Below, one piece after another: positions 1 through 64,000 of a DNA stretch of 64,000 bases. The notes beneath the pieces were generated by a model. The model worked only from the letters and a program-made list of their open reading frames with translations, made no database searches and was not told where the DNA came from. Both the position numbers and the translations under genes were made by a program. This DNA is from a virus. Taxonomy: Duplodnaviria > Caudoviricetes. How positions within the stretch are numbered: position 1 is the stretch's first letter; each line of letters opens with the position of its first letter. The stretch lies in the IMG/VR virus record IMGVR_UViG_3300042307_000844; one strand, given 5' to 3'.

Positions 1-756
1 ATGAAGGGGAGGGGGATAAGCACCAATGAAAATAAACTGATACTTGTGGCGATTATCAATGATGAATTTCAGAACATGGGAGAAATCATCCTGTTGTCCC
101 GTGACATTCTTCACATCAAAGTGCGCTCCCGATCCTGAATAAAGGATGCGTGGTTTCTTTTTATTTCTATCAAAATTCTGGATGACCTTACCATAATTAT
201 AGTGATGTCCAATCCACCATTCGGGGGGGAAATTGGGGACTACTGAAGTCTTCTGTTGTCCCGTCTTCTCGATGAAAAGATCACGCATGTATTTACATGT
301 CACTGTCACCTCATCCGCCATGTTCATCATGTCCACACAGTTCTGACGAATCTCATCGGAAGCAAATGCATGTTTATATGAATTATAATCAGGAATCTCT
401 TCGTGGAATACCACATCATCCACCTCATAGACAATCTTAAATCCGCATTCGGGTTGGATGCTCTTGAGGAATTTGAAGAACTCCTTCTGTTGAGTGGAAC
501 ACTGACGTTGCAGCTTGATGGTTTTTACATCCTGATACCAATCCTTGTTGAGAACCATTTTGGTGATTGTGGTGGAGTCTCCCAATCCGCACATATTGAT
601 GTGATTCTCACTCCATCCTATACGATATTGACCACAACCTCCCCTGTCGGCGGCAAAGTTTAGATAAGTATTACCCCTTTTAGGGGGTTCTTGAGTGGGG
701 GTTTTTACCGAATAGGGATTCTTAGGAAAAGGACTGCTGAATGGCTGAACAAACAT
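1..756 (-). CDS. Glycosyltransferase-like protein (GT-B/GT4-like), truncated by the window start; missing from the ORF track
   Basis: Manual translation from ATG at 756: MFVQPFSSPFPKNP...GGCGQYRIGW...KIVYEVDDVVF...ADEVTVTCKYMRD...VVPNFPPEWW...KPRILYSGSGAH. The frame is open to position 1. GCGxYR, YEVDD and V-T-V-T motifs are typical of phage GT-B proteins. Confidence 0.65.
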   Translation of the reverse strand, partial: MFVQPFSSPFPKNPYSVKTPTQEPPKRGNTYLNFAADRGGCGQYRIGWSENHINMCGLGDSTTITKMVLNKDWYQDVKTIKLQRQCSTQQKEFFKFLKSIQPECGFKIVYEVDDVVFHEEIPDYNSYKHAFASDEIRQNCVDMMNMADEVTVTCKYMRDLFIEKTGQQKTSVVPNFPPEWWIGHHYNYGKVIQNFDRNKKKPRILYSGSGAHFDVKNVTGQQDDFSHVLKFIIDNRHKYQFIFIGAYPPPLH

Positions 757-785
757 GTAGAGATTTATCCATATTTATACATTTG

Positions 786-1658
786 TCAATTGTTTATTCT
801 TCTAGTAATCCCACCTTCTTTTTCAAGTTCAATAATTGATCCCGTGACTTGTTTCAATATTTCCTTTCTATGGGAAATTGCATAAACAGCCAAATCGTTC
901 TTTTCAATTCTTTTTTTGACGAGTTCTACCAATAAATCAAACCCCCTCTCATCAAACGCCGCGTCAAAAACCTCATCTATCCATTCCACGTTAGATGACA
1001 CTCCTGAAATCTTCCTTTTCAAATCCTTGAATGCCCATGCACACGCGAGATCGACAGTTCTGCGTTCTCCACCGCTCAGATTCCAGTAAGAAATTTCCTT
1101 GCCCTTGTCATTGGAAAGCTGTTCATCAAAGTATTCATCGAATTTACAACGAATGGACATACCAAGATCATTAATATATTGCTGGATACTTGCGTTCATC
1201 ATGGAAAGGAGTCTCTTCACCACAAAGCTACGGACACCTTCTTCTCCCAGAACGAATTTACACACCTCATAATCTTCCGATTTCTGCTTGAGCAATAGGA
1301 AATTATCACGTTCCGTGTCATATCTCTCCTGCGTCTTGATGATATTCTCCTCAAAAGCTGGTTTGGGTAATTCATCCAACTTCAAATTATCCAGAGATTC
1401 CTTGTATTGTTTGAGACTAATTTCCAGACCTTCCAATTTCTGCTTGGTGACTTTAGCTTCGTTGATTTGGTCTTGAAATTCAGCTACCTTTTGTTGAACC
1501 TTTTCTTTTTTGGAATGAAATTGGGATTTATCTTCCTTCAATTTATCAATTTCCTCAACAATATTATCCAATTCGGATTGATATTGCTCCTTCATTTTCT
1601 CCAGATGTTCCACATGTGTATGGGGAATTTCTTGAAGGCACTTGTCACATTTAATCAT
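786..1658 (-). CDS. gp46: gp46 (Rad50/SbcC-like ATPase), C-terminal half: zinc hook, coiled coil, ABC signature, Walker B
   Basis: CDKC hook, NLSGGERRTVDLA signature, WIDEVFDAAFD Walker B/D-loop, YAISHR H-loop. Confidence 0.92.
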   Translation of the reverse strand: MIKCDKCLQEIPHTHVEHLEKMKEQYQSELDNIVEEIDKLKEDKSQFHSKKEKVQQKVAEFQDQINEAKVTKQKLEGLEISLKQYKESLDNLKLDELPKPAFEENIIKTQERYDTERDNFLLLKQKSEDYEVCKFVLGEEGVRSFVVKRLLSMMNASIQQYINDLGMSIRCKFDEYFDEQLSNDKGKEISYWNLSGGERRTVDLACAWAFKDLKRKISGVSSNVEWIDEVFDAAFDERGFDLLVELVKKRIEKNDLAVYAISHRKEILKQVTGSIIELEKEGGITRRINN

Positions 1659-1959
1659 TTTTCAAAATTTCGTTTAAATCTTTTCTCTCCGTTTTGCATA
1701 TAGCAAAAACACGATCAATCATTCTATTAGCGTTAGGTAACAATTTATAGGTTTTAAATTTATTCAACAAATCATATAATTTAGACATTCTAATATAATC
1801 ACCATCAGATTTTTCATTATCTAAAACATTTAGAAAATCTTCAATAGATGTCAACTTACCCCAATCCAATGAATAAGGAATTTGTGTAAAATGAGATTGA
1901 TGGTTTATCCAGTGTTCAACCCTACTTTTTTCAATAACGAATATTGGTTGTTTTTTCAT
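1651..1959 (-). CDS. Hypothetical 102-aa protein inserted between the two halves of gp46
   Basis: ORF overlaps the stop of the N-half (ATGA) and the start of the C-half; no recognisable motif. Confidence 0.7.
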   Translation of the reverse strand: MKKQPIFVIEKSRVEHWINHQSHFTQIPYSLDWGKLTSIEDFLNVLDNEKSDGDYIRMSKLYDLLNKFKTYKLLPNANRMIDRVFAICKTERKDLNEILKND

Positions 1960-2873
1960 ATCACTTTCTCAATTTGTTCAATTTCTTTCACCTTCAGCTT
2001 CCTCAAAGTCTCCTTGGAAGAGATTTCGTTATTCACATGACCGATCTTTCCATCCAGCTTTCTCCAAGCATCATCCCACTTCTCTTTCTCCGTTTGGATG
2101 GTAGAAATATCCATAATAGATGTTTTAGCAATCTTTTCAGATGTTTCATCAATCTTTTCCTGAATTTCTTTGCGCTTTTGATCAAGAATCGCTTCCCGCT
2201 CTTGGACTTTCTTCAAATAATCTTCTTGCTGCTTGTTTAGGGTTTCCAATGTGTTATTGATTTCTTCCAACTTGGCAGAAGAAATGTTCATCTCCCCTTT
2301 ATTATCACGAATCAAAGTCTTCAATTCGTTGCTCATCTTACCAAAGACTTCCAGAGAGAAAATGTCATTGATGAACTTGCGCTTCTCTTCAGGTTTCTTT
2401 GCCATGAATGGGATGTTATCCGAAAGAGATAAAATATCACAACTACGACAAATCACAGGATTGGAACCGATCAAATCACAGATGAATTTGTCGGTGTTGG
2501 CAATGGAATCCTTGGTGATGTCTTCCTCGCATCTCAGAAGCGTCACAGTGCTTGGTTTGACTTGCCGCTTTATCGTGTATGTCTGAACGTCTTGCTCCGT
2601 CTCTACGTCGAACGTAAGCTCAATGGCACCCTTTCCTTTGGTGATGTTGTTGATGATGAAATCCTTTTTAATTTCACGGATGGTTTTACCGAATAATGCG
2701 AAATAGAAAAGTTCGGCCATAACTGATTTTCCAATACCGTTCACACGATCTGGATTATCAATATTCCTACCAGTGATCAGATTAAATCCTGATTGGAAGT
2801 CAACCGATATTTGGTCATTTCCCACACTGAGGAAATTTTGACCTTTTAAATTTTTATAAATTATTCGTCTCAT
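1956..2873 (-). CDS. gp46: gp46 (Rad50/SbcC-like ATPase), N-terminal half: Walker A and coiled coil
   Basis: KGQNFLSVGN, LITGRN...NGIGKS Walker A, YFALFGK, ERKFINDIFSLEVF-like segment followed by a coiled coil. Confidence 0.92.
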   Translation of the reverse strand: MRRIIYKNLKGQNFLSVGNDQISVDFQSGFNLITGRNIDNPDRVNGIGKSVMAELFYFALFGKTIREIKKDFIINNITKGKGAIELTFDVETEQDVQTYTIKRQVKPSTVTLLRCEEDITKDSIANTDKFICDLIGSNPVICRSCDILSLSDNIPFMAKKPEEKRKFINDIFSLEVFGKMSNELKTLIRDNKGEMNISSAKLEEINNTLETLNKQQEDYLKKVQEREAILDQKRKEIQEKIDETSEKIAKTSIMDISTIQTEKEKWDDAWRKLDGKIGHVNNEISSKETLRKLKVKEIEQIEKVI

Positions 2874-2882
2874 ATTATTTTA

Positions 2883-3083
2883 TCATCCGCATTGTTTCAT
2901 TTTTTGGATAACTTCTTTATCAATCTCTTCTTGAATAATATCACGAAATATTTGCATTTCAATTGAATTGAACGCTTCATCATATTCTTCCTGTGTGTAA
3001 TCCTTATACCACCTACCAGTGTGGTCTTCATACACCCGAATATAACCATCCTTTACGGGAAATTCCTCATCTACACTTTTCAT
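2883..3083 (-). CDS. Hypothetical protein between gp47 and gp46
   Basis: Operonic ORF at a position where T4-like phages often carry a small gene. Confidence 0.6.
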   Translation of the reverse strand: MKSVDEEFPVKDGYIRVYEDHTGRWYKDYTQEEYDEAFNSIEMQIFRDIIQEEIDKEVIQKMKQCG

Positions 3084-4086
3084 ACAATTCGTCGTTGATT
3101 TTTTTAACTCTTACCAATTTATCTGGTTCTAAATTCAATTGTTCATAGAACTCGTCAAACATTCCCACAATATCAATGGAATCCACCTGTTCAACATCCC
3201 CGATTGTCTTGGTTGCCACGTTGTATTCCGTTGTGAGGCGGAATGGAGCAAAGTTGGACAGGTAAATCTTTAACTTCTCCACCTTATCATCATCCATCTC
3301 CTTGTCAATGATCAGCTTTACGATGTTTCCTTCCACATCCTCCGCTTTGTAGTCCTTAATCTTGGACAGGGGAATTTTGATAAATTCTGGAGACACCGTA
3401 TTCTTCACGAATTCCACCGAATCATCTTCCAGATTCAGAATGTGATAGCCCTTATCATCTCCGCAATCGTTGAAATCGTGGGGAAAGGTATTGCCAATAT
3501 AGCGGATTGTTCCCTCATTGTATTTCTTGATACTCTTAGTATGGAAATGACCAGACCAAACGTTGGTTGTTCGGGATGCTAGGAAATCCATAACTTGGAA
3601 TCCATGATCACAAACCTTGTAATTGTTCATCTGAAATGATTGAATTTCAAAGTGTCCAAAGATGTGATCAAATTTACCTTCCGGCAATTCATGGTTCCAT
3701 GGAACGAATAGCAATTTCTTACCAAACGCATCAAATTCCAAATTCTGGTCAATGATGGTGATGTTATCATGACCCTTGAGGAATCCCAAGCTATGGACAT
3801 CGGAACGGTTCTTGTAGAACGCATCGTGGTTGCCAATCACCATAAAGAGGTTGAAATTCTTGAATTTGGCGATCAATTCGGATGCAACGTGAATTGTCTG
3901 AACGGAAATCTCCGAACGGTTGTGGAAGAAATCACCAAGGAAAAAGATGTCTGAAATCTTCTTTTTCTTTAAATCAGCGACGATCCAATCAGCCCATTTT
4001 AAGGCTATCTCATGCCACTCCGTCGAATTTCCATATAGACCCAAATGAAGGTCTGAAAATAATGCTACTTTATTTTTCTTTATCAT
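3067..4086 (-). CDS. gp47: gp47 recombination endonuclease (Mre11/SbcD-like metallophosphoesterase)
   Basis: SDLHLG, LGDFFHNR, IGNHD, FGHFE, SGHFH, YIGN motifs; likely start MIKKNK at 4086. Confidence 0.93.
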   Translation of the reverse strand: MIKKNKVALFSDLHLGLYGNSTEWHEIALKWADWIVADLKKKKISDIFFLGDFFHNRSEISVQTIHVASELIAKFKNFNLFMVIGNHDAFYKNRSDVHSLGFLKGHDNITIIDQNLEFDAFGKKLLFVPWNHELPEGKFDHIFGHFEIQSFQMNNYKVCDHGFQVMDFLASRTTNVWSGHFHTKSIKKYNEGTIRYIGNTFPHDFNDCGDDKGYHILNLEDDSVEFVKNTVSPEFIKIPLSKIKDYKAEDVEGNIVKLIIDKEMDDDKVEKLKIYLSNFAPFRLTTEYNVATKTIGDVEQVDSIDIVGMFDEFYEQLNLEPDKLVRVKKINDELYEKCR

Positions 4087-4357
4087 ATTCTTTTGCTGTT
4101 TCATTAAGCACATCTCCAATATTTCGGAAAAAACTTTCAATGTGGTAGTTATCTCTCCACATCATATCTCGTCCAAAAGACGGTGTATATTGATCAATAA
4201 TTTTAGCAGATTTCTGCTGAACCCTGTCGAGATAATCCTTTCTCACTTCGTTCAATAATTCATCCTTGTCGTATTCTGATCGAATCAATCCTTCCACTTT
4301 TTCAATCAACAATCTCTGATCAAGAGATGCTTGCGATTTAATTTGTTGTAAGTTCAT
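4070..4357 (-). CDS. Hypothetical protein between gp55 and gp47
   Basis: Operonic ORF; the start could be 4378 or 4357. Confidence 0.6.
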   Translation of the reverse strand: MNLQQIKSQASLDQRLLIEKVEGLIRSEYDKDELLNEVRKDYLDRVQQKSAKIIDQYTPSFGRDMMWRDNYHIESFFRNIGDVLNETAKEYDKEK

Positions 4358-4358
4358 G

Positions 4359-4808
4359 CTATTCGTCATCATACTCATCTCCCTCCAAATTCGGTTTCAC
4401 ATATACATGTCCCATGGAATCCGGCCCACTCATGCTTTCCATATACACCATCTCCTTGTAATCCTCCAGACCCTTGTGTTGACCGTTTTCCTTCTTGATG
4501 CGGTTACAGAAAGCGTTCCAAGCAATGCGGTTGAAATAGGAAAATGGGTTGTATTCCGATTCGATGTTATAGAGCTTCTTTTCCAAAGCTGCATACATTT
4601 TCAACACCGCATCCCCGACCATTTCCTGTTTCCAAGACTTGGAATAACGGATGAAATTGATCTTGTATGACAATCCCTCCGCAATATTCATCAAATGGAC
4701 ACCCAATTCATCCAAATTCTCCCCCGTTTCATAATACTCAACCAATTGCTGTTTGAAGAGCTTGGAATTGACATAATGGGGTTTCTTAGCGTTTTTGTTT
4801 TCCGTCAT
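4359..4808 (-). CDS. gp55: gp55 late-transcription sigma factor
   Basis: HYVNSKLFKQQL, IAEGLSYKINFIRYS, EMVGDA, NPFSYFNRIAWNAFCNRIKKE are hallmark gp55 segments; synteny uvsW-55-47-46. Confidence 0.92.
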   Translation of the reverse strand: MTENKNAKKPHYVNSKLFKQQLVEYYETGENLDELGVHLMNIAEGLSYKINFIRYSKSWKQEMVGDAVLKMYAALEKKLYNIESEYNPFSYFNRIAWNAFCNRIKKENGQHKGLEDYKEMVYMESMSGPDSMGHVYVKPNLEGDEYDDE

Positions 4809-6223
4809 ATATTAATAGCAATTTCTTTAGATCGCCACACGATCTGTTCCTTATCATAAATCTCCTGCCTATGTAACGCATGGGAATAAGAATACTTTAA
4901 ATTATCTGATACATCAATGATGCGGAGCTTGGATTTGTTATCATGCAACCGGAGTCCCCGACCAATGGATTGCACGACCCGAATGAATGATTTACCAAGT
5001 CCCGCAAATATGATATTTGGGAGATTCTTGATATTAATACCAGTTGAAAAAATGGATGCCATTGCAATACAAATGATATTATCATTCTTTTCCATCATGT
5101 CAATTATTTTCTTTCTTTCTTCGACTTCCATTTCCCCCTTAACAAAGAACACTCTCTTATCAGATCGGGAACGCACAATATGTAATAACTGATCCCCATG
5201 ATCAAGGTGATTAACCATGATAAGGGTATTACCAATAAGTGCATCAGATAATTTAGCGATGATTTGATTTCTTTTTTCGTGTTTGTATAGATATTCCAGT
5301 TCATCTTTATATTTAAATTTTTTGGTTTTTGGGTGATTGAGTTGTAGAGACGTAATTTCCACATCAGAAATATATCCCTCATCCCTAAGTTCTTTGGATT
5401 TCTTCTCATATATCACGGAGCCAAATGTTCCAATTGTCTTCCATTGATCAATGGGCTTATCAGAAAGGGTTCCCGTGAAACCGAATTTATTGGGAGTGTG
5501 GATTTTGTTTATGATTTTGGAAATCTGATTATCGGCTGAAATTTTATGACATTCATCGGTTATGAGCAGATTTACGCTCAAAATCCATGGATTGTCGGTA
5601 AATTGAGAAAGAAGGTTCTCAGAATTGCATATCACAACTTGGGTATCCTGCGGTTCCGTCCCTCCTGTCCATCCTGAATACGTGAATGTCACGCCATAAT
5701 CTTCAAAATCACCCTGTAATTGGTTCACAAGAGATAGACCGGGGACTACTATGAGACATTTGAATGTATCATTTGATACGTTTCTCGTATAATTTTCTAT
5801 GAGAAGTGCCTGTGCCAGAGATTTTCCGGCAGATGTCGCAAGTAGAAACGTCCCAAATCCTTTTTTCAGACCAGCAATCACTGAATCCTTCTGATAATAT
5901 CGGGCATCGTATTTCAAATCATCCCAAAATTCCTCAATCACCACCCCGCACTTCAATCTCTTCTTGAAATCATCAGTTAGGGATATATCGGTGATCTGGT
6001 TATCCCTGAGATATTTCAGAATCTCCCCATGGAATCCAAAATCAAACAAACCAGATGGTGTGATGGCATACTTGCGATCCTTGACGAACCGATGTCCTTT
6101 CTTCTTGGCGAAGAATGCCCCATCATTCTTGGCGGAAAAATGATTACGAATCATCCCAAGGGTGTCAGAATCGGTGATGATCTGCCCCTGCCTTTTGGAT
6201 GGTTTGTAGTCAAGGGTTATCAT
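4805..6223 (-). CDS. uvsW: UvsW SF2 DNA/RNA helicase
   Basis: LATSAGKS, VPGLSLVNQ, DECH, FGFTGTL, FSTGINIKNL, QSIGRGLR. Confidence 0.93.
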   Translation of the reverse strand: MITLDYKPSKRQGQIITDSDTLGMIRNHFSAKNDGAFFAKKKGHRFVKDRKYAITPSGLFDFGFHGEILKYLRDNQITDISLTDDFKKRLKCGVVIEEFWDDLKYDARYYQKDSVIAGLKKGFGTFLLATSAGKSLAQALLIENYTRNVSNDTFKCLIVVPGLSLVNQLQGDFEDYGVTFTYSGWTGGTEPQDTQVVICNSENLLSQFTDNPWILSVNLLITDECHKISADNQISKIINKIHTPNKFGFTGTLSDKPIDQWKTIGTFGSVIYEKKSKELRDEGYISDVEITSLQLNHPKTKKFKYKDELEYLYKHEKRNQIIAKLSDALIGNTLIMVNHLDHGDQLLHIVRSRSDKRVFFVKGEMEVEERKKIIDMMEKNDNIICIAMASIFSTGINIKNLPNIIFAGLGKSFIRVVQSIGRGLRLHDNKSKLRIIDVSDNLKYSYSHALHRQEIYDKEQIVWRSKEIAINI

Positions 6224-6622
6224 TTAAGATTCTTGGAGAGTCTTGATACTGATTATATTTTTAATATCTTGGGAAATGAAAGTGATCAGACTCACCACCC
6301 TATCGAGATATTCCACCAGATACTCTTGTTCCTTGATCTTCTGGTTGATGTTCTCCAGCGATGGGGTCTTGTCCAGATCGTCCATCACTTGCTTGTTGAG
6401 AGCCACTGGAGACTCCTCCATCAGCTTCTTCTGAAGTGTGTGCTTGGTGGATGCCTTGAGCTTGTAGAGATTGTCCTTTTCGATCTTCGCATCGATTAGA
6501 CGGCATACCCAGAAATGTTTCTCTGCGGGAACTCTCTTAGTGACACCCTCCAGCGTGAAGTCGTCAATTTTAACGAACTCTTCGAATTGTGTTTGGTATT
6601 TTTTAATCAACTCAAGCGACAT
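6224..6622 (-). CDS. uvsY: UvsY-like recombination mediator
   Basis: 132 aa, helical, directly upstream of uvsW; C-terminal I-K-N-I-I segment resembles UvsY. Confidence 0.7.
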   Translation of the reverse strand: MSLELIKKYQTQFEEFVKIDDFTLEGVTKRVPAEKHFWVCRLIDAKIEKDNLYKLKASTKHTLQKKLMEESPVALNKQVMDDLDKTPSLENINQKIKEQEYLVEYLDRVVSLITFISQDIKNIISIKTLQES

Positions 6623-6629
6623 ATATTAA

Positions 6630-6657
6630 ATAGTAACATGGAATACTCTCGTGTCAA
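6630..6657 (-). promoter_or_regulatory. Sigma70-type early/middle promoter of the uvsY operon (TTGACA-N16-TACTAT), 7 nt before the ATG
   Basis: Reverse complement reads ttgaca cgagagtattccatgt tactat ttaatat ATG, with an extended TG. Confidence 0.75.
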
Positions 6658-6886
6658 GGATGAAAAGAATATCGCAAATATTTATCAACAAATGCTTAAT
6701 GAGGATATGACAAGCGGTGGTGCGTTTGGTGGTGATATTGCGGGTCATGCTGGAATGGAGAACACGGATTGGTTTGCACCGGGGGATGCCAGAAACCCGT
6801 ATGGAATGGGAATCACTACGAGAAGTGGTCAATTGAGTGCGAAAAAAGGTAAGAAACGTAAGAAAAAGCGTGTTCAGAAACAATAA
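6638..6886 (+). CDS. Small late protein with a basic C-terminus (candidate internal head protein)
   Basis: TAAATA-N5-ATG at 6627-6638; MEYSRVKDEKNIANIYQQMLNED...DWFAPGDARNP...KKGKKRKKKR. Confidence 0.7.
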   Translation: MEYSRVKDEKNIANIYQQMLNEDMTSGGAFGGDIAGHAGMENTDWFAPGDARNPYGMGITTRSGQLSAKKGKKRKKKRVQKQ

Positions 6887-7226
6887 TTTTTGTACATAAG
6901 ACCAAGCCCGCCCACCACCCCTAATTATATTCGCCATATTGATTTGTCAATAGTGTAATATGAATTATTTTCAAGTTTTTTCAATTATTGTTCATCTATT
7001 CCCACCCTCCTCCCTATACCTTAACATGACTATTTCAAAAGTCAATACCTTATAATTAATTAGCTTATTATTAGATATTGATTAGATATTAACTATGATT
7101 AAAGATAACTAAAGAAAGAAACAAAGAAAAAAAAATTAATTCTAATAAATACAATCAATCAGCTTACCAAAGCGTACCAACGCTTATCATTAGATATTGA
7201 TTTAGATTAATTATAATTAAATATAA
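6887..7226. other. 340-bp non-coding region with tandem leftward promoters, G-rich tracts and AT-rich repeats; candidate replication origin
   Basis: TTGACT-N16-TAAGGT (7045-7018) and TTGACA-N15-TATAAT (6950-6924) on the minus strand; gcttat(t/c)attagatattgatt occurs twice (near 7063 and 7182); A-tracts. Confidence 0.45.
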
Positions 7227-7697
7227 ATGGAAAAAATTTTGGAAACCGCCCCACAAATCACCACTTGGAAGAATTTCCCAACCGATACGGAAGGTGTTGT
7301 GGGATTTGTTTACCTCATCCGCAACAATCATCCAGAATCTACACGCAAATATTACATCGGTAAGAAACAGCTTCTCAAGCGTGTGAAGCGCAAACCATTG
7401 AAAGGTAAGACACGCAATCGCATTTCATTTGTGGACAATGATGTGGAGAAGTATTGGGGATCGTCCAAAGAACTCCTGAATGATATTGAGAAATATGGGA
7501 TTGAGCATTTTTCAAGGGAAGTGATAGAGGTGTGTTACTCAAAATTCCATATGACGTATTCGGAACTACTGTGGCAGATCAAAACCAATTCATTAATGGA
7601 TCAAAGATTCTACAATGGCATTCTAAATGTTAGGATTTCGAAGATACCCAAAGGATTTGTTGACATTGAACGTGATCCTGCTATTTTGAAGCTGTGA
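7227..7697 (+). CDS. GIY-YIG endonuclease (short type conserved in T4-like phages)
   Basis: GFVYLIRN...YYIGKK, YWGSS, FSREVIE, FYNGILNVR. Confidence 0.85.
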   Translation: MEKILETAPQITTWKNFPTDTEGVVGFVYLIRNNHPESTRKYYIGKKQLLKRVKRKPLKGKTRNRISFVDNDVEKYWGSSKELLNDIEKYGIEHFSREVIEVCYSKFHMTYSELLWQIKTNSLMDQRFYNGILNVRISKIPKGFVDIERDPAILKL

Positions 7698-8194
7698 CAA
7701 GGATTCAATTTCAAAATAGAAAGATCATCGACATTGATGAGATATTTCGGGATACGAATGGAAATTTCGCAATCCTTTTGGAATCCCTTGGATTGACCAC
7801 CACCTTTGATTTCTCCAAGCGCAATAACCAAAAATTATACACCCACGAGTTCATCAAGACCACAACACAATTCCTGAAATACAACACCCACACGGATTTC
7901 ATTTTCTTTTCCAATGCTCTTACCAAGGACAAGTTCCGCAATCGACTTTTGGCTAAAATCCGGCGAATCTTCAAGATAAGGATTTGGGAAGCCAATTATG
8001 ATTTGGAGCATTTAAAATACCTGATTGATATTCGGGACTGTTCCACCATCTCTGGATTGGAAATGGCATTTTCGGATCGCAAACCCCCATCGTTCCGCAA
8101 GATTTCCAAATATCTGGAAAAGGAAGGTCTGACATTCCTAAATGAAAAATACTTTCAAGATGTGGTAAACAAAATGATAATTTTCAATCATTAA
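7694..8194 (+). CDS. Hypothetical protein
   Basis: ORF coupled to the upstream stop; no motif recognised. Confidence 0.65.
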   Translation: MTRIQFQNRKIIDIDEIFRDTNGNFAILLESLGLTTTFDFSKRNNQKLYTHEFIKTTTQFLKYNTHTDFIFFSNALTKDKFRNRLLAKIRRIFKIRIWEANYDLEHLKYLIDIRDCSTISGLEMAFSDRKPPSFRKISKYLEKEGLTFLNEKYFQDVVNKMIIFNH

Positions 8195-8207
8195 TCTAAA
8201 TAGTATT

Positions 8208-8657
8208 ATGAGCAAATTTCTTGAGATTTTAGAACAACACGATCCTGCCAACCAATCCAAGATGGATGCGGCATTTCAGGCGAAATTCTTCCTTTATGAA
8301 CAAGAAGTCCCTTTCAGTTCCAAAGGTTCCCAAATCATCCTTCATGCGGAACAAGGGGATATTATTTTGGAAGCTGTGGGTATGCAAGCCCGTCAAGATA
8401 TGGGCGATCTCCCAGAGGAAGAACAACAAACAGTTGGTTCGTATGATATTGACGGAGAAGTTGAAAAATTGGGCGCAAAAGCATTAAGTCTTGGCCCAAT
8501 GGGTAAGCTTCTTGGGACGAAGGCACAGAAAGCGAAAGCGGCAGCTAAAGAGCGCGATAATGTTGCGGGTCAAGCGGTAGAACAGTATAAAAACAACACC
8601 AACAGCCTAAGAAAAGCGGTTGCAAAATCCAAAGCGAAAAAATTCAACGTTGTTTAA
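8208..8657 (+). CDS. Late hypothetical protein (candidate internal head protein)
   Basis: TAAATA-N5-ATG; N-terminal KFLEILEQ; Ala/Lys-rich C-terminus. Confidence 0.7.
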   Translation: MSKFLEILEQHDPANQSKMDAAFQAKFFLYEQEVPFSSKGSQIILHAEQGDIILEAVGMQARQDMGDLPEEEQQTVGSYDIDGEVEKLGAKALSLGPMGKLLGTKAQKAKAAAKERDNVAGQAVEQYKNNTNSLRKAVAKSKAKKFNVV

Positions 8658-8658
8658 C

Positions 8659-9063
8659 ATGAAATCTAAAACCTTACAATTAATCGCAAGATACCAAACC
8701 ATCTTGGAACAAGATGAGCAAAATCCTGAAGCTGGTATGGAACAAGCACCACCCCAAGAAGGACAATCTCCTGCACCAGAGATGCCTCCTGAAGAACCTC
8801 AAGAGACAATCCCCCTGAGTTCTCCCGCCGAAGTGCGTTACATGGAAGATGTGGTTCTAGCTGCTCTCATGGAACCCCCCAGTGGCACGGATCGCATTGC
8901 TTTGGAAAACATCCTAGATTTGCTACGCAGACCTGATAATATCAAGAGAATTCAAGCATCGGGACAAACCGCAAAGGATTTGTATCAATCAAAAGTTCTT
9001 CCAATTATCCGTCCTGCACAACAAGGACAGGACATTCGGGATAATTTAGATCAGATGGACTAA
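8659..9063 (+). CDS. Late hypothetical protein, Pro/Glu-rich N-terminal region
   Basis: Likely start MKSKTLQLIARYQTILEQ at 8659. Confidence 0.7.
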   Translation: MKSKTLQLIARYQTILEQDEQNPEAGMEQAPPQEGQSPAPEMPPEEPQETIPLSSPAEVRYMEDVVLAALMEPPSGTDRIALENILDLLRRPDNIKRIQASGQTAKDLYQSKVLPIIRPAQQGQDIRDNLDQMD

Positions 9064-9071
9064 ATAATATT

Positions 9072-9530
9072 ATGAAATTCAAAGGAGAAGAAAATGCCGT
9101 GCTTTGGGAATCCTATACTGGAAGAAATTTTAAACGAGAAGACGCAGAAGAAGACTTCATGAGCGATGATCTTGAAGACGATTTTTCTGATGATGGTATT
9201 GACGATTTTGACGATGACATGGATTTTGGCGATGATCTTGACGATGATCTTGGAGGCGGGGAAGCACAAGGAATGGTCATGCAAATTGATCCAATTGCTC
9301 CCGTGGAATCGCATGAGGTAAATGAGGTTCTGGTATCGGAACTCAAGAAGCTTTCGGAATATGGTAAGCGTCTTTATGACATGAAAGATTCCGCTGAATT
9401 TGAAGATTGGATGGTTTCAGCAATCACCATTGCATCTACTTACGTTTCCGATGTTTGGCACCGTCTGGATGCCAAGGCTGATTTCGCCAATACGGGGTTT
9501 GAGCAAGCCGATGATTTCGAACAATTTTAA
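9072..9530 (+). CDS. Late acidic (Asp-rich) hypothetical protein
   Basis: TAAATA-N5-ATG; LWESY; DDF/DDL low-complexity tract. Confidence 0.7.
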   Translation: MKFKGEENAVLWESYTGRNFKREDAEEDFMSDDLEDDFSDDGIDDFDDDMDFGDDLDDDLGGGEAQGMVMQIDPIAPVESHEVNEVLVSELKKLSEYGKRLYDMKDSAEFEDWMVSAITIASTYVSDVWHRLDAKADFANTGFEQADDFEQF

Positions 9531-9531
9531 T

Positions 9532-9798
9532 ATGATATCCAAATCAGAAGAAAATGAAATTATATGGGAATCGTTGAAAACAGATTCTTCTCAAGATCAT
9601 TTGTCTCTTCTTATGGACTCCAAGCACATGATCGAACATATGATTAAAACGATTAATAATTATTCAATGTTCCATAGCACCCCCGATAAACCTAAACCAA
9701 AATTCCCAAATATTGGGGAGATTTCATCTGCACATAAAAACGTAAAACGGATTTACGAAAGCATGGGCGTAGATGTTAATGAAAAACCAGTAATTTAA
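9532..9798 (+). CDS. Hypothetical protein
   Basis: Likely start MISKSEENEIIWES at 9532; the N-terminus resembles that of the 9072 product. Confidence 0.6.
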   Translation: MISKSEENEIIWESLKTDSSQDHLSLLMDSKHMIEHMIKTINNYSMFHSTPDKPKPKFPNIGEISSAHKNVKRIYESMGVDVNEKPVI

Positions 9799-9802
9799 AT
9801 GA

Positions 9803-10261
9803 ATGAGAAGTTTCAAGCAATTCTTTGTGGAAAAAAACATCCTCGGTTTGGAAGAGGATATCGTAGTTGATGGTGTCGGAACCATATCCGCCAAATTGGA
9901 TACGGGTAATGGTGCTTACAATGTTTTACACGGAGAAGACCTTGAGTTCGGAAAAGACAGACAAACCAACCAACCCATAGTAAGATTTACAACCATGAAT
10001 TCCATACGCTTAGAAAAACCAGTCAAAGATACCATCACTATTAATCTAGGGGCTGGTAATACGGAAGAACGTCCAATCTGTTTATTTGATTGTGCAATTG
10101 GGGGTAAGAGATTCCCCAATACGCCATTTTCAATTGGTAATAGAGCGGATAACGATCATAAGGTTTTAATTGGTAAGGGATTTATAGCGAAGCAGTTGGA
10201 TGCGCTTGTCGATGTTGCCCTTAAAAATGTGGCAGATCAAAATTTAACAGCAGATGTCTAA
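9803..10261 (+). CDS. Retropepsin-like aspartic protease (PF05618/RimB-like family)
   Basis: ISAKLDTGNGAYNVLHG catalytic D-T-G motif, ERPICL, FSIGNRAD...VLIGKGFI. Confidence 0.8.
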   Translation: MRSFKQFFVEKNILGLEEDIVVDGVGTISAKLDTGNGAYNVLHGEDLEFGKDRQTNQPIVRFTTMNSIRLEKPVKDTITINLGAGNTEERPICLFDCAIGGKRFPNTPFSIGNRADNDHKVLIGKGFIAKQLDALVDVALKNVADQNLTADV

Positions 10262-10937
10262 TAAAATATCACAAAAAGAACTTTTGAGTGAGGGATTTTG
10301 GGATGCTTTTGGAAAAGCAAAAGAAAAACTCAGAGAGAAATTTCCTAGAACTACTAGATTGGCATCTTTAGCTGGTTCTGTTGCTGATGTGGTAGCTCCA
10401 GAAATAATGCAACCTATTAGAAAGCAAAAAGAATGGAGAGATTCCGCCAGTGAAAAAGCTAAAAGAGCTTCAATGACTCAAGATCAAATTACGTTGGATT
10501 ACATTCATGAAGATGGGTTCCACGAAGAGCGAGGTGAAAAGCTCAATTGGAATCCGAAACGAAACGCCGATGGGACATACACAGCAACTATTAAAGTGGG
10601 GGAGTTGGTAAACGATCCACAGACGGGTGATCCTAAATTGGGTAGAACATTCTCTGCTGATAAATCAACATATATTGTTAAATTTGATCCGAAAAATAGG
10701 ACAGCCAAAAGAGTTAGAGGACCAGACAGACAGCTTGCTTCCAGTACCGACCAAATTAGGTATGCATTGGAAGATGCTGGTTATAATACTGTGGGTGGTA
10801 TTAAAATTACTGGAAATAATCGAGATGGTACTATAAATGTGGACGCATATATATTAACTAATATTGGTGGGAATCAACAACGGACTTTACAACATTTTAT
10901 TTATAATCCTTCCACGGAACAAATATCCATTCCTTGA
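10254..10937 (+). CDS. Hypothetical protein
   Basis: Operonic 227-aa ORF; N-terminal ELLSEGFWD. Confidence 0.7.
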   Translation: MSNKISQKELLSEGFWDAFGKAKEKLREKFPRTTRLASLAGSVADVVAPEIMQPIRKQKEWRDSASEKAKRASMTQDQITLDYIHEDGFHEERGEKLNWNPKRNADGTYTATIKVGELVNDPQTGDPKLGRTFSADKSTYIVKFDPKNRTAKRVRGPDRQLASSTDQIRYALEDAGYNTVGGIKITGNNRDGTINVDAYILTNIGGNQQRTLQHFIYNPSTEQISIP

Positions 10938-10966
10938 CATTCTCAAATGTCTCCATAAATCCTATC

Positions 10967-11326
10967 ATGCAAGTGGAAATCAAAGCGCAAGAGGATGAGA
11001 ATTTCAAATTCATTACAACGGACGAAACGGATGATCTTAAAGATGATTCCCATGTCAGTTCTGTGAATAATGACGATAATGTATTGGTTGGAAGAACTTG
11101 GAATAAATGGTATGGTGAATACATGACACCCGAAGAATTGGAAGAAAAGCAAAAACAACAAGAGATACGGGATGAAGAGCTTAAACAAAAATCAATTGAA
11201 AGATTGAAAGCAGAAAAAATCGCAGAACAACCCGTTCAACTGGAACCGCCCAAACGCATGGAAGCAACGCTGAACAATAAATCGGGACACGAATGGTTTA
11301 ATGGAACATCTTGGGGATTGAAATGA
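10967..11326 (+). CDS. Hypothetical protein
   Basis: Likely start MQVEIK at 10967, 5 nt after a TTGACA-N16-TAAATC element. Confidence 0.6.
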   Translation: MQVEIKAQEDENFKFITTDETDDLKDDSHVSSVNNDDNVLVGRTWNKWYGEYMTPEELEEKQKQQEIRDEELKQKSIERLKAEKIAEQPVQLEPPKRMEATLNNKSGHEWFNGTSWGLK

Positions 11327-12144
11327 TAACAAATATTAAAATTCTAAATGGGTTTGCCACTGAGCTTCCCAATTTCCACAAGGGAATTGAATTCCAATTT
11401 TCGGAAGGGCTAACTATTTTGAATGGTCCAAATGGCTGCGGCAAGACCAGTGTTCTAAAAATGCTCAAGGCATATTGTGGCATCCCCAATGGATATGCGG
11501 GATGGTCTAGGATTTCTTCGGAACTTGCTCTGGGAGCGCAGCAGAGAAGTCATTTCCCTTACGTGTATCGCGCCTATTCCCCCGGTCAATCCGACTGTAT
11601 TGTGGGTTGGGATGGAACACCAACCTTCTATAATGAAGGGGATGTAAAGATTGACCAATGGGGATGGTTCACTCACAAGGATATTTCATCAGAAGATGGT
11701 ATGACCACGGAAGCGGAACACATGGATGCAATGGTTGAGAAACCATCATCGGGTCAATATCGTTTGAAAAAGCTCAACAAACTATTCAACATGCTCAAGA
11801 GTCCTCCTGATCTCACCAAGTATGTTTCTTCCCATCCCGCACAAGTTGGAGAGGTCGATTACATCCGTTCCCTACCGCGCACGGGCAGGGTGACATTGCT
11901 TCTGGATGAGCCAGAGCGAGCATTATCCCTACCCAAGCAGATGGAACTCTTTGCTCTTCTGAAAAGGATGTCCAAGGAATACCAAATCATCGTGGCAACC
12001 CATTCTCCCTTTGTTTGCCTCATGGATTTGGATGCTAAAATCTATGATATTGAAGTTGGATATAGTGATGAATGTAAGAATATCATTGAAAATTTAGTAA
12101 AGTATAATGGGGAAGAACAATGGATTTTAAGTGGTGGTGAATAA
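11323..12144 (+). CDS. Stand-alone ABC-type ATPase (AAA_21/COG3910-like)
   Basis: GPNGCGKTS Walker A, SSGQ signature, LLLDEPERALS Walker B, IIVATHSP. Confidence 0.85.
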   Translation: MITNIKILNGFATELPNFHKGIEFQFSEGLTILNGPNGCGKTSVLKMLKAYCGIPNGYAGWSRISSELALGAQQRSHFPYVYRAYSPGQSDCIVGWDGTPTFYNEGDVKIDQWGWFTHKDISSEDGMTTEAEHMDAMVEKPSSGQYRLKKLNKLFNMLKSPPDLTKYVSSHPAQVGEVDYIRSLPRTGRVTLLLDEPERALSLPKQMELFALLKRMSKEYQIIVATHSPFVCLMDLDAKIYDIEVGYSDECKNIIENLVKYNGEEQWILSGGE

Positions 12145-12174
12145 TAAATATAATAGAATTTAATAAATAATAAT

Positions 12175-12411
12175 ATGAGCGGGTTTTTTAAAGAAAAATA
12201 CGGAGGTTCTGCTGGGGCAATTTTGGATGCTTGGGGGCATGACCGAATCAATGCGGAGATTGGAAACATCTATGAGCAACATGTATTTGGTGCCAAGAGC
12301 ATCAACATGGACGAACTTCTAAATGAATTTCATGGACAAGCTACGGGCGGTGCTGTGAGGTATTCGGCTGATATTAAGACTGCTCCCAAAGGGGGCTTAC
12401 TGGAAGGATAA
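12175..12411 (+). CDS. Late hypothetical protein
   Basis: TAAATA-N5-ATG at 12164-12175. Confidence 0.6.
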   Translation: MSGFFKEKYGGSAGAILDAWGHDRINAEIGNIYEQHVFGAKSINMDELLNEFHGQATGGAVRYSADIKTAPKGGLLEG

Positions 12412-12416
12412 AAATT

Positions 12417-12806
12417 ATGAAAAACGTATATGAAGCGACATTTCCTAGTCCTATGACTGAGGAACAAAAAGAAGAAGCCACTAAAATTGCTAGACATCTG
12501 GCAACACATTACTTAAACGCTGTATGGGATATGTCAAGTGGACGAGGAGTCCCATCTGAAGAAGTAACAAATATCCAAGAGAAATATAAACAAGTGGAAC
12601 AGCAAGTCGTGAGGGAATATGAGAAATCTCTGAATGAAAAGGTTCTTAAATTCTTCATGTTAAAGCGTAAGAAGAAAGGGGAAAAGATTTCCATTGATGA
12701 TGTTGTAAGCATTATCAAATATAAGCTAATATCCAAACCAAAGAGGAAATTGGATTGTTTCATGTGGGATAAAGAATATAATATTTATCCGTTGGTTAGA
12801 CGGTGA
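12417..12806 (+). CDS. Hypothetical protein
   Basis: Operonic 129-aa ORF. Confidence 0.6.
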   Translation: MKNVYEATFPSPMTEEQKEEATKIARHLATHYLNAVWDMSSGRGVPSEEVTNIQEKYKQVEQQVVREYEKSLNEKVLKFFMLKRKKKGEKISIDDVVSIIKYKLISKPKRKLDCFMWDKEYNIYPLVRR

Positions 12807-12849
12807 TCACACATAGATATTACTCAGATTTTGACTAAGTAATATCAAC

Positions 12850-13596
12850 ATGGCAATTAAAAATGCTCCGAAAGGAAAACGCCGGGAAGTCAATTTAGTA
12901 GATGTTGAAAGTGCTATCGCCAATAGCTACAATAAGATTGACTTCAAATTTAAAAACAGAGCTTTCAAATTAACCGACAAACAAAAAGAGTTGGTTTCAA
13001 TTATAAACGATCCAAATACTAAGGTTGTTATAATTCAAGGCCCAGCCGGAACTGGAAAATCTTGGACATCTATTTATTGTGGATTGACGTTGATTAAAGA
13101 ACAAAGATTTGAAAAGCTTCTTTATGTGAGAGCCATGGTTGAAAGTGCTTCCAAATCCATGGGATATCTTCCGGGGTCAGAAGCAGACAAGACATTACCA
13201 TTTAATGCTGTAGCTTTTGAGTTGATAAATAAGCTGGTAGAAGATAAGGATTTACCTAAAATTCAAAAAGCTGGTATCATCGAAACTATGCCAGTAAACC
13301 ACGCTAGAGGACACACATGGGATAATATGTTTGTTTTAGTTGATGAAACGCAGCAAATGGAAACCAAGGAAATTCTTACGGTTGCTAGTAGGCTGGGGGA
13401 GAATAGCATTATGGTCTTAGCTGGAGATCACATGCAACCAGATATCCAGAGGAGTGGTTTTCAGGCTGTTTATAATGCCTTCAACGATCAAGAATCCATT
13501 GATAATGGTATCAGGACATTTGAATTTACGGAAGATGATATCGTAAGGTCAAAAATTCTCAAATTCATCGTCAAGAAATTTAAGACAATTTCTTAA
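12850..13596 (+). CDS. phoH: PhoH-family ATPase
   Basis: QGPAGTGKS, GYLPG, RGHTWDN, DETQQ, AGDHMQPD, DIVRS. Confidence 0.92.
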   Translation: MAIKNAPKGKRREVNLVDVESAIANSYNKIDFKFKNRAFKLTDKQKELVSIINDPNTKVVIIQGPAGTGKSWTSIYCGLTLIKEQRFEKLLYVRAMVESASKSMGYLPGSEADKTLPFNAVAFELINKLVEDKDLPKIQKAGIIETMPVNHARGHTWDNMFVLVDETQQMETKEILTVASRLGENSIMVLAGDHMQPDIQRSGFQAVYNAFNDQESIDNGIRTFEFTEDDIVRSKILKFIVKKFKTIS

Positions 13597-14848
13597 AATT
13601 TTTAACAGAATATGTTATCAGCCTATTCCAAAAATCCAATCCTTCAGGATGATGTCTTTCAATTATCAATCTGAGAGTCTTCATTAAAACATTTAAATCT
13701 TTCATAATTTGATAAACATTTGAATGTTCTGTTATATTTGGTGCTAAAGATTCGTTGAAGATTTCTTCAAAAGTTCTTCCATTGTTGTTCATTCGTTGTA
13801 ATCTTTCAGCGTGTTTTTTATTATCACTTTCTTTCTTTTTATATGTCATTTTTTTAATCCTACTCAGATCAAAATTAGGATCAATTTGCTCCACTATACT
13901 TCTAATATAATGTGGTCGCCAGTTACAATTGGCTAATTGTTGTATTTCTTTAATATTTAAAGGTTTTTCTTTTAAAGCTGGTATAATTATTTGTTCACAT
14001 AACTCTAAATGTGTCATTCCATTGTTAGCATTTCGTTCCATTACTTCACTCTGTCTCGCCTTCCACGCATCAGAAAGTTTGATACCATATCTTGGATTTT
14101 TATCACCCTTCACCGATAATTCACCGGATGCGAATTTTTGTTTTCTTTTTTCTTTAGTTCTTTTAATACCCGCATCGTAGATGTGTGGATTTTCTAATTT
14201 TCGGATACGCCTAGTTTCTTTTTGTTTTTCAATTGTTTCTTTTGAATGTTTTTTACCTCTCATAAATGATCTATCGACCAATTTATTTGATATTCTCATT
14301 TTTTTCTTGGTTTCTTCACTATGTTTTCTACCAATCATATTACCAACTCTACCTTTTTTATACTCTTCTGGCATGATAGGTGTCCATCCTTGTAAAATCA
14401 TTTCATCATAATGGTTGGGGTCTAATATATTAACATATATAACATTTTCACTCATGTATAATTTTTTATATTTAGGTTTTGCTTTTTTAAGAGATTCATA
14501 AAATCTAGAATTAACATATCGTTGTTCTTGGTGTTTATTTTTTAATCTCATTTGGAAGAAGGCAAAATTCATTTTTTGGTTCTTAATTTTACAATTAAAC
14601 ATTTTCGTCAGCAAAAGATGTGCTATAAAATGATCTCTTCCGGGTAAAATGACTACGTTATCATCACAAGATAGAATTTCAGGATCGACAAATCGTTTAA
14701 ACGATTTTGGTATGATGTGATGTTTTTCACAATAGACATCATCGGAATATTGAGTTGATAAAGATTTATTTATTATGGTAACATACCATTTGACATATTT
14801 TGAGTTGTTCGATATTCTTGTTATTTCGTTTAGTATTGATTTGGTCAT
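13580..14848 (-). mobile_element. Free-standing HNH homing endonuclease with NUMOD3 repeats
   Basis: EKHHIIPKS...NVVILPGRDHFIAHLLL; GRKHSEETKKKM and GKKHSKETIEK NUMOD3 motifs; AT-rich. Confidence 0.85.
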
Positions 14849-14964
14849 ATAAGTATTTAGTATAAAAGTTCAAAATTTTTCAAAAAACGAGTTAATTACT
14901 ATTCTATCAAGATTTGAACAAAGTAGCTTGCAATCCTATAATTATCTGTTAAGTTAATATTATT

Positions 14965-15699
14965 ATGAGAGCAGCCATTGTGGGGACATCGAATACCGGA
15001 AAATCAACATTAGTGAAAGCTTTTTTGAAAAAGTGGCCAATGTATAAGACAACTGCGAAAACATATCGTGACATTCTAACGGAGAATAATCTTGAACATT
15101 CTTCAAAGACCACAACGGAAACGCAGATTTTGATTCTTGATTGGATGACTACTACATTGGAAGAAAATAAAGATGAAAAATACGTGGTATATGATCGCTG
15201 CCCCTTAGATAATCTTGCATATTCCCTACATGCCGCTGAAAATAACTTAATCTCTGAAGAAGTTTTGGGACTCACCGTTGATATTGTTCGTCGTTCCTTA
15301 AAAAATCTAGATATCATCTTCTGGTTGAAATATGATCCATCAATCAAGATTGTCAATGATGGGACACGCGACACGAATCTTAATTACATTCGGGAGATTG
15401 ATGACATCTTCGCAGGTCTTTATGAACAATATTCCGATCATTTGGGAAACACCCCGTTTTTCATTGCGGAGGATTGTCCCGCGATCATTCCCGTTGACAT
15501 GTCAAATCTCGATGATAGGATTGCGTGGATTGGTGAGTTCATTGATCAGAAAGGTAATCTCGTTGAGACGGGGGAAAGCGTTCTCGATCCCAAGAATCTG
15601 GAAACGATGGAACAAATGCTGAAAGACCAAGGACTCTGGATTGATAAGGATAAGCAATACAAGAATCTGACGGATCAGATTAAGAATTTTAAAATATGA
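14965..15699 (+). CDS. P-loop nucleotide kinase-like protein (AAA_28/NMP-kinase fold)
   Basis: GTSNTGKSTL, VVYDRCPLDNLAYS, DDGTRD-like lid. Confidence 0.75.
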   Translation: MRAAIVGTSNTGKSTLVKAFLKKWPMYKTTAKTYRDILTENNLEHSSKTTTETQILILDWMTTTLEENKDEKYVVYDRCPLDNLAYSLHAAENNLISEEVLGLTVDIVRRSLKNLDIIFWLKYDPSIKIVNDGTRDTNLNYIREIDDIFAGLYEQYSDHLGNTPFFIAEDCPAIIPVDMSNLDDRIAWIGEFIDQKGNLVETGESVLDPKNLETMEQMLKDQGLWIDKDKQYKNLTDQIKNFKI

Positions 15700-16499
15700 A
15701 GGAAAGAATCGGGTTAGGTATTATAACCAAAGATCGTCCACAATTTCTAAAAAAATTGTTGGATAGTATTGATGGGTGTAATTGGTTGGAGTTGATCATC
15801 ATCAATGATGGTGATCCATTTGAATGCCCCGGATATAATTATTATATCCATACAAACGAAACAAATTTGGGAGTTGCGGCATCTAAAAATAAGGCAATGA
15901 AACATTTGTTGAACATTGGTTGTGATCACATCTTCCTCATTGAAGACGATATGCTTATCAAAGACCCAAACATTTTTCAAGCATACATTGACGCTTCCAA
16001 GAAGAGTGGAATCCAACACCTGATGTTCGGCTACCACGGTCCTGCCAATAAGAATGGTATCTCCCATGGTAAGCCATGTCCCCGATTGGTGGTAGATTAT
16101 GGGGATTTATCCCTAGCTTTCAATCAGCATTGCGTGGGAGCGTTCTGTTATTATTCCCGCAAGTGTCTGGAAGATGTCGGTCTGATTGACGAGAAATTCC
16201 GAAATGCTTTTGATCATGTTTCCCATAGCTATGAACTTGCCTTGAAAGGATATTCCACTCCTTACTGGTGGTGGGCTGATCTAGCCAATTCCTTGGATTA
16301 CATTGAAGAACAAGCGTGTTCAGAGGAAAATTCGTCCATCAAGACTCCCGAATCCATGCAGAAATGGCAGGATAATATTCGGGGTTCCATGGAGTATTTC
16401 AAGGAAAAATTTGGTATATTCCCATTTGGGAGTGATGGTGTTCCAGATACGAGGGAACAAGAGGTATTGACATTTTTGAAAAGCGTGAGATCATTTTGA
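15696..16499 (+). CDS. Glycosyltransferase family 2
   Basis: GIITKDR, IIINDG, GVAASKNKAM, FLIEDD, VGLIDEKF. Confidence 0.85.
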   Translation: MKERIGLGIITKDRPQFLKKLLDSIDGCNWLELIIINDGDPFECPGYNYYIHTNETNLGVAASKNKAMKHLLNIGCDHIFLIEDDMLIKDPNIFQAYIDASKKSGIQHLMFGYHGPANKNGISHGKPCPRLVVDYGDLSLAFNQHCVGAFCYYSRKCLEDVGLIDEKFRNAFDHVSHSYELALKGYSTPYWWWADLANSLDYIEEQACSEENSSIKTPESMQKWQDNIRGSMEYFKEKFGIFPFGSDGVPDTREQEVLTFLKSVRSF

Positions 16500-16501
16500 T
16501 T

Positions 16502-16738
16502 ATGGTGAAAGAAATTAAAACAATCAAAGTTGATTATTGGTCACATCAAAAATTATCCGAAAAAATCATTTTGATGATTCAAAGTAGTATAGATAAAAAT
16601 GAGAGTGTTTATGAATTGAATTGTGTTCCGAATATGAAAAAACCCTATTTTTGGGAATTTTGGAAATGGAGTACTTATCGAAAAGAGTGTGATAGAATCA
16701 TGGAATCGGTTCGGTCGAGTATTAACAATTTTAAATAA
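16502..16738 (+). CDS. Hypothetical protein in the glycosylation cluster
   Basis: Operonic ORF. Confidence 0.55.
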   Translation: MVKEIKTIKVDYWSHQKLSEKIILMIQSSIDKNESVYELNCVPNMKKPYFWEFWKWSTYRKECDRIMESVRSSINNFK

Positions 16739-17547
16739 TGAAAACAGATTTAAATAATATTGGCTTGATGATTCACTTCCGTAGGGATGTGGATGACCGC
16801 TTTCGCAATCTGGAAATGGTTGTTAAATTTTATCGTGAGAATTCCGATAACCTGCAAATCGCCATTCTAAATGACGATAAGGAATTGGATAAGGACTTCA
16901 AGAGACTCTGTAAGCAATACGATTGTAAGGGTCTATTCATGGAGAACAACGATGTCTATTGGAGAACCAAGGCATTCAATGAGATGTCCAAAATTCTGGA
17001 TGTGGAGTGTCTAATTGCGGGAGATACTGATGTGATCGTTGATCCGAAATTTATTCTGGAAGCAAAGCAATTGTTTGACGAAAATACGGGGATTGTGTAT
17101 CCTTACAACGGAATGTTCATACATTTGAAGCAACCGATGTTTGAAATATTCGCCGTAGGTCAAGCCCTACTTGACCTATTGGACAAATCTCAAACACTGA
17201 AACCTATTCCTTATGATCAGGATGAGAATTTTCTCGTTGCACATCCTCAGAGCAAAGGGGGGATGGTAATGTTTAGTAAGAAAGCATTTTTAGATTGTAA
17301 CGGATACAATCCCAATTTCAAGGGATGGGGATATGAAGATGATGAAATTCTAGCTAGATTTCAGAAATCGGGTTGGGATATTTTGAGAGTTGGTAATAAA
17401 GACGCAATTGCATGGCATCTTCCTCATGAGAATACGGTGAGAGAGAAACATCCATATTACGAAAACAATCGTAAGCATTCTGATTTTGTTTGTGGCAATA
17501 CTTGGGGACAAGAATTGGAAAATTATATCAAGAGTTGGAAGATTTGA
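16738..17547 (+). CDS. Glycosyltransferase, GT2/GT7 (galactosyltransferase-like C-terminus)
   Basis: AGDTDV DxD motif, NGYNPNFKGWGYEDDE, AWHLPH. Confidence 0.85.
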   Translation: MKTDLNNIGLMIHFRRDVDDRFRNLEMVVKFYRENSDNLQIAILNDDKELDKDFKRLCKQYDCKGLFMENNDVYWRTKAFNEMSKILDVECLIAGDTDVIVDPKFILEAKQLFDENTGIVYPYNGMFIHLKQPMFEIFAVGQALLDLLDKSQTLKPIPYDQDENFLVAHPQSKGGMVMFSKKAFLDCNGYNPNFKGWGYEDDEILARFQKSGWDILRVGNKDAIAWHLPHENTVREKHPYYENNRKHSDFVCGNTWGQELENYIKSWKI

Positions 17548-18242
17548 AACCTAGATTTTCCATATGTATTCCCGTTTGGGAACAGCACGGATTTGGTCTT
17601 CAATATCTGAAAGACCTGATTCATTCGATTCAAATCCAAACATTTCATGATTGGGAAATTGTAATTTCCGATCACAGTCAAAATTTTGATATTTCCGATT
17701 ATTGCTTTGAAGAATGGAAAAATGATTACACCATACGATATGTCAAATATGATGAAAATTACGGCAACGGTGTCGCCAATCTCAACAATGCTTTAAAAAT
17801 GGCAAATGGAGAAATTATCAAGATCATGTTTCAAGATGATTTCATGTTCACGCATAAATGTTTAGAAGCTTTACATGAAACGTTTCAGGATGAAAATACA
17901 AAATGGGCTGTTTGTGGGTGCAATCATACGAGAGATGGGGTAAAATTTGAAAGACCCATGGTTCCGTCTTGGAATAATTATTTATTGGAAGGTATAAACA
18001 CGATCAGTTCCCCATCCGTTCTAGCATTTAGAAATGAAAACATTGAATTGTTTGATGAGAACTTGACAATGCTCATGGATGTGGAATACTACTATCGATT
18101 GGGAAGACGATACGGATTACCTACGATACTTGAAGATTGTTTGGTTACTAATCGTTGTCATGAAAATCAAATCAGTAGTAGGTATTCTGGAAATTTGGGA
18201 GATGAAGTAAGATATTGTAAAGAAAAATATGATAGTAACTGA
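17490..18242 (+). CDS. Glycosyltransferase family 2
   Basis: FSICIPVW, EIVISDHS, GVANLNNAL, IMFQDD, MDVEYY; the real start is probably TTG at 17544. Confidence 0.85.
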   Translation: MWQYLGTRIGKLYQELEDLKPRFSICIPVWEQHGFGLQYLKDLIHSIQIQTFHDWEIVISDHSQNFDISDYCFEEWKNDYTIRYVKYDENYGNGVANLNNALKMANGEIIKIMFQDDFMFTHKCLEALHETFQDENTKWAVCGCNHTRDGVKFERPMVPSWNNYLLEGINTISSPSVLAFRNENIELFDENLTMLMDVEYYYRLGRRYGLPTILEDCLVTNRCHENQISSRYSGNLGDEVRYCKEKYDSN

Positions 18243-19119
18243 AATATACAACGGTCAAGGGCTAGGTAATCAACTTGCTTGTTATGTGACAACACGGGTA
18301 GTTGCCAAGGATAAGGGATTTGATTTTGGGATTATGAATCCCCATAAATTTAAATGTTTGGATTTTATGGATTTAGATTTTGGATTGCCTGTTACGGGTG
18401 GTTCTGGTAGGGAAGGTGGACCACCTGATACGCTTCCCGATGATATTCAGCATTATTTTAAAGAAAGATGGTTGTATCTTTCAAATGGTTCTAATGTGAC
18501 AATCGATGATCTAAATTTGGAATCTATTCAGGATAATACAAAAATTGACGGGATTTTTCAATCGGAAGATCGTATCATCCATCGTAAAGATGAAATTAGA
18601 CAATGGTTGAAAGTCAAAGCAGAAAAAGATTGCTATGATTATTCTGATCCAAATATTTGCATCATTAATTATCGTGGTGGAGAATATGCGAGTGTTGTCC
18701 ATTTCCATTTAAATGGGAAGTATTGGGATGATGCGATTGATAGAATGCGAAAAATTAACCCGAATTTTAGATTTGTAGTTATCACTGATGATGTAGAAAG
18801 AGCAAGCAGACAATTCCCTGATTTTGAAGTGAAACATTATGATGTGGGGACAGATTTCACTATTATCAAGAATGCTCATTATTTGATTTTATCAAATTCC
18901 AGCTTCCCGTATTTTGCCACTTTACTAAGTGATACTGTAAAGTATATATTAGCTCCCAAGTATTGGGGTCGCCATAATATCTCTGATGGTTATTGGTCAT
19001 GCGGATATAATATTTTTAGAAATCACAATTATTTAGATAGAGAGGGGAATCTCTTTACTTGGGAAGAATGTGTGATAGAACATGAGGAATACAAAAAACG
19101 AACAGGAATTTATGGGTAA
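18229..19119 (+). CDS. GT11 (alpha-1,2-fucosyltransferase)-like glycosyltransferase
   Basis: GQGLGNQL, GIFQSE, INYRGGEY, ILSNSSF. Confidence 0.75.
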   Translation: MIVTEIYNGQGLGNQLACYVTTRVVAKDKGFDFGIMNPHKFKCLDFMDLDFGLPVTGGSGREGGPPDTLPDDIQHYFKERWLYLSNGSNVTIDDLNLESIQDNTKIDGIFQSEDRIIHRKDEIRQWLKVKAEKDCYDYSDPNICIINYRGGEYASVVHFHLNGKYWDDAIDRMRKINPNFRFVVITDDVERASRQFPDFEVKHYDVGTDFTIIKNAHYLILSNSSFPYFATLLSDTVKYILAPKYWGRHNISDGYWSCGYNIFRNHNYLDREGNLFTWEECVIEHEEYKKRTGIYG

Positions 19120-19888
19120 AGTATTTGATGTATTTTCATTTTTCAATGAGTTGGATTTGTTGGAAGTTCGTCTGAACATTCTGGACAAATACGTGGATTA
19201 TTTTGTGATTGTAGAATCGAGACAAACTTTCACAGGAGTTGAAAAGCCGTTGTATTACGAGGAAAATAAAGAGCGTTTCAAACAATGGCATTCCAAGATC
19301 ATTCATCATGTGATGCCTGATTTTCCCCAAGATGGAGATCATTATCAACGAGCATTGAGAAGTCCAAATGTTGGAGACGGTGCGGAGAATTGGTTGCGAG
19401 AATTTTATCAGAAGGAAGCTCCAATCCGTGCTTTGGAAAACATTTGTATTGATGATGATATTATTTTTCTATCAGATTTGGATGAGATTTGGAATCCTGA
19501 AAATCCAGACATTTGTTATAATTTACAACATGGACAAGTTTATCGACCAATCCAAACAGCATATCCATATTATTTAAATAACCGTTCCAATCAGGATATC
19601 GGTTGCTGGACGGGAACAAGAGTCGGGACATATAAGACGCTAAAACATTATGGTTGCAATCATTTTAGGACAGAGCGAGAAGCTAAGAGCATCCCCGTTT
19701 CAAACGGGGGGTGGCATTTCAGTTGGACAAACAAGGATGCAAAATATGAAGCATTTAAATACAACGATGTCCAAGCTCGTTATGAAATCGTTTCCAGAGA
19801 ACAAACTTGGAAAGACGAATCGGATTTACCAGAGTATATTATGAAAAATAAAGAAGAATTGGTGGAGAAAGGATTAATGTTGCAATGA
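19112..19888 (+). CDS. GT17 (beta-1,4-GlcNAc transferase)-like protein
   Basis: FDVFSFFNELDLLEVRLNILDKYVDYFVIVES, REFYQK, LSDLDEI, GGWHFSW. Confidence 0.85.
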   Translation: MGKVFDVFSFFNELDLLEVRLNILDKYVDYFVIVESRQTFTGVEKPLYYEENKERFKQWHSKIIHHVMPDFPQDGDHYQRALRSPNVGDGAENWLREFYQKEAPIRALENICIDDDIIFLSDLDEIWNPENPDICYNLQHGQVYRPIQTAYPYYLNNRSNQDIGCWTGTRVGTYKTLKHYGCNHFRTEREAKSIPVSNGGWHFSWTNKDAKYEAFKYNDVQARYEIVSREQTWKDESDLPEYIMKNKEELVEKGLMLQ

Positions 19889-20478
19889 CAAGAACTGAAA
19901 TTATTAATGCGCTTATTGATAAGCATGGATATGAAGATTATCTGGAGATTGGCGTAAATACGCCATCACAACCGGGATATAATTGGGTGGGGGTGAAAGC
20001 TAGAATTAAACACGGAGTTGATCCTAATGTTGATACAACATATCGGATGACATCTGATGAATTTTTCGAGAAACCTTTATCACAGAATTATAGTATTATT
20101 TTCGTAGATGGACTTCATATTTTCGAACAGGTTTATCGTGATATTGTAAATTCTTTAAAATACTTGTCTCCAAATGGAACTATTGTCGTTCATGATTGTA
20201 ATCCCGTCACGGAAATCACACAGCGCAGAGAACGTGCTTCCGATGCGTGGCATGGTGATGTTTGGAAGGCTATTGTGAAGCTCCGCATGGAGGAAATCGG
20301 ACTCACCATCCACACAGTTGACACCGACGAGGGATGTGCTATTATCCGTAGAGGTAGTCAAATTCTACTTCCCGTTTCTTCTGATGAAGACCCATATGAT
20401 TATTCGTTTCTGGAAAGACGAAGGGTGGAAGCTCTGAATCTGATTGGTGTTGAAGAATTTAAGAGAATTTATCTATGA
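19885..20478 (+). CDS. Class I SAM methyltransferase (Methyltransf_24-like)
   Basis: YLEIGV, GVDP, IFVDGLH, VVHDCNP, GDVWKA. Confidence 0.85.
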   Translation: MTRTEIINALIDKHGYEDYLEIGVNTPSQPGYNWVGVKARIKHGVDPNVDTTYRMTSDEFFEKPLSQNYSIIFVDGLHIFEQVYRDIVNSLKYLSPNGTIVVHDCNPVTEITQRRERASDAWHGDVWKAIVKLRMEEIGLTIHTVDTDEGCAIIRRGSQILLPVSSDEDPYDYSFLERRRVEALNLIGVEEFKRIYL

Positions 20479-20684
20479 AACCTATGATAAAATGGCATCC
20501 AGCTTTTCGCTGGTCAGTTGGAGCTTTGATATGGATGTTCTTCATAGTTCCCGTTTGTGTAATTGGCTCGATATATTTGCTATTAACTGATACATTGGAA
20601 TCTATTGGTGATAGGTTTTCAGAGCTTGGCGATGTCTTAGGAGAAACTTTCGGAGGCATTTTATTCGGTGAAAAAAATTCATAA
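20475..20684 (+). CDS. Small membrane protein
   Basis: Hydrophobic stretch WSVGALIWMFFIVPVCVIGSIYLLL. Confidence 0.55.
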   Translation: MKPMIKWHPAFRWSVGALIWMFFIVPVCVIGSIYLLLTDTLESIGDRFSELGDVLGETFGGILFGEKNS

Positions 20685-21402
20685 AAATTTCGTAGTCGTT
20701 AGCGATTACAATTGGCTACCCGATAATCTTGAGGATTCTTGGGTTGACAGGTGGTGTGAGAATTATCTGATCTATGACCGCTATCATCGATTTCCCGAAT
20801 CGGATAAGGTGAAACATCAGAAGAATGTGGGGCAAAATGTTTATGATATGTTCCACTTCATTCTTGAGAATTACGATAATCTCCCCGATTCTACTTTATT
20901 CTGTCGAGCATGTCTGATGAATCAAAAAGATACGGGAACACCAAGGCACGATGAAAATGGTCGAGTTATTTCCAACGGAAATTGCACTGAAGAATTTTTC
21001 CTAAGTGTTGCCAACAATACAACATTCACAGAAATTCAGGATTTTACCACGGAGCCTTGGAGAATTAATAATGTGGCTAACAAGATCGGGGATGACAACA
21101 GCTACATGGAAATCAATAACTCTTGGTATTTTGGAAAACATCAAGGGAAATATTATTCAAACATCAACGATTTTTTCAATGACATGTGGGAGAATCCTGA
21201 GATTCCTGAGTGGTTCAGATTCGCACCGGGAGTGAATTATATCATCCCGAAGGAGTATATTTTGAAATACTCCAAAAAATTCTACCAAAGAATCCTTGAT
21301 ATACTTGGATGGGATGTTATTGTTGGGGAAGCTCACATGATTGAGCGAGCATTGTGGACAATATTCCATAATGATTGGAAAGTAAAAGAAGAATATAGAT
21401 AA
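20668..21402 (+). CDS. DUF3431-like protein (glycan-related)
   Basis: NVGQNVYDMFHFILENYDNLPD, FAPGVNYIIPKEYILKYSKKFY, AHMIERALW. Confidence 0.7.
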   Translation: MKKIHKNFVVVSDYNWLPDNLEDSWVDRWCENYLIYDRYHRFPESDKVKHQKNVGQNVYDMFHFILENYDNLPDSTLFCRACLMNQKDTGTPRHDENGRVISNGNCTEEFFLSVANNTTFTEIQDFTTEPWRINNVANKIGDDNSYMEINNSWYFGKHQGKYYSNINDFFNDMWENPEIPEWFRFAPGVNYIIPKEYILKYSKKFYQRILDILGWDVIVGEAHMIERALWTIFHNDWKVKEEYR

Positions 21403-21956
21403 TGCAACCAATACATTTAAGAAACATCCCCCCTCCTGCTGAAACATTCAACCATACTGAATTTTTCGATTTGTTATTCAAGTGGATTCGTCCAGAACAC
21501 TATCTAGAACTTGGTGTGCGGCATGGAGGTAATTTCGTCACGCTTGCCAAACACTGTAAGAAAGCGGTTGGAGTTGATATGATTCCCGCCGAATTTCCGG
21601 TGGTGGGTAATATGGAATACCACCAAAAAACAACTGATGATTATTTTGAATCATTAACTACTGAACAATTTGATGCCGTGTTTATTGACGCTGACCATTC
21701 CCACGAACAATCTTTGAAAGATTTTAACAATGTAAAAGATAGAGTGATCGAGGATGGATTTATATTTTTTCATGATACCTATCCTTGGGATTGGTCTATG
21801 ACTGACAGAGGGCAATGTGAAGATGTTTACAAAACCGCGAAATATATCAAACAAAATCTAATCGATGACTTTGAAATTGTCACATTACCATTCAATCCCG
21901 GTGTGACGATTTGTAAGAAGATTTCTAGAACAAAACAAATGATTTATGACTGGTGA
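21402..21956 (+). CDS. Class I SAM methyltransferase (Methyltransf_24-like)
   Basis: YLELGVRHG, GVD, FIDADHSHE, IFFHDTYP. Confidence 0.85.
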   Translation: MQPIHLRNIPPPAETFNHTEFFDLLFKWIRPEHYLELGVRHGGNFVTLAKHCKKAVGVDMIPAEFPVVGNMEYHQKTTDDYFESLTTEQFDAVFIDADHSHEQSLKDFNNVKDRVIEDGFIFFHDTYPWDWSMTDRGQCEDVYKTAKYIKQNLIDDFEIVTLPFNPGVTICKKISRTKQMIYDW

Positions 21957-22878
21957 GAAAATTTTCATAACGGGCGGTGCTGGATTTCTTGGTAGAAATT
22001 TAATTCGTCGCTTGCATCAAGATAATGAAATCACCGTGTATTCACGCGATGAGTCCAAACACTATTATCTGAAAAAGGAATACCCAAAGGTGAATTTTGT
22101 GGTTGGAGATATCCGCAATCGTGATCTGCTGATCAGAAAATCAAGACATCACACTGTGGGTATTTTCGCCGCATCCCTGAAACAGATTGAAGCTTGTAAT
22201 GATAATTATGAGGAAGCTTCAAAAATCATTATTGATGGTGCAATCAATTCCAGAATTGCGGCAGAGGAAAATAATTTCAAAGCTGCTTGCTTCATCTCAT
22301 CTGATAAAAGCAGAGCAGCAACTACAATTTATGGTGCAATGAAATATGTAGCTGGTGAGTGTTTCATTGCAGGAGAGTGGAGTCCTACCAAATTGACAAC
22401 AGCGGTCTATGGCAATGTTATGAATTCCACAGGTTCAATCATTCCGTTGATTTGGGAATATATTAAGAGTGGTAAGACGCTTTCCCTATACGGGGAAGAA
22501 ATGACTCGGTTTCTAATGGATGTGGATGATGCTGTTGATTTAATTTTAAAATCTACGAAATATAATAAATGTAACGTGATTCCTAGTCTGAGATCATTCT
22601 ATGTAATTGATATTTTTAACATTTATAAAGAAAAATTTGGTCTAAAATATGAGATATCAGAACCACGAACGGGGGAGAAGATACATGAAATCATGGCATC
22701 TTCCGAAGAAATTCGCCGGATGCGATATATGGATGGTGACGATTTATATTTATTATATCCAGATAAATGTGGTCATGACATTACATTTTTTAATAATGAA
22801 TATTCTTCAAGAGACAACTCACTTGAATATATAGAACTTGAAAGGTATTTAGAATCTAAAAATTATTTCAAACCATGA
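21946..22878 (+). CDS. NDP-sugar 4,6-dehydratase (PseB/FnlA/CapD-like, Polysacc_synt_2)
   Basis: TGGAGFLG, YSRDESK, AASLKQ, SSDK, YGAMK, YGNVMNSTGSIIP, MTRF, GEKIHE. Confidence 0.9.
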   Translation: MTGEKIFITGGAGFLGRNLIRRLHQDNEITVYSRDESKHYYLKKEYPKVNFVVGDIRNRDLLIRKSRHHTVGIFAASLKQIEACNDNYEEASKIIIDGAINSRIAAEENNFKAACFISSDKSRAATTIYGAMKYVAGECFIAGEWSPTKLTTAVYGNVMNSTGSIIPLIWEYIKSGKTLSLYGEEMTRFLMDVDDAVDLILKSTKYNKCNVIPSLRSFYVIDIFNIYKEKFGLKYEISEPRTGEKIHEIMASSEEIRRMRYMDGDDLYLLYPDKCGHDITFFNNEYSSRDNSLEYIELERYLESKNYFKP

Positions 22879-23675
22879 AAATTGTAGTATTTGGTAGCAC
22901 AGGAATGTTGGGGACTTATTGTGTGAAGTATTTTTCCCAAATGGGATACGATGTGGTCGGGGTGGATAGAACCACGTTAGACCTAACATCGGATCATAAA
23001 ACGATATTAGATTACCTACATCGGAACGTGACGGAAAATGATATTATAATCAACGCCGCTGGATGCATTCCCCAAAGAGTTAAAGATGATGATGTGATGT
23101 TTGCTGTTAATACCATATTTCCACATGTATTATCAAAATTTAAAATAGACGTTCCTTGCCAAATTATACATGTAAGCACTGATTGTGTTTATAGTGGGGA
23201 GCGCGGGTTTTATGATGAAAATTCCCCCCACGATTGTAAAGACACATATGGAAAAAGCAAGTCATTGGGGGAGCCTCAAAATCTCACTATCATTAGAACA
23301 TCGATCATTGGGGAAGAAATTCACAACAAACGGTCGTTATTAGAATGGTGTAAACGAGAATCTGATAATACTGTTCGTGGGTATGTCAATCATTGGTGGA
23401 ATGGTGTTACATGTCTGGAACTATGTAAGCATATGGAATATATCATCCGTAATTGGTATTTCTGGGCTGGGGTGACGATATACTACTCACCAGACACCCA
23501 CACAAAATATAATTTAATCAACATGATTTCGGATATTTTTAATCTAAATTTAACAATAATCCCAACTATTGGTAGTAAATGTTATCGAAATATGAAATCT
23601 ATTACTTCTCCGTGTTCATCTAAAACCATCAGGCAGCAGTTAATAGAATTGAGAAATTTTAATATATATTGTTGA
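22875..23675 (+). CDS. RmlD-like NDP-4-keto-6-deoxyhexose reductase
   Basis: GSTGMLG, INAAG, HVSTDCVYSG, YGKSKSLGE, RTSIIG. Confidence 0.9.
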   Translation: MKIVVFGSTGMLGTYCVKYFSQMGYDVVGVDRTTLDLTSDHKTILDYLHRNVTENDIIINAAGCIPQRVKDDDVMFAVNTIFPHVLSKFKIDVPCQIIHVSTDCVYSGERGFYDENSPHDCKDTYGKSKSLGEPQNLTIIRTSIIGEEIHNKRSLLEWCKRESDNTVRGYVNHWWNGVTCLELCKHMEYIIRNWYFWAGVTIYYSPDTHTKYNLINMISDIFNLNLTIIPTIGSKCYRNMKSITSPCSSKTIRQQLIELRNFNIYC

Positions 23676-23704
23676 ATTATTTGATTTGTCGCTAAATAAT
23701 CATA

Positions 23705-26700
23705 ATGAGATTGTTTAGCGAAAAGGTGTCTCCCACCTTAACTGACTCTCCTCTTAACATCATCAAAGTTCAAGATTTCTCGGAAATCTTTTTCGGTGTC
23801 TATGAGGTCGAGATAAACAAGAATAAATATCCAGTCGAAAAGATTTCCGAACACAACGGCGATCCGGTGGTGTCTATTCCAGTTGAGATGGGGGGTAAGA
23901 TAGCGAATTATCCCTTTGTTCTTACCAAAGGGAAATTTGAGGTTGTGTTCAATGAACACAGTGATTACGTTGATATTTTTGAATCCAAATTGGAGGATTT
24001 CTCCGAAGAGGAACCCGATGTAATAATTGAAAAAAATGAGATTTTTATTCCCGAAGTTATCGAAGATCGGAAAAATGAAATTCTTTTACAGATTCAAGAG
24101 GCAAAGAAAAATGCCCTGATTGCCGCCAAAAAGGAATTGGAAATCAGAAAATCCCGTCAAATCAAACAGATTCGGGAGGAATCAAATACCAAGAAAAAAG
24201 CACTTGAAAGCTATCTGGAGAGTGCGCGGGAAAATCTGGTTGATGAATTTACGATCATATCCCAACGAATCAAAAAAGAAGTTTTTGATAGTAATGATGA
24301 GAAATATTTGGAGATTCGGGAAACGATTGATAACAAGATTGAGGAGATACGCGATTCCCTTGATGAATCTCTGAAAAAAGACTTTAGTAAATCCTCCCAA
24401 CTGATTGACAAGTCCATCAAGCAATTGGTCAAGGATTTGTATGAAAATAATATCAATCCAAAAGTTGATAAAGAACTTCATGATATCGCGGTTGAAATTC
24501 ATGAAAAGGTTTCAGAGATTGATAATAATTTAAATTCCAAACTGAAAGAGAAAGCTGATCTTTCCTTACTTGAAGGAGTTGATAAAGAATTATCTGCGAT
24601 TCGGGATGCCAACATTGAACTCAACAATTCCCTGAACAAAGGTGTTCAAAAAGCCCTTTCCCGTGTGGGTAATGTTGATAAAAAAGTAATTCAAATTTCT
24701 GAAGAATTTGAAAGAAAACTGGATGAAAAGGAACAAGAAGTCGTAAGTTACTTTGATGAAAAGCTAGAATTGGTTAAGGAAGAAACCCTTGATATTACCG
24801 ACGAAGCTAGAAAATATTTTCAAAATCTAATTCAGGAAAGCAGAAATAATCTGCTTACGGAGATTCGTAAGATCAAAGCTGAAAAACCCGTTGAATACGT
24901 TTTGGAAACGAAGAAATCTGGTAAGGTTGTCAAGGATTGGGATTCGATTGAGAAGGAATGGAATACTAAAATTCATGATAAGATTGAGAATGTAAAGACC
25001 GATCTCCGTAAATATGTAGCTGTATATGCCTCTGGTGGGGGGACTAATGCCACCCAATACCAAGATGGGGGAACCATGAATGGTGACTTAACAGTGGTTG
25101 GAACCATCAGCGCATCACAATATCTTGGAATCCCTTATCCATCAGAGAATGATACATTAGATATTGTTACATCTAGGGGTAATATCACTAATAATTCAAT
25201 AAAGGTTAATAATCTTTCCGCCAATTCAGTCAATTTAACATCGGTAATAGAGGCATCAGCATTCATTACTAATGGCGGCACATCCTCGGAATTTGTAAAA
25301 GGAGATGGCTCTCTGGATAACACAAGCTATGTGAAGACAACGGATATGGCATCTACGCTTATCTTATATGCAACCAGTGCAGCTTCTGATATAGGCGGAT
25401 ATTCAAGATTAGTAACCTCAAATCTTGATCCAGATTATGACGATACGGCGGTCAATATTCCAACTGGGCCGATAACAGGAACGGATCAACTAATAGCATC
25501 ACTTATTCTTGATGCTGGTGTGATTGTGGGAGATGTTGGTATTTTTGCGACCACCACTATTGGTAATGTAAAAAAGGTTGCTGGTTCTGGTTCTGCTGGA
25601 GGATCGTTTCATTTTCATATCTACAAAAGGGATTCGGATGGAACCGAAGAATTTATAACTGCTAGCGATCCAACTAGCACTGTTACATCAGATTTTTATT
25701 CCGAATTTTCTAGTTCTGCCATTTTCAACAATGGTGTATTTGCCGATACTGATAGACTCGTTCTTAAATTTTATGGTTCCAAAGTCGGGGGTGGCAGTAG
25801 TGCTTCTTTTGAATTCCAATTCGGAGGAGAAACGCCTGTAAGAACTTTGCTTCCTGTTCCTGTAAGCGTCTTGCTTAGTGATTATGTACCATACACCGGA
25901 GCAACTGATAATGTTGATCTTGGATCGAGGTCATTGTCATCTTCAAAAGTATCTGTAAATGCAGGAACAGTAATCGAACCTTCTTATAACTTTACAAGTG
26001 ATGATAATAGTGGAATGTGGAGTCCTGCTTCCGATACGTTGGCGTGGTCAACCAATGGCGTGGAGAGGATGAGAATTAATGCTAATGGAAATGTCGGTAT
26101 AGGAATTACTTCGCCACGTTCAAAAATAGATATTGTTGGCAATTTGACACCTAACTCACATAGATTTAGTCAAAATTCGTTCGTTCTTGATGATACAGAA
26201 GGCTTGATGCAATTTATTGCCGCTGACTCTGCAAGTTATGCAGGTGGATTAGTATTCACATCTGCTCCGACATCAGGTAATAATAAACACTGGGGATTAT
26301 TTGCGGGTGGACCTAGTGTTTCAAATAATTTTTCAATAAGGTATGCAACTACGTCTAATAATACAACAGTAAATGTATTTAATGACACTGAACTATTCAC
26401 AATTCTTAAAACTGGAAATGTCGGTGTCGGGACAGCTACTCCAAATGAAAAATTAACTGTAGCTGGGAATACTTTTGTTACTGGCGGTTTGGGTATCGGC
26501 GCTACAAATACAGCAGCTGGAACTATACAACTTGGATCAAACGGTTCAAACGGCGCACCTTCTATTGGTTGGGAAACTACTGGGTTTTATAAAACAGCTG
26601 GTAATTCAGTTGTGTTCACAAGTTCTGGTGCAAATGCGACCACTTTTACCGCAGGTGGAGGTATTAGCACTTTAGGTAATGTTGCAGGTGGATCAGGGAC

Positions 26701-27727
26701 AGTAAATGCTCCTTCTCATACATTTACTGCGGAGTCAAGTTTAGGTATGTGGAGGGCTGGTACAAATATACTAGCTTTCTCTACGGCTAGTTCTGAGAGG
26801 ATGAGAATTGATGCTAATGGAAATGTCGGTGTCGGGACAACTACTCCAAATGAAAAATTAACAGTCTCGGGAAATATATCTGCCACCAATATATACTCCG
26901 GTAATATTGTATATAATACAGGTGATCAAAGTATTGCTGGCGATAAAACCTTCACAGATGACTTGATTTGTAATGGACAAATAACAGCACCAAACCAGAC
27001 ATCCTCAACGAGCGATTCGGTTATTACAAAAAGTCTAGGTGATCTCTTATATACCCAAGCATTTGGTGGTTGGTCTATTCATATAGATCAGAATACTGGA
27101 TGGACTCCTTCACTTTTAGGCAGTGGCACGGCAGCTGCGTTTGGCGGAAACATACTTGCTTGTAATACCTCCACAGTATCTGGAAACAGGGCAGCTATAT
27201 ATGCTGGTGGTTATGCGCCTTATACTTATTGTCCTCCGGGGGGGACACATGCCAATAATAGTAATAGTGGTGTATATTTTGATAGAAAATTGGTTTTTGG
27301 ATTCAGAATCACTCACAACTATGGCAGTAACCAAGGCATTGCCGCCAATGCGGAAGGTTATTTAAGGTTTGGGGGAAACCGTGGTGATACCACATTTGGT
27401 CCTCTTACCGAGGCGGGAATCGGTGTATTTATTTCCAATAGATTTTTATATGGAATGGTTCATAATGGAACATCTTTAAACCAAACAACACTTCCAATTT
27501 ATAATATGGCTGGATGGCCATATCCAGTTAATTACATTGAGATTTACAGCGATGGATTGGGAAATGTTTCATTTTTCAATAATAGAACTTTAATTCAGAC
27601 AATTTCAGGTGGACCTACAAGCAGAACCGGAACTGCAGGAACCGGAACATATTTCGGAGCAAGAACAAACGAGAACTTAAATCTATCATTATTTATCCCA
27701 CAGGGATTGACACTAACATACCTATGA
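23705..27727 (+). CDS. 1340-aa fibre/receptor-binding-like structural protein: N-terminal coiled coil plus Gly/Thr-rich fibre modules
   Basis: Late promoter; about 440 aa of Glu/Lys-rich coiled coil, then GGTMNGDLTV and repeated ERMRIxANGNVGVGTxTPNEKLTV modules typical of fibre proteins. Confidence 0.65.
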   Translation: MRLFSEKVSPTLTDSPLNIIKVQDFSEIFFGVYEVEINKNKYPVEKISEHNGDPVVSIPVEMGGKIANYPFVLTKGKFEVVFNEHSDYVDIFESKLEDFSEEEPDVIIEKNEIFIPEVIEDRKNEILLQIQEAKKNALIAAKKELEIRKSRQIKQIREESNTKKKALESYLESARENLVDEFTIISQRIKKEVFDSNDEKYLEIRETIDNKIEEIRDSLDESLKKDFSKSSQLIDKSIKQLVKDLYENNINPKVDKELHDIAVEIHEKVSEIDNNLNSKLKEKADLSLLEGVDKELSAIRDANIELNNSLNKGVQKALSRVGNVDKKVIQISEEFERKLDEKEQEVVSYFDEKLELVKEETLDITDEARKYFQNLIQESRNNLLTEIRKIKAEKPVEYVLETKKSGKVVKDWDSIEKEWNTKIHDKIENVKTDLRKYVAVYASGGGTNATQYQDGGTMNGDLTVVGTISASQYLGIPYPSENDTLDIVTSRGNITNNSIKVNNLSANSVNLTSVIEASAFITNGGTSSEFVKGDGSLDNTSYVKTTDMASTLILYATSAASDIGGYSRLVTSNLDPDYDDTAVNIPTGPITGTDQLIASLILDAGVIVGDVGIFATTTIGNVKKVAGSGSAGGSFHFHIYKRDSDGTEEFITASDPTSTVTSDFYSEFSSSAIFNNGVFADTDRLVLKFYGSKVGGGSSASFEFQFGGETPVRTLLPVPVSVLLSDYVPYTGATDNVDLGSRSLSSSKVSVNAGTVIEPSYNFTSDDNSGMWSPASDTLAWSTNGVERMRINANGNVGIGITSPRSKIDIVGNLTPNSHRFSQNSFVLDDTEGLMQFIAADSASYAGGLVFTSAPTSGNNKHWGLFAGGPSVSNNFSIRYATTSNNTTVNVFNDTELFTILKTGNVGVGTATPNEKLTVAGNTFVTGGLGIGATNTAAGTIQLGSNGSNGAPSIGWETTGFYKTAGNSVVFTSSGANATTFTAGGGISTLGNVAGGSGTVNAPSHTFTAESSLGMWRAGTNILAFSTASSERMRIDANGNVGVGTTTPNEKLTVSGNISATNIYSGNIVYNTGDQSIAGDKTFTDDLICNGQITAPNQTSSTSDSVITKSLGDLLYTQAFGGWSIHIDQNTGWTPSLLGSGTAAAFGGNILACNTSTVSGNRAAIYAGGYAPYTYCPPGGTHANNSNSGVYFDRKLVFGFRITHNYGSNQGIAANAEGYLRFGGNRGDTTFGPLTEAGIGVFISNRFLYGMVHNGTSLNQTTLPIYNMAGWPYPVNYIEIYSDGLGNVSFFNNRTLIQTISGGPTSRTGTAGTGTYFGARTNENLNLSLFIPQGLTLTYL
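26063..26862 (+). repeat. Near-identical direct repeats inside the fibre gene
   Basis: 36-nt repeat at 26063-26098 and 26795-26830 (1 mismatch); 45-nt repeat at 26413-26457 and 26818-26862 (1 mismatch). Confidence 0.9.
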
Positions 27728-28113
27728 TTACAAACAAAACACAAACACAAAAGGATATTGATCAGATTGAAAAACTAGCTGACAATACAATCAGAGCTTT
27801 AAAGGCGGCGGTTTCATCACTGAACAACTCTTTTGATTATTTTTGGAGTTTACCTAATGATAGACTCGAATCAGTTATAAATGAACTTTTAGTAAAAGGA
27901 GTTTTTGAAGATATATTCGAGAAACATTTCAAAACAGCTACAGCATTTAATAATATTCTTGCATCTAATGGAGTTATGGATATTAGATGCAAATCAGAAA
28001 TACCGAAGGTGATGACCTTCGATGTGGAAGGTGTAAAAATATCTGAAAAAACACATGAATCAGAAGCGATTATGGAACCTGTGATTGTAGAAGAATCTAT
28101 TCTCGAAGAATAA
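27724..28113 (+). CDS. Hypothetical protein coupled to the fibre gene (possible assembly chaperone)
   Basis: Overlaps the fibre stop codon; the function is a positional guess only. Confidence 0.55.
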   Translation: MITNKTQTQKDIDQIEKLADNTIRALKAAVSSLNNSFDYFWSLPNDRLESVINELLVKGVFEDIFEKHFKTATAFNNILASNGVMDIRCKSEIPKVMTFDVEGVKISEKTHESEAIMEPVIVEESILEE

Positions 28114-28121
28114 ATAATCCT

Positions 28122-28586
28122 ATGGGTTCTTTGGGATTATCAAAACGGAATAATAAGTTTCATCAAGGTTTCTACGCACCCAAAAATCTAAATAAATATG
28201 TCGGCAATATTGATAATATTATATACCGATCCGGTTTGGAATTAAAGTTGTTTCGCTTTTGTGATAATAATCCCAATGTGGTGGAATGGAATAGTGAGGA
28301 CATTATTGTGCCTTATTTCGATACTCTTTTGAAAAAGAATCGTAAATATTTTATTGATGCCTATGTAAAGATACAGGAAGGGGATATTGTCAAGAAATAT
28401 TTGGTGGAAGTCAAGCCTTGGAAGCAGACGCAAGAGCCGAAAGCTGGGAAGGGTAAGAAGAAATCCAATCTGTTATATGAACAGGTTGCTTGGAAAAACA
28501 ATTGTGACAAGTGGGCTTTCGCAAAAGAATTCGCCAAGAAACATGGGATGGAATTCATTATTATTACGGAAAAAGAACTAAATTGA
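28122..28586 (+). CDS. gp4: gp4 head-completion nuclease (TnsA-like)
   Basis: QGFYAPKNLNKYVG, IIYRSGLE, WNSEDIIVPY, YFIDAY, LVEVKPWKQT, N..KW. Confidence 0.9.
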   Translation: MGSLGLSKRNNKFHQGFYAPKNLNKYVGNIDNIIYRSGLELKLFRFCDNNPNVVEWNSEDIIVPYFDTLLKKNRKYFIDAYVKIQEGDIVKKYLVEVKPWKQTQEPKAGKGKKKSNLLYEQVAWKNNCDKWAFAKEFAKKHGMEFIIITEKELN

Positions 28587-28619
28587 TATCAAAGTCCATT
28601 CATGGGACTAAATAATACT

Positions 28620-30380
28620 ATGGGTGGAAAGTATCATAGTAATAAAGATGTTATAGATCATTTCAAAAGAATACACTGTGATAAATACGATTATTCATTA
28701 GTTCATTATACTGGTAATCTAAATTTAGTCGATATCATATGTCAAAAACATGGAGTATTTAAGCAGTCTCCAAAAAAACATAAAATAGGTCATGGGTGTC
28801 ATAAGTGTAATACCCAAAGAAAGCGAACTGAAGAGGAGGCAATTGAAGAGTTCAAAATAAAACACGGTAATAAATACGATTATTCGGATTTGGAATATAA
28901 AAACGGTTCCAGTCTGATTAAAATAGGATGCCCAACTCATGGGTGGTTTTATCAAAAAGCCAGTGAACATAAAATCGGTTATGGGTGTGCTAAATGTGCC
29001 AATCACGAGAAAAGTCCCCCATATGAAGAATGGTTAAATTCGTGTGTTGAAAGACATAATAATTATTATGATTATTCTATTTCAAAATACGAAACATTGT
29101 CTAAATCAGTTAGAATAATTTGCCCAAAACATGGAATTTTCACACAAAAGGCGGGAACACATAGAAATGGTAGTGGTTGTAAAAAATGTGGGGATGATAG
29201 AAAAAGTTTGAAATATCAACAATTATTTACCACGGAATCTTATATAGAAAAGTTAGAAGAAAAACATGGTGATAAGTATGATTATAGTAAGGTTAATTAT
29301 ACCACTTTAAAAAATCCTGTCACTCTTACATGTCCCAAACATGGAGACTTTACAAGATTTCCCCAAAATTTATTAAAAGGTGGTGGATGTGACAAATGTT
29401 TAGATGAAATCAGAGTTAAAAAATCTCTAACAAAAGTTAAAAAACATTTTAAACATAATAATTTCGAGTTGGTAATAGATGAAAGCAAGTTCAAGGGATT
29501 CAATAATGAGATATTTTTAACATGTTCAAAGCATGGAGAATTTGTAAGATTTCTTGATATGAATATTTTTGTTTTAAATCATCCGTGTTTAAAATGTGGG
29601 ATGAAGATATCAAAATTGGAACAACGAGTGTCCGAAACGTTGGACGATCTTGGAATATCACACATCCAACACACTAGATATAAAGATGATAACGGTAAAA
29701 TATACGAAATTGATATATTAACCCCTGATTTGAGTATAGGGTTTGAGATTAACGGACTTAGATATCATGGAGAAGTTATGGGTAAGGATTCTGACTATCA
29801 TAGGTGGAAAACCGAAGAATGTTATAAACGAGGTATAAAATTGACACACATTTATGAAAATGAGATTATAGGATCAGACCACTTCAAACACAAAATTTTC
29901 AGAGAATTGGGATTGAGAACCCAAGCAAATGACTCGTGTGTATTTGAATATGTTGGAGATGATTCCATAAATGATTTTATAATCAATAATCACCCATTGG
30001 GGTTGATGAAAAATTGTATTAATATGGTTTGTTGTAATGATGGAGATATATATGGTTGTATATCGTTTAAAGATAACACTGTATTAAGAGTAGCCAATAA
30101 ACACGATGTTGATATGTCTAAAGTGTTTCAATCTATGATAAGACAGTATATGAATGATCATGAATTAAATACAATAGTAAGTAATGTGTTATTTGATTGG
30201 GATGATCTTACACTATTTGAAGAATCAGGATTTATCGTCAAAGATACCATCGAACCAGTTTGTTGGAAATTTATCAACGCGAAACATGATAAGATTTACA
30301 CCCACGATGAAGAATTATTGGCTGATAATGTTGATAAATTTTGGGATACTGGTGGATATTTGATGGAATTTTTGATTTAA
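28620..30380 (+). mobile_element. Putative homing endonuclease: repeated Cys/His zinc-ribbon modules (DUF723-like) plus a PD-(D/E)xK-like domain
   Basis: KHGxKYDYS...CPKHGxF.Q...H..G.GC..C repeats; EIDI...GFEINGLRYH. Confidence 0.75.
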
Positions 30381-30395
30381 AACATAAATAAGAAC

Positions 30396-31067
30396 ATGGC
30401 ATTAAAACTAAAGCTGATGTACAATGATCCCACCAACTTCGATGGATTGGAAATTGTCGAAGAACAGACTAATCGTGGAAGTGGTAGTAATCTATATGTG
30501 CAGGGGGTTTACCTTGGTTCGGAGATTAATAAGAACGGGAGAATCTATCCAGAGCATGAGCTTGATCGTGAAATTAATCGGTATCTGAATGAGATGGTTG
30601 TAACTAAACGATCACTTGGGGAATTAAATCATTCCAATACCAGTGAGGTAAATCCAGAGCGTGCATGTCACCTTGTTACTGAACTCAGGAAAGATGGTAA
30701 GGCATGGGTTGGGAAATCAAAGATTCTCTCTGGAGAAGGCATGATATGTGGAAATATTGTTCGCGGACTCATCAATAATGGAGTTTCCCTCGGTATGAGT
30801 ACTAGATCGCTTGGATCGTTGCGTGAAGCGTCTGGTCATAAGGTTGTGGAAAACATGCATTTGGTTGCAATCGACTGTGTTGCCGATCCATCATATCCAA
30901 CAGCTTTTGTTGACGGTATTCTTGAAAGTAAAAGTTGGACTATTACCGAAAACGGTGATTACGAACAAATCTACGAGGACTTTGGCAAAGCTCTAAAAAC
31001 ACTTCCAAAACACGATGTTGATAATTATCTTCGCGCACAGATCATAAAGTTTATCCAACAAATCTAA
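30396..31067 (+). CDS. gp21: gp21 prohead protease
   Basis: NKNGRIYP, SLGELNH, RACHLV, GKSKIL, GMSTRSLGSL, DCVADPSYPTAFVDGILE. Confidence 0.95.
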   Translation: MALKLKLMYNDPTNFDGLEIVEEQTNRGSGSNLYVQGVYLGSEINKNGRIYPEHELDREINRYLNEMVVTKRSLGELNHSNTSEVNPERACHLVTELRKDGKAWVGKSKILSGEGMICGNIVRGLINNGVSLGMSTRSLGSLREASGHKVVENMHLVAIDCVADPSYPTAFVDGILESKSWTITENGDYEQIYEDFGKALKTLPKHDVDNYLRAQIIKFIQQI

Positions 31068-31075
31068 ATAATACT

Positions 31076-31612
31076 ATGGGCAAAACATATAAAGATTTGA
31101 AGAAACAGGGCAAGCACGTTTTCGATGGACCGGAAGTGAAACAGCGCAAGAATTTTGCCCCCGCAACCAAAACGGAAAAGCCGAAGAAGGGCAAAGGATC
31201 GTATAATCGCGGGAACGCTTTTGATGAGGATGAGGAATCCGGTGATGATAAGAGAACCAAACGTATTAAACAGGCTGAATCCATGGGTTACAAGAAATTA
31301 CCACAACATGATGCGGTTTGGACACATAAAGGTATGAAAATTTATGGAGTTAATAATCTCCCACCATTGAAAGATGAAAAAAATGATGAGGATGAGGAAA
31401 AAGCCTGTTGGAAAGGTTACGAAAAGAAAGGCACCAAGAAAAAGGGTGGAAAGACTGTCAACAATTGTGTGAAGGAATCAACCGATCTCTCCAAATTCAT
31501 TGAGGCTATCATGACCAATGATCATGCCCAAGCTCATAAACAACTCAAGGATGCTGTGAATTTCAAAATCCAACAGAGAATTGCTCAAGAAATCGACAAT
31601 CCTTTGTTCTGA
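31076..31612 (+). CDS. Prohead core-like protein (gp67-like C-terminus) with an N-terminal ArfA-like KKGKGSYxR motif
   Basis: Lies between gp21 and gp22; contains EKPKKGKGSYNR, CWKGYEKKGTKKKGGKTVNNCVKE and an amphipathic C-terminal helix. Confidence 0.6.
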   Translation: MGKTYKDLKKQGKHVFDGPEVKQRKNFAPATKTEKPKKGKGSYNRGNAFDEDEESGDDKRTKRIKQAESMGYKKLPQHDAVWTHKGMKIYGVNNLPPLKDEKNDEDEEKACWKGYEKKGTKKKGGKTVNNCVKESTDLSKFIEAIMTNDHAQAHKQLKDAVNFKIQQRIAQEIDNPLF

Positions 31613-31649
31613 TTTTCAAAAAATTCATACCCGATCTCTAAATAATAAT

Positions 31650-32537
31650 ATGAAGAAAAAAAGCACGAACCTTTTCTCGGAAGACATCCAAAAAAGTCTG
31701 GGACTCAGCGATGAATCCATCAAGGCAATTCAGGAATCCCTTGAATCCAAGATTGATCTGGCCGTTGAAGCTGCCCTTTTGGAACAGGATGAAGTATATG
31801 CCTCCAAACTCAAGACCCTGATGACATCCGTTGATAAGGATCGCACGGTCAAGATGAAAAAGATCATGGAAGCTTTTGATAGAGATAAGACCGCAAAGCT
31901 GGTCAAGGTTATCAAAAAGTATGAGCGCGAACAGAACGGCGATCTTCTCAAGTTCAAAAAACAACTTACGGAATCCGTTAGTGCTTTCCTTGACGAGTTC
32001 ATTGATGAATCCATTCCAACCAAAGATATCAAGGAAGCTGTCAAGAACAAGACAGCCATGAATGTTCTGGAAAATCTCAAAAAGGTCTTTGCAATCGATC
32101 TTGCTGTCATGAAGGAATCCGTATCTGGGGCAATCGTGGAAGGTAAGAGTGAAATCGACAAGCTCCGCAATAAGAATGCTGAACTTGAAAAGAACGTTCG
32201 CTTCCTCACCGAATCCAAGAACAAGTCGGAAGTCAAACTTTTCCTTGAAGGCAGAACTTCCAAGTATCCTGAAACCAAAAAGAATTTTGTGAAGAAGGCT
32301 TTGGGAGACAAGTCCCTGCAATTCATTCAGGATAACTTTGATTACACCGTTCGCCTCTTTGAAAAACAAGAGAAAAAGCAACTGGAAACCATCAAGGAAG
32401 AAGCTGTTCAAAACCGCAAGCACAAGCCCGATTTCGTAAAAGAACAAAAAATTGTTACTGAAAAGGTAAATAATAATACGGATGAAGAATCTGATCCTTA
32501 TCTGGATGTTTTGAAACAACAAACATTCCGTAGGTAA
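31650..32537 (+). CDS. gp22: gp22 major prohead scaffolding protein
   Basis: Directly upstream of gp23; coiled coil with many I/L-x-E-S sites; TAAATA-N5-ATG at 31639-31650. Confidence 0.85.
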   Translation: MKKKSTNLFSEDIQKSLGLSDESIKAIQESLESKIDLAVEAALLEQDEVYASKLKTLMTSVDKDRTVKMKKIMEAFDRDKTAKLVKVIKKYEREQNGDLLKFKKQLTESVSAFLDEFIDESIPTKDIKEAVKNKTAMNVLENLKKVFAIDLAVMKESVSGAIVEGKSEIDKLRNKNAELEKNVRFLTESKNKSEVKLFLEGRTSKYPETKKNFVKKALGDKSLQFIQDNFDYTVRLFEKQEKKQLETIKEEAVQNRKHKPDFVKEQKIVTEKVNNNTDEESDPYLDVLKQQTFRR

Positions 32538-32552
32538 AAAATTTCCAACCCG

Positions 32553-32583
32553 CACTATGAGGAAGCAATTCCTGAACAATGTG
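32553..32583 (+). promoter_or_regulatory. GNRA-capped hairpin (AGGAA-GCAA-TTCCT) in the gp23 leader
   Basis: 5-bp stem with a GCAA tetraloop at 32560-32573; possible lower stem cac(t)at/atgtg. Confidence 0.5.
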
Positions 32584-32600
32584 AATAGAAAGTCAAATAT

Positions 32601-34067
32601 ATGAATAATCTACCATCTACTGATATCCAAGGCTCCAAGATGCAACAAGCAGTTGCCAAGTGGCGTAAGGTTCTCGATTATAGCTCGGACTCGATCCCAG
32701 CTATTCGGAACGAACACGTTTACAAGACCACTGCAATGCTCCTTGAGAACCAAGAACAGTGGTGCTACCAAGAATCGAATACTGCTGCCTCCGGTGGTGT
32801 GTTCGGTGCAACGACTTCCATTGGCAACGGTATCGCTAACAGCGACTCCTATGCTACTGGTGATGCTCGTCTGCCAAAGATTCTGATTCCTATGATTCGA
32901 CGCACTTTCCCTGAATTGATTTCCAATGAGATCGTAGGCGTTCAGCCTATGGGTGGTCCTGTTGGTCTTGCTTTCGCTCTTCGTTACGCCTATCAAGGTG
33001 ATACTCTGAGCGATAGTAGCATCGACGGCAAGACCTCTGGAGGTGGAACTGGTTCTAGCTTCGGTAATCAGCTTAAAGCTGCTTACGATGGTAGTACTGG
33101 TCTTCCAGACACCGAACTTGGTTATCAACTTCTGGACACACGTTTCACTGGCACATCTGCTGGATTCCTTTCGGGTAACACCGAACACTGGACATTCGCA
33201 GATCAAGACCGTGGTATTGCTGAACTTTTGAGCAACTACGAATTGACGGGTAAAATCCCTCAAATCGAACTCAAGTTTGAAAAGACCGCTGTTGAGGCCG
33301 GAACACGTAGATTAGCTACCCGCTGGTCGGTTGAGTTGGAACAAGACATCAAAAACATGAACGGTATCGATATCGATGGAGAACTTACGAATGCAATGTC
33401 GTATGAAATCCAAGCCGAAATCGACCGCGAAGTTGTGATGCGTATGATCCAAACTGCCTTCAATGCTGGTGCTGGCGCAGGTTTCTCCATCTGGAGTCCT
33501 GTTAGTGCGGATGGACGTTGGACTGCTGAACGGAATCTTACCTTCTATCAACGCCTTATTATCGAAAGTGGTCGTATGGCTGCTCGTAACCGTAGAGGTG
33601 CCGCTAACTTTGTTATCGCCACTCCTCGTGTTTGCAGCATCCTCGAAATGCTTCCTGACTTTAAGGTTTACGAAATCAATGGCACAGTCTCGACTGCTGG
33701 TGTTGGTATCGCAAAAGTTGGTACTGTTGGTAGCCGCTGGACGGTTTATCGTGATACTCGGACTGAAGTTCAGAATTCCTCGCTCTATAGCCCTAACTAC
33801 TACTCTGGTCAAACCAGTGGTGTGGAATATGCGCTGTTGGGTTACAAGGGTTCTGAATACTATGATACTGGTCTGATATACTGTCCGTATATCCCGATCA
33901 TGGTGCAAAGAACGATTGGACCAAATGATTTCGCTCCTCGTGTGGGTCTTATGACTCGTTACGGGATTGTGAACAACATTTTTGGTGCATCGCTCTATTA
34001 CCACCTTATCATCGTAAAGGGTCTTGGTACTGCGTTTACACCGGGGTCGGTTTCAACCTACCTCTAA
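32601..34067 (+). CDS. gp23: gp23 major capsid protein
   Basis: TAMLLENQE, LIPMIRRTFPELISNEIVGVQPMGGPVGLAFALR, RRLATRWSVELEQDIKNMNGID, GLIYCPYIP, PRVGLMTRYG. Confidence 0.98.
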   Translation: MNNLPSTDIQGSKMQQAVAKWRKVLDYSSDSIPAIRNEHVYKTTAMLLENQEQWCYQESNTAASGGVFGATTSIGNGIANSDSYATGDARLPKILIPMIRRTFPELISNEIVGVQPMGGPVGLAFALRYAYQGDTLSDSSIDGKTSGGGTGSSFGNQLKAAYDGSTGLPDTELGYQLLDTRFTGTSAGFLSGNTEHWTFADQDRGIAELLSNYELTGKIPQIELKFEKTAVEAGTRRLATRWSVELEQDIKNMNGIDIDGELTNAMSYEIQAEIDREVVMRMIQTAFNAGAGAGFSIWSPVSADGRWTAERNLTFYQRLIIESGRMAARNRRGAANFVIATPRVCSILEMLPDFKVYEINGTVSTAGVGIAKVGTVGSRWTVYRDTRTEVQNSSLYSPNYYSGQTSGVEYALLGYKGSEYYDTGLIYCPYIPIMVQRTIGPNDFAPRVGLMTRYGIVNNIFGASLYYHLIIVKGLGTAFTPGSVSTYL

Positions 34068-34078
34068 GTCGTTAATAC

Positions 34079-34870
34079 TCAAGCAGTTACGCAAATCAAA
34101 TCTGAAACCCAAGGTGCCGAAGACCCTTGGGTTTCCTCGTTTTTATAGGTATCGAATGTTCTTATCTCTGAAATATATTTTATAACCGTCTTAACTGGAA
34201 ATGGGTGTTTTGTAAGTTTGGTTCTCTTCTTGAAGACATATTCGCCGTTTGTTCTGATGCGCGAGAATACATGATCTTCTGTTTTATATTCAGTTAGAAA
34301 ATCTCTGAGTGTTTTACTCTCAACGACAGACTTGCCATCGGGATATGATATCTCATACGTGACAATACCGAATCCATTATCTAGCATGAATTGTCTCTTT
34401 TTAATTTCCTTATCAGATTTACCCTCTTTAGATTTTCTTAAATCCATCGTAGCTTTCCTTTTCTTTAAGGATTCTTTCCATTTATCATAATGTTCGGGGT
34501 CTTTATATTTTTCTTTAAGACCACTGCTTATTTTAGAATACACTTCATCCAATTCATTTTCATCCATGTATTCAGTGTAATAACCCCCCCTACCACCCTT
34601 TTGAATATTGTAACAATTACTCTTACCGAATTTGTGGTGTAGCCTTCTGATTAACTTGATTTCCAATCTATTCAAGTCTTCTGGTGTAGTTATCTTTAAA
34701 TTAAACCACCTAGTTTCAAAATTTTCTTTTCCATATTTGACCATAGCTTGGCGCAATCTATAACCAGAACCCATATATCTAGTTTTTGGATACCAATAAT
34801 GTTTTCCCCCATAAACCTTGCCATTGATTTTGTTGATAGTGACGTATAATTTGAATTGTTTTCTGTTCAT
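34079..34870 (-). mobile_element. Seg-like GIY-YIG homing endonuclease
   Basis: KLYVTINKINGKVYGGKH, YMGSG, KYGKENF, LEIKLI, CYNIQKGG; TAAGTA-N5-ATG at 34881-34870. Confidence 0.85.
34104..34144 (+). terminator. Intrinsic terminator after gp23
   Basis: gaaacccaagg/ccttgggtttc 11-bp stem followed by a T-run. Confidence 0.85.
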
Positions 34871-34894
34871 GGTAATACTTAATACCGGAATCAA

Positions 34895-36349
34895 TTATTG
34901 CAATGATTTCCTCCACACAAATTTATAATTACCACAATCATATATCTTATAAAAACCATTCATCTTCATATTATCCCCTTCACTCAACGACTCATCAAAG
35001 ATTGGTAACTTATCTTCGAGCTTATGTTTCTGGAACTGATGGCGAGAATATCTAATACCTTCTCGCTTATTAAAATAATAATAATTCACCGCATCATTTT
35101 GAATCTCTTTCATACCAACACTACGGTATATATTACCAATTGAATATCGCTTATCTGCGTAAGATACTATGGAATTTGGATTATAAGTTCTGATGAAGTG
35201 TTTGAACAACTTCTGAAATCCACCGACTATCGAAGTGTTCAATACGTTGGCGAAACGAATAAGCTCCCATTCCACATTCTTATCGAATCTACTTTTACCA
35301 AATGTTAATATGGATACCAATTGGTTATTGTAATAGAGTCCTAGCGAAATTGAACAATTGGAATATCCTTGTAGATGGTTGTCGTTTAGAAAATGTCTTG
35401 TATTGAAATTGTCAACCATTCTTATTTCACATTTTCTAGCATGGATTTTATTGGGAACTTTCCCGAAATTATATCTAATAATGGATTTCCAAATCTCCTG
35501 TTTGTTCCGCCATTCATCCTCAAATATGTGAAACAGACGAATACCAGATTCCAGACACTTATTTGTCTTGTATAAATGATAATGTTTGTCCTTACCTTCT
35601 TCTTCTGAATGACAAAATAACCCGTTCATCTCAATTGCAATATTGTGTTTTGGGGATAGGACATCCAATTCTTTTTTATCTAAAATTTGTTTATCGTTTC
35701 TAATAATGTCGGTATCCAATTCAGACTCCACAAATTCTCTAAGTTCTTCTTCAATCTTAGATAGATTCTCAGCACATACTGGACATCTTGTTTTAGAGTG
35801 AAGAAGATTATCCGGTCTAACCAACCATTCTCCATGCAATTCACACACAGCTTTAATATGTGTTTTATTGTTTGTGTATTCCTGATTGGGAATTTGATAT
35901 GATGTTAATTCCCTGATCCTTTCAATCGTCAATCTTTTCTTTCCCGAACATTCGGAACAACCATATTGTCTTGCCAACAAGTGCTTGGGAGTGATTTGAA
36001 ATTCTCCGTGTTTGGGACATGCGATAATTCCTTTGGTGGTGTTGTTCTTATATATGAATTTAGAAAAATCATATTCCTGAAATTTCGAATATTTTTCTTT
36101 CAATTCTTCCATGAATTGTTCTTGGGTTCTTCGTTTGAATCCCCCTCTTGGGACACCCGCGCAATCAGGACAACCAGAACCTTGTAAATGATGTTGCTTG
36201 GAAGTTAGAAATTGACCATGATCTTTACAAATCACAATCCCTTTATCATTCTTTTTACCGGGATAAATAAACATCGAATAATCATATCTATCCCCATGCT
36301 TCTCCTTGAAAAGTTTGATCACTTCATCTGTTGAGTATTTTTTAGCCAT
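34895..36349 (-). mobile_element. Hef-like putative homing endonuclease (zinc-ribbon repeats, PD-(D/E)xK domain, C-terminal domain); paralog of the 28620 protein
   Basis: KHGDRYDYS, CPKHGEF repeats, ELDV...IAIEMNGLFCHS, FHIFEDEW, HARKC, FLNDNHLQG, WELIRFA, YADKRYS, IYDCG. Confidence 0.8.
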
Positions 36350-36432
36350 ACTATTACTTAACAGACTATCAGACCAAAAACAGATTTCAATAAAAATATT
36401 TGACAAATTTAAAAATTGTGTTAAATTAATAC

Positions 36433-36867
36433 ATGACAGTATCAGAAACCGCAATCCAAAAAGCTTACGAGTTGGCAGAAATAGACGCTTTTTACGTTGA
36501 ACGACCATATTCAAAAGAAACAGTTGAAAACCGTTTGAACTTGTTGGATTGGTTTAGGGGATGGTTTGATAAAAACGAAGAGGGTGATATTTATTGGGAT
36601 AGCGGACGAAATTGGCTGTGCGAAGAAATCGAGGCATATTATAATGATAAAATTTTTGATTTAAAATATTCAAATGTGGCGAAGACACCGTTGGTAGTTA
36701 AATGGATTAAAATTCTATCATTACCAAGATTCAATCTTCCACAATCCGCATATCATGAGGTTGCAGAAGATTTGGAAAAAATCGAGCTTGATAATATTGA
36801 AGCTGGAAAGGATACCGTGTCTTCCAAACTCATAGAATACTTTGAAAATAATTACCCAAATTACTAA
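36433..36867 (+). CDS. Early hypothetical protein
   Basis: TTGACA-N16-TAAATT promoter (36400-36427) lies 5 nt before the ATG. Confidence 0.7.
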   Translation: MTVSETAIQKAYELAEIDAFYVERPYSKETVENRLNLLDWFRGWFDKNEEGDIYWDSGRNWLCEEIEAYYNDKIFDLKYSNVAKTPLVVKWIKILSLPRFNLPQSAYHEVAEDLEKIELDNIEAGKDTVSSKLIEYFENNYPNY

Positions 36868-36875
36868 ATAATACT

Positions 36876-37328
36876 ATGAGCCTATACACGTTCCAAACCG
36901 TCCTCCTTTCCGCTGAAAAAACCGGAACCCCGAACCTTACGAACACTTCCCTATCTGCCACGGGTGTCACCTATCTCTCTGGGGCAGACGTTGTGGTTAC
37001 AAGTCGCCAAGTTGGAGTCGTATCCCTTTCCACCACCGATGTAGGACTCGCTTTCTCCCCCGTGAATTTTTCTGTGGGTAGCACCGTTCACACCGCATCA
37101 GCATTCTCCCTTGCAACCTTTCCAAACGTCACGGTGAATGTTCTGGGATCGGTGTTCAACATCCCGTCTTCCCTCCACCTCACCGATATGGCAGTTGTCA
37201 ACACCGACAATTCCTATTCGGTTTTCCCGTTCCTCAGTTCGGTTACTACCGTTCCCGTATCAGCGTTCTCTGAGACGTTCTCGGTGTCCACGGCTGATAC
37301 GCGCAGGAAAAGGTTGCTTGGATATTAA
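36876..37328 (+). CDS. Ser/Thr/Val-rich late protein, probably a virion (decoration) protein
   Basis: TAAATA-N5-ATG, own terminator, beta-rich composition, C-ending codon bias like gp22/gp23. Confidence 0.65.
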   Translation: MSLYTFQTVLLSAEKTGTPNLTNTSLSATGVTYLSGADVVVTSRQVGVVSLSTTDVGLAFSPVNFSVGSTVHTASAFSLATFPNVTVNVLGSVFNIPSSLHLTDMAVVNTDNSYSVFPFLSSVTTVPVSAFSETFSVSTADTRRKRLLGY

Positions 37329-37360
37329 AAAACGGACGGAAAGTGTCCGTTTTTGTATTT
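37327..37360 (+). terminator. Intrinsic (possibly bidirectional) terminator
   Basis: aaaaacggac-ggaaagt-gtccgttttt hairpin. Confidence 0.8.
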
Positions 37361-37369
37361 TTCAGCACC

Positions 37370-37397
37370 TTGACATCCTTTCTTGGAATGGTAAGAT
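37370..37397 (+). promoter_or_regulatory. Sigma70-type promoter TTGACA-N16-TAAGAT, 6 nt before the ATG
   Basis: Direct sequence match with an extended TG. Confidence 0.8.
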
Positions 37398-37403
37398 GCT
37401 CCC

Positions 37404-38174
37404 ATGAGTAATTGCTACGTGCATCCAATTGGTGGTTTGGGAAACCAGCTATTCATTATTGCTGCGGGATACGCCTATGCCAAAAAGCATGACAAGAATT
37501 TGATAATCGTTCCCGATAATTGGAATGCTGGTCAAGGTAATAGCGTCTTATCGTATAAAGATAATATCTTTCGCAATTTTGAATATGGTTCTCCACCAGT
37601 TACTAGAGATGTGATTTCTCTTCACGAGAAGAGATTCAATTACGATGAATTACCTTTTCATCATGGAAGTGTTTCTCTTCATGGATATTTCCAATCCCTC
37701 AAATATTTTGAGGAATTTAAGGATGAATTTATATCGTTATTGGACTTTGGGGATAGTAATTCAACTCCCAGTATTTATCCCATAATCAGAGTGGCGTTCC
37801 ATGTAAGAAGGGGGGATTATTTGATATATCCAAATATTCATTATGTCTGTAAGACAGAATATTTCGATTATTTCCTCAACATTTTTGCCCCCGAAATGGT
37901 AAAAGGAACCAAAATTTATATGTTCACGGATTCTCCTGAACACGTTACAAAAGAATTTAATATGTTCAATTACACTTTGATTGAAACCGATTCTGATGTG
38001 AAAGAGCTTGCCATGATGAGTAAATGTGATATTATAGTGGGAAGCAATTCCACGTTCTCTTGGTGGGCATCCTTAATTGGGGGAAAGACTTGTTACTTTC
38101 CATCCAAATGGTTTGCTGATGGTGGAGAACATGGAGACATTTACAGAGAGGATATGATACTACACGATGTTTAA
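37404..38174 (+). CDS. GT11 (alpha-1,2-fucosyltransferase)-like glycosyltransferase
   Basis: GGLGNQLF, GYFQS, FHVRRGDY, FTDSP, NSTFSWWA. Confidence 0.88.
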   Translation: MSNCYVHPIGGLGNQLFIIAAGYAYAKKHDKNLIIVPDNWNAGQGNSVLSYKDNIFRNFEYGSPPVTRDVISLHEKRFNYDELPFHHGSVSLHGYFQSLKYFEEFKDEFISLLDFGDSNSTPSIYPIIRVAFHVRRGDYLIYPNIHYVCKTEYFDYFLNIFAPEMVKGTKIYMFTDSPEHVTKEFNMFNYTLIETDSDVKELAMMSKCDIIVGSNSTFSWWASLIGGKTCYFPSKWFADGGEHGDIYREDMILHDV

Positions 38175-38442
38175 CACCATAAATCATATTATCTTTGATA
38201 AGAAAGGAGAGATGACCAACGAATTGTTGGAAGAGTTCTCCCCTTACATGGTGACACGTTATCTGAGTTTCTATGATGACGATCTGTTGAATTATGCCAA
38301 TGAGACGGTAAATAAGTATAGTCAGATTTTTGAGACTGATGAAGAACAATTTCGTTTCTTTCAGAACTTGATACCCAAGTTGAAACGGAAAAGAATTAAT
38401 TATATTTCTAAAAAACGCTTGCCTTCCAAAAAAGATGAATAA
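38167..38442 (+). CDS. gp62: gp62-like clamp loader small subunit
   Basis: FSPYMVTRYLSF...ANETVN...QFRFFQNLIPKLKRKR matches the gp62 pattern. Confidence 0.65.
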   Translation: MFNTINHIIFDKKGEMTNELLEEFSPYMVTRYLSFYDDDLLNYANETVNKYSQIFETDEEQFRFFQNLIPKLKRKRINYISKKRLPSKKDE

Positions 38443-38450
38443 ATATTCTC

Positions 38451-38876
38451 ATGACAGTAAGCATTGATAAGTTAGCACCCCAAAAATCCCACATTGATCT
38501 AAATGATCCCAACCTTCCCACAGACTTCGGTATGGATGATTATATCCTCTCCCGCCTGATGGATGATGTGATGCTTGTGGAATATTGTGACATTGCCCAA
38601 GGAACTGAACAATCGGGCGATTTTGTCCAGCGTGGTAGTCTTCTGATTCCAATTGCAAATGTGGATAAGATGTGGCGCAAGGGAAAAGTGATTTTAAAAG
38701 GACCGAATGTTCTCTTCACGGAAGTTGGAGAGATTGTGGTGTTTCCCAGCGGAATGGGAAGTGGTGTGAGTAATCTGGAAGTTAAAGGCTACGGAAAAGT
38801 GAAGAACGGACTGTTCTTGAATGAGCAACGCATGTTTGGCGTTTGTGAGATAAATGAGACTAATAAAACGGACTGA
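38451..38876 (+). CDS. GroES/gp31-like co-chaperonin
   Basis: LMDDVMLVE, GSLLIP, GKVILKGP, VGEIVVF, FLNEQRMFGV; late promoter. Confidence 0.75.
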   Translation: MTVSIDKLAPQKSHIDLNDPNLPTDFGMDDYILSRLMDDVMLVEYCDIAQGTEQSGDFVQRGSLLIPIANVDKMWRKGKVILKGPNVLFTEVGEIVVFPSGMGSGVSNLEVKGYGKVKNGLFLNEQRMFGVCEINETNKTD

Positions 38877-39267
38877 GTTACAGCGTTTGCTGAAAAGCAA
38901 TATCTGTGATCTGATGATCGTCCGTAGAAGACCGGAACGCGCCCCCGGAAGACCGGAGATTCGCCAGATGCTATGCACCAATAGCAACGAGATTCTACGA
39001 TCCGAAAACGGATTGAGAACCCTCCAGTATCAAGGTTCTCTGGAACCCAAGAAAATCAACGAACGTAAACATAATATCGTGGTAGCATGGGATATTTTCA
39101 TGCAATCATATAGAAATATATCAATGGATATGTGCTACCTCGTTCAACAAATGCCAGCAGATGATACGTTCTGGCCGTTCTTTAATGAAAAAATATTTCC
39201 CATGAGTCCCAACGAAAAGATGCGATACATGGATATTGAATTGAACCTTGACCCCTTTCCAAAATGA
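38854..39267 (+). CDS. Hypothetical protein, DUF2693/WYL_2-like
   Basis: L..LLKSNIC...RQMLCT...VAWDI pattern. Confidence 0.5.
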   Translation: MRLIKRTELQRLLKSNICDLMIVRRRPERAPGRPEIRQMLCTNSNEILRSENGLRTLQYQGSLEPKKINERKHNIVVAWDIFMQSYRNISMDMCYLVQQMPADDTFWPFFNEKIFPMSPNEKMRYMDIELNLDPFPK

Positions 39268-39593
39268 TTAAAATTGAAGAACATCTTAAACAATTGATTT
39301 TCCGTGAAGTGAAATTTGTGTTAAACTCCCGAACCATCAGGGAGGGTAAAATACAAATGTTCAACACCAAGCAGAATTTCGTAAAATTCAAAATCGAAGA
39401 AGGAGGGGAAGTCAAGGAATGGGAAATCTCCTATCCTTATGACATCAAGCTCACGGAGGGGGGATTTATTTTCGATTATGCCCTGAGTGCGTTTTGTCCC
39501 CGAACGGAAGAGGTGTATTGGAAAATGCGGATGCTGAACAAATCGGAAGCTTCAAAATTCTTCGATAATCATCTCTACGTGATCACGGGTTGA
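39264..39593 (+). CDS. Hypothetical protein
   Basis: Operonic ORF. Confidence 0.6.
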   Translation: MIKIEEHLKQLIFREVKFVLNSRTIREGKIQMFNTKQNFVKFKIEEGGEVKEWEISYPYDIKLTEGGFIFDYALSAFCPRTEEVYWKMRMLNKSEASKFFDNHLYVITG

Positions 39594-39617
39594 CATTCGT
39601 TGTTGGTGGGGTATCAT
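39590..39617 (+). promoter_or_regulatory. Sigma70-type promoter TTGACA-N16-TATCAT, 6 nt before ATG 39624
   Basis: Direct sequence match. Confidence 0.8.
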
Positions 39618-39623
39618 ACCCAT

Positions 39624-40172
39624 ATGAAACAGAGGGATATAGAAAATATCCAAAGGATTTTGATGAATGAAAGTCCTTGGAATTATGGGGTAATGGACGA
39701 TGATTTTGAAGAACACATGTCCAATTTTTCCGTTGAAAAGGTTCAACAAATGAAATTTGTAACTGAGTGGAATACCATGAATGTTTACTATCAGACTGAA
39801 TTTGAATATGGGGAATATTACATTTTAAAAAATAATGAATTGGTCGCTTTTTATAGGTTTGATCCAAAGTCTAATTACATCCAAACGGAAATAACTTGGA
39901 ATAAGCGAGGAAACAAAGGAGTTCTTAGAAAATTTTTGGCTGAATATATTATTCCTAAATATGGGATGGTTGAAAGTGGTAACAAATTATCAACGAACGC
40001 ATTTAGTATGTGGGAGAATATGTATGTGGAGTATCCACAGTATGATTATCTAGTGAAATATAAAAACGGAGAAACAAAAACAATAACACACCACACACAA
40101 TTCGTGTTGTATAGCAGTTCATCTTTTAATGATGACCTTGCTTTCACAACATTTATAGTAAAAGAAAAATGA
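39624..40172 (+). CDS. Hypothetical protein, possibly GNAT-like fold
   Basis: RGNKG...L...I...VESGNKLSTNAFSMWE resembles phage GNAT-like domains (weak). Confidence 0.5.
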   Translation: MKQRDIENIQRILMNESPWNYGVMDDDFEEHMSNFSVEKVQQMKFVTEWNTMNVYYQTEFEYGEYYILKNNELVAFYRFDPKSNYIQTEITWNKRGNKGVLRKFLAEYIIPKYGMVESGNKLSTNAFSMWENMYVEYPQYDYLVKYKNGETKTITHHTQFVLYSSSSFNDDLAFTTFIVKEK

Positions 40173-40363
40173 ATATGATAGCAATAGAATATCCAGATAA
40201 ACCGACTGAAAAATACAGGGGTGGTGAAATATTCCAATACAGGGAATTCAATGGAATATACCAAGTCCATTCCAAGGGACGACAACATTGGGCATTGTGT
40301 GATACTCAATCCATGGCTAAAGTGGTGTGTGATGCATTGGAAGAATTTTATAAAAACAAATGA
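40169..40363 (+). CDS. Hypothetical protein
   Basis: Operonic ORF. Confidence 0.55.
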   Translation: MNMIAIEYPDKPTEKYRGGEIFQYREFNGIYQVHSKGRQHWALCDTQSMAKVVCDALEEFYKNK

Positions 40364-41985
40364 ATAACTTAATCTTAAACTTTCCAGAGGGATTCAATCC
40401 CCGTGACAAACAAGCCAAAGCTCTTAATGCCATTGAAAAAGCATTTGAGAATGGTAAGAAATTCGTGATCGTCCATGCCGATACGGGTGTTGGTAAAACA
40501 CATTTGGCAAAGACGCTTGGCAATGTATCCAAAGATGTTCCTGCCGAATTTGAAAGGATCGTCAGAAATTACAGCATCTTTGGGGAGGATGGAGCGGGAT
40601 TGGTTTCAGATTTTGAACCTTTTGGCTGTTATGCCCTGACAATTACCAAATCCCTCCAAGACCAATATCAGATGACCTTCGATGATACGGGACTGTTAAA
40701 AGGCAAGAGCAATTACCAATGCGATGTGGATGACACACTATCGGTCGATGTCGCTCCCTGCATCTACGTGGCAAACCAGAAGACCGAATGCTGGAAAGCA
40801 AATCGCTGCCCTTATTACAATTCCCGTAATGACATGCTGACTTCCAAATTTGCAGCCCTGAATTACAGCATGTTTTTTTCCTTACCAAACCATCTCAAGA
40901 AGAGACAAGTGATGGTGTGTGACGAGGGATCGGAATTGGAAGAGCAATTGGTGAGTCAATTCACATGTGAGGTTGATATCCCATTCCTGATGAAAACCCA
41001 GACTTTGGTGACACCGTTCCCCAACGATGACAAGAATAAGCCCAAGGTTCTCTCATGGATAAATTCCCTGATGGAAAAAGTCGAAACGTCTTGTGAGGAT
41101 TACAAGGAATGGTTCTCTTCCAATACAGCCAAGAAAGACATCATCACGTTCAATAAAAAGAAACAGGAATATACCAAACTTCAGAATCTTTTCAATTCTT
41201 TGGGATTACTCTCTGAATCATTCTATGACAGTGATTATATAATTGAGCGGGTGGAATATGGTATCCGGTTCATTCCCCTGAAAGTGGATGTCCTGTCCAA
41301 GCACCTTTTCTCCCATGCGGAGAAGGTGGTAATCATGTCCGCAACGATCATTGATCCCGATGCATATTGCAAATCTCTGGGAATCAAGGATTATGAATAC
41401 CTTCATATTGGAACTGATTTCAATCCTGAGAAATCTCCAATTCATATTATGGCTAAACAAAAGTTGAATTTTCAAAATTTGAAATCCATGCTTCCAACTC
41501 TGGTGAAACAGATCAAGGGGATTCTTGAACACCATGGGGATGAAAAAGGTATCATACACACTCATACCCAATACTTGACGGATTATATTCGAGATAATGT
41601 AAAATCAGATCGTTTACTTTGTCGGGAACCGGGGGTGAATAATGAGCAGCTTTTGGAAATGCATGAGGAGTCGGAGGAACCCACTGTTCTGGTGTCTCCC
41701 TCCATGACCTATGGTGTTGACCTGAAAGGCGATCTGGCGCGGTTCCAGATCATCCTGAAGGCACCTTGGCTACCAACCAAGGATGTGCGGGTGGAGAAGC
41801 TGATGAAGCTTGATAAGGATTGGTATGGAAATCAGATGTTGAAGACACTGGTGCAAGCTTGTGGTCGCGGCGTTAGATCAAAAGATGATTATTGCGAAAC
41901 ATACATACTTGACGGGAGCATTTTTGATGCTATAAACAGGAACAAGAAGAAGCTGCCGAAGTTCTTTTTAGATAGATTTAATTAA
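40360..41985 (+). CDS. DinG/XPD(Rad3)-family helicase with a probable Fe-S cluster
   Basis: ADTGVGKT, LKGKSNYQC...APC...EC...RCPYY, CDEGSE, IMSATI, LVSPSMTYGVDLKGD, QACGRGVRSKDDYC. Confidence 0.88.
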   Translation: MNNLILNFPEGFNPRDKQAKALNAIEKAFENGKKFVIVHADTGVGKTHLAKTLGNVSKDVPAEFERIVRNYSIFGEDGAGLVSDFEPFGCYALTITKSLQDQYQMTFDDTGLLKGKSNYQCDVDDTLSVDVAPCIYVANQKTECWKANRCPYYNSRNDMLTSKFAALNYSMFFSLPNHLKKRQVMVCDEGSELEEQLVSQFTCEVDIPFLMKTQTLVTPFPNDDKNKPKVLSWINSLMEKVETSCEDYKEWFSSNTAKKDIITFNKKKQEYTKLQNLFNSLGLLSESFYDSDYIIERVEYGIRFIPLKVDVLSKHLFSHAEKVVIMSATIIDPDAYCKSLGIKDYEYLHIGTDFNPEKSPIHIMAKQKLNFQNLKSMLPTLVKQIKGILEHHGDEKGIIHTHTQYLTDYIRDNVKSDRLLCREPGVNNEQLLEMHEESEEPTVLVSPSMTYGVDLKGDLARFQIILKAPWLPTKDVRVEKLMKLDKDWYGNQMLKTLVQACGRGVRSKDDYCETYILDGSIFDAINRNKKKLPKFFLDRFN

Positions 41986-41988
41986 AAA

Positions 41989-43134
41989 ATGAGTAAATTA
42001 AAAACAATAATCGACAAATCGTTGGAGAACGTGTTCTGGGTTTCCCATCAGGGGAAATTCCTTGGCTCTTCCGATTACCCCCAAGAATTTGAGCAGAAAT
42101 ATGGGAATATCTCCTATGTGTCTTTGGCAATAGATGACTATCTTTTTGACAAGCAGCAGCTTGAGAGAATCCATGATTTCCTGAGAAAATGGAAATTCGA
42201 TGTCACACAACAATACAAGATCAACGAATACAACACGGGGTATTATTACTGCGACGATCTGACGCTTATGGTTCGGGCTACATTTGGTATGCCGGAAGAT
42301 AAGGTTGAGAAAGAGGATGATGAGGGGGAGGTTTTCTCGCCAAATAGTGGAGGGATCACTATTAGCTTTTCACCTCTGATTAAGAATAGAAAAAATATTG
42401 AGGAATTTTTGAAAGAATTTGTGGATGGGGAATTTCTGTTTCTCCCCACTTCTGAAAAGAACTTTTATATGATTGCTCAGACTCAGCATGGATTAACTAA
42501 GCAGAAAACGAGTTTTGCTGATATTGAAATTAAGGATGATAGATATGATCTATATTATGGAGAAGCGTTTCCAAAAGATAAAATTATGAGCTTTGTTAAG
42601 GATAAACATCCAGAAAGTTTGCTACTTTTTCATGGGGTGCCGGGGTCTGGAAAATCTAACCTGATTAAAAATCTCATCACCGAATGTGAAGATGATGTGA
42701 TCTATATTCCACCCTCCATGGTATCGGTGATCTCCCAACCATCTTTCATATCATTCATGTTAGATAATCGCGGATGCATATTATTAATCGAAGATGCGGA
42801 AGAAATATTATCAGTTGATAGGAATTCGGGAACACAAAATATTTTGGGTATGACCGATGGTTTCCTCCGCGACTGTATGGGTATGCGTATCATTTGCACA
42901 TTCAATTGCGATTTGAAAAAAGTTGATCCAGCCTTATTGCGTAAGGGTAGGCTCTACCTAGAATACCGTTTCGGAGAGCTTTCCATTAAAGATGGTCAGA
43001 GATTAGCTGATCATTGTAATCTTGATATTACAATTGACAAGGAAATGACACTGGCTGATATTTTCAATTATCATAAAGAAAACACTTCTACGAAGTCGTT
43101 TGAGGATCGTCCAATGGGGTTTGGGAATTTTTAA
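41989..43134 (+). CDS. AAA+ ATPase (BCS1-like) with an N-terminal domain
   Basis: FHGVPGSGKS, LLIEDAE, ICTFN, DPALLRKGRL. Confidence 0.85.
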   Translation: MSKLKTIIDKSLENVFWVSHQGKFLGSSDYPQEFEQKYGNISYVSLAIDDYLFDKQQLERIHDFLRKWKFDVTQQYKINEYNTGYYYCDDLTLMVRATFGMPEDKVEKEDDEGEVFSPNSGGITISFSPLIKNRKNIEEFLKEFVDGEFLFLPTSEKNFYMIAQTQHGLTKQKTSFADIEIKDDRYDLYYGEAFPKDKIMSFVKDKHPESLLLFHGVPGSGKSNLIKNLITECEDDVIYIPPSMVSVISQPSFISFMLDNRGCILLIEDAEEILSVDRNSGTQNILGMTDGFLRDCMGMRIICTFNCDLKKVDPALLRKGRLYLEYRFGELSIKDGQRLADHCNLDITIDKEMTLADIFNYHKENTSTKSFEDRPMGFGNF

Positions 43135-43861
43135 TTTTGTTTCCGCCTATGGCATTTTTATTTCCCATCAAACTTTGAGAAATTCTTTTTCTTCGTTCTT
43201 CTGGAACTGGGTTACCATAGCTTGGATTATTTTCACCGCTCAATTTTAGAGATAATTTTAATCTTTCGTTGGGGTCTTCGTATCGTTTTCTCATTATTTC
43301 AGCAGTTTTTCTTTTTCCTTCTTCGGAATTAGCTCGGATTTTTTGTGATCTTCTCATATTTTCAATAGCTTCTGGAGAAGCTTTAACCCCCAATCTAGAC
43401 TTTCTAATATTTTCCCTATGCTCTTCTGTGAATGGTTTCTTTTTCTTACCCTTCTTAGATAAGCTCATATTTATTCTAGCTTCAGGTGATGCTTTCTTTC
43501 CTAATTTAGCTAGTGACATTTTTTTTCTACTTTCTTCACTATATTTTCTTCCAGTATTATCTAAACCTCTAGTGCAAACATTATACCCAAGTGGAACCAA
43601 ACAATTATATTTTATTATTAATTGTTCTTCTAAGTCATGTAAAAATGTTTTATTGACATCTGGTAGGTAGTATATTTCTACGTGGAAATTATTAATACCA
43701 TGTTTTTTAAAAGCTTTTGAAATAACTTGGTGTTTATGGGATCGGTGTTCACTTATTCGTTTATGGATATTCATCGTTTCCCCAATATAATACTTCCCAT
43801 TCACCTCATTGCGAATGATATACACCCCCGGTTTGTTCTCAAATTTATCAGTTAGTCTCAT
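43088..43861 (-). mobile_element. GIY-YIG endonuclease with NUMOD3 repeats
   Basis: PGVYIIRNEVNGKYYIGET, KHGINNF, LEEQLI, GYN; GRKYSEESRKKMS repeats. Confidence 0.88.
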
Positions 43862-43991
43862 TCAATTTATCCTCTAGTATTCTTTTGATATATTCGGTCA
43901 TAGTCAGACCAGATTTCTTAGCAATTTTACGAATTTGTTCCTTCATCTCGGAAGTCACATACAGTTCTATTTTTTTCTTTATTGTTTCCAT
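43848..43991 (-). CDS. 47-aa ribbon-helix-helix (CopG/Arc-like) protein; below the ORF-track cutoff
   Basis: Manual translation METIKKKIELYVTSEMKEQIRKIAKKSGLTMTEYIKRILEDKLNETN; preceded by TAAGTA. Confidence 0.8.
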   Translation of the reverse strand: METIKKKIELYVTSEMKEQIRKIAKKSGLTMTEYIKRILEDKLNETN

Positions 43992-44090
43992 ACTATATTA
44001 CTTAGTAAATTTTAATGATTTTTCCATGATTTTTTCATAAAAAAGTTGAGAGAAGGTTATTATATTAAGTATTATCAGACCGTGTAAAAA

Positions 44091-45170
44091 ATGAACGATT
44101 ACAATTACTTCTTTGAAAATTCCCAACTCCTCAACATGTTCGTTGCAGCGTTTGACGATGCATTCGTATATCGTTATGATGCTCGCACCCGTGTAGCAAA
44201 GGAGAAGATTGAGGTTCGATACGTCAATGGACCGAAACACCGTGTTCTCCTCGATCTGAGCGATAGAGCCAAGACACTCACCCTACCCGTGGTGACGATT
44301 GAGCAAACCTCATTGGCGCGTGATCCGTCCCGTATCCATAATAAAGGCCAATTTATTTACAGAAAACAGTTGGATTCCACGAATCGGATGGCTAAAATTC
44401 CCCAACCAATTCCCGTAAATCTTACTCTGGATGTGAACATCATCTGCTATTTCAAGGAGGATTTGGATCAGATCATTCAGAATTTCGTGGTGAATTGCAA
44501 TCCATATATCATGGTTTCTTGGAAAATTCCTGAAAAATTCAACATGCCGTTCATTGATGAGATTCGTTCGGAAATTCAGTGGTCGGGAGATATTTCCTAT
44601 GAAAATCCCAAGGACTTGTCTCCCGATGTGAAATGGAGAATTTCTGCTTCCACTTCTTTCACGGTCAAGGGATGGTTGTTCAAGGATTACAATCAGACCC
44701 AAGCACCAATCTATGTAATCAATGCTGACTTTCATGCGCTTCCGTTTAGCAGCCGCTTCTGTGATTACAATCTCTTTGATGCGATCAGTGCTGAAGGAGT
44801 GGTGACGGATAGCGTATCAATCAGTGCATATCCAGAATTCACCAATTATTTCATCAACGGTATTCACCAAGGGGATTCTCTGGTTGTCACGGAATTGAAT
44901 GACAGGAACTTCCAATTCTATGGTAAGCGATTTGGATATAATAACACTTGGTATCTATCAGGTGCTTATAATATTCCCGAATTGGTATATACGGAGATTG
45001 ACACTGCCAAGTTCCCCACCATTTCCGCATACCAGTTACCAGAGAATGTGATTACCACAGTGAATGATAATATTGTCACGGTGTCGCTAAGTTCCAATTA
45101 TTTTAGTAATTTGTCAGGAAATATGGTTTTTGTGACAGCTAATGATGCGGGATGGGTTGCATCCTATTAA
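44091..45170 (+). CDS. gp15: gp15-like tail sheath stabiliser/terminator
   Basis: MFVAAFDDAFV, IEVRYVNGPKHR, TLPVVTIE, QIIQNF..NCNPY, SFTVKGWLF. Confidence 0.8.
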   Translation: MNDYNYFFENSQLLNMFVAAFDDAFVYRYDARTRVAKEKIEVRYVNGPKHRVLLDLSDRAKTLTLPVVTIEQTSLARDPSRIHNKGQFIYRKQLDSTNRMAKIPQPIPVNLTLDVNIICYFKEDLDQIIQNFVVNCNPYIMVSWKIPEKFNMPFIDEIRSEIQWSGDISYENPKDLSPDVKWRISASTSFTVKGWLFKDYNQTQAPIYVINADFHALPFSSRFCDYNLFDAISAEGVVTDSVSISAYPEFTNYFINGIHQGDSLVVTELNDRNFQFYGKRFGYNNTWYLSGAYNIPELVYTEIDTAKFPTISAYQLPENVITTVNDNIVTVSLSSNYFSNLSGNMVFVTANDAGWVASY

Positions 45171-45196
45171 AAAAAACAATTCAACTAAATAATATC

Positions 45197-45505
45197 ATGA
45201 CTACGAAAGATCAATTTGCAATTTCAAATCTTATAACAGAGATGTATTCAGAACAATCAGGTATTGTTAAATTGGAGCAAGATGAATTTGGAAATCTTTC
45301 GACCAGAACACCAGACGGTGAATTGGAAATGTTAATGGGATATTCTAGCGGTGGAGAACCAGTAACTTTCAAATTTCCAATGAGTGAGTATCAACAACAA
45401 TATTTTTCCAATGCTTTGTATGATGCAATTGAGACTGGTATGTTACCATCGTCCACGACAGCAGTTCAATTACCAGATGGTTCCACTTTTGAAATACCTA
45501 AATAG
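45197..45505 (+). CDS. Late hypothetical protein
   Basis: TAAATA-N5-ATG; MTTKDQFAISNLITEMYSEQ. Confidence 0.65.
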   Translation: MTTKDQFAISNLITEMYSEQSGIVKLEQDEFGNLSTRTPDGELEMLMGYSSGGEPVTFKFPMSEYQQQYFSNALYDAIETGMLPSSTTAVQLPDGSTFEIPK

Positions 45506-45545
45506 ATTTCATTGAATAATTGAAGATTCCGCTTAAATAATAAGT

Positions 45546-47369
45546 ATGGCGGGTATCGGCAGTTCAACAACACCATCTTCAAACAAACAATACCAAGGAA
45601 CGGATGGTAAAGGTTCCACATTTGATAGGAACATGCAATCCTATTTGAAGAATCGCGGGAATTTCATTGAGAAGACTCCTGACGAAGCGAAGAATACAAA
45701 ATATAAATATTTCCAAAAGATTGGTTTACGCAGACCGGAAGCGATTGCTAGAAATTCCGTAGCTCTCAATAACGACTGGAACAACACTGCATTTTCCGCA
45801 ATTTACCAAGACAAGTCCTTTACGGATTTGATGTATTCCCAAGCTTCGGAGGAAAAACCGGGGCGTTTGCGGGACTACCGCATGATTGCCGCTTACTCTG
45901 AAGTGGCGGATGCCATGGATGAGATTTGCGATGAGACGATCAATGTGGATGAGAACGGAGAGATTGTAACTCTAGAAATCCGTAATACTGATCTGGAATC
46001 GGAAAAGAAAGAGGAGATTGAGAAGGAATTCTCCCGTTTCGTTGCCATGATGGAACTGGAAGACAATGGTTGGAATTATTTCCGCCAATTTCTTATTGAA
46101 GGCGAACTGTTCTTTGAATTGATTCTAAAAGATGATTATATCAAACAAGGGGTAGTTGCCATCAAAAACCTCCCTGCTGAACAATTTGATCCTGTATATG
46201 ACAACATTCAGACGATGTTGGTGAAAGCGTTCATTTACAAGAAGCCAATCTTCTCTTCGGTGGATAATAAAAAGGTAGAACGCTATGAATACATTCCCTT
46301 TGAACAAAACCAAGTCCTCTATGTGAACAGTGGGCAATATAATGAAACCAAGGATTTTATCATTCCTTTCATTGAGAATTGCCGTAGAGCTTACAGACAG
46401 CTTTCCATGATTGAGGATTCCGTGGTGATCCACAGAATGGTTCATGCGCCCCTCCGCTTCCTCTTCAACGTGGATGTGGGAAGATTGCCCGTCCCCGCAG
46501 CAGAAGCCTACCTACGCAAGCTACAGAGCCAATACTGGTCAACCAAGACGTTTGACATGGATCAGGGAGATATTGTCAAGAAATACGCACCTCAATCCAC
46601 GCTTGATTCATTCTGGTTTGCCAAGAGACAAGGACAAGAGGCAACTACAGTTGAAACATTTGGGGGTCAAATGTCGGATGGTAATATGGAACCTCTTGAT
46701 TGGTTCATCAAGAAATTATATCGTTCTCTCAAGACTCCAACTTCTCGTTTGAATAATGAAACGGGTTATAATGATGGAACGGAGATGCTTCGGGAAGAAC
46801 TGAAGTTTGCCAAGATGATCATTCGTCAACAACAACGCTTTGCCCAAGGTATCAAGAGAGCGTTTATCACACACCTCAAGTTCAAGGACATGTTCGATGA
46901 TTGGGATTTGTTCGATGACAATATCCGCGTGGAATTCAATGTTCCCACCAATTTCTATGATATGCGGGAGAGCCAGAAGCTCAATCTTAAGATTGAGACT
47001 TTCAATAACATTACGGGTAATGAAATGGTATCCACGATTTATGCCATGAAGAAATATCTGGATTGGAGAGATTCCGATATCCTTGCCAACCTACATTTCA
47101 AGAAGGTGGAAGCGGAACACATGTTTGAAATCGAACAAATAAAAACACTCGGACCCAACTACAAAGAGTTATTAGCTCAACAAGCTGGAGGCGAAGCTGG
47201 TGGTGATATGGGAGCCATGGGAGGATCAAGTGGAGGTGGTGGGATGCCTCCAGATTTTGGAGGCTCTGGCGCAGCTATAACTGATTCAGAAGCTCCAAAT
47301 GTCGAAGCTCCACTCGATCAAGCAGAAACGCCGGAAGCTCCGTCCAATGAACCAGAGATGGGTGTCTAA
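45546..47369 (+). CDS. gp20: gp20 portal protein
   Basis: EVADAMDEICDE, QLSMIEDSVVIHRMVHAP, FNVDVGRLP, KLYRSLKTPTSRL, REELKFAKMIIRQQQRF. Confidence 0.96.
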   Translation: MAGIGSSTTPSSNKQYQGTDGKGSTFDRNMQSYLKNRGNFIEKTPDEAKNTKYKYFQKIGLRRPEAIARNSVALNNDWNNTAFSAIYQDKSFTDLMYSQASEEKPGRLRDYRMIAAYSEVADAMDEICDETINVDENGEIVTLEIRNTDLESEKKEEIEKEFSRFVAMMELEDNGWNYFRQFLIEGELFFELILKDDYIKQGVVAIKNLPAEQFDPVYDNIQTMLVKAFIYKKPIFSSVDNKKVERYEYIPFEQNQVLYVNSGQYNETKDFIIPFIENCRRAYRQLSMIEDSVVIHRMVHAPLRFLFNVDVGRLPVPAAEAYLRKLQSQYWSTKTFDMDQGDIVKKYAPQSTLDSFWFAKRQGQEATTVETFGGQMSDGNMEPLDWFIKKLYRSLKTPTSRLNNETGYNDGTEMLREELKFAKMIIRQQQRFAQGIKRAFITHLKFKDMFDDWDLFDDNIRVEFNVPTNFYDMRESQKLNLKIETFNNITGNEMVSTIYAMKKYLDWRDSDILANLHFKKVEAEHMFEIEQIKTLGPNYKELLAQQAGGEAGGDMGAMGGSSGGGGMPPDFGGSGAAITDSEAPNVEAPLDQAETPEAPSNEPEMGV

Positions 47370-48408
47370 ATTTTAAATTAGCTCTCTTACTGTCGTTAAG
47401 AGACTCTGGTATTGTTTGGAGATTTCCATGGTGATGATAACCTCCTTTGGTTAGAGGTAAGATATGATCAACATTATATTTGATACCTAGACAATCTTCC
47501 AGCCTGATTCGCATATCAACATATGTTTTTTCAATGTTTTGATCGTGATTAGGATGTGTTGCGTTCTTTTTTAACGCTCGTCTTTTACTATTTCTCAATA
47601 ATACCTTATCCCAATTATTTTTATCCCAATTATTCTTTTTAATATTTAATTGTTCTTTATTATTTTTATAATATTCAGAAAATTTTTTGTTGTGGCAAGC
47701 TTCACAATAAGACGATCTATTTTTAAATTTTTTATGTAATATACAAAAGCTATCAATTGGGGAAATTTGATCGCATGAGTAACATTTTTTATTACCACTC
47801 ATTTCTAATTTTACATTTTCTATTTGTAATGCCTTGTCCCATAAAAATTCTGGAGTGTCCCCCCAATATTTTAATATGGGATTATCGTGCTTAATTAATT
47901 TATTGGCTATTCCCTCGAATGATTTTGGTATAACTTGAATATTTTGGTGATGATGATAACCTCCTTTATTCATTGGGATTATTTTATGTAATATAAATTT
48001 AACACCTAAACATTTTTGCAATCTAATTTTCATTTCTATTAAAACAGCTTCTATCTTCGGATCATGTTGTTCGTGATAAGCATCGTTTTTAATTGCATTC
48101 GTCTTATAAGAACCCAATTGTCTAATCACCGGATTCTTCAATTTATAATTTTTAGAACGGAGTAATTCCTTTTCCAAATTCTTTTCTCTATATATTTTAC
48201 CTCTCTCTATACAAAGCTCACGGTTTTCTTCTCTGTATTTTACCATATAAGCATCATGACGATCTTTATTTTTCAATCTCCATTCACGTTTTCGTTCTTT
48301 CCCACATTCAATACATTCATATTGCAAACCATCAGGACTTTTGGAAGATTTTGTAAATAAATTTAATGATAACTCACTTTTACATCTAGTGCATTCCTTC
48401 GTATTCAT
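47275..48408 (-). mobile_element. HNH endonuclease built from two tandem (Zn-ribbon + HNH) units
   Basis: KECTRCK...C..C; LHKIIPMNKGGYHHHQNIQ (first, degenerate) and VDHILPLTKGGYHHHGNLQTI...N (second). Confidence 0.85.
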
Positions 48409-48481
48409 ATTAATATTTAACTAAACGGATCAAACTGGAAAGAAAAAATTGTGATAAATCACCATCAAATTAAATATTATC

Positions 48482-48901
48482 ATGACTTCCCACGACTTCA
48501 AAAATCTAGCACTATTATATGAAAGTATGGAAAACCATACCATGTCTCTGAACGATATTTATGGTGATATTGAATATGATGTTCCTGAAAACGAGGCACT
48601 TTATAGTGCTGTTGACCCCGAAATAGGGGATATCCAAATTCCGATCAAAACACTATCACCAGATCAATTGTTGAAATTGACGACATATAAAGATGATACC
48701 ACGGTATTTCAAGCATATAAAGATTTTGCTGATAGGGATCAGAAGCAAATCGTAAATCATTACAAGAAAAATTTAAATGAATTACACGATAACCCAATCG
48801 TCATTAATAATAACACGGCTTTGGATGGGTATCATCGAATTATTGCAGCTATTTTGATGAAACAATCTTTGAAAGTATTGGATGTGTCGGATATACAGTA
48901 G
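48482..48901 (+). CDS. ParB/Sulfiredoxin-like domain protein
   Basis: NPIVI...LDGYHRIIAA; late promoter. Confidence 0.7.
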   Translation: MTSHDFKNLALLYESMENHTMSLNDIYGDIEYDVPENEALYSAVDPEIGDIQIPIKTLSPDQLLKLTTYKDDTTVFQAYKDFADRDQKQIVNHYKKNLNELHDNPIVINNNTALDGYHRIIAAILMKQSLKVLDVSDIQ

Positions 48902-48902
48902 T

Positions 48903-49577
48903 TTAATTTAAAGGAATGCCATAAGTCTTGGCATATTCTTTCGATTTCTGGTCAAAAGGATAAATTGTCCCATGCCACAGGAAATCGTTTCCCGAATCGA
49001 TTGCCCCCAAAGGACGGACTTTCACAATCCACTCGCCCATATATTCGCCTTTGGAGTTTTTAAATTTTAATTTACCAGAAAACTGTGAAAATACATCGGT
49101 TGAATCCTCCCATCTACGCATGTAATCATCAAGTTGATGTTCGTCTTCCACGAAATTTTTCCAATTTAATCTAAGCAATTCTTCTGATGATGTTGCACAC
49201 AGATTACAATATGCTTCATTCACCATAATATTAAGACCTTTGGAGGTAACTCTAAACGATGGTTTGGGATTGAGCCAAAACATAGCCTCTATTTCAGCTT
49301 TGATTATTTTCACAGAATCCCGCATGGAACCCCCACCATTCGGGGATATTTCATATTCAACATTTTTTAAACGATCATCAATATTTGACACAGTTCCTTG
49401 AATATTTTTTAAAGATTCTGGTATGGAATTCCGAGATTTAATATATTCCTGACGTTCCTTATATTTTTCGACAATAAAAGTCCTGAGTTGTTTCCAAGTC
49501 AATATAATGGCACCAATCGCCCCTAGAATAATTTTTATAAAATTGGCGTGTTGTTGAACAAAATCGTAAAAATCCAT
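48903..49577 (-). CDS. Membrane-anchored coiled-coil plus PAS-domain protein (candidate holin/lysis regulator)
   Basis: TM segment IKIILGAIGAIILTW; PNGGGSMRD; PSFRVTSKGLNIMVNEAYCNL...EELLRLNWKNFV...GEWIVKVRP PAS pattern. Confidence 0.7.
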   Translation of the reverse strand: MDFYDFVQQHANFIKIILGAIGAIILTWKQLRTFIVEKYKERQEYIKSRNSIPESLKNIQGTVSNIDDRLKNVEYEISPNGGGSMRDSVKIIKAEIEAMFWLNPKPSFRVTSKGLNIMVNEAYCNLCATSSEELLRLNWKNFVEDEHQLDDYMRRWEDSTDVFSQFSGKLKFKNSKGEYMGEWIVKVRPLGAIDSGNDFLWHGTIYPFDQKSKEYAKTYGIPLN

Positions 49578-49594
49578 AATATTATTTATGAAAG

Positions 49595-49891
49595 TTAATC
49601 ACAAAAGCTCACACAGTTGAACGCGGAATTATAATAATATTTTGTTCCATTGTTTTCTTCAGCATTCCAACCCGAATCAGTGGGTCTATCACAGTCATAG
49701 AAGTAGAATTGACTCCCATTATTGGACGATGGGTGGATGTAAGTGGTGTCCTGCCCCCAGAGGATGAAATCGTTGGCAGATAGGTAATAATACGCGGAAC
49801 CGTTGTTGGTATTAGCATTCCAACCTGAAACGGTGGGGATGCCGCAGGATAATTCGTAATAAATGGAACCGTTGTTTGATTCAAAGGACAT
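49595..49891 (-). CDS. 98-aa late protein made of two internal repeats (SNNGS..Y..C..PT.SGWNA..NNG..YYY.SA)
   Basis: TAAGTA-N5-ATG at 49902-49891; the duplication is visible in the protein sequence. Confidence 0.7.
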   Translation of the reverse strand: MSFESNNGSIYYELSCGIPTVSGWNANTNNGSAYYYLSANDFILWGQDTTYIHPSSNNGSQFYFYDCDRPTDSGWNAEENNGTKYYYNSAFNCVSFCD

Positions 49892-49919
49892 AATAATACT
49901 TAACAGATTAAATAAGATT

Positions 49920-51059
49920 ATGAGCTTATGCCAAGTTGAACCAATTTCCGCTTTCATGTCCACCAATCTCAATTCCAAGATTGAGTGTTACCAGCGTTTG
50001 GGAGAGAGGATTCTGAGAACCTTGGGACATCCCATGATTAATGTGGAGTTACATTACGATCAGTTACACGAAGCCATATCAATGGCGGTTGACTTCTATA
50101 CAGTATATAGTGGTTACACTAAAGAATATCTTATTTTTGACAGCCGATTGTATGAGGGTAACAAAGGCTTACGATTGGATCATCTTTTCACAGTTGCCAA
50201 TTCGGGATACACACCATCGGAAAAGCTCAATGATAAGAGAACCGGACCACAACCGGATTATGAAGTGACTCTCCCAACTCCTTTATATGTTTCCCTTTCC
50301 ACAATTCCCAGCGCATATTTCACAGCTTCTTCAGCATTAAGCGGAGTGGTTCCTTCCGATGGCATTACTTCCATGCAAATTATTGACCAAACTACTTACG
50401 ATCTTCTAGTGGGATTCAATGCTGGTTTGAGTGTGCTGTTCCAACAATCCTATCAAAAACCGTTCACGATACAGTGTGAACAACAGGATGATGTGAACAC
50501 ATTCAATAATATGTTTGATTATGATGTCATGGATTACCGCAAAGTAGTTGATGTTATTTCTTTTGAGGAAGGTTCTTCCACAGGTGTAAACACATTGTTT
50601 TCCGTGGAACAAACCATGGCTCAACAAAGTTATCACGCTTATTCGCTGGGTAACTATGGATTTGATATTCTATCTTGGCACACCGTCAAGGATTGGATTG
50701 ATACCCGCGAAAAAATGTTTGCTACTCGTCGGGACATCTATTTTGATGCAAGAACACAATATCTCCGTTTAATACCTCAACCGAAAAACACTCAATTTTT
50801 TGGCTTGCTCACTTGCTACGTGGAAAAACCTTTAAGAGATTTGATCAAGGAGAAGTGGATTTTGGAATACGCCACCGCCATGTCTAAGATCATGTGGGGA
50901 CGGATACTCACTAAGATATCCGGTGTTACTTTACCCGGAGGTGGTTCCATTGATGGTTCCAGCATTCTTTCGGAAGGATTGGAAGCGAAAAAAGAATTGG
51001 AACAATTCTTAATTGAAGGTGGATTCTCAACGGACCCTCCCTTGATGCTCGTGATGTGA
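49920..51059 (+). CDS. gp13: gp13 neck protein
   Basis: ILRTLGHPMINVELHYDQLHEAI, W..EYATAMSKIMWGRILTK..GVTLPGG...G..I..EG. Confidence 0.88.
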   Translation: MSLCQVEPISAFMSTNLNSKIECYQRLGERILRTLGHPMINVELHYDQLHEAISMAVDFYTVYSGYTKEYLIFDSRLYEGNKGLRLDHLFTVANSGYTPSEKLNDKRTGPQPDYEVTLPTPLYVSLSTIPSAYFTASSALSGVVPSDGITSMQIIDQTTYDLLVGFNAGLSVLFQQSYQKPFTIQCEQQDDVNTFNNMFDYDVMDYRKVVDVISFEEGSSTGVNTLFSVEQTMAQQSYHAYSLGNYGFDILSWHTVKDWIDTREKMFATRRDIYFDARTQYLRLIPQPKNTQFFGLLTCYVEKPLRDLIKEKWILEYATAMSKIMWGRILTKISGVTLPGGGSIDGSSILSEGLEAKKELEQFLIEGGFSTDPPLMLVM

Positions 51060-51080
51060 GATACCTTATTAAGTATTGTT

Positions 51081-51806
51081 GTGTTTATTCGTGGATCAGG
51101 GGCGGGCAATGAGGCGAAAAGGAACGACGAATCGTTCTACCGTGGAATTGTGGTCAAGAACAACGATCCCCTGAAAATGAATCGGGTTAAGATATTCATT
51201 CCCGAATTATCCAACCAACCTTTTGAGGAATGGTTTGAGAAATATGAGGAAATGAATATTCAAAGACCCGGACTCAACAACCCCGAAGACACTTGGGTTG
51301 ATATCAAGATTTACGAAGAGATTTCCAAACACATTCCATGGGCGGAACCGTGTTATCCTCTGATGGGAGAATCCGGTAATGGACGATACTTCAAACAGGA
51401 TGGGGATGGTTTGGCTGTTATAACGGACAGTAACTATTCGGAGACTTACGAAAATAATAATACTGAAGTCCCAACTTTAAGCGGGGGATCGTTCTCCCCT
51501 TCATTTTTATATGAAAACATGGATACCATGGTATCCGATGCGTTTGCCAATCCTCTTGATGTTTTCGCTGTCAAATGCAATCCCTATGCTTTTGGATATA
51601 AATCGAATAATTTCACAAACAAATCCAAGGGAATGTTCGGTATTCCCGAAGTGGGTTCCAAGGTTTGGGTGTTCCATTATCTGGGAGATTTAAACTTTCC
51701 CATTTACTTTGGAGTGTCGCAGGATTTCCGTGGACTGACACTGATAAATAGAACCGACAATGATAATAAAATTTCCCCTTATTATCCAAACGATTTTGAG
51801 AATTGA
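51081..51806 (+). CDS. gp5-like baseplate hub N-terminal OB-fold protein
   Basis: FYRGIVVKNNDPLKMNRVKI, IPWAEP, IPEVGSKVWVF..GD..FPIYFG. Confidence 0.8.
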   Translation: MFIRGSGAGNEAKRNDESFYRGIVVKNNDPLKMNRVKIFIPELSNQPFEEWFEKYEEMNIQRPGLNNPEDTWVDIKIYEEISKHIPWAEPCYPLMGESGNGRYFKQDGDGLAVITDSNYSETYENNNTEVPTLSGGSFSPSFLYENMDTMVSDAFANPLDVFAVKCNPYAFGYKSNNFTNKSKGMFGIPEVGSKVWVFHYLGDLNFPIYFGVSQDFRGLTLINRTDNDNKISPYYPNDFEN

Positions 51807-53401
51807 TTATGGCCGATAAAATTTACAGAAATAGGACGATACTAAACCAAAGGGGTGGCTCTTTGGTGATTACAAACACAACCGATCAGGAGAGCATTCA
51901 GCTTTCCCAAAGATCGGGAAGCAATGTTCTGATGAACAATCTGGTCAATTCAGAACTTGCCACTAACAACAAGCAAACCCATGTCATCAATGATAATTTT
52001 GAGACTGTTCTGAATGATGATAATAAATTCGTAAAAGGCGTTCAGACCAATCGTGTGGGAAATACCAGATATGATTTCAAGGGGTTCCTGAAAGACGAGG
52101 AATTTGATGCTTACCAGCAATGGAAAGACACTTTTAATTCGGTGGCATTGGTAAATTCCAAATTCAAAATCAAACGGGGAGGAGTATCCGGCCCGAATGG
52201 TGTGGATACTGATTTGGAAGGAGAACGTGCGGACAATCCGGTGATCGGTTCCAAGGTCTATGTTGTCGAGAATAAGTTCGGGGGGTATATAAAATTACCC
52301 CGAAGATTATCATCTACAGATGAAGTTACTGATTATTCCCCCGTTCCTGACCGTGGCAAGACCAAACCAGCGGAAGAAAAAGATATAAAAGAGGAGGATA
52401 TTTCCAAGAGTGCGGGAGAGCAAGGATCGAAAGCTCCCGGTGTTTTGGAATTTGGAGCAAATAAATCAGCAGCTACGGAGAACGGGGAATGGGAGCCGGA
52501 AGAGGATGCCCAAAACATTGCTGATGCTGTATTGGCAATTCAGGAAGAACTCACTCCCATTGAAGAGAAGATGGGTGATGGGGGGGATGAACATATCATC
52601 GTCAAGAGAAACAAAATTGAAACGGTGGGAGCGATTTTCAATGATTACCCATCGGTTCGCATTGATGAAAAAGGGAGAAGTCAACCATTTGAAATGTTGG
52701 TTGGTGATACGGGTGTATATAAAAACCATGATTACATTCCCCATGTGGAAGAAATAGATAATTCTTCCAATTTCCCTTGTGGACAGGACACTAAGATTGT
52801 GGGCAATTCCTACAACCGTATCGTCGGTTCCGGTGGCATTTCCCTGAAGACCACGGGAGCCACCGAATTGGGGGGAGCCACTTTAAAAGCCGGATTCAAA
52901 AAAATAAATATTAATGCTTCCCATGGTGTCCACATTGGATCGGAGAACGCAATTGAATTGCAATCCATGAAAACCATCGTTCTCCGCACGAACAGGCAGG
53001 TTTATATCGAATCATCCCTTGGAGTTAAAAATAACTTAATTGTGGGGGGTGGTCTTGCCGTGGAGGGTCAGACATACCTCCAAGGCGTTACTGCCCCGCT
53101 GGAGGTGCAGCAGACGGAAAATACGCTGGTTTCCGGCAGGTTCGCCACAACCACTGATCGCAGCTTGTATATTGGGGACTGCGAAATTGCAGGAGAGTAT
53201 TATCCCGTGTATGCCAGAGCCGCCGATGACCTGATTGTGACGTATCCCCATAGCCACCACTTCAACAACCTACCGTTGAAACTTATGGAAGCCAATGAGG
53301 ACGTTCGGAAGGATGCCCACAAGAACGGTATCAATGTCCACAATTCGATTGCCCAAGCGTATCCTCAGATGCATGAGAAGAAGAAACCGCAAAAGGGCTA
53401 A
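51803..53401 (+). CDS. gp5-like beta-helical spike protein with an HxH apex motif
   Basis: beta-helix-like repeats (ISLKTTG, ININASHGVHIGSE) and C-terminal PHSHHF; follows the OB-fold gene. Confidence 0.6.
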   Translation: MIMADKIYRNRTILNQRGGSLVITNTTDQESIQLSQRSGSNVLMNNLVNSELATNNKQTHVINDNFETVLNDDNKFVKGVQTNRVGNTRYDFKGFLKDEEFDAYQQWKDTFNSVALVNSKFKIKRGGVSGPNGVDTDLEGERADNPVIGSKVYVVENKFGGYIKLPRRLSSTDEVTDYSPVPDRGKTKPAEEKDIKEEDISKSAGEQGSKAPGVLEFGANKSAATENGEWEPEEDAQNIADAVLAIQEELTPIEEKMGDGGDEHIIVKRNKIETVGAIFNDYPSVRIDEKGRSQPFEMLVGDTGVYKNHDYIPHVEEIDNSSNFPCGQDTKIVGNSYNRIVGSGGISLKTTGATELGGATLKAGFKKININASHGVHIGSENAIELQSMKTIVLRTNRQVYIESSLGVKNNLIVGGGLAVEGQTYLQGVTAPLEVQQTENTLVSGRFATTTDRSLYIGDCEIAGEYYPVYARAADDLIVTYPHSHHFNNLPLKLMEANEDVRKDAHKNGINVHNSIAQAYPQMHEKKKPQKG

Positions 53402-55050
53402 CCTTCACAGGACTTACAATTCATGATCGATCTCGCCAAATCTTGGGAAGGATTTGAACTGCGACTGTAATATAAAGATTTAATCCCCTGTTCCCAAGCG
53501 AAGATCATAAGCTGATTAATTTCCTTTGGTTTGGTTCCCGCTGGAATCATTAGGTTTAGCGATTGTCCTTGATCTAGATATTGACCCCGTTGAGCAGCAT
53601 GAACAACGATTTCTCGTTGGGAAATTTCTGCAAACGTCTTAAACACATCTTTCTCTTCTTGGGTTAAGAAATCTAGATGTTGAACACTCCCCCCATGCGC
53701 CAAAATATCTTTCCAAACATCCTTGGTATTTTTATCTTTAGATTTCAATAATTCAATGAGATGTGGATTTTTATATGTGAATTTACCTTTTGCCAAATTC
53801 TTTACAAAGTAGTTGGAATTGAGAGGTTCGATGGATGGAGAGACTTGCCCCAAAATAAAACTGCTTGAAGTTGTTGGAGCCACAGCCAACGTTGTAGTAT
53901 TCCGTCTTCCATATCCTTTTAGGACTTCCGGTTCCCCGAACATTTGAGCCAATTCTTCCGTTGCCTTATCAGCACGTTCACGAATCTTGGAAAAGATTTC
54001 AATATTCTCGAAATGTGCATCCATACTTTCCCAAGCGATCATCTTGGATTGGAGGTAATTGTGATAACCCAGAACTCCCATACCTAATGCCCGATGATTC
54101 TTGGCAAATCTATGAGCAGCTTCCATCAATCTAATATCTGCGGTTTTTTCGATGAATTCGCTCATCACAGCGTCAAGGAACATAATCAGCGTTTCGACAG
54201 CATCAGTATCTTTGATTTCATCCCACCAAAGCAGGTTCAACGACGATAAACAGCACACGAACGATTCTTCTCTGGTTGAAGGGAGAAAAATTTCAGTACA
54301 CATGTTGGAACTATTGATTTTATAATCTTTATCTTTATAAACTTGTGGTTTCTGATTGTTTGCATTATCAGTGAAAAATACATACGGATAACCAGTTTCA
54401 GAACGTTTTTTGATAACAGCAGACCATCTACGTCTTTTTTCCTTATCACCTTCAACCATTGATTGCATCCATTCATCAGAAACACATACACCAATTGACA
54501 TTTCTTGGATGGTATTACCTTCCGATCTAATTTTGATAAATTCATCAAAGTCATCATGATCAATTGGTAAATATGCAGCAAAGTGTCCTCTACGTGCGCT
54601 TCCTTGACTAACGATACTTGTTACAGTATCAAATAATTCCATACAACGCGCTGCACCTTCAGCAATTCCACCACCAGTGATTTTAGAACCGCGAGGACGA
54701 ATATCCCCAAAATAACCAGAACATCCCCCACCAACTTTCGTCATCATCCCCACTTCTGCTTGTTTGAAGAGGAAATCTTCAATACTATCAGAAACGTGTG
54801 AATTGAAACATGAAATACCCAATCCACGTTTATTCCCAAAATTCATCCAAACGGGAGTTGCCAAACTATAATAACCCTTGGACATATAATCCTCGAATTT
54901 ATCGGAAAATCCATCAACACCCAAGATTTTTTCGGCGGCATCAGCAATCTCTTTAATTCTCTCCAAAGGAGTCTGCCCCTCTTTCAAATATCCCTTCTCC
55001 AAAAATTTAACGGAGTCTTCGTTCAACCAATAGTATTTTTCTCTTGTCAT
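53398..55050 (-). CDS. nrdA: Class Ia ribonucleotide reductase alpha subunit (short, no ATP cone)
   Basis: ISCF, SSNMCTEI, CCLSSLNL, LAVAPTTSSS, LDQGQSLNL, KSLYY, C-terminal CKSC. Confidence 0.95.
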   Translation of the reverse strand: MTREKYYWLNEDSVKFLEKGYLKEGQTPLERIKEIADAAEKILGVDGFSDKFEDYMSKGYYSLATPVWMNFGNKRGLGISCFNSHVSDSIEDFLFKQAEVGMMTKVGGGCSGYFGDIRPRGSKITGGGIAEGAARCMELFDTVTSIVSQGSARRGHFAAYLPIDHDDFDEFIKIRSEGNTIQEMSIGVCVSDEWMQSMVEGDKEKRRRWSAVIKKRSETGYPYVFFTDNANNQKPQVYKDKDYKINSSNMCTEIFLPSTREESFVCCLSSLNLLWWDEIKDTDAVETLIMFLDAVMSEFIEKTADIRLMEAAHRFAKNHRALGMGVLGYHNYLQSKMIAWESMDAHFENIEIFSKIRERADKATEELAQMFGEPEVLKGYGRRNTTTLAVAPTTSSSFILGQVSPSIEPLNSNYFVKNLAKGKFTYKNPHLIELLKSKDKNTKDVWKDILAHGGSVQHLDFLTQEEKDVFKTFAEISQREIVVHAAQRGQYLDQGQSLNLMIPAGTKPKEINQLMIFAWEQGIKSLYYSRSSNPSQDLARSIMNCKSCEG

Positions 55051-55053
55051 ATA

Positions 55054-56028
55054 TTAAAATAGTTCATCTTCCTCATAACACTGCCCCTTTTTAGAATATT
55101 CCACACTTTTTGAATGGAAAAAATCTGTCATATTGGAACCCATCAATTCTTCTTCAAACCATGATGTTTCATCCAATAATACTTCATCAATATCAAAAAC
55201 TTTTTTAAATCCAATCTGAACCAGAGATTCGTTGATCCTGTTTTTGATGAATTCCTTGAGAATTGGAGCAGTCAGTCCCTTTTCATCAATACCATTCACC
55301 ATCCAGTCGATGATCTTCGATTCCGATATGAAAGCTTGTTCTGCTTCCTGTAAAATCTTGGTTTCCAATTCCTCATCAAAAAGCTCCGGTAGTTCCTCCC
55401 TAATGGTATTGATAATCTTAACACCTACCAACGCATGAATCATTTCTTCATTGCGGGTGTATCGAACCTGTTGATCAGTGTCTTTCAGGACACTCTTGTT
55501 CCGTCCGAACCAATTGATCACATAGAATTGAGAAAACAAGGATACGTTTTCCACAAACAATGTGAAAAGAATCAGGGCATAAAGATATTGTTTCTTGGAA
55601 TCCTTATAGAAACGATGGGTATATTTTTTGAGATATTTCACTCTTCCCTGAATCCATTCCAATTTAAGGTTCTCTTCAAAAACATCCTCCATATCCAATA
55701 CGGACAGGAGACGTTCGTATGCATTATTGTGGATCACCTCAACATTTGCCATCACAAATCCTAGATCAGACAAGGATGGGTGGGGGAGGTTGTCCCCAAG
55801 CTTTGCCCAAAATGTCTTTACCGCAACCTCAATCTGTCCAATGGCAGACAAGGTTCTCACAATGATTTCCCGTTCCTGATCCGTGAGTTGTGTCTTGAAT
55901 TGATGAAGATCGCTTTTGAAAGAGAATTCCTTGTCAGTCCAAAAACCATTGTGCATTGCTTCAATGAATTTTTCTGTCCACGGGTATTTGTTTGGTTTCC
56001 TGCTTATCTGTTCGTCAAAAATGCTCAT
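55054..56028 (-). CDS. nrdB: Class I ribonucleotide reductase beta subunit
   Basis: EVIHNNAY, FVENVSLFSQF, NEEMIH, TDFFH..SVEYSK. Confidence 0.95.
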   Translation of the reverse strand: MSIFDEQISRKPNKYPWTEKFIEAMHNGFWTDKEFSFKSDLHQFKTQLTDQEREIIVRTLSAIGQIEVAVKTFWAKLGDNLPHPSLSDLGFVMANVEVIHNNAYERLLSVLDMEDVFEENLKLEWIQGRVKYLKKYTHRFYKDSKKQYLYALILFTLFVENVSLFSQFYVINWFGRNKSVLKDTDQQVRYTRNEEMIHALVGVKIINTIREELPELFDEELETKILQEAEQAFISESKIIDWMVNGIDEKGLTAPILKEFIKNRINESLVQIGFKKVFDIDEVLLDETSWFEEELMGSNMTDFFHSKSVEYSKKGQCYEEDELF

Positions 56029-56068
56029 ATCGCCTGATTATTTATTCCCCACTTTCGTTGTTTCTCTT

Positions 56069-56124
56069 TCTTGATTTTGGTTGTTCGCCACGCTAAATAC
56101 TGGCATAGCTTTTCCAAAAATCAA
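56069..56124 (-). other. Structured RNA candidate upstream of nrdB
   Basis: cttgattttgg/ccaaaaatcaag outer stem with alternative inner pairings gcca/tggc and gcta/tagc. Confidence 0.35.
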
Positions 56125-56127
56125 GCC

Positions 56128-56769
56128 TTAAACGATCTCATCAACGATTCCGTATTGGAGGCATTCCTCTGCATTGAGCCAGATGTCCCGCTTCAAAAGT
56201 TCATCCAATTTCTTCATGGGAAGCTTGGTATTCTTTTTATAGAAATCTTTCAAAAGTTTCATCAGATTGGTGCAATTGAAAATCTCATCCTCCATCTCTG
56301 AGAACTTACCATACACACCGGAACTCAATTGGTGGATCAAAAGATGAGCATGTTGTCCCATGTATCTCTTGCTACCAATGGCGGAAACCAAGGTTCCTGC
56401 ACTTGCCACACTACCATCAATGTGGGTATGGACTTTGGATTTCAGTCTGCGGATGGTATCCACGGTGGAGAATGCTGCAAAGATACTACCACCAAAGGTA
56501 TTCAGGTGAAGATGGATGGTGGATTCATACGCACCGTCTAAAGCAAGTTCCATGCTTTGAAGCTTCAAATCTGTTTCTAAAAGAACCCTATTCAATTCTA
56601 ACATCGCCCCCTCATTAACATCAGCATAAAATAAAATTTTATTATTGATGACTCTAATACCTTGAGGATATTGAGTTTCTTCATTATCAGAAGAATTTAT
56701 GATAATCTGGGGCATTTGGAATGCATTCATGTTCTCCTTCTCCTCTTCGTTTCGGTAACGCCACTTCAT
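56128..56769 (-). CDS. ClpP-like serine protease
   Basis: LNTFGGSI, DGSVASAGT (Ser), LLIHQLS (His), RDIWLNAEECLQYGIVDEI (Asp); TAAGTA late promoter. Confidence 0.9.
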   Translation of the reverse strand: MKWRYRNEEEKENMNAFQMPQIIINSSDNEETQYPQGIRVINNKILFYADVNEGAMLELNRVLLETDLKLQSMELALDGAYESTIHLHLNTFGGSIFAAFSTVDTIRRLKSKVHTHIDGSVASAGTLVSAIGSKRYMGQHAHLLIHQLSSGVYGKFSEMEDEIFNCTNLMKLLKDFYKKNTKLPMKKLDELLKRDIWLNAEECLQYGIVDEIV

Positions 56770-56816
56770 GTATAATACTTAACACAGAAATCGGGGTTCG
56801 CAATCTAAATACTAAT

Positions 56817-57122
56817 GTGGATCAAGAATTAAAAAACATCTATTCCGATATTATTTTGGAATACCAATCGGGTTTCAATCCTCCCCAAAGGGTTCCCAAG
56901 CAAGCGGTTCCCGATGAAGCTGGGGGTAAATTATCATATGGTAAGATTAAAATGGGAATGGTCAACACTCCAGTAACTACCAATGTCTATGGGGAACAGG
57001 AGGAGGAAGCTGAAGGTATTTTAAAAATTATTCAGGATGTGGAATCGGAATATCGGGGGGATTCTCCCATAAATAATGCCGTGAGATTGGCATTCGGCAA
57101 ATTAAAGGAAAAATTGGCATGA
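56817..57122 (+). CDS. Late hypothetical protein
   Basis: TAAATA-N5-GTG; DQELKNIYSDIILEY. Confidence 0.65.
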   Translation: MDQELKNIYSDIILEYQSGFNPPQRVPKQAVPDEAGGKLSYGKIKMGMVNTPVTTNVYGEQEEEAEGILKIIQDVESEYRGDSPINNAVRLAFGKLKEKLA

Positions 57123-57370
57123 ACAAGGATCAGGAAATATTGGAAGAGATGGTGAGGGAAATTATCGAGGAAATTGCCAAACATGGTAAGACCCGCAAGT
57201 TATATGAGCTTTTGGATGATGCCGTGAAAAAAGGATTTGTGAAATACGTCGAGAAAAATGGGAAGATTATGGTGAAGTCCCTGAAAGATGATCGCCAATA
57301 TCTAGCTCATCTTGGGGAAGTTGCAGTTGATCCCGTTTTTCGTTTTCTGAAAAAGCTTGGATATAATTGA
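57119..57370 (+). CDS. Hypothetical protein
   Basis: Coupled ORF. Confidence 0.6.
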   Translation: MNKDQEILEEMVREIIEEIAKHGKTRKLYELLDDAVKKGFVKYVEKNGKIMVKSLKDDRQYLAHLGEVAVDPVFRFLKKLGYN

Positions 57371-57371
57371 T

Positions 57372-58040
57372 TTATTGAAGATTTTTATTGTTTATGGAGA
57401 TTTTTTTATCTTCTTTAGATTTTAGAAGATTTTCTATACCCCATAACGGGCGAAGATTTACATAATTAAAACATTTGAATTGTTCTTCAGGGATGGATAA
57501 ATCAAAAGAACAACAAGGAATAATGTGATCAATATGCCACTCACCATAATTATCCCATGACATATTTTCTTGAAATTGATTTTGAAGATGCAGCTTAAAA
57601 AAATCTACATCACAACCAAGTAATTCTATTGTCGATTTCGACTTACATTTCCCATGTAAAGCTCTTCTAATTCTTATTCTTAAACGTTCAGATAAAACAT
57701 GGTTTATATTATGTTTTCCTCTGCTGTGATACCATTTATTGATATTTCTCCTCTGAGAACCAGATTCTTTTCGCTGTTTATATACAGCATCCCAATTATT
57801 TTTCCGCCACTCTTGATTTCTTTCATATACCTTTTTTCTATTTTTTTCAGTATATCTTCTTTGGCTTTCTAAGTCTTTTTGTTTATATTCTGGATTGTTT
57901 CGATAAAAGGTTTTCGATTCCTTATCATATTTTCTTTTAATTTCCAATTGTTCGGGAGTCATGTCTTTTCGTGGTAGATTCCACCATAATGATACTCCTT
58001 CTGGGAATTTTGGTCGTTGTATTTCGATATCATCTTGCAT
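57372..58040 (-). mobile_element. HNH-like homing endonuclease
   Basis: LLGCD...L..QF...MSWDNYGEWHIDHIIPC..FDL...Q.KCFNYVNLRPLW..NL.K. Confidence 0.85.
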
Positions 58041-58076
58041 AATCATATTTAACATGATTATGACAATATGCAACAA

Positions 58077-58655
58077 CTACCGATTCACTGCTTCGTGGTG
58101 CATTGCATCGTATCCCCAAAAAGCACCAGCGGCAATCCACCCCTCACGGGCAAAGCATTCCATAATCTCCAATGGCATATCTGATTTCATTGGCCAGCTA
58201 TCGCGGAAAGTATTATCATCGGCATCCAAATCAATGGCAGCACCATAGGCATGTAGAGAATAAGAAGAACCTCCACGCTTCAAGCGGAAATTGAAAACGC
58301 CCCCATAATCTTCAGCTTCATCTTTAATATCTGGATATTTTGGAATTATATCCTTAATGTTGTTCAATACCCTCAAAAGAGAATCCACACATTTCTTATT
58401 AACACGGGTTTTAGTAACCAATTTACCACCATAATACATTGGGTATGGAAAGTTGATCATTACGAGATTTGATTCGTCTCCGGGTTTTCCGTAAAATTTA
58501 GTTAAGGATGCTTGATCACTTTTTGGCCATGGGTTGTTCTTAGGCATCAGAGAGCGTAGATATGTTTTACATGCGGCTTGTGATTTCGGACCCCAAAATC
58601 CATCAACAGTTGTTCCGATTTTTTTCTGCATTTTTTTAATTTCATCGCTATTCAT
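58077..58655 (-). CDS. Endolysin: peptidoglycan-binding domain plus M15 peptidase
   Basis: QKKIGTTVDGFWGPKS; FNFRLKRGG..YSLHAYGAAIDLD; DAMHHE. Confidence 0.88.
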   Translation of the reverse strand: MNSDEIKKMQKKIGTTVDGFWGPKSQAACKTYLRSLMPKNNPWPKSDQASLTKFYGKPGDESNLVMINFPYPMYYGGKLVTKTRVNKKCVDSLLRVLNNIKDIIPKYPDIKDEAEDYGGVFNFRLKRGGSSYSLHAYGAAIDLDADDNTFRDSWPMKSDMPLEIMECFAREGWIAAGAFWGYDAMHHEAVNR

Positions 58656-58663
58656 AAAAATAC

Positions 58664-59071
58664 TTAGTCCAATCCATATTTTTCAAATCTCTTTTTCCAG
58701 ATAAAATAAGAACCCGCAACAACAGCAGAATAAATCGTCCATCTCATGGGAAGAGATACCCCAGCCTCTTTCATCAATTCTAAAAACATCCAGTTGGATT
58801 CCTTCCAAGTGAATTTGTCGTTGAATGGAGAGAAGCACCAATCATGAATCAGAGCCGCTGGAAAAGCTCCTCCAAATGGCCCGACAATTGGCCAAGCGAA
58901 TTTCGGGGAACTGATCCCATCAGTGATGAATCCTTTCTTTACGGTGATGAGATGATTCTTATAAAAACAGCGAAAATTCTCCCCCAACTCAAATTTTCGG
59001 GTTCCTTTATGGATACCCAAATCTTTCAGATATATCGTATCAGGAAAGGTGTTTTTATTAACGGTGGTCAT
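58664..59071 (-). CDS. DUF1353-family protein
   Basis: VKKGFITDGISSP, AALIHDWCF, N.MFLELM. Confidence 0.85.
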   Translation of the reverse strand: MTTVNKNTFPDTIYLKDLGIHKGTRKFELGENFRCFYKNHLITVKKGFITDGISSPKFAWPIVGPFGGAFPAALIHDWCFSPFNDKFTWKESNWMFLELMKEAGVSLPMRWTIYSAVVAGSYFIWKKRFEKYGLD

Positions 59072-59119
59072 AATAATATTTAGCTTGACATTGGGAAATA
59101 TTTTATTATAGTGATGGAA

Positions 59120-59755
59120 ATGAAAGCAGAACTAATGAATTATTTTGGAGACGATTTAATGATCGTCAATGCGGCTAGAGTTTCTTTTGGGAAAAATAAA
59201 AATATTTTGGATGAGAAAGATGAAAAGCTGATCAAGTATTTAGTGGAGCATAAACACACAGCACCTTTTCGACATCCCCAATTACAATTCAGAATTGAAT
59301 GTCCTATCTTTGTGGAACGACAGCTTTTCAAACATCAGGTAGGATTATCAGCCAACAGTATTAGTGGTAGATATGTGGATTTCTCCGATAATTATTATCA
59401 TGTTGAGGAGCTTAGACAACAATCGTCTTCGTCCAAACAAGGGAGTGATGGGTTGTTGAATAGACCGGATTTGATTAGCCAAATGGATCATCATATTACA
59501 TTGGGTAAGAAATTGTATAAGGAATTGTGTGATGCTGGTGTTGCCAAAGAACAAGCTAGAGTTATCCTGCCGCTTTGTTTGGAGACGCAATTTATCTGGA
59601 CTGGATCGTTGTTGGCATTCATTCATATGTGGAAATTGCGGTTGAAAAGTGACACCCAACAAGAAACAAGAGAAATTGCCCAACAGATGTTTGATCTTGT
59701 TAAAAACATCGAGGGGAACCCGTTTGAACACACTTTAAACGCTTGGGGATATTAA
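59120..59755 (+). CDS. thyX: ThyX flavin-dependent thymidylate synthase
   Basis: VNAARVSF, HTAPF, PIFVERQLFKH, NSISGRY, EQARVILP, QQETRE; promoter TTGACA-N16-TATAGT at 59085-59112. Confidence 0.93.
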   Translation: MKAELMNYFGDDLMIVNAARVSFGKNKNILDEKDEKLIKYLVEHKHTAPFRHPQLQFRIECPIFVERQLFKHQVGLSANSISGRYVDFSDNYYHVEELRQQSSSSKQGSDGLLNRPDLISQMDHHITLGKKLYKELCDAGVAKEQARVILPLCLETQFIWTGSLLAFIHMWKLRLKSDTQQETREIAQQMFDLVKNIEGNPFEHTLNAWGY

Positions 59756-59756
59756 T

Positions 59757-60134
59757 ATGATTACAATATTAGCAGGATCAAGAGAGGGTGTCCATTACGA
59801 TGATATCCTAAAAGCCATGGAAACCTGCCCATGGTCGCCCACAGAAGTCGTGTCAGGCAAAGCCCGTGGGGTTGATACTATGGGAGAACAGTGGGCAATG
59901 GAAAATAATATTCCAATTAAAGAATTTCCTGCCGATTGGAAAAATCTAGGGAGGTCTGCTGGATATCGTAGAAATGAACAAATGGGAGATTATGCCGATG
60001 CTCTCATAGCTGTGTGGGATGGCTCAAGTAGAGGAACTGCACACATGATCAAATATGCCAAAGAAAAAGGTTTGAAAGTGTTTGTCCATGATTTAAGTAA
60101 AATCAATGAATACAAATTTCAAGATTGGATATAA
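59757..60134 (+). CDS. SLOG-superfamily protein (YspA/DUF2493-like)
   Basis: AGSRE, VVSGKARGVD, FPADW...GRSAGYRRNEQM, AVWDGSSRGTAHMI. Confidence 0.85.
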   Translation: MITILAGSREGVHYDDILKAMETCPWSPTEVVSGKARGVDTMGEQWAMENNIPIKEFPADWKNLGRSAGYRRNEQMGDYADALIAVWDGSSRGTAHMIKYAKEKGLKVFVHDLSKINEYKFQDWI

Positions 60135-60291
60135 AGTTCAAGACCCGAAATGGGGGATGTGTGAGATTGGAAGTGAGGGTTCTATGATTGAAAGTGGGGA
60201 GATTGCTTATGTGGCAATTCCTCTTGAAGAAAGATATAAAGGTTGGGGTAAATTTTGTTTACTTGAAAAAGATTTGGAACTCATTAAATAA
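60106..60291 (+). CDS. Hypothetical protein
   Basis: Operonic ORF. Confidence 0.5.
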   Translation: MNTNFKIGYKVQDPKWGMCEIGSEGSMIESGEIAYVAIPLEERYKGWGKFCLLEKDLELIK

Positions 60292-60298
60292 TTTCGTT

Positions 60299-60496
60299 AT
60301 GATTAAAATTCTAAAAAATAATAGTGTTCAATTGTGCTGCAAAGGAAAAAGTTGCCCTATCGTTACTGAACTTGCTGATGGAATGGTGGAGATTGTGGAT
60401 GATAACGGCAATCGTATCGTAGTCCGCAAGGAAGAAGCCCTCTTGATTTCCGATGGGGTGAAAACGATTGATAGTCAGAAATTGATCCTTGGATGA
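60299..60496 (+). CDS. Hypothetical protein with a Cys cluster (CCKGKSCP)
   Basis: Likely start MIKILK at 60299. Confidence 0.6.
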   Translation: MIKILKNNSVQLCCKGKSCPIVTELADGMVEIVDDNGNRIVVRKEEALLISDGVKTIDSQKLILG

Positions 60497-60801
60497 GCCT
60501 TTGGTTTCAATCATTTGTTTTAATTGGCTGTTGTTTGATCCTGAAATACGGATCAATCCTTGAGCCTATTCGTGTCTTTCTCAGACAATGGGAATTCTTT
60601 GAAAAGCTTCTCAAGTGCTGTATGTGTATGGGCTTTTGGGTGGGAGTATTCTTTGGAATATTCTGGTCTGCCCACATTTGGGAGATTCCGCTTTGGGGAT
60701 TCTACGCATCTGTAATCTGCTGGTTTGCAGACTATCTGACGATGGTGCTTGACAAATATCTGGATGATGGTAAAGTGGAGGATGAAGAAATTACCAAATA
60801 A
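60493..60801 (+). CDS. Membrane protein, DUF1360-like
   Basis: Hydrophobic helices; KLLKCCMCMGFWVG. Confidence 0.6.
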   Translation: MSLWFQSFVLIGCCLILKYGSILEPIRVFLRQWEFFEKLLKCCMCMGFWVGVFFGIFWSAHIWEIPLWGFYASVICWFADYLTMVLDKYLDDGKVEDEEITK

Positions 60802-61087
60802 TTTTCATCAGAAAACGATTGAAGAAAAATCACAGTATTTTCATTCTTTATCTGACAAAGATGTGTATGATTTATCACCATCTATGTCTTTTATATTTTA
60901 TAAAACCAATAACATCGAGGGATGTTTATATGATGGATGGTATTATGATAAGGTTGTAATTAATAAAAATGCCTCAACATATCAACAAAAATTAATTTGT
61001 AAGGTAGTGGAAAAATATTATGGGTTTTTGAAATGGGATGACATATTGGGATCGCAAAAAATAGTTAATCACATTAAAACATTATGA
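60782..61087 (+). CDS. Hypothetical protein
   Basis: Likely start MKKLPN at 60782. Confidence 0.55.
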   Translation: MKKLPNNFHQKTIEEKSQYFHSLSDKDVYDLSPSMSFIFYKTNNIEGCLYDGWYYDKVVINKNASTYQQKLICKVVEKYYGFLKWDDILGSQKIVNHIKTL

Positions 61088-61257
61088 ATAAAAAACATCC
61101 ACATTATAAGGCAACTGTTGTGAGATACAGAGGGATCGGTGGCGGATTTAAAATTAAATGCAAAGACGGATCATTGTCTGATGAAACATACGGAACTAGG
61201 AAAGGTGCGGAGAAAATGATCAACGGAACATTTGGAAGTGCTGGAGGTATTAGATGA
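61084..61257 (+). CDS. 57-aa hypothetical protein; below the ORF-track cutoff
   Basis: Manual translation MNKKHPHYKATVVRYRGIGGGFKIKCKDGSLSDETYGTRKGAEKMINGTFGSAGGIR, coupled to the upstream stop. Confidence 0.5.
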   Translation: MNKKHPHYKATVVRYRGIGGGFKIKCKDGSLSDETYGTRKGAEKMINGTFGSAGGIR

Positions 61258-61370
61258 AAACAAAGGAAGAGCTTTTAGAGGAATGGAAAGATGATGATAA
61301 TGTGGAAGGTGAATGAGTGTAAGAATGCTGGATTAAAAACTAGATTATTATAAAGTGATTAAATAATCAA

Positions 61371-62135
61371 ATGGAAAGCTTCAAGACATTTTACGAAAAA
61401 TTTGTAAACGGGGAACTCCCCCCAACCAACCGTAGGCGTAGGATGCTTCTGGAGGCGCAATACACTTACCCATCCACCGGAGATAAGGCGATAATGGATT
61501 TATATGCCTTATATGCCCTGTGGTGGGAGCTTGGAGGGGGTAAGGCTTCTTATGGCTACGAAGACACCAACGTTCGCAATTATAAGGTCAGGGAAAAGGT
61601 TGACCGCTATTTTGAGGAAGCTCTGGTGGTTATTTCCAATACCCTTTTGGAAGAATCCAAGGAAGCCATTGCAGATGAAGCTGAAAATATCTTCGACGAA
61701 TACCTAATCCCCTCTCAAGTGGTGGTGGATTGGTTTAAGGAAAATGATATGATGCCAAAATTGGCAAAAGCTTATAATGGCGGTAAAGGGGGAATTTGGT
61801 TCTCCGTGTTTGATTATGGGGATACCCTTGATATATTATCCGCGCCATTTTGGGAACAATATGCAAATCTTTATGGTGGGGATAAATGGGTGACTATTAC
61901 GGAAACCACCCGCCAACTGGATAATGCTATTCGTAGGGAGAAGGTTCAAAATCTTATGAACGCCTTTGTCAAATTCATGGACTTGGAACACAATACTGGA
62001 AGTCTTTATTCCAAACTTAAAAGAATGAAAGTATCCAAGGAAACACTTGATCTTCGGGCGGGGTTCCGTTCAGCGGAGGATTTTAAACCGCATGTCAGTC
62101 CCCAAGTGGCGAAGCTGATTGGGCTTGTGAGATAA
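61371..62135 (+). CDS. Late hypothetical protein with YGGxxW and DLEHNTG motifs
   Basis: TAAATA-N5-ATG; 254-aa ORF. Confidence 0.7.
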   Translation: MESFKTFYEKFVNGELPPTNRRRRMLLEAQYTYPSTGDKAIMDLYALYALWWELGGGKASYGYEDTNVRNYKVREKVDRYFEEALVVISNTLLEESKEAIADEAENIFDEYLIPSQVVVDWFKENDMMPKLAKAYNGGKGGIWFSVFDYGDTLDILSAPFWEQYANLYGGDKWVTITETTRQLDNAIRREKVQNLMNAFVKFMDLEHNTGSLYSKLKRMKVSKETLDLRAGFRSAEDFKPHVSPQVAKLIGLVR

Positions 62136-63659
62136 TTAATTCAATGAATGAAAATATGTAACCCATTCATTGAATTGGTTCCCCTTCAAAATACCGGAAG
62201 CAATTGTTTTCATTTCCTCTTCATTCGGTTCCCTACCAGCATTCAATTCTTCTAGAACATATTCTTGCAAGGCTGCTGTGATATCCTTGAATTTGGATTT
62301 ATCCTTGACAAGAATTGGAAACCATTGCATTAATTTATCACCACTGAAATATTGTTTCAGAAGTTTTCTGGTGTCATCTTCCGATCCTCCAATGTTGGAA
62401 ACCTTCTCTTCCGCCCTTTTGATCTTCTCCCAAAATTCCTGTTTATTGAAAAGACCAGAACCACGGGATGCTTCATCACAGTAACCAACTGCTTTGATGG
62501 TTTCCCATGATGGATTCTGAATCAGCTTGGTGAGAGTCTTGATATTCAATTTATCTAAATTGTGAACAAGCATATGTTTATCAACTGCTGCCAATATGTT
62601 CTTTTTATCTTGGGGGGATAATTCCGCAAAACGCAATCTTTTGAAAATTTCCTCAACAATGGGAACTCCCGCCGATTCGTGTCCATGATAATTACTGAAA
62701 CCATTATCTTTCTTTCCTCTGGTAGTGGCTTTCCCGAAGTCATGGAAGAGAACTGCCAGATTGATCACAGGGTCTTTGTATGGTGATGCCTTTAGACATT
62801 CATAGATGTGTCCCAGAACTTGGGAATCCCCTTCGGGGTGGTGTTGTGGGTCGTGATCATATCCTTCCATCGTGGTAAATTCGGGAAGGATATCATGGAG
62901 GATTTTGGTGTCCTGTAATTTCTTTAGGAAATTCGCAAGCGTTTGTCCCGTTTTGGCGGATTTGAAAAATTCCTTGGAAATGCTTTCTTGGGAAATTGCC
63001 TTGGGGTCTTGGAGGAGATGCTTCAATTCAATTGCGGCAGCTTTGGTATTATCCTCAATTTCAAAATCCATCTTGGCGGCAAAACGAAAGACACGGAGGA
63101 TTCTCGTAGCGTCTTCCAGAAATCTTTGTTTTGCGTCTCCCACGGCACGGACGATCTTGTTCTTCAAATCTTCCAGACCACCTTGGTAATCCACGATCTT
63201 ACCCTCTTCATCCAACCCGAAAGAATTGATTGTTAAATCTCGCCGCTCCGTATCCTTTTCAAATGAATCTGTTTCTGTTGATATGTTGGATTGTCTTCCA
63301 ATATCGCCGGAGTCGGTTCTGAATTTTGCCAGATCATAAACATAACCTTTCCAGAGAATGGCATACACGGGTTGGGAATCGTTCTTGGAAATATTTCTCA
63401 ATTCAAAATGTTTTTCCAATTCTTCCACGGGAATATTGGTAGCCAAATCCACATCATCAATTGCGTTACCCATGAGTAGATCACGGGGAACTCCCCCAAC
63501 GATATAGATTTCTCCTTGTAATTTTGCCTTGATATTCTTCATCAAATCCAAAGCAACTTGGAGTTCTTCCGATTCTTTGACAGCGGTATTCCACTTCTCA
63601 TCAAAATCCTCCACGTATTCACGCATGAGTCGGTGATATAATTTATGAAATCTTTCCAT
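62136..63659 (-). CDS. CCA-adding-type tRNA nucleotidyltransferase (class II) with an HD domain
   Basis: YIVGGVPRDLL..DDVDLAT, FRTD, RRDLTINS, RFLEDATRILRVFRFA, HHPEG, LFHDFGK; likely start MERFHK at 63659. Confidence 0.9.
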   Translation of the reverse strand: MERFHKLYHRLMREYVEDFDEKWNTAVKESEELQVALDLMKNIKAKLQGEIYIVGGVPRDLLMGNAIDDVDLATNIPVEELEKHFELRNISKNDSQPVYAILWKGYVYDLAKFRTDSGDIGRQSNISTETDSFEKDTERRDLTINSFGLDEEGKIVDYQGGLEDLKNKIVRAVGDAKQRFLEDATRILRVFRFAAKMDFEIEDNTKAAAIELKHLLQDPKAISQESISKEFFKSAKTGQTLANFLKKLQDTKILHDILPEFTTMEGYDHDPQHHPEGDSQVLGHIYECLKASPYKDPVINLAVLFHDFGKATTRGKKDNGFSNYHGHESAGVPIVEEIFKRLRFAELSPQDKKNILAAVDKHMLVHNLDKLNIKTLTKLIQNPSWETIKAVGYCDEASRGSGLFNKQEFWEKIKRAEEKVSNIGGSEDDTRKLLKQYFSGDKLMQWFPILVKDKSKFKDITAALQEYVLEELNAGREPNEEEMKTIASGILKGNQFNEWVTYFHSLN

Positions 63660-63663
63660 ATTT

Positions 63664-64000
63664 TTATAGATATTTATAATAGAGTTTATACAATTGTGGA
63701 TAATTGTATTTTTTGGATAAATCTTCAAATTCTTCAGGGTTGGTTGCTACGGTTTTCAACATGTGTAAGGCATACAATCTAAAAGCATTTATAATGTGGG
63801 GATACATATCATCAACAAATTGAACGAATTGATAATTTTTATTATCCATTTTGGGAAAGAGCATTTTGAGATTTGTGAATTCCAAATCCCCATAATTGAA
63901 ATGTGTATTACCCGACAACATATAATCAACCCCATCCAGAGGATTGGAATACGACTCGAAAAATTTGTCAAATTGTAACTGCGCCGGATCATTATCCAAC
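63664..64000 (-). CDS. Hypothetical protein, probably truncated by the window end
   Basis: The open frame reaches the window edge. Confidence 0.5.
   Translation of the reverse strand, partial: LDNDPAQLQFDKFFESYSNPLDGVDYMLSGNTHFNYGDLEFTNLKMLFPKMDNKNYQFVQFVDDMYPHIINAFRLYALHMLKTVATNPEEFEDLSKKYNYPQLYKLYYKYL

Follow-up and report, generated by a model that had tools for sequence, protein, structure and literature searches.

A phage gp46 gene divided just before its zinc hook: a probable two-chain Rad50 homologue with exchangeable cargo genes

In a published account (PMC12343972), the arm of Rad50 is a single chain that doubles back on itself at the zinc hook. How, then, should a gp46 gene be understood in which the reading frame stops immediately in front of the hook, gives way to a small unrelated gene and resumes in a separate open reading frame (ORF)? 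This arrangement lies within the window, a 64,000-nt stretch of DNA; the source is a T4-like phage from lake water.

Anatomy of the interrupted gene

All features considered here are on the minus strand. The partner gene of gp46, gp47, encodes an Mre11/SbcD-type nuclease and occupies 3067..4086 (Pfam Metallophos, E 2e-06; PHROG 100, SbcD-like, E 9e-68). Its longest ORF begins with TTG at 4140, and translation more likely begins with ATG at 4086 (MIKKNKVALF..., 339 aa), which gives the length also found for the relatives' genes. A 66-aa ORF (2883..3083) fills the gap between gp47 and gp46. The N-half of gp46 follows (1956..2873, 305 aa), comprising Walker A (VNGIGKS, about 2724..2744), ATPase lobe I and the ascending coiled coil, with matches to PF13476 AAA_23 (Pfam, E 7e-13) and to positions 293-562 of PHROG 77 (SbcC-like, E 4e-41). 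It terminates as EIEQIEKVI-stop, and junction alignments mark the codons for EQIEKVI (1959..1977) as a tail specific to split alleles, unsplit alleles having KFSSVED there.

Between the halves lies a cargo ORF of 102 aa (1651..1959). Its start overlaps the N-half stop in ATGA (1956..1959), as seen in both the ORF coordinates and the junction alignment, and its own stop overlaps the start of the C-half in ATGATTAA (1651..1658). The C-half (786..1658, 290 aa) opens with MIKCDKC and matches PHROG 77 at positions 629-951 (E 7e-41). It carries the zinc-hook CxxC as CDKC, with invariant cysteines (residues 4-7; 1638..1649), the descending coiled coil, the signature motif LSGGE (1065..1079), Walker B DE (972..977) and the H-loop His (870..872). 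The original prediction had placed all three ORFs at exactly these positions, and its further readings of the locus are borne out: the N-half ends GAG AAA GTG ATA TGA, the C-half begins ATG ATT AAA TGT GAC, the insert abuts both halves, and the halves share a frame (2873-1658 = 1215 = 405 x 3). The insert, which it called an unrelated ORF, indeed matches no Pfam or PHROG family. The shared frame is incidental; other split alleles are at offset 1 or 2.

The three overlapping ORFs are probably coupled in translation. A promoter and terminator scan of 600..4400 returned sites no commoner than in shuffled sequence, and no second gp46 was found in the 177.6-kb genome. The features that define the Rad50/SbcC/gp46 family are present in the gene pair: an N-terminal ATPase lobe with Walker A, identified by PF13476, PHROG 77 and VNGIGKS; a C-terminal signature motif, Walker B, D-loop and H-loop; an antiparallel coiled coil with apical CxxC, predicted from both sequence and model; and the adjoining Mre11/SbcD-type gene. 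What is lacking is the single fold-back polypeptide, which is replaced in many assemblies by two ORFs with a stop codon and, in the window, a 102-aa ORF between them. The gp46 described here is thus best classed as a Rad50 homologue of different chain topology.

The window is a metagenome assembly, and a chimeric contig or a false stop could in principle imitate such an architecture. However, an identical 801-nt stretch is present whole in 24 lake-water metagenome runs from 2018-2024; independent contigs from four of the 24 bridge both junctions with zero differences, their depths running from about 9 to 108; and the same architecture, in diverged sequence, recurs in IMG/VR, ENA and Logan contigs of other samples. 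An artefact, whose probability is negligible, is already refuted, and the split is confirmed.

Split and unsplit alleles and their cargo

Among close relatives, gp46 is either an unsplit gene of 596 aa (L004, L008, L009, L011/12, L036, L042 and others) or split (L001-3, L005, L006/7, L027-29, L043, L046, L074, L076, L078 and L094); the gene is thus interrupted relative to close relatives, with both pieces kept. The rebuilt tail (EIEQIEKVI*) and head (MIKC...) are common to all split alleles, and at least 40 protein clusters (90% identity) consist of 288-294-aa C-halves that begin 3-5 residues before CxxC. The unsplit 596-aa alleles stand at 81-88% identity, and the halves sum to 595 aa (305 + 290).

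Alignment to these relatives reveals the unsplit junction, which reads EIDKFSSVEDGIQCDKC. The original prediction held that excision of 1654-1959 would restore EKVIKCDKC; instead, the junction residues have been rebuilt, and 1656..1977 of the window (about 322 nt) stands in place of about 25 nt of the unsplit allele. There is an insert in the gap, as claimed, but the precision ascribed to its insertion does not hold. TGAT micro-homology was likewise rejected as an insertion scar; it varies among carriers of the same cassette, with GTAAT in L001 and GTTAT in L002/L003. Rather than a recent, precise cassette insertion, the comparisons point to an old split whose junction was remodelled and whose cargo was swapped many times.

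Parts of the gene in the window are 92-99% identical in nucleotides to the unsplit L004, with the differences lying mainly within about 15 codons on each side of the junction. In addition, a minor contig in run X15 departs from the window at 1978 and then continues with the unsplit junction sequence, placing an unsplit allele alongside the split one in that sample. Split and unsplit alleles thus co-circulate and recombine in lake phage populations. Because all distant relatives are unsplit, the unsplit form is ancestral and the split form an old derived allele. We infer a single origin of the split because its alleles share one characteristic rebuilt junction, recognisable by the tail motif; the alleles are too mosaic for a clean tree to be drawn.

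Several other candidate connections were tried and set aside. In L074/L076, nucleotide identity is highest at the junction, and recent horizontal spread of a junction module into divergent backgrounds was considered; because the junction synonymous sites are saturated in these alleles, the sharing is ancient or due to constraint rather than recent transfer. A downstream DUF7487/HTH ORF is present with split and unsplit alleles alike and absent in the window. The genome was also searched for a guide or site by which a nuclease might target the unsplit junction, which gave only chance matches of at most 16 nt, the best being a 14-mer at genome position 86485 inside a coding region reading EDGI. 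AAGTGAT, a 7-nt match of the N-half tail to the gp47 end of L023, is too short to count. Among cultured relatives none exceeds 30% identity and no megablast match was obtained, and nothing in cultured phages matches the 102-aa cargo.

The gap between the halves has at least nine states. It may hold the 102-aa ORF alone or together with an 87-aa ORF; another single ORF, which is a GNAT gene of 156 aa or has a length of 108, 89, 78 or 69 aa; an ORF of 70 aa joined to the C-half; or, in L046, an almost empty 42-nt spacer. Across alleles its length runs from 42 to about 570 nt, and the cargo ends of L027 and L043 carry a duplicated C-half start, ATGATTAAA(TGTGA). These alleles portray the gap as a slot in which small genes have been exchanged at gene boundaries many times, and the 102-aa ORF as a passenger, its current occupant, rather than the cause of the split. 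The gp47-gp46 gap is a second variable slot, with an ORF of 149 aa in L001/L002, one of 78 aa in L006/L007 and a member of the 102-aa family in L020/L023.

In relatives, members of the 102-aa family lie ahead of gp47, in the interval from gp47 to an unsplit gp46, or inside split gp46. The family includes 10 close clusters, and a profile search of 1.84 billion proteins with the 102-aa cargo yielded only 34 small relatives (representatives at 50% identity) and no informative fusions. With 32 invariant columns and dN/dS of 0.08-0.36, the cargo is a conserved small phage protein under purifying selection. Its AF2 model (pLDDT 82) is a helical bundle with a small sheet. Foldseek found nothing at E <= 0.001 in PDB, AFDB clusters or BFVD, VIA-align wide reached a best Z of 5.9 to generic helical bundles, and ESM Atlas gave no usable match. 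A functional tie between this cargo and gp46/47 was considered and rejected, as it is true of close relatives only; distant members reside in small-ORF arrays, with no gp46/47 in the flanks examined.

Is the cargo a homing endonuclease? Family scans returned nothing for the 102-aa ORF, for the cargos of 108, 87 and 69 aa or for the ORF of 70 aa joined to the C-half, and the 89-aa cargo gave weak, sub-threshold matches only, to families of unknown function. None of these scanned cargos bears an HNH, GIY-YIG or LAGLIDADG domain, another is a GNAT acetyltransferase, one allele has no more than the 42-nt spacer, and the fold-search results for the 102-aa cargo include no nuclease fold.

Two chains, one chain or none

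Among split alleles, dN/dS is 0.06-0.10 for the N-half and 0.05-0.12 for the C-half (dS mostly 0.7-1.2), with one near-identical N-half pair at 0.19; unsplit alleles fall in the same range. Both halves are thus under strong purifying selection. The split is retained even among alleles whose C-halves are only 57-60% identical and whose synonymous sites are saturated, and in those divergent split alleles pN near the junction is 0.14-0.16, compared with 0.43-0.50 in equally divergent unsplit genes. Walker A residues N45, G46, G48 and K49 of the N-half are invariant, as are LSGGE, D228-E229 and H263 of the C-half among relatives. Hook residues C4 and C7 never change, whether the relative is split or unsplit, while the two residues between them vary.

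These values bear directly on whether the gene is a decaying pseudogene, its halves unused and the phage living without gp46 or on host functions. A stop codon within a gene that is one ORF in T4, cyanophages and many close relatives would fit such decay. The original prediction had named dN/dS near 1 as its mark; the ratio is instead about 0.05-0.12 in both halves, across saturating synonymous divergence. Moreover, the catalytic motifs and hook cysteines are all invariant, the split form spans at least 40 protein clusters and many long contigs, and the split alleles examined contain zero extra stops or frameshifts. Decay is therefore highly unlikely.

Alternatively, one full-length gp46 might be restored, whether by a group I intron, gene-60-style bypassing, readthrough or protein trans-splicing. 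T4 itself employs ribosomal bypassing in gene 60, and in the window the halves share a frame, with an Ile codon before the stop and another after the restart ATG. Across split alleles, however, the frame offset is 0, 1 or 2 over gaps of 42 to about 570 nt, which is evidence against all three of bypassing, splicing and readthrough. The codons for take-off and landing (ATA and ATT) do not match and are decoded by different tRNAs; the gap is coding, its 102-aa product being conserved under purifying selection; and readthrough of the TGA would meet the next stop after 16 codons. No Rfam match, introns included, was found in 600..3200 at E up to 1, and the 42-nt spacer of L046 cannot be an intron. 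As for inteins, stop codons bound the insert, and halves totalling 595 aa account for the 596-aa unsplit protein, leaving no space for intein segments. Restoration of a single chain is extremely unlikely by any of these routes, and bypassing, which the original prediction kept as a lesser alternative, is effectively excluded.

A complex model of the two halves scored an ipSAE of 0.79, against 0.00 for the best control. Among solved complexes 58 of 80 attain that mark, and among mismatched pairs 2 of 110, counts that are rough here because the alignments were our own. Contacts in three model runs agree to at least 93%, with partner pLDDT of at least 79, and the modelled contacts, which have heptad spacing, join N-half residues 171-305 with C-half residues 19-150 and link the head lobes. 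The result is the Rad50-like head and antiparallel coiled coil expected of the heterodimer originally predicted, which may be a memory of solved Rad50 structures. The model accordingly shows likeness to Rad50, not binding; single-chain Rad50 structures share the fold.

Taken with the occurrence of the split in many independent assemblies, purifying selection, invariant motifs and the lack of another gp46, these comparisons sustain the central claim of the original prediction: the N-half and C-half very probably form a functional two-chain gp46, with a passenger gene in the gap between them. The N-half supplies Walker A, ATPase lobe I and the ascending arm helix, and the C-half, starting three residues before CxxC, adds the hook and descending helix together with the signature motif, Walker B, D-loop and H-loop. 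The halves would reassemble non-covalently, through both head lobes and an antiparallel coiled coil of roughly 130 residues; a zinc ion would then be shared by the CxxC motifs of two C-halves, and the complex would act with gp47 as in T4. Stop/start overlaps between the ORFs would couple their translation; in translational re-initiation, the downstream product is usually less abundant. Where only three residues precede the first hook cysteine and the N-terminus is free, hook dimerisation could be weaker than in one-chain Rad50.

A different use of the two chains can also be imagined, in which both halves are made but no canonical Rad50 results, one half acting alone or with the cargo in a new role. 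The lower junction pN in split than in unsplit alleles would fit changed constraints, and in close relatives the 102-aa family is confined, at three positions, to the gp47-gp46 module. Yet the halves retain exactly the motifs needed for a joint head, and the ABC-ATPase architecture does not allow a Walker A half or a Walker B/signature half to hydrolyse ATP on its own. Nor is any particular cargo needed, the cargo varying by allele and being absent in L046, and around the distant members of the 102-aa family, in small-ORF arrays, no gp46/47 was seen in the flanks examined. We consider a new role improbable.

If the two-chain enzyme is accepted, what maintains the split? A tentative and rather doubtful reading is that the split hook is a selected or self-propagating allele, resisting a nuclease or defence directed at the unsplit hook sequence or at one-chain gp46, or else a cassette-exchange site at the repeated ATGATTAAATGTGA boundary. 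It is hinted at because of the nine gap states, the duplicated boundaries and the tighter junction constraint in split alleles. An exchange site, if real, would give the phage an always-expressed slot for accessory genes. Under either form of this reading, an open, non-covalent apex would be compatible with Rad50 function and maybe useful, and such an apex would bear on closed ring or rod models of Rad50 arms.

More generally, a natural cut at the Rad50 fold-back, in an enzyme under strong selection, suggests that covalent continuity of the apex is not required. Split and unsplit alleles at 85-90% identity co-circulate in the same lakes and form a natural pair for direct comparison, and a split site can become a hot spot for small-gene swaps inside an essential, co-translated operon. 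Annotation pipelines will label the halves as truncated SbcC fragments, although they probably constitute a working enzyme.

Comparison with known systems

The system shares with T4 gp46/gp47 and bacterial SbcCD its ATPase motifs, CxxC-hooked coiled-coil arm and adjoining Mre11-type nuclease gene, and with T4 also the gene module of uvsW-like helicase, gp55, gp47 and gp46. In T4, cyanophage P-RSM1, Bacillus phage Thurquoise and all distant relatives examined, gp46 is one chain of 560-630 aa, whereas the phage described here has two, cut three residues before CxxC. A literature search turned up no account of a gp46, Rad50 or SbcC split at the hook. Hopfner and colleagues reportedly co-expressed N- and C-terminal segments of Rad50 for crystallography, and the active head of such two-chain catalytic domains is said to assemble without a covalent link. 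Those proteins are laboratory constructs with most of the arm and the hook missing; in the phage gp46 the cut is natural, lies at the apex and leaves the arms full-length.

With this locus, gp46 joins a short list of T4-type genes in pieces. The list includes nrdA of Aeh1, split by mobE; topoisomerase genes 39/60 of T4, with mobA; and gene 43, which Aeromonas phages 44RR and 25 carry as 43A/43B (PMC2988022). As in those cases, an essential, normally single gene has become two co-oriented ORFs via inserted DNA, with the pieces retained, and the overlaps of stop and start codons point to coupled translation. The DNA in the gap differs among relatives, as it does for gene 43, and whatever occupies it now need not have caused the split. 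The gp46 case differs from these genes in that the cargos scanned from its nine gap states are without a recognisable homing endonuclease, and its split and unsplit alleles coexist in one closely related, recombining population.

Gene anatomy and read support

All relevant genes of the gp46 region lie on the minus strand. The gp46 N-half (305 aa; 1956..2873, minus) ends GAG AAA GTG ATA TGA, its stop sharing the sequence ATGA with the start of a 102-aa middle ORF (1651..1959, minus), whose final codons (ATGATTAA) contain the start ATG of the C-half (290 aa; 786..1658, minus), which reads MIKCDKCLQEIPHTH.... The two halves, offset by 1215 nt, share a reading frame. A family search matched the N-half to AAA_23 and PHROG 77 (SbcC-like; profile positions 293-562) and the C-half to PHROG 77 (positions 629-951), confirming both identities; the middle ORF returned zero family matches in the same search. 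Thus, the original prediction of a gp46 in two ORFs around an unrelated one agrees with coordinates, codons, frame, and family matches. Directly upstream lies gp47, the Mre11/SbcD-type partner. Its longest ORF (357 aa) begins at a TTG at 4140 (4086..4140, minus); because gp47 in all relatives has 339 aa and starts MIKK..., the ATG at 4086, which overlaps the end of an upstream 102-aa ORF (4070..4378) unrelated to the cargo family, is the likely start.

An 801-nt stretch covering both junctions was found whole in 24 lake-water metagenome runs (2018 to 2024), and contigs from four of these were compared with the window across the junctions. One is identical to the window over 700..3000 (zero differences), and further contigs bridge both junctions at depths of ~9 to 108. 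The full stretch in 24 runs and the multiple bridging contigs contradict an assembly artefact. In one lake run (X15), a minor contig (depth 6.8 vs ~92 for the dominant split allele) equals window 1978-2018 and then reads TAAATTTTCCTCTGTTGAAGATGGTATTCA (coding strand), the unsplit junction; split and unsplit alleles therefore coexist in one lake sample.

Split and unsplit alleles and their cargos

No cultured phage was closer than ~29% identity, and many relatives at 81-91% were present among IMG/VR and metagenome contigs (loci L001 onward). Alignment to these identified the unsplit junction, ...KEIDKFSSVEDGIQCDKCLQ..., in 596-aa single-ORF gp46 genes (L004, L008, L009, L011/12, L036, L042, and others). 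Other close relatives are cut at the same place as the window, with a common rebuilt junction: N-half tails read EI(E/D)QI(E/N)(K/N)(V/A)I-stop or ...EKVTK-stop, and C-half heads MIKCDKC, MSVIKC, MSVKC, MKVKC, or MNIHC. A C-half search returned at least 40 clusters (90% identity) of 288-294-aa proteins beginning 3-5 residues before CxxC. Every relative at greater distance (28-70% identity) has the unsplit form, indicating that this state is ancestral, and the tail common to split alleles argues for a single origin of the split. In a 44%-identical relative (L066:309-2096), gp46 is broken elsewhere, into a 111-aa Walker A piece, a ~105-nt gap, and a 448-aa ORF, which could be another type of split or could instead result from a frameshift or sequencing error.

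At the DNA level, split and unsplit alleles diverge at window 1978 and become similar again at ~1655; therefore, ~322 nt replace ~25 nt. The proposed precise 306-nt insertion holds insofar as its deletion yields an in-frame 595-aa ORF, but the sequence of unsplit relatives is not restored, and the TGAT repeat suggested as junction micro-homology is lacking in L001-L003, carriers of the same cassette. Parts of the window's gene are 92-99% identical to the unsplit L004 gene, with the difference concentrated within ~15 codons of the junction; given this mosaicism, split and unsplit alleles recombine as alternatives at one locus.

The gap reads as a slot with changing cargo. It holds the 102-aa ORF in the window, L001-3, and L078; this ORF plus an 87-aa ORF in L027-29, the second opening with MIKCD, which duplicates 14 nt of the C-half start; a 108-aa ORF in L006/7; a 70-aa ORF fused in frame to the C-half in L005; a 156-aa GNAT acetyltransferase in L043, whose end LMIKKL repeats ATGATTAAA; ORFs of 89, 69, and 78 aa in L074, L076, and L094, respectively; and only a 42-nt spacer in L046. 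The presence of duplicated ATGATTAAA(TGTGA) boundaries favours recombination at short homologies there as the way in which cargo is exchanged. Nuclease-family matches were absent among the cargos scanned, which were the ORFs of 102, 87, 108, 70, 156, 89, and 69 aa. The spacer of the "empty" allele (L046:4456-4500) contains a sigma-70-like TTGACA-N17-TAATTT and a 13-codon mini-ORF starting ATGATTCAAT, similar to unsplit GGTATTCAATG, and may be a trace left by a lost cargo.

How far apart the halves lie and how their frames are offset (0, 1, or 2) both depend on the allele. This variation, together with a gap that is coding and conserved, contradicts the restoration of a single gp46 by bypassing, readthrough, splicing, or trans-splicing. 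Bypassing, already ranked less likely in the original prediction, also faces mismatched Ile codons; readthrough would meet a new stop 16 codons past the TGA. A search of 600..3200 gave zero Rfam matches at E up to 1, and the lengths add up exactly (305 + 290 vs 596).

The 102-aa ORF is a real gene, based on 32 invariant columns across 10 close clusters, a dN/dS of 0.08-0.36, and a confident AF2 model (pLDDT 82). Its family occurs before gp47 (L021, L024-26), between gp47 and unsplit gp46 (L020, L023), and inside split gp46, its 3' end adapted at every position to overlap the start of the next gene. Distant members lie in small-ORF arrays, with no gp46/47 seen within the flanks examined, and family, fold, and fusion searches gave no function hints. 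These sequences present the ORF as a passenger that moved within the gp47-gp46 module, and not evidently as the agent of the split. The gp47-gp46 gap is a variable slot too: the window has a 66-aa ORF there (2883..3083, minus), L001/L002 one of 149 aa, L006/L007 one of 78 aa, and L020/L023 a member of the 102-aa family.

Selection and the two-chain model

Both halves show dN/dS of 0.05-0.12 in split-allele pairs (0.19 in one near-identical N-half pair; dS mostly 0.7-1.2), compared with 0.05-0.22 in unsplit pairs. Walker A, the signature motif, Walker B, the H-loop, and the two cysteines of the hook do not vary, unlike the inner two CxxC residues. These selection data contradict a pseudogene, for which degraded halves with dN/dS near 1 would be expected, and no other gp46 exists in the 177.6-kb genome. 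Purifying selection, invariant motifs, and the lack of a second gp46 thus support a functional two-chain gp46 with a passenger gene. Separate new roles for each half are unlikely because each carries just half an ABC ATPase site.

The C-halves of L074 and L076 are just 57-60% identical to the window's, yet they share its split and tail, and synonymous sites are saturated, junction vicinity included; the split state is consequently judged to be old. Near the junction, pN is 0.14-0.16 (L074/L076 vs window); unsplit genes of equal divergence give 0.43-0.50 there. The apex-proximal coil thus seems more constrained in the cut chain, as would be expected if it must hold two chains together. The hook region (1614..1649, minus) reads C-x2-C-x5-H-x-H (CDKCLQEIPHTHVEH) in close relatives to ~57% C-half identity. 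Its histidines, which might be extra zinc ligands, are invariant in 11 split C-halves and retained in unsplit alleles of close relatives; at greater distance this part varies (IPETH, VSEDH).

The halves were folded together with family alignments in three runs, giving an ipSAE of 0.79 vs 0.00 for the best control. This mark was met by 58/80 solved complexes and 2/110 mismatched pairs, counts that are only approximate here given the use of our own alignments. Agreement among the runs covers at least 93% of contacts (partner pLDDT at least 79). Heptad-like contacts run along N 171-305 and C 19-150, N 1-56 is joined with C 217-287, and hook residues C 1-18 are free. The predicted complex resembles a Rad50 head and antiparallel arm, a likeness rather than a demonstration of chain binding; single-chain Rad50 structures with this fold are already solved, and the pass may therefore reflect memory. 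In archaeal Rad50 catalytic-domain work, co-expressed N- and C-terminal fragments reportedly assemble.

Origin and relation to known systems

No endonuclease was found in any of the gaps scanned, nor any sequence in the phage genome able to direct a nuclease to the junction of unsplit alleles. A 337-382-aa ORF with DUF7487 and several HTH matches, possibly a homing-endonuclease-like gene, directly follows gp46 in L005 (6017-7030), L074 (4402-5550), L050, L060, and L058; the L005 copy ends in a repeat of the gp46 C-terminus (…EKENGITRRVN). A link to the split was rejected, as it occurs beside both split and unsplit gp46. In L020 (1449-2186), the UvsW-like helicase and gp55 have between them a GIY-YIG + NUMOD3 ORF of homing-endonuclease type, and the helicase-gp55-gp47-gp46 module is rich throughout in mobile or variable ORFs. 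The split allele may be neutral, selected, or self-propagating.

The predicted two-chain gp46 is real, old, and selectively maintained, with an exchangeable passenger slot. Our literature search found no description of a split gp46, Rad50, or SbcC; this cut lies before CxxC in a T4-like gp46, is polymorphic with unsplit alleles, and has a hypervariable gap. It allows a natural test of whether an unbroken apex is needed by Rad50 and clearly illustrates how a split site has become a gene-exchange hot spot. It belongs to known kinds, namely Rad50 proteins and T4-type genes in pieces, the latter including Aeh1 nrdA/mobE, T4 39/60 with mobA, and 43A/43B of Aeromonas phages (PMC2988022); as in split gp46, the gap DNA of gene 43 differs among relatives.

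Follow-up and report, generated by a model that had tools for sequence, protein, structure and literature searches.

In an uncultured T4-like lake phage with a 177.6 kb genome, about a quarter of all genes carry a short late-promoter box exactly 5 nt ahead of the start codon. This raises the question of where late transcription begins and how the resulting mRNAs are translated. We analyzed the box, TAA(A/G)TA, in a 64,000-nt stretch of this genome (the window; Table 1), in the whole genome, and in 80 related metagenomic loci with capsid proteins 58-92% identical. We consider it probable that the boxes are late promoters read by core RNA polymerase with gp55, that +1 lies at the start codon, and that the first genes of late units are leaderless.

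The box is fixed in position ahead of start codons

All 25 sites listed in the first-pass annotation (17 on the plus strand, 8 on the minus strand) hold TAAATA or TAAGTA, five bases, ATG or GTG, and then a long open reading frame (ORF) of 78-586 aa. The start codon is ATG at 23 of these sites and GTG at two (51081 and 56817). One gap-5 site was missing from that list (minus strand, box 49583-49588, ATG 49577, 224 aa), and the other gaps it had reported are indeed present: 3 nt (7218), 6 nt (23693, 45534, and 56781 on the minus strand), 7 nt (44004, minus), and 11 nt (63676, minus). The extended consensus is a-(C/T)-TAAATA-a-T-A-a-(T/C)-ATG.

Position, rather than box number, stands out against background. 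The hexamer total in the window is ordinary (104, versus 91 +/- 9 in shuffles), whereas 26 of the 104 boxes have ATG or GTG plus a long ORF at gap 5, versus a mean of 0.55 (maximum 4) at gaps of 12-40 nt. Genome-wide, 56 gap-5 boxes compare with 1.5 per control gap. These counts included any ATG or GTG opening an ORF of 75 aa or more, took gaps 12-40 as controls, and involved no starts chosen by hand. Counting ATG only, 54 starts lie at gap 5, versus 4.2 expected from second-order Markov simulations. Among 15 letter permutations, the gap-5 effect is confined to TAAATA (46 of 189 copies; each other permutation, at most 5), so AT-richness is no explanation.

The sequence logo of the box sites shows a pyrimidine at -1 in 48 of 52 sites and A at +1 in 48 of 52, which is the usual transcription start-site preference; it contains neither a -35 element nor a Shine-Dalgarno (SD) sequence. 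GTG is the start codon at 4 of the 52 gap-5 sites and at one gap-6 site. In E. coli, GTG is an inefficient start at the 5' terminus of a leaderless mRNA, and these starts count against a leaderless reading.

Table 1. Box sites and associated features, in window positions
Coordinates	Strand	Signal	Gene	Remarks
4359..4808	-		gp55 late sigma-like factor, 149 aa	own gene without box
6627..6640	+	TAAATA-N5-ATG	6638-6886 (82 aa)	heads divergent unit
8197..8210	+	TAAATA-N5-ATG	8208-8657 (149 aa)	
9061..9074	+	TAAATA-N5-ATG	9072-9530 (152 aa)	box TAA is upstream stop
12164..12177	+	TAAATA-N5-ATG	12175-12411 (78 aa)	
14846..14859	-	TAAATA-N5-ATG	13580-14848 (422 aa), homing endonuclease	phrog_655
23693..23707	+	TAAATA-N6-ATG	23705-27727 (1340 aa), tail fibre	gap 6-7 nt in 10 relatives
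28111..28124	+	TAAATA-N5-ATG	28122-28586, head closure	phrog_218; box TAA is upstream stop
28609..28622	+	TAAATA-N5-ATG	28620-30380, HNH endonuclease	phrog_559
30385..30398	+	TAAATA-N5-ATG	30396-31067, prohead protease	phrog_207
31065..31078	+	TAAATA-N5-ATG	31076-31612 (178 aa)	box TAA is upstream stop
31639..31652	+	TAAATA-N5-ATG	31650-32537 (295 aa)	at T4 scaffold gene position
32538..32600	+	box-less 63-nt leader	32601-34067, major capsid	hairpin 32560-32573
34868..34881	-	TAAGTA-N5-ATG	34079-34870, homing endonuclease	phrog_314
36347..36360	-	TAAGTA-N5-ATG	34895-36349, HNH endonuclease	heads divergent unit
36865..36878	+	TAAATA-N5-ATG	36876-37328 (150 aa)	
38440..38453	+	TAAATA-N5-ATG	38451-38876 (141 aa)	box TAA is upstream stop
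44066..44093	+	TAAGTA 19 nt 5' of ATG	44091-45170, sheath stabiliser	
45186..45199	+	TAAATA-N5-ATG	45197-45505 (102 aa)	
45534..45548	+	TAAATA-N6-ATG	45546-47369, portal	phrog_213
48406..48419	-	TAAATA-N5-ATG	47275-48408, endonuclease VII/HNH-like	divergent partner of 48482
48471..48484	+	TAAATA-N5-ATG	48482-48901 (139 aa)	
49575..49588	-	TAAATA-N5-ATG	48903-49577 (224 aa)	
49889..49902	-	TAAGTA-N5-ATG	49595-49891 (98 aa)	back to back with box of 49920
49909..49922	+	TAAATA-N5-ATG	49920-51059, head-tail adaptor-like	phrog_211
51070..51083	+	TAAGTA-N5-GTG	51081-51806 (241 aa)	
56767..56781	-	TAAGTA-N6-ATG	56128-56769, ClpP-like / head maturation protease	phrog_94
56806..56819	+	TAAATA-N5-GTG	56817-57122 (101 aa)	
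58038..58051	-	TAAATA-N5-ATG	57372-58040 (222 aa)	
58653..58666	-	TAAGTA-N5-ATG	58077-58655, endolysin-like	phrog_17001; box TAA is upstream stop
59069..59082	-	TAAATA-N5-ATG	58664-59071, tail assembly chaperone-like	heads divergent unit
61335..61373	+	AAAAACTAG, 2 nt, TATTAT (61346-61351); late box 61360-61365, N5, ATG	61371-62135	early-type box, then late box

Boxes mark one gene class and the heads of divergent units

Genes preceded by the box encode head closure, prohead protease, portal, adaptor, tail fibre, tail chaperone, endolysin, and ClpP-like protease proteins, and the gap-5 box genes of the window include five for homing endonucleases. No box was found at replication or nucleotide-metabolism genes; the box-less genes include gp46/47, helicases, ribonucleotide reductase, thymidylate synthase, and thymidylate kinase, as well as PhoH, glycosyltransferases, the CCA enzyme, and gp55 itself. 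Divergent-unit heads need their own promoter, and 19 of 34 carry the box, versus 39 of 217 co-directional genes (odds ratio 5.8, P = 7.5e-6). In places, the two ATGs of a divergent pair lie only 24-35 nt apart with two boxes back to back, as at 49891 (-) and 49920 (+), which are 28 nt apart.

A second, sigma-70-like box (AAAAACTAG, 2 nt, TAyAAT), outside the window, lies 6 nt before early starts in 25 of 42 strict copies, and in 36 with a looser pattern. Within its hexamer, position 2 is A in 25/25 and position 6 is T in 24/25; a pyrimidine occupies -1 in 24/25. Since a sigma-70 hexamer ends at -7, a 6-nt gap gives the early box the same +1 as the late box. The one-base difference in gap is thus expected of two promoter kinds sharing one +1 and would not follow from a common ribosome signal.

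Conservation among related phages

Across the 80 related loci, gap 5 accounts for 311 boxes and gap 6 for 104, versus about 45 at other gaps, and orthologous starts retain the box though the flanks diverge. At gene 36876, CTAAATA stands at gap 5 in 15/15 relatives, with protein identity down to 31%. In most of the 45 relatives listed, the prohead protease gene keeps a box 5-7 nt ahead of its start, and in some it is the exact T4 box, TATAAATA-N5-ATG. Box presence turns over among relatives at some genes, head closure and the 31650 gene among them.

gp55 and a predicted transcription start at the AUG

The gp55 assigned to the window in the first-pass annotation is supported by a match to phrog_234, "late sigma transcription factor" (E 5e-24), and to T4 gp55 of PDB 7D7C/7D7D (E 1.4e-13); it shares 30% identity with S-RSM4 g55. 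A search of the phage for the sliding clamp gp45 and the co-activator gp33 identified neither. As that annotation proposed, the box corresponds to the T4-family late promoter core, of which gp55 is the presumed reader. The closest form is the Aeh1 variant CTAAATA (PMC1524935). The T4 box occupies -13 to -6 and the Aeh1 variant begins at -12 (PMC1524935); with the T4 position and a 5-nt gap, +1 falls on the A of ATG. The proposal that the AUG sits at or next to +1 thus stands as geometry, provided that the box spans -11 to -6 as in T4, while its leaderless corollary stays conditional.

From the observed motif, its spacing, gene class, and conservation, and the presence of gp55, we infer reading of the box by gp55, a +1 on the A of ATG, and translation of the leaderless mRNAs. 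TAA(A/G)TA would act as a single -10-type element with no -35 partner, most likely read by the host RNA polymerase core carrying phage gp55. Its last A would correspond to T4 position -6. Initiation would then fall on the A of the start codon or one to two bases away, and late mRNAs, judged from sequence, most likely lack a leader and open with the AUG. Each late unit, of which we predict about 29 in the window and about 59 genome-wide, would express its first gene from such an mRNA, engaged by the ribosome via the 5'-terminal AUG. Genes farther along the same units, as well as the major capsid gene, would use internal A-rich sites with no SD. Counting the same geometry at early boxes outside the window, our data suggest that about 40% of phage genes are expressed leaderless.

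Capsid and sheath-stabiliser genes depart from the layout

The layout was described as window-wide, a scope that proved too broad: the major capsid and sheath-stabiliser genes lack a box at leaderless distance. The box is absent from the capsid gene in 44 of the 45 relatives listed. Stem pairs of the capsid leader hairpin covary, and lake RNA contigs that cover the capsid gene of relatives end within that leader at 32555-32561, suggesting an mRNA leader of about 43 nt; the major capsid gene seems to have a structured leader. The nearest box upstream is that at 31639, so the unit starting there may also carry the capsid gene. For the sheath stabiliser, the TAAGTA at 44066 is a candidate leadered late promoter. 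The capsid protein is the most abundant late protein and is not expressed via the box, an observation that counts against the leaderless scheme.

Translation signals and alternative explanations

No SD signal was detected anywhere in the phage, with SD cores at 14% of box-less starts versus 10.7% at all ATGs. The earlier argument that the box leaves no room for an SD sequence consequently has no force, as SD absence throughout the phage cannot separate leaderless from leadered genes.

The box could instead be a translation-initiation element within longer leadered or polycistronic late mRNAs whose real promoters lie elsewhere, that is, an A-rich, Kozak-like context liked by SD-independent host ribosomes, perhaps with help from a phage factor. 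Beyond the lack of SD use, starts without the box are rich in A at -3 to -6 and at -13, and the box plus spacer supplies A at -3 and -6. This pattern resembles the start context of SD-independent Bacteroidia, in which A at -3, -6, -12, and -13 raises initiation (Baez et al. 2019, PMC6847099). Because A at -3 and -6 are positive determinants in SD-independent Flavobacterium and E. coli (PMC6847099), a translational role of the box is possible. In 7 of the 26 window gap-5 boxes, the TAA is the upstream gene's stop codon, where terminating ribosomes could restart, and an RNA-library contig of one relative bridges one such junction, at 31065, indicating that read-through RNA, or contaminating DNA, exists there. 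However, A-richness explains neither the invariant T at -11 and -7 nor the failed permutations, and the box is class-specific: no early or replication gene has it, nor does the capsid gene, the late gene with the highest expression. It is also enriched at divergent heads, which require a promoter and show no other conserved element, and early genes have a different -10-like box one base further, as promoter geometry predicts. We regard a purely translational element as unlikely.

A box serving mainly as a gene-junction or cassette-boundary signal, combining stop codon, restart, and a landmark for recombination or homing by which mobile genes could pass between phages, promoter activity being secondary, appears distinctly improbable. 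The five homing endonuclease genes, the seven stop-overlapping boxes, and box turnover at the head closure and 31650 genes fit such a role, but 19 of the 26 boxes are not upstream stop codons, many stand at orthologous positions before conserved core structural genes, distant relatives included, and the role would add to promoter function rather than replace it. Chance in an AT-rich genome, with starts chosen to fit the motif, accords with the ordinary hexamer total but retains practically no probability given the gap-5 counts in the same sequence and in simulations, the inclusion of every qualifying start, and the same peak in relatives.

Comparison with known systems

In T4, gp55 reads the late promoter, TATAAATA at -13 to -6, together with gp33 and the gp45 sliding clamp. 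The present boxes resemble those of T4 and Aeh1 in the core TAAATA, the lack of a -35 element, the AT-rich segment after the box, and their placement before structural, lysis, and homing-endonuclease genes in a phage encoding a gp55 homologue; they share with Aeh1 a C or T at position -12, and the exact T4 octamer occurs in some relatives. T4 late mRNAs are, as the first-pass annotation held, leadered and SD-led: the T4 box lies 14-28 nt before annotated starts and a clear SD follows, whereas here the gap is 5 (sometimes 6) nt and no SD is present. T4 also has gp45 and gp33, neither found here, where reading by gp55 is a prediction. Among control phages, cyanophage S-RSM4 shows no gap-5 peak, and pelagiphage HTVC008M has SD at many starts.

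The phage is like Bacteroidia in lacking SD, in A-richness upstream of box-less starts, and in A at -3 and -6. It differs in that most Flavobacterium mRNAs are leadered (87% with >10 nt; PMC6847099), the Bacteroidia promoter element TAnnTTTG shows no enrichment here (137 copies versus 180 expected), and the box has invariant T positions unneeded in an A-rich context. The claim that the layout constrains the host does not yet hold.

We found no description of this layout in the literature on T4-like phages; leaderless late mRNAs, if true, would represent a strategy that T4 does not use. A known analogue is Thermus phage phiYS40, whose middle and late mRNAs are described as leaderless (Sevostyanova et al. 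2007, PMC1885378, as cited in PMC3594737), and in Deinococcus-Thermus, -10 boxes adjoin ORFs (PMC12340547). According to that account, phiYS40 likewise has a -10-type element a few bases before the start, mRNAs beginning at the AUG, and a whole temporal gene class so arranged. It relies on a host sigma factor, in a host whose genes are often leaderless, and its starts were mapped by experiment, whereas the box described here is of the gp55 type, with starts predicted from sequence.

Position of the TAA(A/G)TA box relative to start codons

The extreme feature of the hexamer TAA(A/G)TA in this phage is its position, not its abundance: the window holds 104 copies, a total not over-represented against 91 ± 9 in shuffled sequence. 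All 25 sites listed in the first-pass annotation as lying 5 nt before a start codon contain TAAATA or TAAGTA, exactly 5 nt from an ATG (23 sites) or GTG (2 sites) that opens an ORF of 78-586 aa. A further minus-strand site with this gap precedes the ATG at 49577. Spacing was compared with background by counting all boxes with a downstream ATG or GTG that opens an ORF of at least 75 aa, with gaps of 12-40 nt as controls. The 5-nt gap occurred 26 times in the window and 56 times in the genome, compared with 0.55 and 1.5 occurrences per control gap, respectively.

At ATG starts alone, 54 sites had the 5-nt gap against 4.2 expected from second-order Markov simulations, and TAAATA was the sole arrangement among 15 permutations of its six letters to show the effect. 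Within the distance range of a leaderless type (5-7 nt), late boxes occurred 56 times at gap 5 and 7 times at gap 6. The box TAA doubles as the stop codon of the upstream gene at 7 of the 26 gap-5 sites in the window. Across the window, the spacing rule already corrects several longest-ORF starts and selects two GTG starts.

Motif anatomy and predicted transcription start

Alignment of 52 gap-5 gene starts yielded the logo a-(C/T)-TAAATA-a-T-A-a-(T/C)-ATG, that is, a single AT-rich box related to TATAAATA and centred near -10. No -35 element is conserved in these 52 sites, as information stays below 0.3 bit at nearly all positions between -45 and -14; only a weakly preferred T at -26 exceeds this level (0.46 bit, 34/52 sites). 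This T is part of a weak A-A-T-T-T-T preference at -29 to -24 relative to the starts of the box genes (n = 52). The logo lacks a G-rich Shine-Dalgarno (SD) element, the SD core being present at 1 of the 52 sites.

In T4, the late box TATAAATA spans -13 to -6, and the Aeh1 variant CTAAATA starts at -12 (PMC1524935; see also PMC2988020). Were the T4 geometry to apply here, the last A of the box would fall at -6, the five spacer bases would occupy -5 to -1, and +1 would be the A of the ATG. Numbered in this way, position -1 is a pyrimidine in 48/52 sites and +1 is an A in 48/52, with ATG as the start codon in 48/52. Bacterial RNA polymerase prefers start sites with a pyrimidine at -1 and a purine at +1, a preference that the box sites fit.

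A second, sigma-70-like motif (the early-type box) consists of AAAAACTAG, 2 nt and a TAyAAT-like hexamer, and precedes small plus-strand genes, mostly outside the window. Under a strict pattern, 25 of 42 copies of its hexamer have a start codon and ORF exactly 6 nt downstream, and a looser pattern gives 36; A occupies hexamer position 2 in 25/25 and T position 6 in 24/25, with a pyrimidine at -1 in 24/25. Because a sigma-70 hexamer spans -12 to -7, the 6-nt gap likewise puts +1 on the A of the ATG. Each box type thus lies at its own canonical distance from a common predicted +1, which argues for promoter geometry; a ribosome signal shared by both gene sets would not predict two distances. The one early-type copy tabulated within the window lies close to a late box, and its gene, 61371, may combine an early promoter with a 13-nt leader and a leaderless late promoter.

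Genes associated with the box and the late sigma factor

We annotated 60 window proteins with PHROGs. The box precedes genes for head closure, prohead protease, portal, head-tail adaptor, tail fibre, tail chaperone, endolysin, a ClpP-like protease, five homing endonucleases and unknown proteins. It is missing before gp46 (both halves), gp47, two helicases, both ribonucleotide reductase subunits, thymidylate synthase, thymidylate kinase, PhoH, glycosyltransferases, the sugar epimerase, the CCA-adding enzyme and gp55, as well as before two late genes, encoding the major capsid protein and a sheath stabiliser. This division is as expected for late promoters, some late genes being inside operons.

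A gene whose upstream neighbour lies on the opposite strand must own its promoter. The heads of such divergent units carried a late box at gap 5 or 6 in 19 of 34 cases, versus 39 of 217 co-directional genes (odds ratio 5.8; Fisher P = 7.5e-6). In some divergent pairs, just 24-35 nt separate the two ATGs, an interval that contains two back-to-back boxes and no other feature.

The presence of gp55, the T4-type late sigma-like factor, was borne out by matches to phrog_234 (E 5e-24) and to T4 gp55 in PDB 7D7C/7D7D (E 1.4e-13). A clamp loader is also encoded (phrog_168). No gp45 sliding clamp was detected by tblastn with cyanophage and pelagiphage gp45 in this record, which is ~87% complete; a search with Pfam PF09116 gave no match, and its control search was equally empty. 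The sole match of the 250-aa gene adjoining the clamp loader was to a PHROG family without assigned function.

Of seven homing-endonuclease-like genes interspersed with the structural genes, five carry a late box of their own with a 5-nt gap, one has its box at gap 3, and the last is box-less. For mobile genes, the 14-nt combination of box and ATG is a possible portable expression signal.

Coordinates of features discussed in the text (window positions unless stated otherwise)
Feature	Coordinates	Strand	Remark
gp55	4359-4808	-	
Homing-endonuclease-like gene	7227-7697	+	
Homing-endonuclease-like gene	13580-14848	-	
Homing-endonuclease-like gene	28620-30380	+	
Homing-endonuclease-like gene	34079-34870	-	
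Homing-endonuclease-like gene	34895-36349	-	
Homing-endonuclease-like gene	43088-43861	-	
Homing-endonuclease-like gene	47275-48408	-	
Glycosyltransferases and nucleotide-sugar epimerase	18229-23675 and 37404-38174		
Major capsid gene	32601-34067		
Capsid-gene leader	32538-32600		63 nt
Leader hairpin	32560-32573		
Early-type box copy	61335-61351		Gene 61371; 8 nt upstream of late box
Early-type box regions	87-94 kb and 144-177.6 kb of the genome contig	+	Small genes; outside the window

Start-codon context and translation

The first-pass annotation had reasoned that the box leaves no room for an SD sequence. This argument lost its force, because box-less genes also lack SD and its absence is therefore non-discriminating: no SD signal was found anywhere in the phage, the SD core occurring before 14% of box-less starts versus 10.7% of all ATGs. 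The box-less ATG genes of the whole genome (n = 131) have upstream regions rich in A from -3 to -6 and near -13, a context resembling that of Bacteroidia, in which A at -3, -6, -12 and -13 raises initiation (PMC6847099). The second codon begins with A in 87 of these 131 genes. Since the box and its spacer also place A at -3 and -6, they may contribute to translation as well.

Conservation of the box among relatives

The window is the reverse complement of positions 2719-66718 in one 177,639-bp virus contig (39% G+C, estimated completeness 87%), which comes from an uncultured T4-like phage. Its major capsid protein is ~33% identical to cyanomyovirus capsid proteins, the best match among deposited phages, none of which matched the window at the DNA level. 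Hundreds of metagenomic proteins and IMG/VR contigs match the same protein at 58-100% identity. Related contigs in IMG/VR number at least 599, and the RNA runs with capsid-gene relatives are labelled lake water or freshwater.

Across 80 IMG/VR loci around the capsid gene (capsid identity 58-92%), gap 5 accounted for 311 boxes followed by ATG and gap 6 for 104, compared with 13-72 (mostly 30-70) for each of the other gaps. The spacing peak shifts to gap 6 in a few distant loci. At orthologous starts, the box is kept while the flanking sequence diverges. For gene 36876, all 15 loci show CTAAATA at gap 5, even where protein identity falls to 31%; the protease gene carries a box at 5-7 nt in most loci, several of which show the exact T4 octamer TATAAATA, 5 nt and ATG; and at the tail-fibre gene the spacing stays at 6-7 nt. 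The head closure gene and gene 31650 gain or lose the box between relatives, a behaviour typical of promoters.

The capsid-gene leader and RNA contigs

RNA evidence consisted of Logan contigs of relatives from four lake metatranscriptome runs, representing only small shares of the window. The RNA contigs of relatives cover the capsid gene and little else. One spans the junction at the 31065 box, so read-through RNA, or library DNA, is present there.

The major capsid gene lacks the box in relatives (44 of the 45 shown) and has instead a conserved 63-nt leader. Within it, AGGAA, a GCAA loop and TTCCT form a hairpin flanked by AUGA and CUGA, seen on folding each sequence separately. The inner pairs of the stem show covariation among relatives (GGUC/GACC, AGCC/GGCU, GGUG/CACC, GGCA/UGCC and GACA/UGUC); RNAalifold on a MAFFT alignment of the leader returned no structure, owing to misalignment of the 3' arm. 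In distant relatives, the leader has a second hairpin, followed by GGUCGAA and an SD-like AAAGGAG. The leader matched no Rfam family, and a loose pattern search of the genome found no second copy. Across three or four studies, contigs of relatives in lake RNA terminate at 32555-32561, one of them directly on adapter sequence, which hints weakly at a discrete 5' end of the capsid mRNA at the hairpin foot, ~43 nt before the ATG.

Host signals

The closest cellular homologues of the sugar epimerase occur in Chitinophagales and Sphingobacteriales, including Terrimonas (54-59% identity), a weak hint about the host. The SD absence would fit a Bacteroidia host. TAnnTTTG, a promoter element of Bacteroidia, is depleted and shows no placement before genes, and the early hexamer belongs to the ordinary TATAAT type, which runs counter to such a host. 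No gene for ribosomal protein S21 is encoded in the record, and the paper on phage S21 describes no upstream motif.

Interpretation and implications

Collectively, motif, spacing, gene class and conservation provide good, indirect support for the box as a late promoter, as the first-pass annotation had proposed. Leaderless mRNAs would be the most economical, still unproven, reading for the box genes, and would not apply to every late gene, the capsid gene having a leader and no box. For the lake T4-like clade as a whole, we consider it an evenly balanced proposition that ~40% of genes, early and late, are leaderless without SD and that the 14-nt box-N5-ATG forms a complete portable signal.

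If transcription starts map to the AUG, there would be a natural variant of the textbook T4 late-transcription system that fuses promoter and start codon. Such a variant would be widespread, considering the at least 599 related IMG/VR contigs and the spacing peak across the 80 examined, and the sequence could then be used to call start codons and late genes in these abundant lake phages. The 14-nt signal could travel with homing endonucleases and other mobile genes, a possible explanation for the expression of small mobile genes at any insertion site. The host, or a phage factor, would have to translate 5'-terminal AUGs very efficiently, posing a concrete question about the host translation machinery and offering a second phage system, beside Thermus phiYS40, for how infection favours leaderless translation.

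Comparison with known systems

The box agrees with T4-type late promoters in sequence and gene class and differs in its distance to the start codon. In a 40-kb structural region of T4, boxes lie 14-28 nt before annotated starts, with an obvious GGAG or AGGA between. Cyanophage S-RSM4 shows no gap-5 peak, and pelagiphage HTVC008M (50 kb) has a clear SD at many starts and follows the N5 rule at two annotated starts only. Literature searches on leaderless mRNAs, T4-like and cyanophage late promoters and gp55 yielded no description of a box-5 nt-start layout; within the searchable literature, this distance is new for the T4-type late-promoter family. The functional analogue is Thermus phage phiYS40, with middle and late mRNAs described as mostly leaderless (PMC3594737); Deinococcus-Thermus genes with a -10 box adjoining the ORF provide a second one (PMC12340547).

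What the first reader, a model, noticed from the sequence alone, without database searches (positions are those of the whole stretch)
6638..63659. A dispersed family of late proteins with N-terminal gp21-type L/I-x-E motifs: a putative capsid-cargo system
Many unrelated genes, most with their own late promoter and some in a late operon, begin with a short helix ending in hydrophobic-x-Glu: IYQQMLNE (6638), KFLEILE (8208), YQTILE (8659), LWESY (9072), IWES (9532), FKQFFVE (9803), LLSE (10254), LITEMYSE (45197), LLYES (48482), IYSDIILE (56817), FKTFYE...MLLE (61371), LYHRLMRE (63659). In T4, internal proteins carry an N-terminal capsid-targeting sequence that gp21 removes after (I/L)-x-E, and they are ejected with the DNA. 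Here the putative tag is attached to enzymes (aspartic protease, ParB-like, CCA enzyme). Inference: a modular set of enzymes delivered at injection. The early-promoter gene at 39624 has a similar motif (RILMNES), which is a caveat.
Basis: inference. Interest (0 to 1): 0.7.

Follow-up and report, generated by a model that had tools for sequence, protein, structure and literature searches.

The report
T4-type capsid-address tags on phage proteins
An uncultured lake relative of phage T4 puts almost the same ten-residue "pack me into the head" tag that T4 uses on several unrelated late proteins, including a small protease and a tRNA CCA-adding enzyme.

Summary
The window is part of a 177.6-kb uncultured T4-like lake phage. 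It encodes an intact gp21-type head protease (30396-31067), a gp22-like scaffold and gp23.

All listed ORFs and peptides exist. However, the loose motif (L/I-x-E within 25 residues) is common everywhere:
- late genes: 39%
- early genes: 20%
- other genes: 27%
- internal windows: 20-25%

About half of the late hits are therefore expected by chance.

Inside the list sits a sharply defined tag, M-x-[S/T]-F-x-x-[F/Y]-[F/Y/I]-x-E. It heads six unrelated genes genome-wide (9803 and 61371 in the window), with close variants on 8208 and on the CCA enzyme (62136-63659, minus strand). It nearly matches T4 IPI (MKTFKEF...) and IPII/III (MKTYQEFIAE). Its constrained positions 4, 7, 8 and 10 are the ones shown experimentally in T4 to govern targeting and cleavage. 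In related contigs it heads 15 unrelated cargo clusters and never follows an early promoter box.

Best reading: a T4-type capsid targeting sequence removed by gp21. 6638-10937 is a variable internal/core-protein operon. Leaders at 6638, 8659, 9072, 10254 and 45197 have comparative support only. Those at 9532, 48482 and 56817 are undecided. "ParB-like" was not found.

This scan has already reported such tags in several other uncultured T4-like phages, so this is a new member of a known kind. Packaging, cleavage and injection are untested.

The parts
30396..31067 (+). gp21-type prohead serine protease, the presumed enzyme that removes the leaders
   Evidence: Pfam PF03420 at 3.6e-30 and PHROG 207 head maturation protease. 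The GELNH histidine and the G-M-S-T-R serine align with T4 H85 and S140. Late box TAAATA-N5-ATG.
31650..32537 (+). gp22-like scaffolding protein, the presumed docking partner in the prohead core
   Evidence: It sits between gp21 and gp23, is helical and charged, and has many [LI]-x-E sites. Its N-terminus ...NLFSE is conserved in 21 homologues. Assignment rests on position and composition only; there is no family hit.
32601..34067 (+). gp23 major capsid protein. Predicted maturation cut after Glu58 (W-C-Y-Q-E|S)
   Evidence: Pfam PF07068 at 1.4e-83. The site W-C-[Y/F/V]-x-E|[S/A/G]-N-T-A is conserved in G000, G002 and G005. It lies in the same N-terminal region as the T4 gp23 cut FLTE|AEIGG, though T4's cut aligns about 10 residues downstream, opposite a gap in these sequences.
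9803..10261 (+). Retropepsin-like protease (PF05618) with strict tag MRSFKQFFVE
   Evidence: Pfam 4.7e-08, with the domain starting at residue 14. D33-x-G35 is invariant. The tag is kept in 79 homologues at 50-99% identity. F4 is invariant with 22 TTC and 22 TTT codons, position 7 is F/Y, position 8 is F/I/Y, and position 10 is mostly E. Matrix score 12.2 against an internal-window maximum of 8.0.
61371..62135 (+). 254-aa all-helical orphan with strict tag MESFKTFYEK and a second conserved site ...MLLE|A at residue 28
   Evidence: Late box. The tag is kept in 17 of 20 homologues. The three most distant homologues carry other leaders (MGNLITE..., MNLITQIRE...). L26 and E28 are nearly invariant. 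Model pLDDT 88, with no informative fold match.
62136..63659 (-). CCA-adding enzyme (tRNA nucleotidyltransferase plus HD domain) with about 46 extra N-terminal residues that begin MERFHKLYHRLMRE
   Evidence: PF01743 at 3.9e-25 from residue 51. PHROG 2244 matches residues 50-459 to profile positions 4-386. Orthologues carry different leaders before the conserved DDFxEKW: MIPFKKFFFE (strict tag, late box) in L086-L088 and MKFDKLRYMLLE (late box) in L085.
8208..8657 (+). 149-aa orphan with leader MSKFLEILE, a T4-consensus variant with F4, E6, I7, L8 and E9
   Evidence: Late box. In 27 homologues below 70% identity the leader is 84% conserved against 39% for the rest, and the Glu is kept in 100%.
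6638..6886 (+). 82-aa protein with leader ...IYQQMLNE|DMTSGG. The predicted mature part resembles the N-terminal arm of the mature capsid protein
   Evidence: Late box. BLASTP to MCP residues 64-92 gives 48% identity at E 3.9e-4. The Glu is kept in 96% of 23 divergent homologues. Distant homologues carry tag-like leaders such as TFKQYFYE|SM and KFARYFKRILQE|DM.
8659..9063 (+). 134-aa acidic, proline-rich protein with leader MKSKTLQLIARYQTILE|QDEQ. Candidate prohead-core or internal peptide
   Evidence: Second gene of the 8208 late operon. The leader is 63% conserved against 40% for the rest, and the Glu is kept in 77%. Predicted mature pI 4.2.
9072..9530 (+). 152-aa very acidic protein with leader MKFKGEENAVLWE|S. 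Candidate core protein like T4 gp67/gp68
   Evidence: Late box. Leader 55% conserved against 39% for the rest, and the Glu is kept in 90% of 40 homologues. D+E 42 against K+R 10, pI 4.1.
9532..9798 (+). 88-aa ORF whose leader MISKSEENEIIWE|S repeats that of 9072. Undecided
   Evidence: Only one homologue was found among the fetched loci. There is no family hit above threshold.
10254..10937 (+). 227-aa basic protein with leader ...QKELLSE|GFWD
   Evidence: The leader is 71% conserved against 21% for the rest in 19 divergent homologues, and the Glu is kept in 100%. pI 9.3.
45197..45505 (+). 102-aa orphan between gp15 and the portal gene, with leader MTTKDQFAISNLITEMYSE
   Evidence: Late box. In G002 the same slot between gp15 and the portal holds an 87-aa protein that shares only the leader (MTKNDQIAIAELYLENYEN) and no other recognisable sequence. 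The pattern alone cannot be separated from chance.
48482..48901 (+). 139-aa orphan with leader ...NLALLYE|S. Undecided
   Evidence: Late box. One close homologue only. No family hit.
56817..57122 (+). 101-aa orphan with GTG start and leader ...NIYSDIILE|YQSGFNPPQR. Undecided
   Evidence: Late box before the GTG. The leader and the following residues are conserved in the few relatives found; one search reports four hits, two of which it prints (L082 and G002). That is too few to separate the leader from the body.
39624..40172 (+). Control: gene behind a TTGACA/TATCAT promoter, with RILMNES
   Evidence: The upstream sequence was read. The loose motif occurs at background frequency in early genes. 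Treated as chance.

Best explanation
The phage uses a T4-type capsid targeting sequence.

Proposed mechanism. A short N-terminal amphipathic leader, consensus M-[K/x]-[S/T/N]-F-[K/x]-[Q/E]-[F/Y]-[F/Y/I]-x-E, docks the newly made late protein onto the scaffolding core while the prohead assembles. The gp21-type protease then cuts after the Glu. The mature protein stays inside the head and leaves with the DNA at infection.

Probable cargo in this genome:
- in the window: the retropepsin-like protease (9803), the 254-aa helical protein (61371), the CCA-adding enzyme (62136-63659, minus strand) and the 149-aa protein (8208)
- outside the window: a protein-kinase-fold protein and three further proteins.

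The block 6638-10937 is a late internal/core-protein operon whose gene content varies between relatives. Some of its products (8659, 9072) are probably acidic core peptides and not delivered enzymes.

Shown here: the tag, its statistics, its conservation at the protein level, its attachment to unrelated proteins, its link to late promoter boxes, and the presence of an intact protease.

Inferred, not shown: binding to the core, cleavage, residence in the virion, ejection, and any activity in the host.
For: 1. Same signal as T4. I read IPI (MKTFKEF...ITE|A) and IPII/IPIII (MKTYQEFIAE|A) from the T4 record. The tags here are MRSFKQFFVE, MESFKTFYEK, MKSFLEFFEE, MKSFYQFFWE, MISFSEFYLIKE and MESFSTFFER.

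2. Same critical positions. In T4, residues 4 and 7 govern targeting and residues 8 and 10 govern processing (Mullaney and Black 1996, as reviewed in PMC9026906). In 44 distinct homologue N-termini of 9803, F4 is invariant with balanced synonymous codons, position 7 is F/Y, position 8 is F/I/Y and position 10 is mostly E.

3. Modularity. The tagged proteins share no other similarity. In the three genomes plus 87 related loci, 159 strict tags fall into 15 unrelated cargo clusters. The CCA enzyme carries three different leaders in different relatives. The distant relative G005 has three extra strict-tag genes in the syntenic operon.

4. Expression class. 22 strict tags lie directly behind a late box, the rest are operonic, and none of 159 lies behind an early box. 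No early gene scores in the independent matrix test.

5. Protease present, with catalytic residues conserved. The capsid protein has a conserved hydrophobic-x-E| site in the same N-terminal region as the T4 gp23 cut.

6. The leaders are add-ons to known domains. The PF05618 domain starts at residue 14 of 9803, and the CCA domain starts at residue 50-51. The kinase-fold model leaves residues 1-18 unstructured, with pLDDT under 50.
Against: There is no protein-level evidence of any kind. The phage is uncultured.

The cleavage rule (hydrophobic-x-Glu) is too degenerate to predict substrates on its own.

The gene at window-oriented -77469 carries a strict tag but has no late box and lies next to the early region.

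9803 is conserved across the whole lineage, unlike the hypervariable T-even internal proteins. It may therefore work in head maturation and not in the host.

The predicted mature cargo proteins are not uniformly small and basic like the T4 internal proteins; pI ranges from 4.1 to 10.3.
Confidence: 0.7

Rival explanations
1. The leaders are assembly propeptides of scaffold or core components only. The proteins enter the prohead, are degraded or expelled during maturation like T4 gp22, gp67 and gp68, and nothing functional is delivered to the host.
For: 8659 and 9072 are highly acidic and low in complexity after the leader, like the acidic tail of T4 gp67. The 6638-10937 operon is syntenic across relatives that share only 52% identity in 9803. 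9803 is conserved like a core gene.
Against: Folded enzymes carry the same leader: a kinase fold with intact catalytic motifs, a CCA enzyme and a protease. In T4 this leader class marks proteins that stay in the head and are injected (PMC3012670; PMC9026906).
Confidence: 0.15
2. The N-terminal amphipathic helix has another role, such as membrane or oligomer contact, chaperone recognition, or a codon or RNA constraint on leaderless late messages. It is unrelated to the capsid.
For: Late messages here appear leaderless, because the box ends 5 nt before the ATG, so the first codons could be under RNA-level constraint. AT-rich codons encode K, F, Y, I, N and E.
Against: 9803 is not promoter-adjacent yet keeps the tag. 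Synonymous codons vary freely at the invariant Phe. Early genes are also leaderless and lack the tag. The match to the experimentally mapped T4 positions would then be a coincidence.
Confidence: 0.08
3. For the looser members of the list (9532, 48482, 56817, and 39624 as control) the L/I-x-E match is chance and they are not part of any cargo system.
For: The background frequency of the loose motif is 20-27%. A matrix built from five 'aromatic-Glu' leaders of relatives does not separate late N-termini from internal windows: 6/56 late against 10/182 other above the 95th percentile, with an internal maximum of 20.0 against 14.2 for the best listed gene. Few or no homologues are available to test conservation.
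Against: All three non-control genes have late boxes and are small orphans. 9532 repeats the leader of 9072. 45197, which has the same leader type, keeps its leader while its body is replaced in G002.
Confidence: 0.45

Closest known systems
Capsid targeting sequence (CTS) of T4 internal proteins IPI, IPII and IPIII (Mullaney and Black 1996; reviews PMC3012670 and PMC9026906)
   Same: A 10-19 residue N-terminal leader. Hydrophobic or aromatic residues at positions 4 and 7. Hydrophobic-x-Glu at positions 8-10. Attached to otherwise unrelated late proteins. A gp21-family protease in the same genome. Near-identical wording (MKTFKEF / MKTYQEFIAE against MKTFKQFF / MRSFKQFFVE).
   Different: The host phage shares at most 34% capsid-protein identity with any isolate. 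There are more tagged genes, about 8 per genome, spread over about 140 kb. The cargo includes recognisable enzymes and acidic proteins in addition to small basic proteins. Nothing is verified at the protein level.
N-terminal propeptides of T4 gp24 (MAKINELLRE|S) and Alt (MELITELFDE|D)
   Same: Ten-residue leaders with the pattern hydrophobic-4, Glu-6, hydrophobic-7/8, Glu-10. Alt is an enzyme packaged and injected. 8208 (MSKFLEILE) and some 61371 homologues (MGNLITE...) resemble this variant.
   Different: No homology of the bodies. No ADP-ribosyltransferase was found among the tagged proteins examined.
T4 prohead core proteins gp67 and gp68 and the acidic internal peptides
   Same: Small late proteins with [L/I]-x-E sites followed by very acidic stretches, encoded near the head genes. 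8659 and 9072 look like this.
   Different: No sequence similarity was detected. Here they lie in a separate operon about 20 kb from gp21-gp23.
Ejection and inner-body proteins of phiKZ, 201phi2-1 and SPN3US, cleaved after S/A-x-Glu by a gp21-related protease (PMC5694885)
   Same: Many head-internal proteins are processed C-terminal to Glu, and the cargo includes enzymes.
   Different: Those propeptides are mostly over 100 residues long and no shared short tag is known. A different capsid lineage.
Small stand-alone copies of the capsid protein's cleavage region
   Same: 6638-6886 encodes a leader ending in Glu followed by a copy of the capsid protein's post-cleavage N-arm (SGGxFG...GDAR.P).
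   Different: I did not compare 6638 with T4 61.1 directly. Its function is unknown.

Membership tests
T4-type CTS / internal-protein packaging system | A gp21-family (Peptidase S77) prohead protease encoded by the same phage, with catalytic His and Ser | tested here: met
   PF03420 at 3.6e-30. The His of GELNH and the Ser of GMSTR align with T4 H85 and S140.
T4-type CTS / internal-protein packaging system | An N-terminal leader of about 10-19 residues with conserved hydrophobic residues at positions 4 and 7 (targeting determinants in T4) | tested here: met
   F4 is invariant and position 7 is F/Y in 44 distinct 9803 homologues. The same holds in six unrelated genes of this genome. The T4 determinants are taken from PMC9026906.
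T4-type CTS / internal-protein packaging system | The leader ends in hydrophobic-x-Glu (processing determinants at positions 8 and 10) | tested here: met
   Position 8 is F/I/Y and position 10 is E in most sequences. LIKE|A is invariant in the kinase-fold family. The P1 Glu is kept in 77-100% of divergent homologues of six families. This is sequence evidence only.
T4-type CTS / internal-protein packaging system | The same leader on proteins that are otherwise unrelated | tested here: met
   All-against-all BLASTP finds no similarity between tagged proteins. There are 15 cargo clusters in relatives. Leaders are swapped on the CCA enzyme. At 45197 the body is swapped behind a kept leader.
T4-type CTS / internal-protein packaging system | Expression together with the head genes (late) | tested here: inconclusive
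   Most tagged genes lie behind, or in operons behind, the TAA[A/G]TA-N5-ATG box shared with gp21, gp22 and tail genes. That this box is the late promoter is inferred from its likeness to T4 TATAAATA and from its gene set. One strict-tag gene (window-oriented -77469) has no box.
T4-type CTS / internal-protein packaging system | Protein present in the virion with a neo-N-terminus after Glu, and ejected with the DNA | not testable with these tools
   Uncultured phage. No proteomic data are reachable.
T-even internal proteins (IPI/II/III) in the narrow sense | Small, basic, DNA-associated, hypervariable proteins | tested here: not met
   Predicted mature forms range from 60 to 493 residues and from pI 4.1 to 10.3. 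9803 is conserved across the lineage. They are therefore not filed as IP homologues, only as users of the same targeting signal.
Retropepsin-like aspartic peptidase (Pfam PF05618) | Domain match above the gathering score, and a conserved D-[S/T]-G active-site motif | tested here: met
   33.5 bits against a cutoff of 27. D33, G35, N36, G37 and A38 are invariant in 19 sequences.
   No ParB family appeared in the Pfam or PHROG scans of the listed genes. The 61371 model gave no informative fold match.

The most novel reading that the evidence does not exclude
The phage pre-loads its head with a set of ready-made enzymes: a CCA-adding/HD tRNA repair enzyme, a minimal protein kinase, a retropepsin-like protease and a possible metallopeptidase. 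These act in the host in the first seconds of infection, before any phage gene is expressed. They could, for example, repair tRNA 3' ends attacked by host defence nucleases, or phosphorylate or cleave host proteins. The shared ten-residue tag would let new cargo be recruited by simple gene fusion.
Probability: 0.3. Interest if true: 0.65.

Novelty: new member of a known kind. Interest (0 to 1): 0.42.

Why it matters
The T4 capsid-address tag, mapped residue by residue in the 1990s, seems to have survived almost unchanged in a lineage whose capsid protein is only about a third identical to T4's.

This has three consequences:
- The tag becomes a usable sequence marker for predicting virion cargo in uncultured T4-type phages.
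- It points to specific candidate injected enzymes whose targets could reveal host defences in lake bacteria: a CCA-adding enzyme, a kinase-fold protein and a retropepsin-like protease.
- It warns that the bare L/I-x-E rule over-predicts.

The mechanism itself is textbook for T-even phages. This scan has already found comparable tag families in other uncultured T4-like genomes, so the advance is incremental.

Tried and rejected
1. Structure-based complex test of the gp22-like scaffold (alignment A3) with the tagged protease (alignment A4). The tool returned 'no answer', score 0.00, and the controls were not run. This is neither support nor evidence against binding.

2. A second leader class (aromatic-Glu type, e.g. 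LLYES, IIWES, ELYLES). A matrix from five leaders of relatives did not separate late N-termini from internal windows. I therefore dropped it as a statistically defined family.

3. Unbiased pairwise comparison of N-terminal 9-mers. Only a modest excess appeared among late genes: 39 pairs at or above 23, against 17-24 in controls. The top pairs were the F-x-x-[L/I/F]-[F/Y]-E helices.

4. Function of 61371. No Pfam or PHROG hit, no Atlas feature hit, no Foldseek PDB hit at or below 1e-3, VIA Z at most 6.1, which is below the noise level for helical bundles, and only unnamed AlphaFold DB clusters.

5. Isolated-phage database. There was no nucleotide match for the window, and no tblastn match for the 9803 protein. 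No cultured relative can therefore lend proteomic data.

6. My first three home-made gene callers were imperfect. The statistics use the fourth set, merged with promoter-defined starts. Some short 'other' ORFs in it may be spurious.

7. PDB sequence search of the weak metallopeptidase candidate (L111:16604-17470) found nothing.

Full report
CONTEXT. The window is the reverse strand of bases 2719-66718 of a 177,639-bp IMG/VR virus record. Its major capsid protein matches Pfam Gp23 (1.4e-83) but is at most 34% identical to that of any isolated phage; the nearest are cyanomyoviruses. Neither the window DNA nor the 9803 protein has a match among isolated phages. The window holds:
- a gp21-type prohead protease (30396-31067; PF03420 at 3.6e-30)
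- a gp22-like scaffold (31650-32537)
- gp23 (32601-34067)
- gp15 (44091-45170)
- the portal protein (45546-47369).

The protease keeps the catalytic His and Ser of T4 gp21.

PROMOTER CLASSES. TAAATA is followed by ATG exactly 5 nt later in 43 of its 189 occurrences. TAAGTA shows the same spacing in 9 of 39. This gives 58 ORFs with such a box, among them gp21, the scaffold and tail genes. I take this as the late class, by analogy with T4 TATAAATA (my own knowledge). A different box, AAAAACTAG...TACAAT, lies 14 nt before the ATG of 29 small genes and marks the early class. Both classes imply leaderless messages, which other agents of this scan have already reported for this genome.

CHECK OF THE OBSERVATION. 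All quoted peptides are present. 56817 starts with GTG, and 63659 is the start of the minus-strand gene 62136-63659. Seven of the listed genes have their own late box, and four lie in the operons behind 8208 and 9072.

The motif as defined is weak. [LI]-x-E ending within residues 5-25 occurs in:
- 22/56 late genes (39%)
- 5/25 early genes (20%)
- 49/182 other genes (27%)
- 20-25% of equally wide internal windows.

Fisher p is 0.13 against early genes and 0.002 against internal windows.

THE STRICT TAG. Among 2,074 ATG-ORFs of the genome, M-x-S-F-x-x-F-[F/Y] heads six genes:
- 9803 (MRSFKQFFVE) in the window
- 61371 (MESFKTFYEK) in the window
- four outside it, given as loci: L111:16604-17470 (MESFSTFFER), L110:15729-16085 (MKSFLEFFEE), L109:1524-2123 (MKSFYQFFWE) and L108:8746-9477 (MISFSEFYLIKE).

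These proteins share no other similarity.

I read the T4 references from NC_000866: IPI is MKTFKEF...ITE|A, IPII and IPIII are MKTYQEFIAE|A, gp24 is MAKINELLRE|S and Alt is MELITELFDE|D. The review PMC9026906 reports that in the IPIII leader residues 4 and 7 carry targeting and residues 8 and 10 carry processing. In 44 distinct N-termini of 9803 homologues at 50-99% identity:
- position 4 is invariant Phe, encoded 22 times by TTC and 22 times by TTT
- position 7 is F/Y
- position 8 is F/I/Y
- position 10 is mostly Glu.

The constraint is therefore on the peptide, at exactly the T4 positions.

INDEPENDENT TESTS.
- Across this genome, two relatives (G002, 197,682 bp, complete; G005, 76,845 bp) and 87 related loci, 159 of 29,919 ATG peptides match a strict tag expression. 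They fall into 15 cargo clusters unrelated to each other.
- None follows an early box. 22 follow a late box directly and the rest are operonic.
- A weight matrix trained only on the seven clusters that have no member in this genome ranks four of this genome's tagged N-termini above the maximum of 2,956 internal windows. It places no early gene above the 95th percentile.

MODULARITY.
- The CCA-adding enzyme (PF01743 from residue 51; PHROG 2244 from residue 50) begins MERFHKLYHRLMRE here. In L086-L088 it begins MIPFKKFFFE, and in L085 MKFDKLRYMLLE. In each case the leader precedes the conserved DDFxEKW and follows a late box.
- In the 61371 family, 17 of 20 homologues keep the tag. The three most distant carry other leaders.
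- In the distant relative G005, the operon syntenic with 6638-10937 holds three additional strict-tag genes of 406, 182 and 130 residues. The locus thus behaves like the variable internal-protein loci of T-even phages (PMC3012670; PMC9026906).

THE 6638-10937 BLOCK. Among homologues below 70% identity, the leader is better conserved than the body (leader / body):
- 8208: 0.84 / 0.39
- 10254: 0.71 / 0.21
- 8659: 0.63 / 0.40
- 9072: 0.55 / 0.39
- 9803: 0.62 / 0.52.

The predicted P1 Glu is kept in 77-100%. After the leader, 8659 and 9072 are very acidic (pI about 4.1-4.2), like the acidic tail of T4 gp67. I read them as core or internal-peptide proteins.

6638 encodes a leader ending MLNE followed by a copy of the capsid protein's N-arm (48% over 29 residues, E 3.9e-4). 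The capsid protein itself has a conserved W-C-[Y/F/V]-x-E|[S/A/G]NTA site in the same N-terminal region as T4's gp23 cut, which aligns about 10 residues downstream. Distant 6638 homologues carry tag-like leaders such as TFKQYFYE|SM.

OTHER LISTED GENES.
- 45197 lies between gp15 and the portal gene. In G002 the same slot holds an 87-residue protein that shares only the leader. This supports the idea that the leader is the selected part.
- A matrix for this 'aromatic-Glu' leader type does not beat chance. So 9532, 48482 and 56817 stay undecided.
- 39624 is treated as a chance hit.

CARGO IDENTITIES.
- 9803 is a retropepsin-like PF05618 domain with an invariant D-x-G.
- L108:8746-9477 has a protein-kinase fold: 74 PDB kinase matches at E at or below 1e-3, with GxGxxG, Lys65, Asp187/Asn192 and Asp205 invariant. 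Its leader is unstructured in the model.
- L111:16604-17470 gives only a sub-threshold metallopeptidase hit.
- 61371 is a confident all-helical model without an informative match.
- No ParB-like domain was found. 12850-13596 is PhoH-like.

MECHANISM AND LIMITS. The most likely reading is the T4 mechanism. The leader docks on the scaffolding core, gp21 cuts after Glu, and the body stays in the head and is ejected with the DNA. Only the sequence-level features are shown here. The complex prediction of scaffold with 9803 gave no answer and is not counted either way.

The rival readings are:
- core-only propeptides with no delivery
- another role for the N-terminal helix
- chance, for the loose members.

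NOVELTY. The concept is established for T-even phages. This scan has already reported shared leaders of this type in several other uncultured T4-like genomes, and a capsid-N-terminus mimic in T4 itself. What this case adds:
- a tag almost identical to T4's own at great evolutionary distance
- specific enzyme cargo candidates
- a measured false-positive rate for the bare L/I-x-E rule.

Noticed in passing
window-wide, e.g. 8194-8210, 9058-9074, 30382-30398, 31636-31652: Late-type boxes TAAATA (43 cases) and TAAGTA (9 cases) end exactly 5 nt before the start codon, so late messages should be leaderless. TAAGTA may mark a second promoter subclass.
   Followed up: partly
6638-6886: An 82-aa late protein whose part after the predicted cut copies the N-terminal arm of the mature capsid protein (SGGxFG...GDAR.P). 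It is conserved in 35 related loci. It resembles the 'capsid N-terminus mimic' noted by this scan for T4 gene 61.1.
   Followed up: partly
28620-30380 (+) and 34895-36349 (-): Two large paralogous HNH or homing-endonuclease-like genes (28-34% identity, E 3e-34), each with a late-type box. They flank the gp21-gp22-gp23 head module on either side.
   Followed up: no
7227-7697, 13580-14848 (-), 28122-28586: Further mobile-nuclease genes: a SegE-like GIY-YIG gene, a NUMOD3-containing gene and a TnsA-like endonuclease. The first interrupts the internal-protein operon between 6638 and 8208.
   Followed up: no
31076-31612: A 178-aa highly charged late protein between the protease and the scaffold gene, with no [LI]-x-E site and only a sub-threshold ArfA hit. 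It may be a further core component.
   Followed up: no
61330-61373: The 61371 gene is preceded by an early-type AAAAACTAG box and then by a late box, so it may be expressed in both phases.
   Followed up: no
L108:8746-9477 (outside the window, same genome): A 243-aa minimal protein-kinase-fold protein with a strict capsid-targeting-like leader. A short stretch also matches the PHROG of the T7 gp0.7-type kinase.
   Followed up: partly
L117:132-2156 (gene 63664-65688 minus strand; only its 3' end is in the window): A 674-aa late orphan next to the CCA enzyme begins MIFQLQELYESVLITEM, another amphipathic leader with two hydrophobic-x-Glu sites. No family hit.
   Followed up: partly
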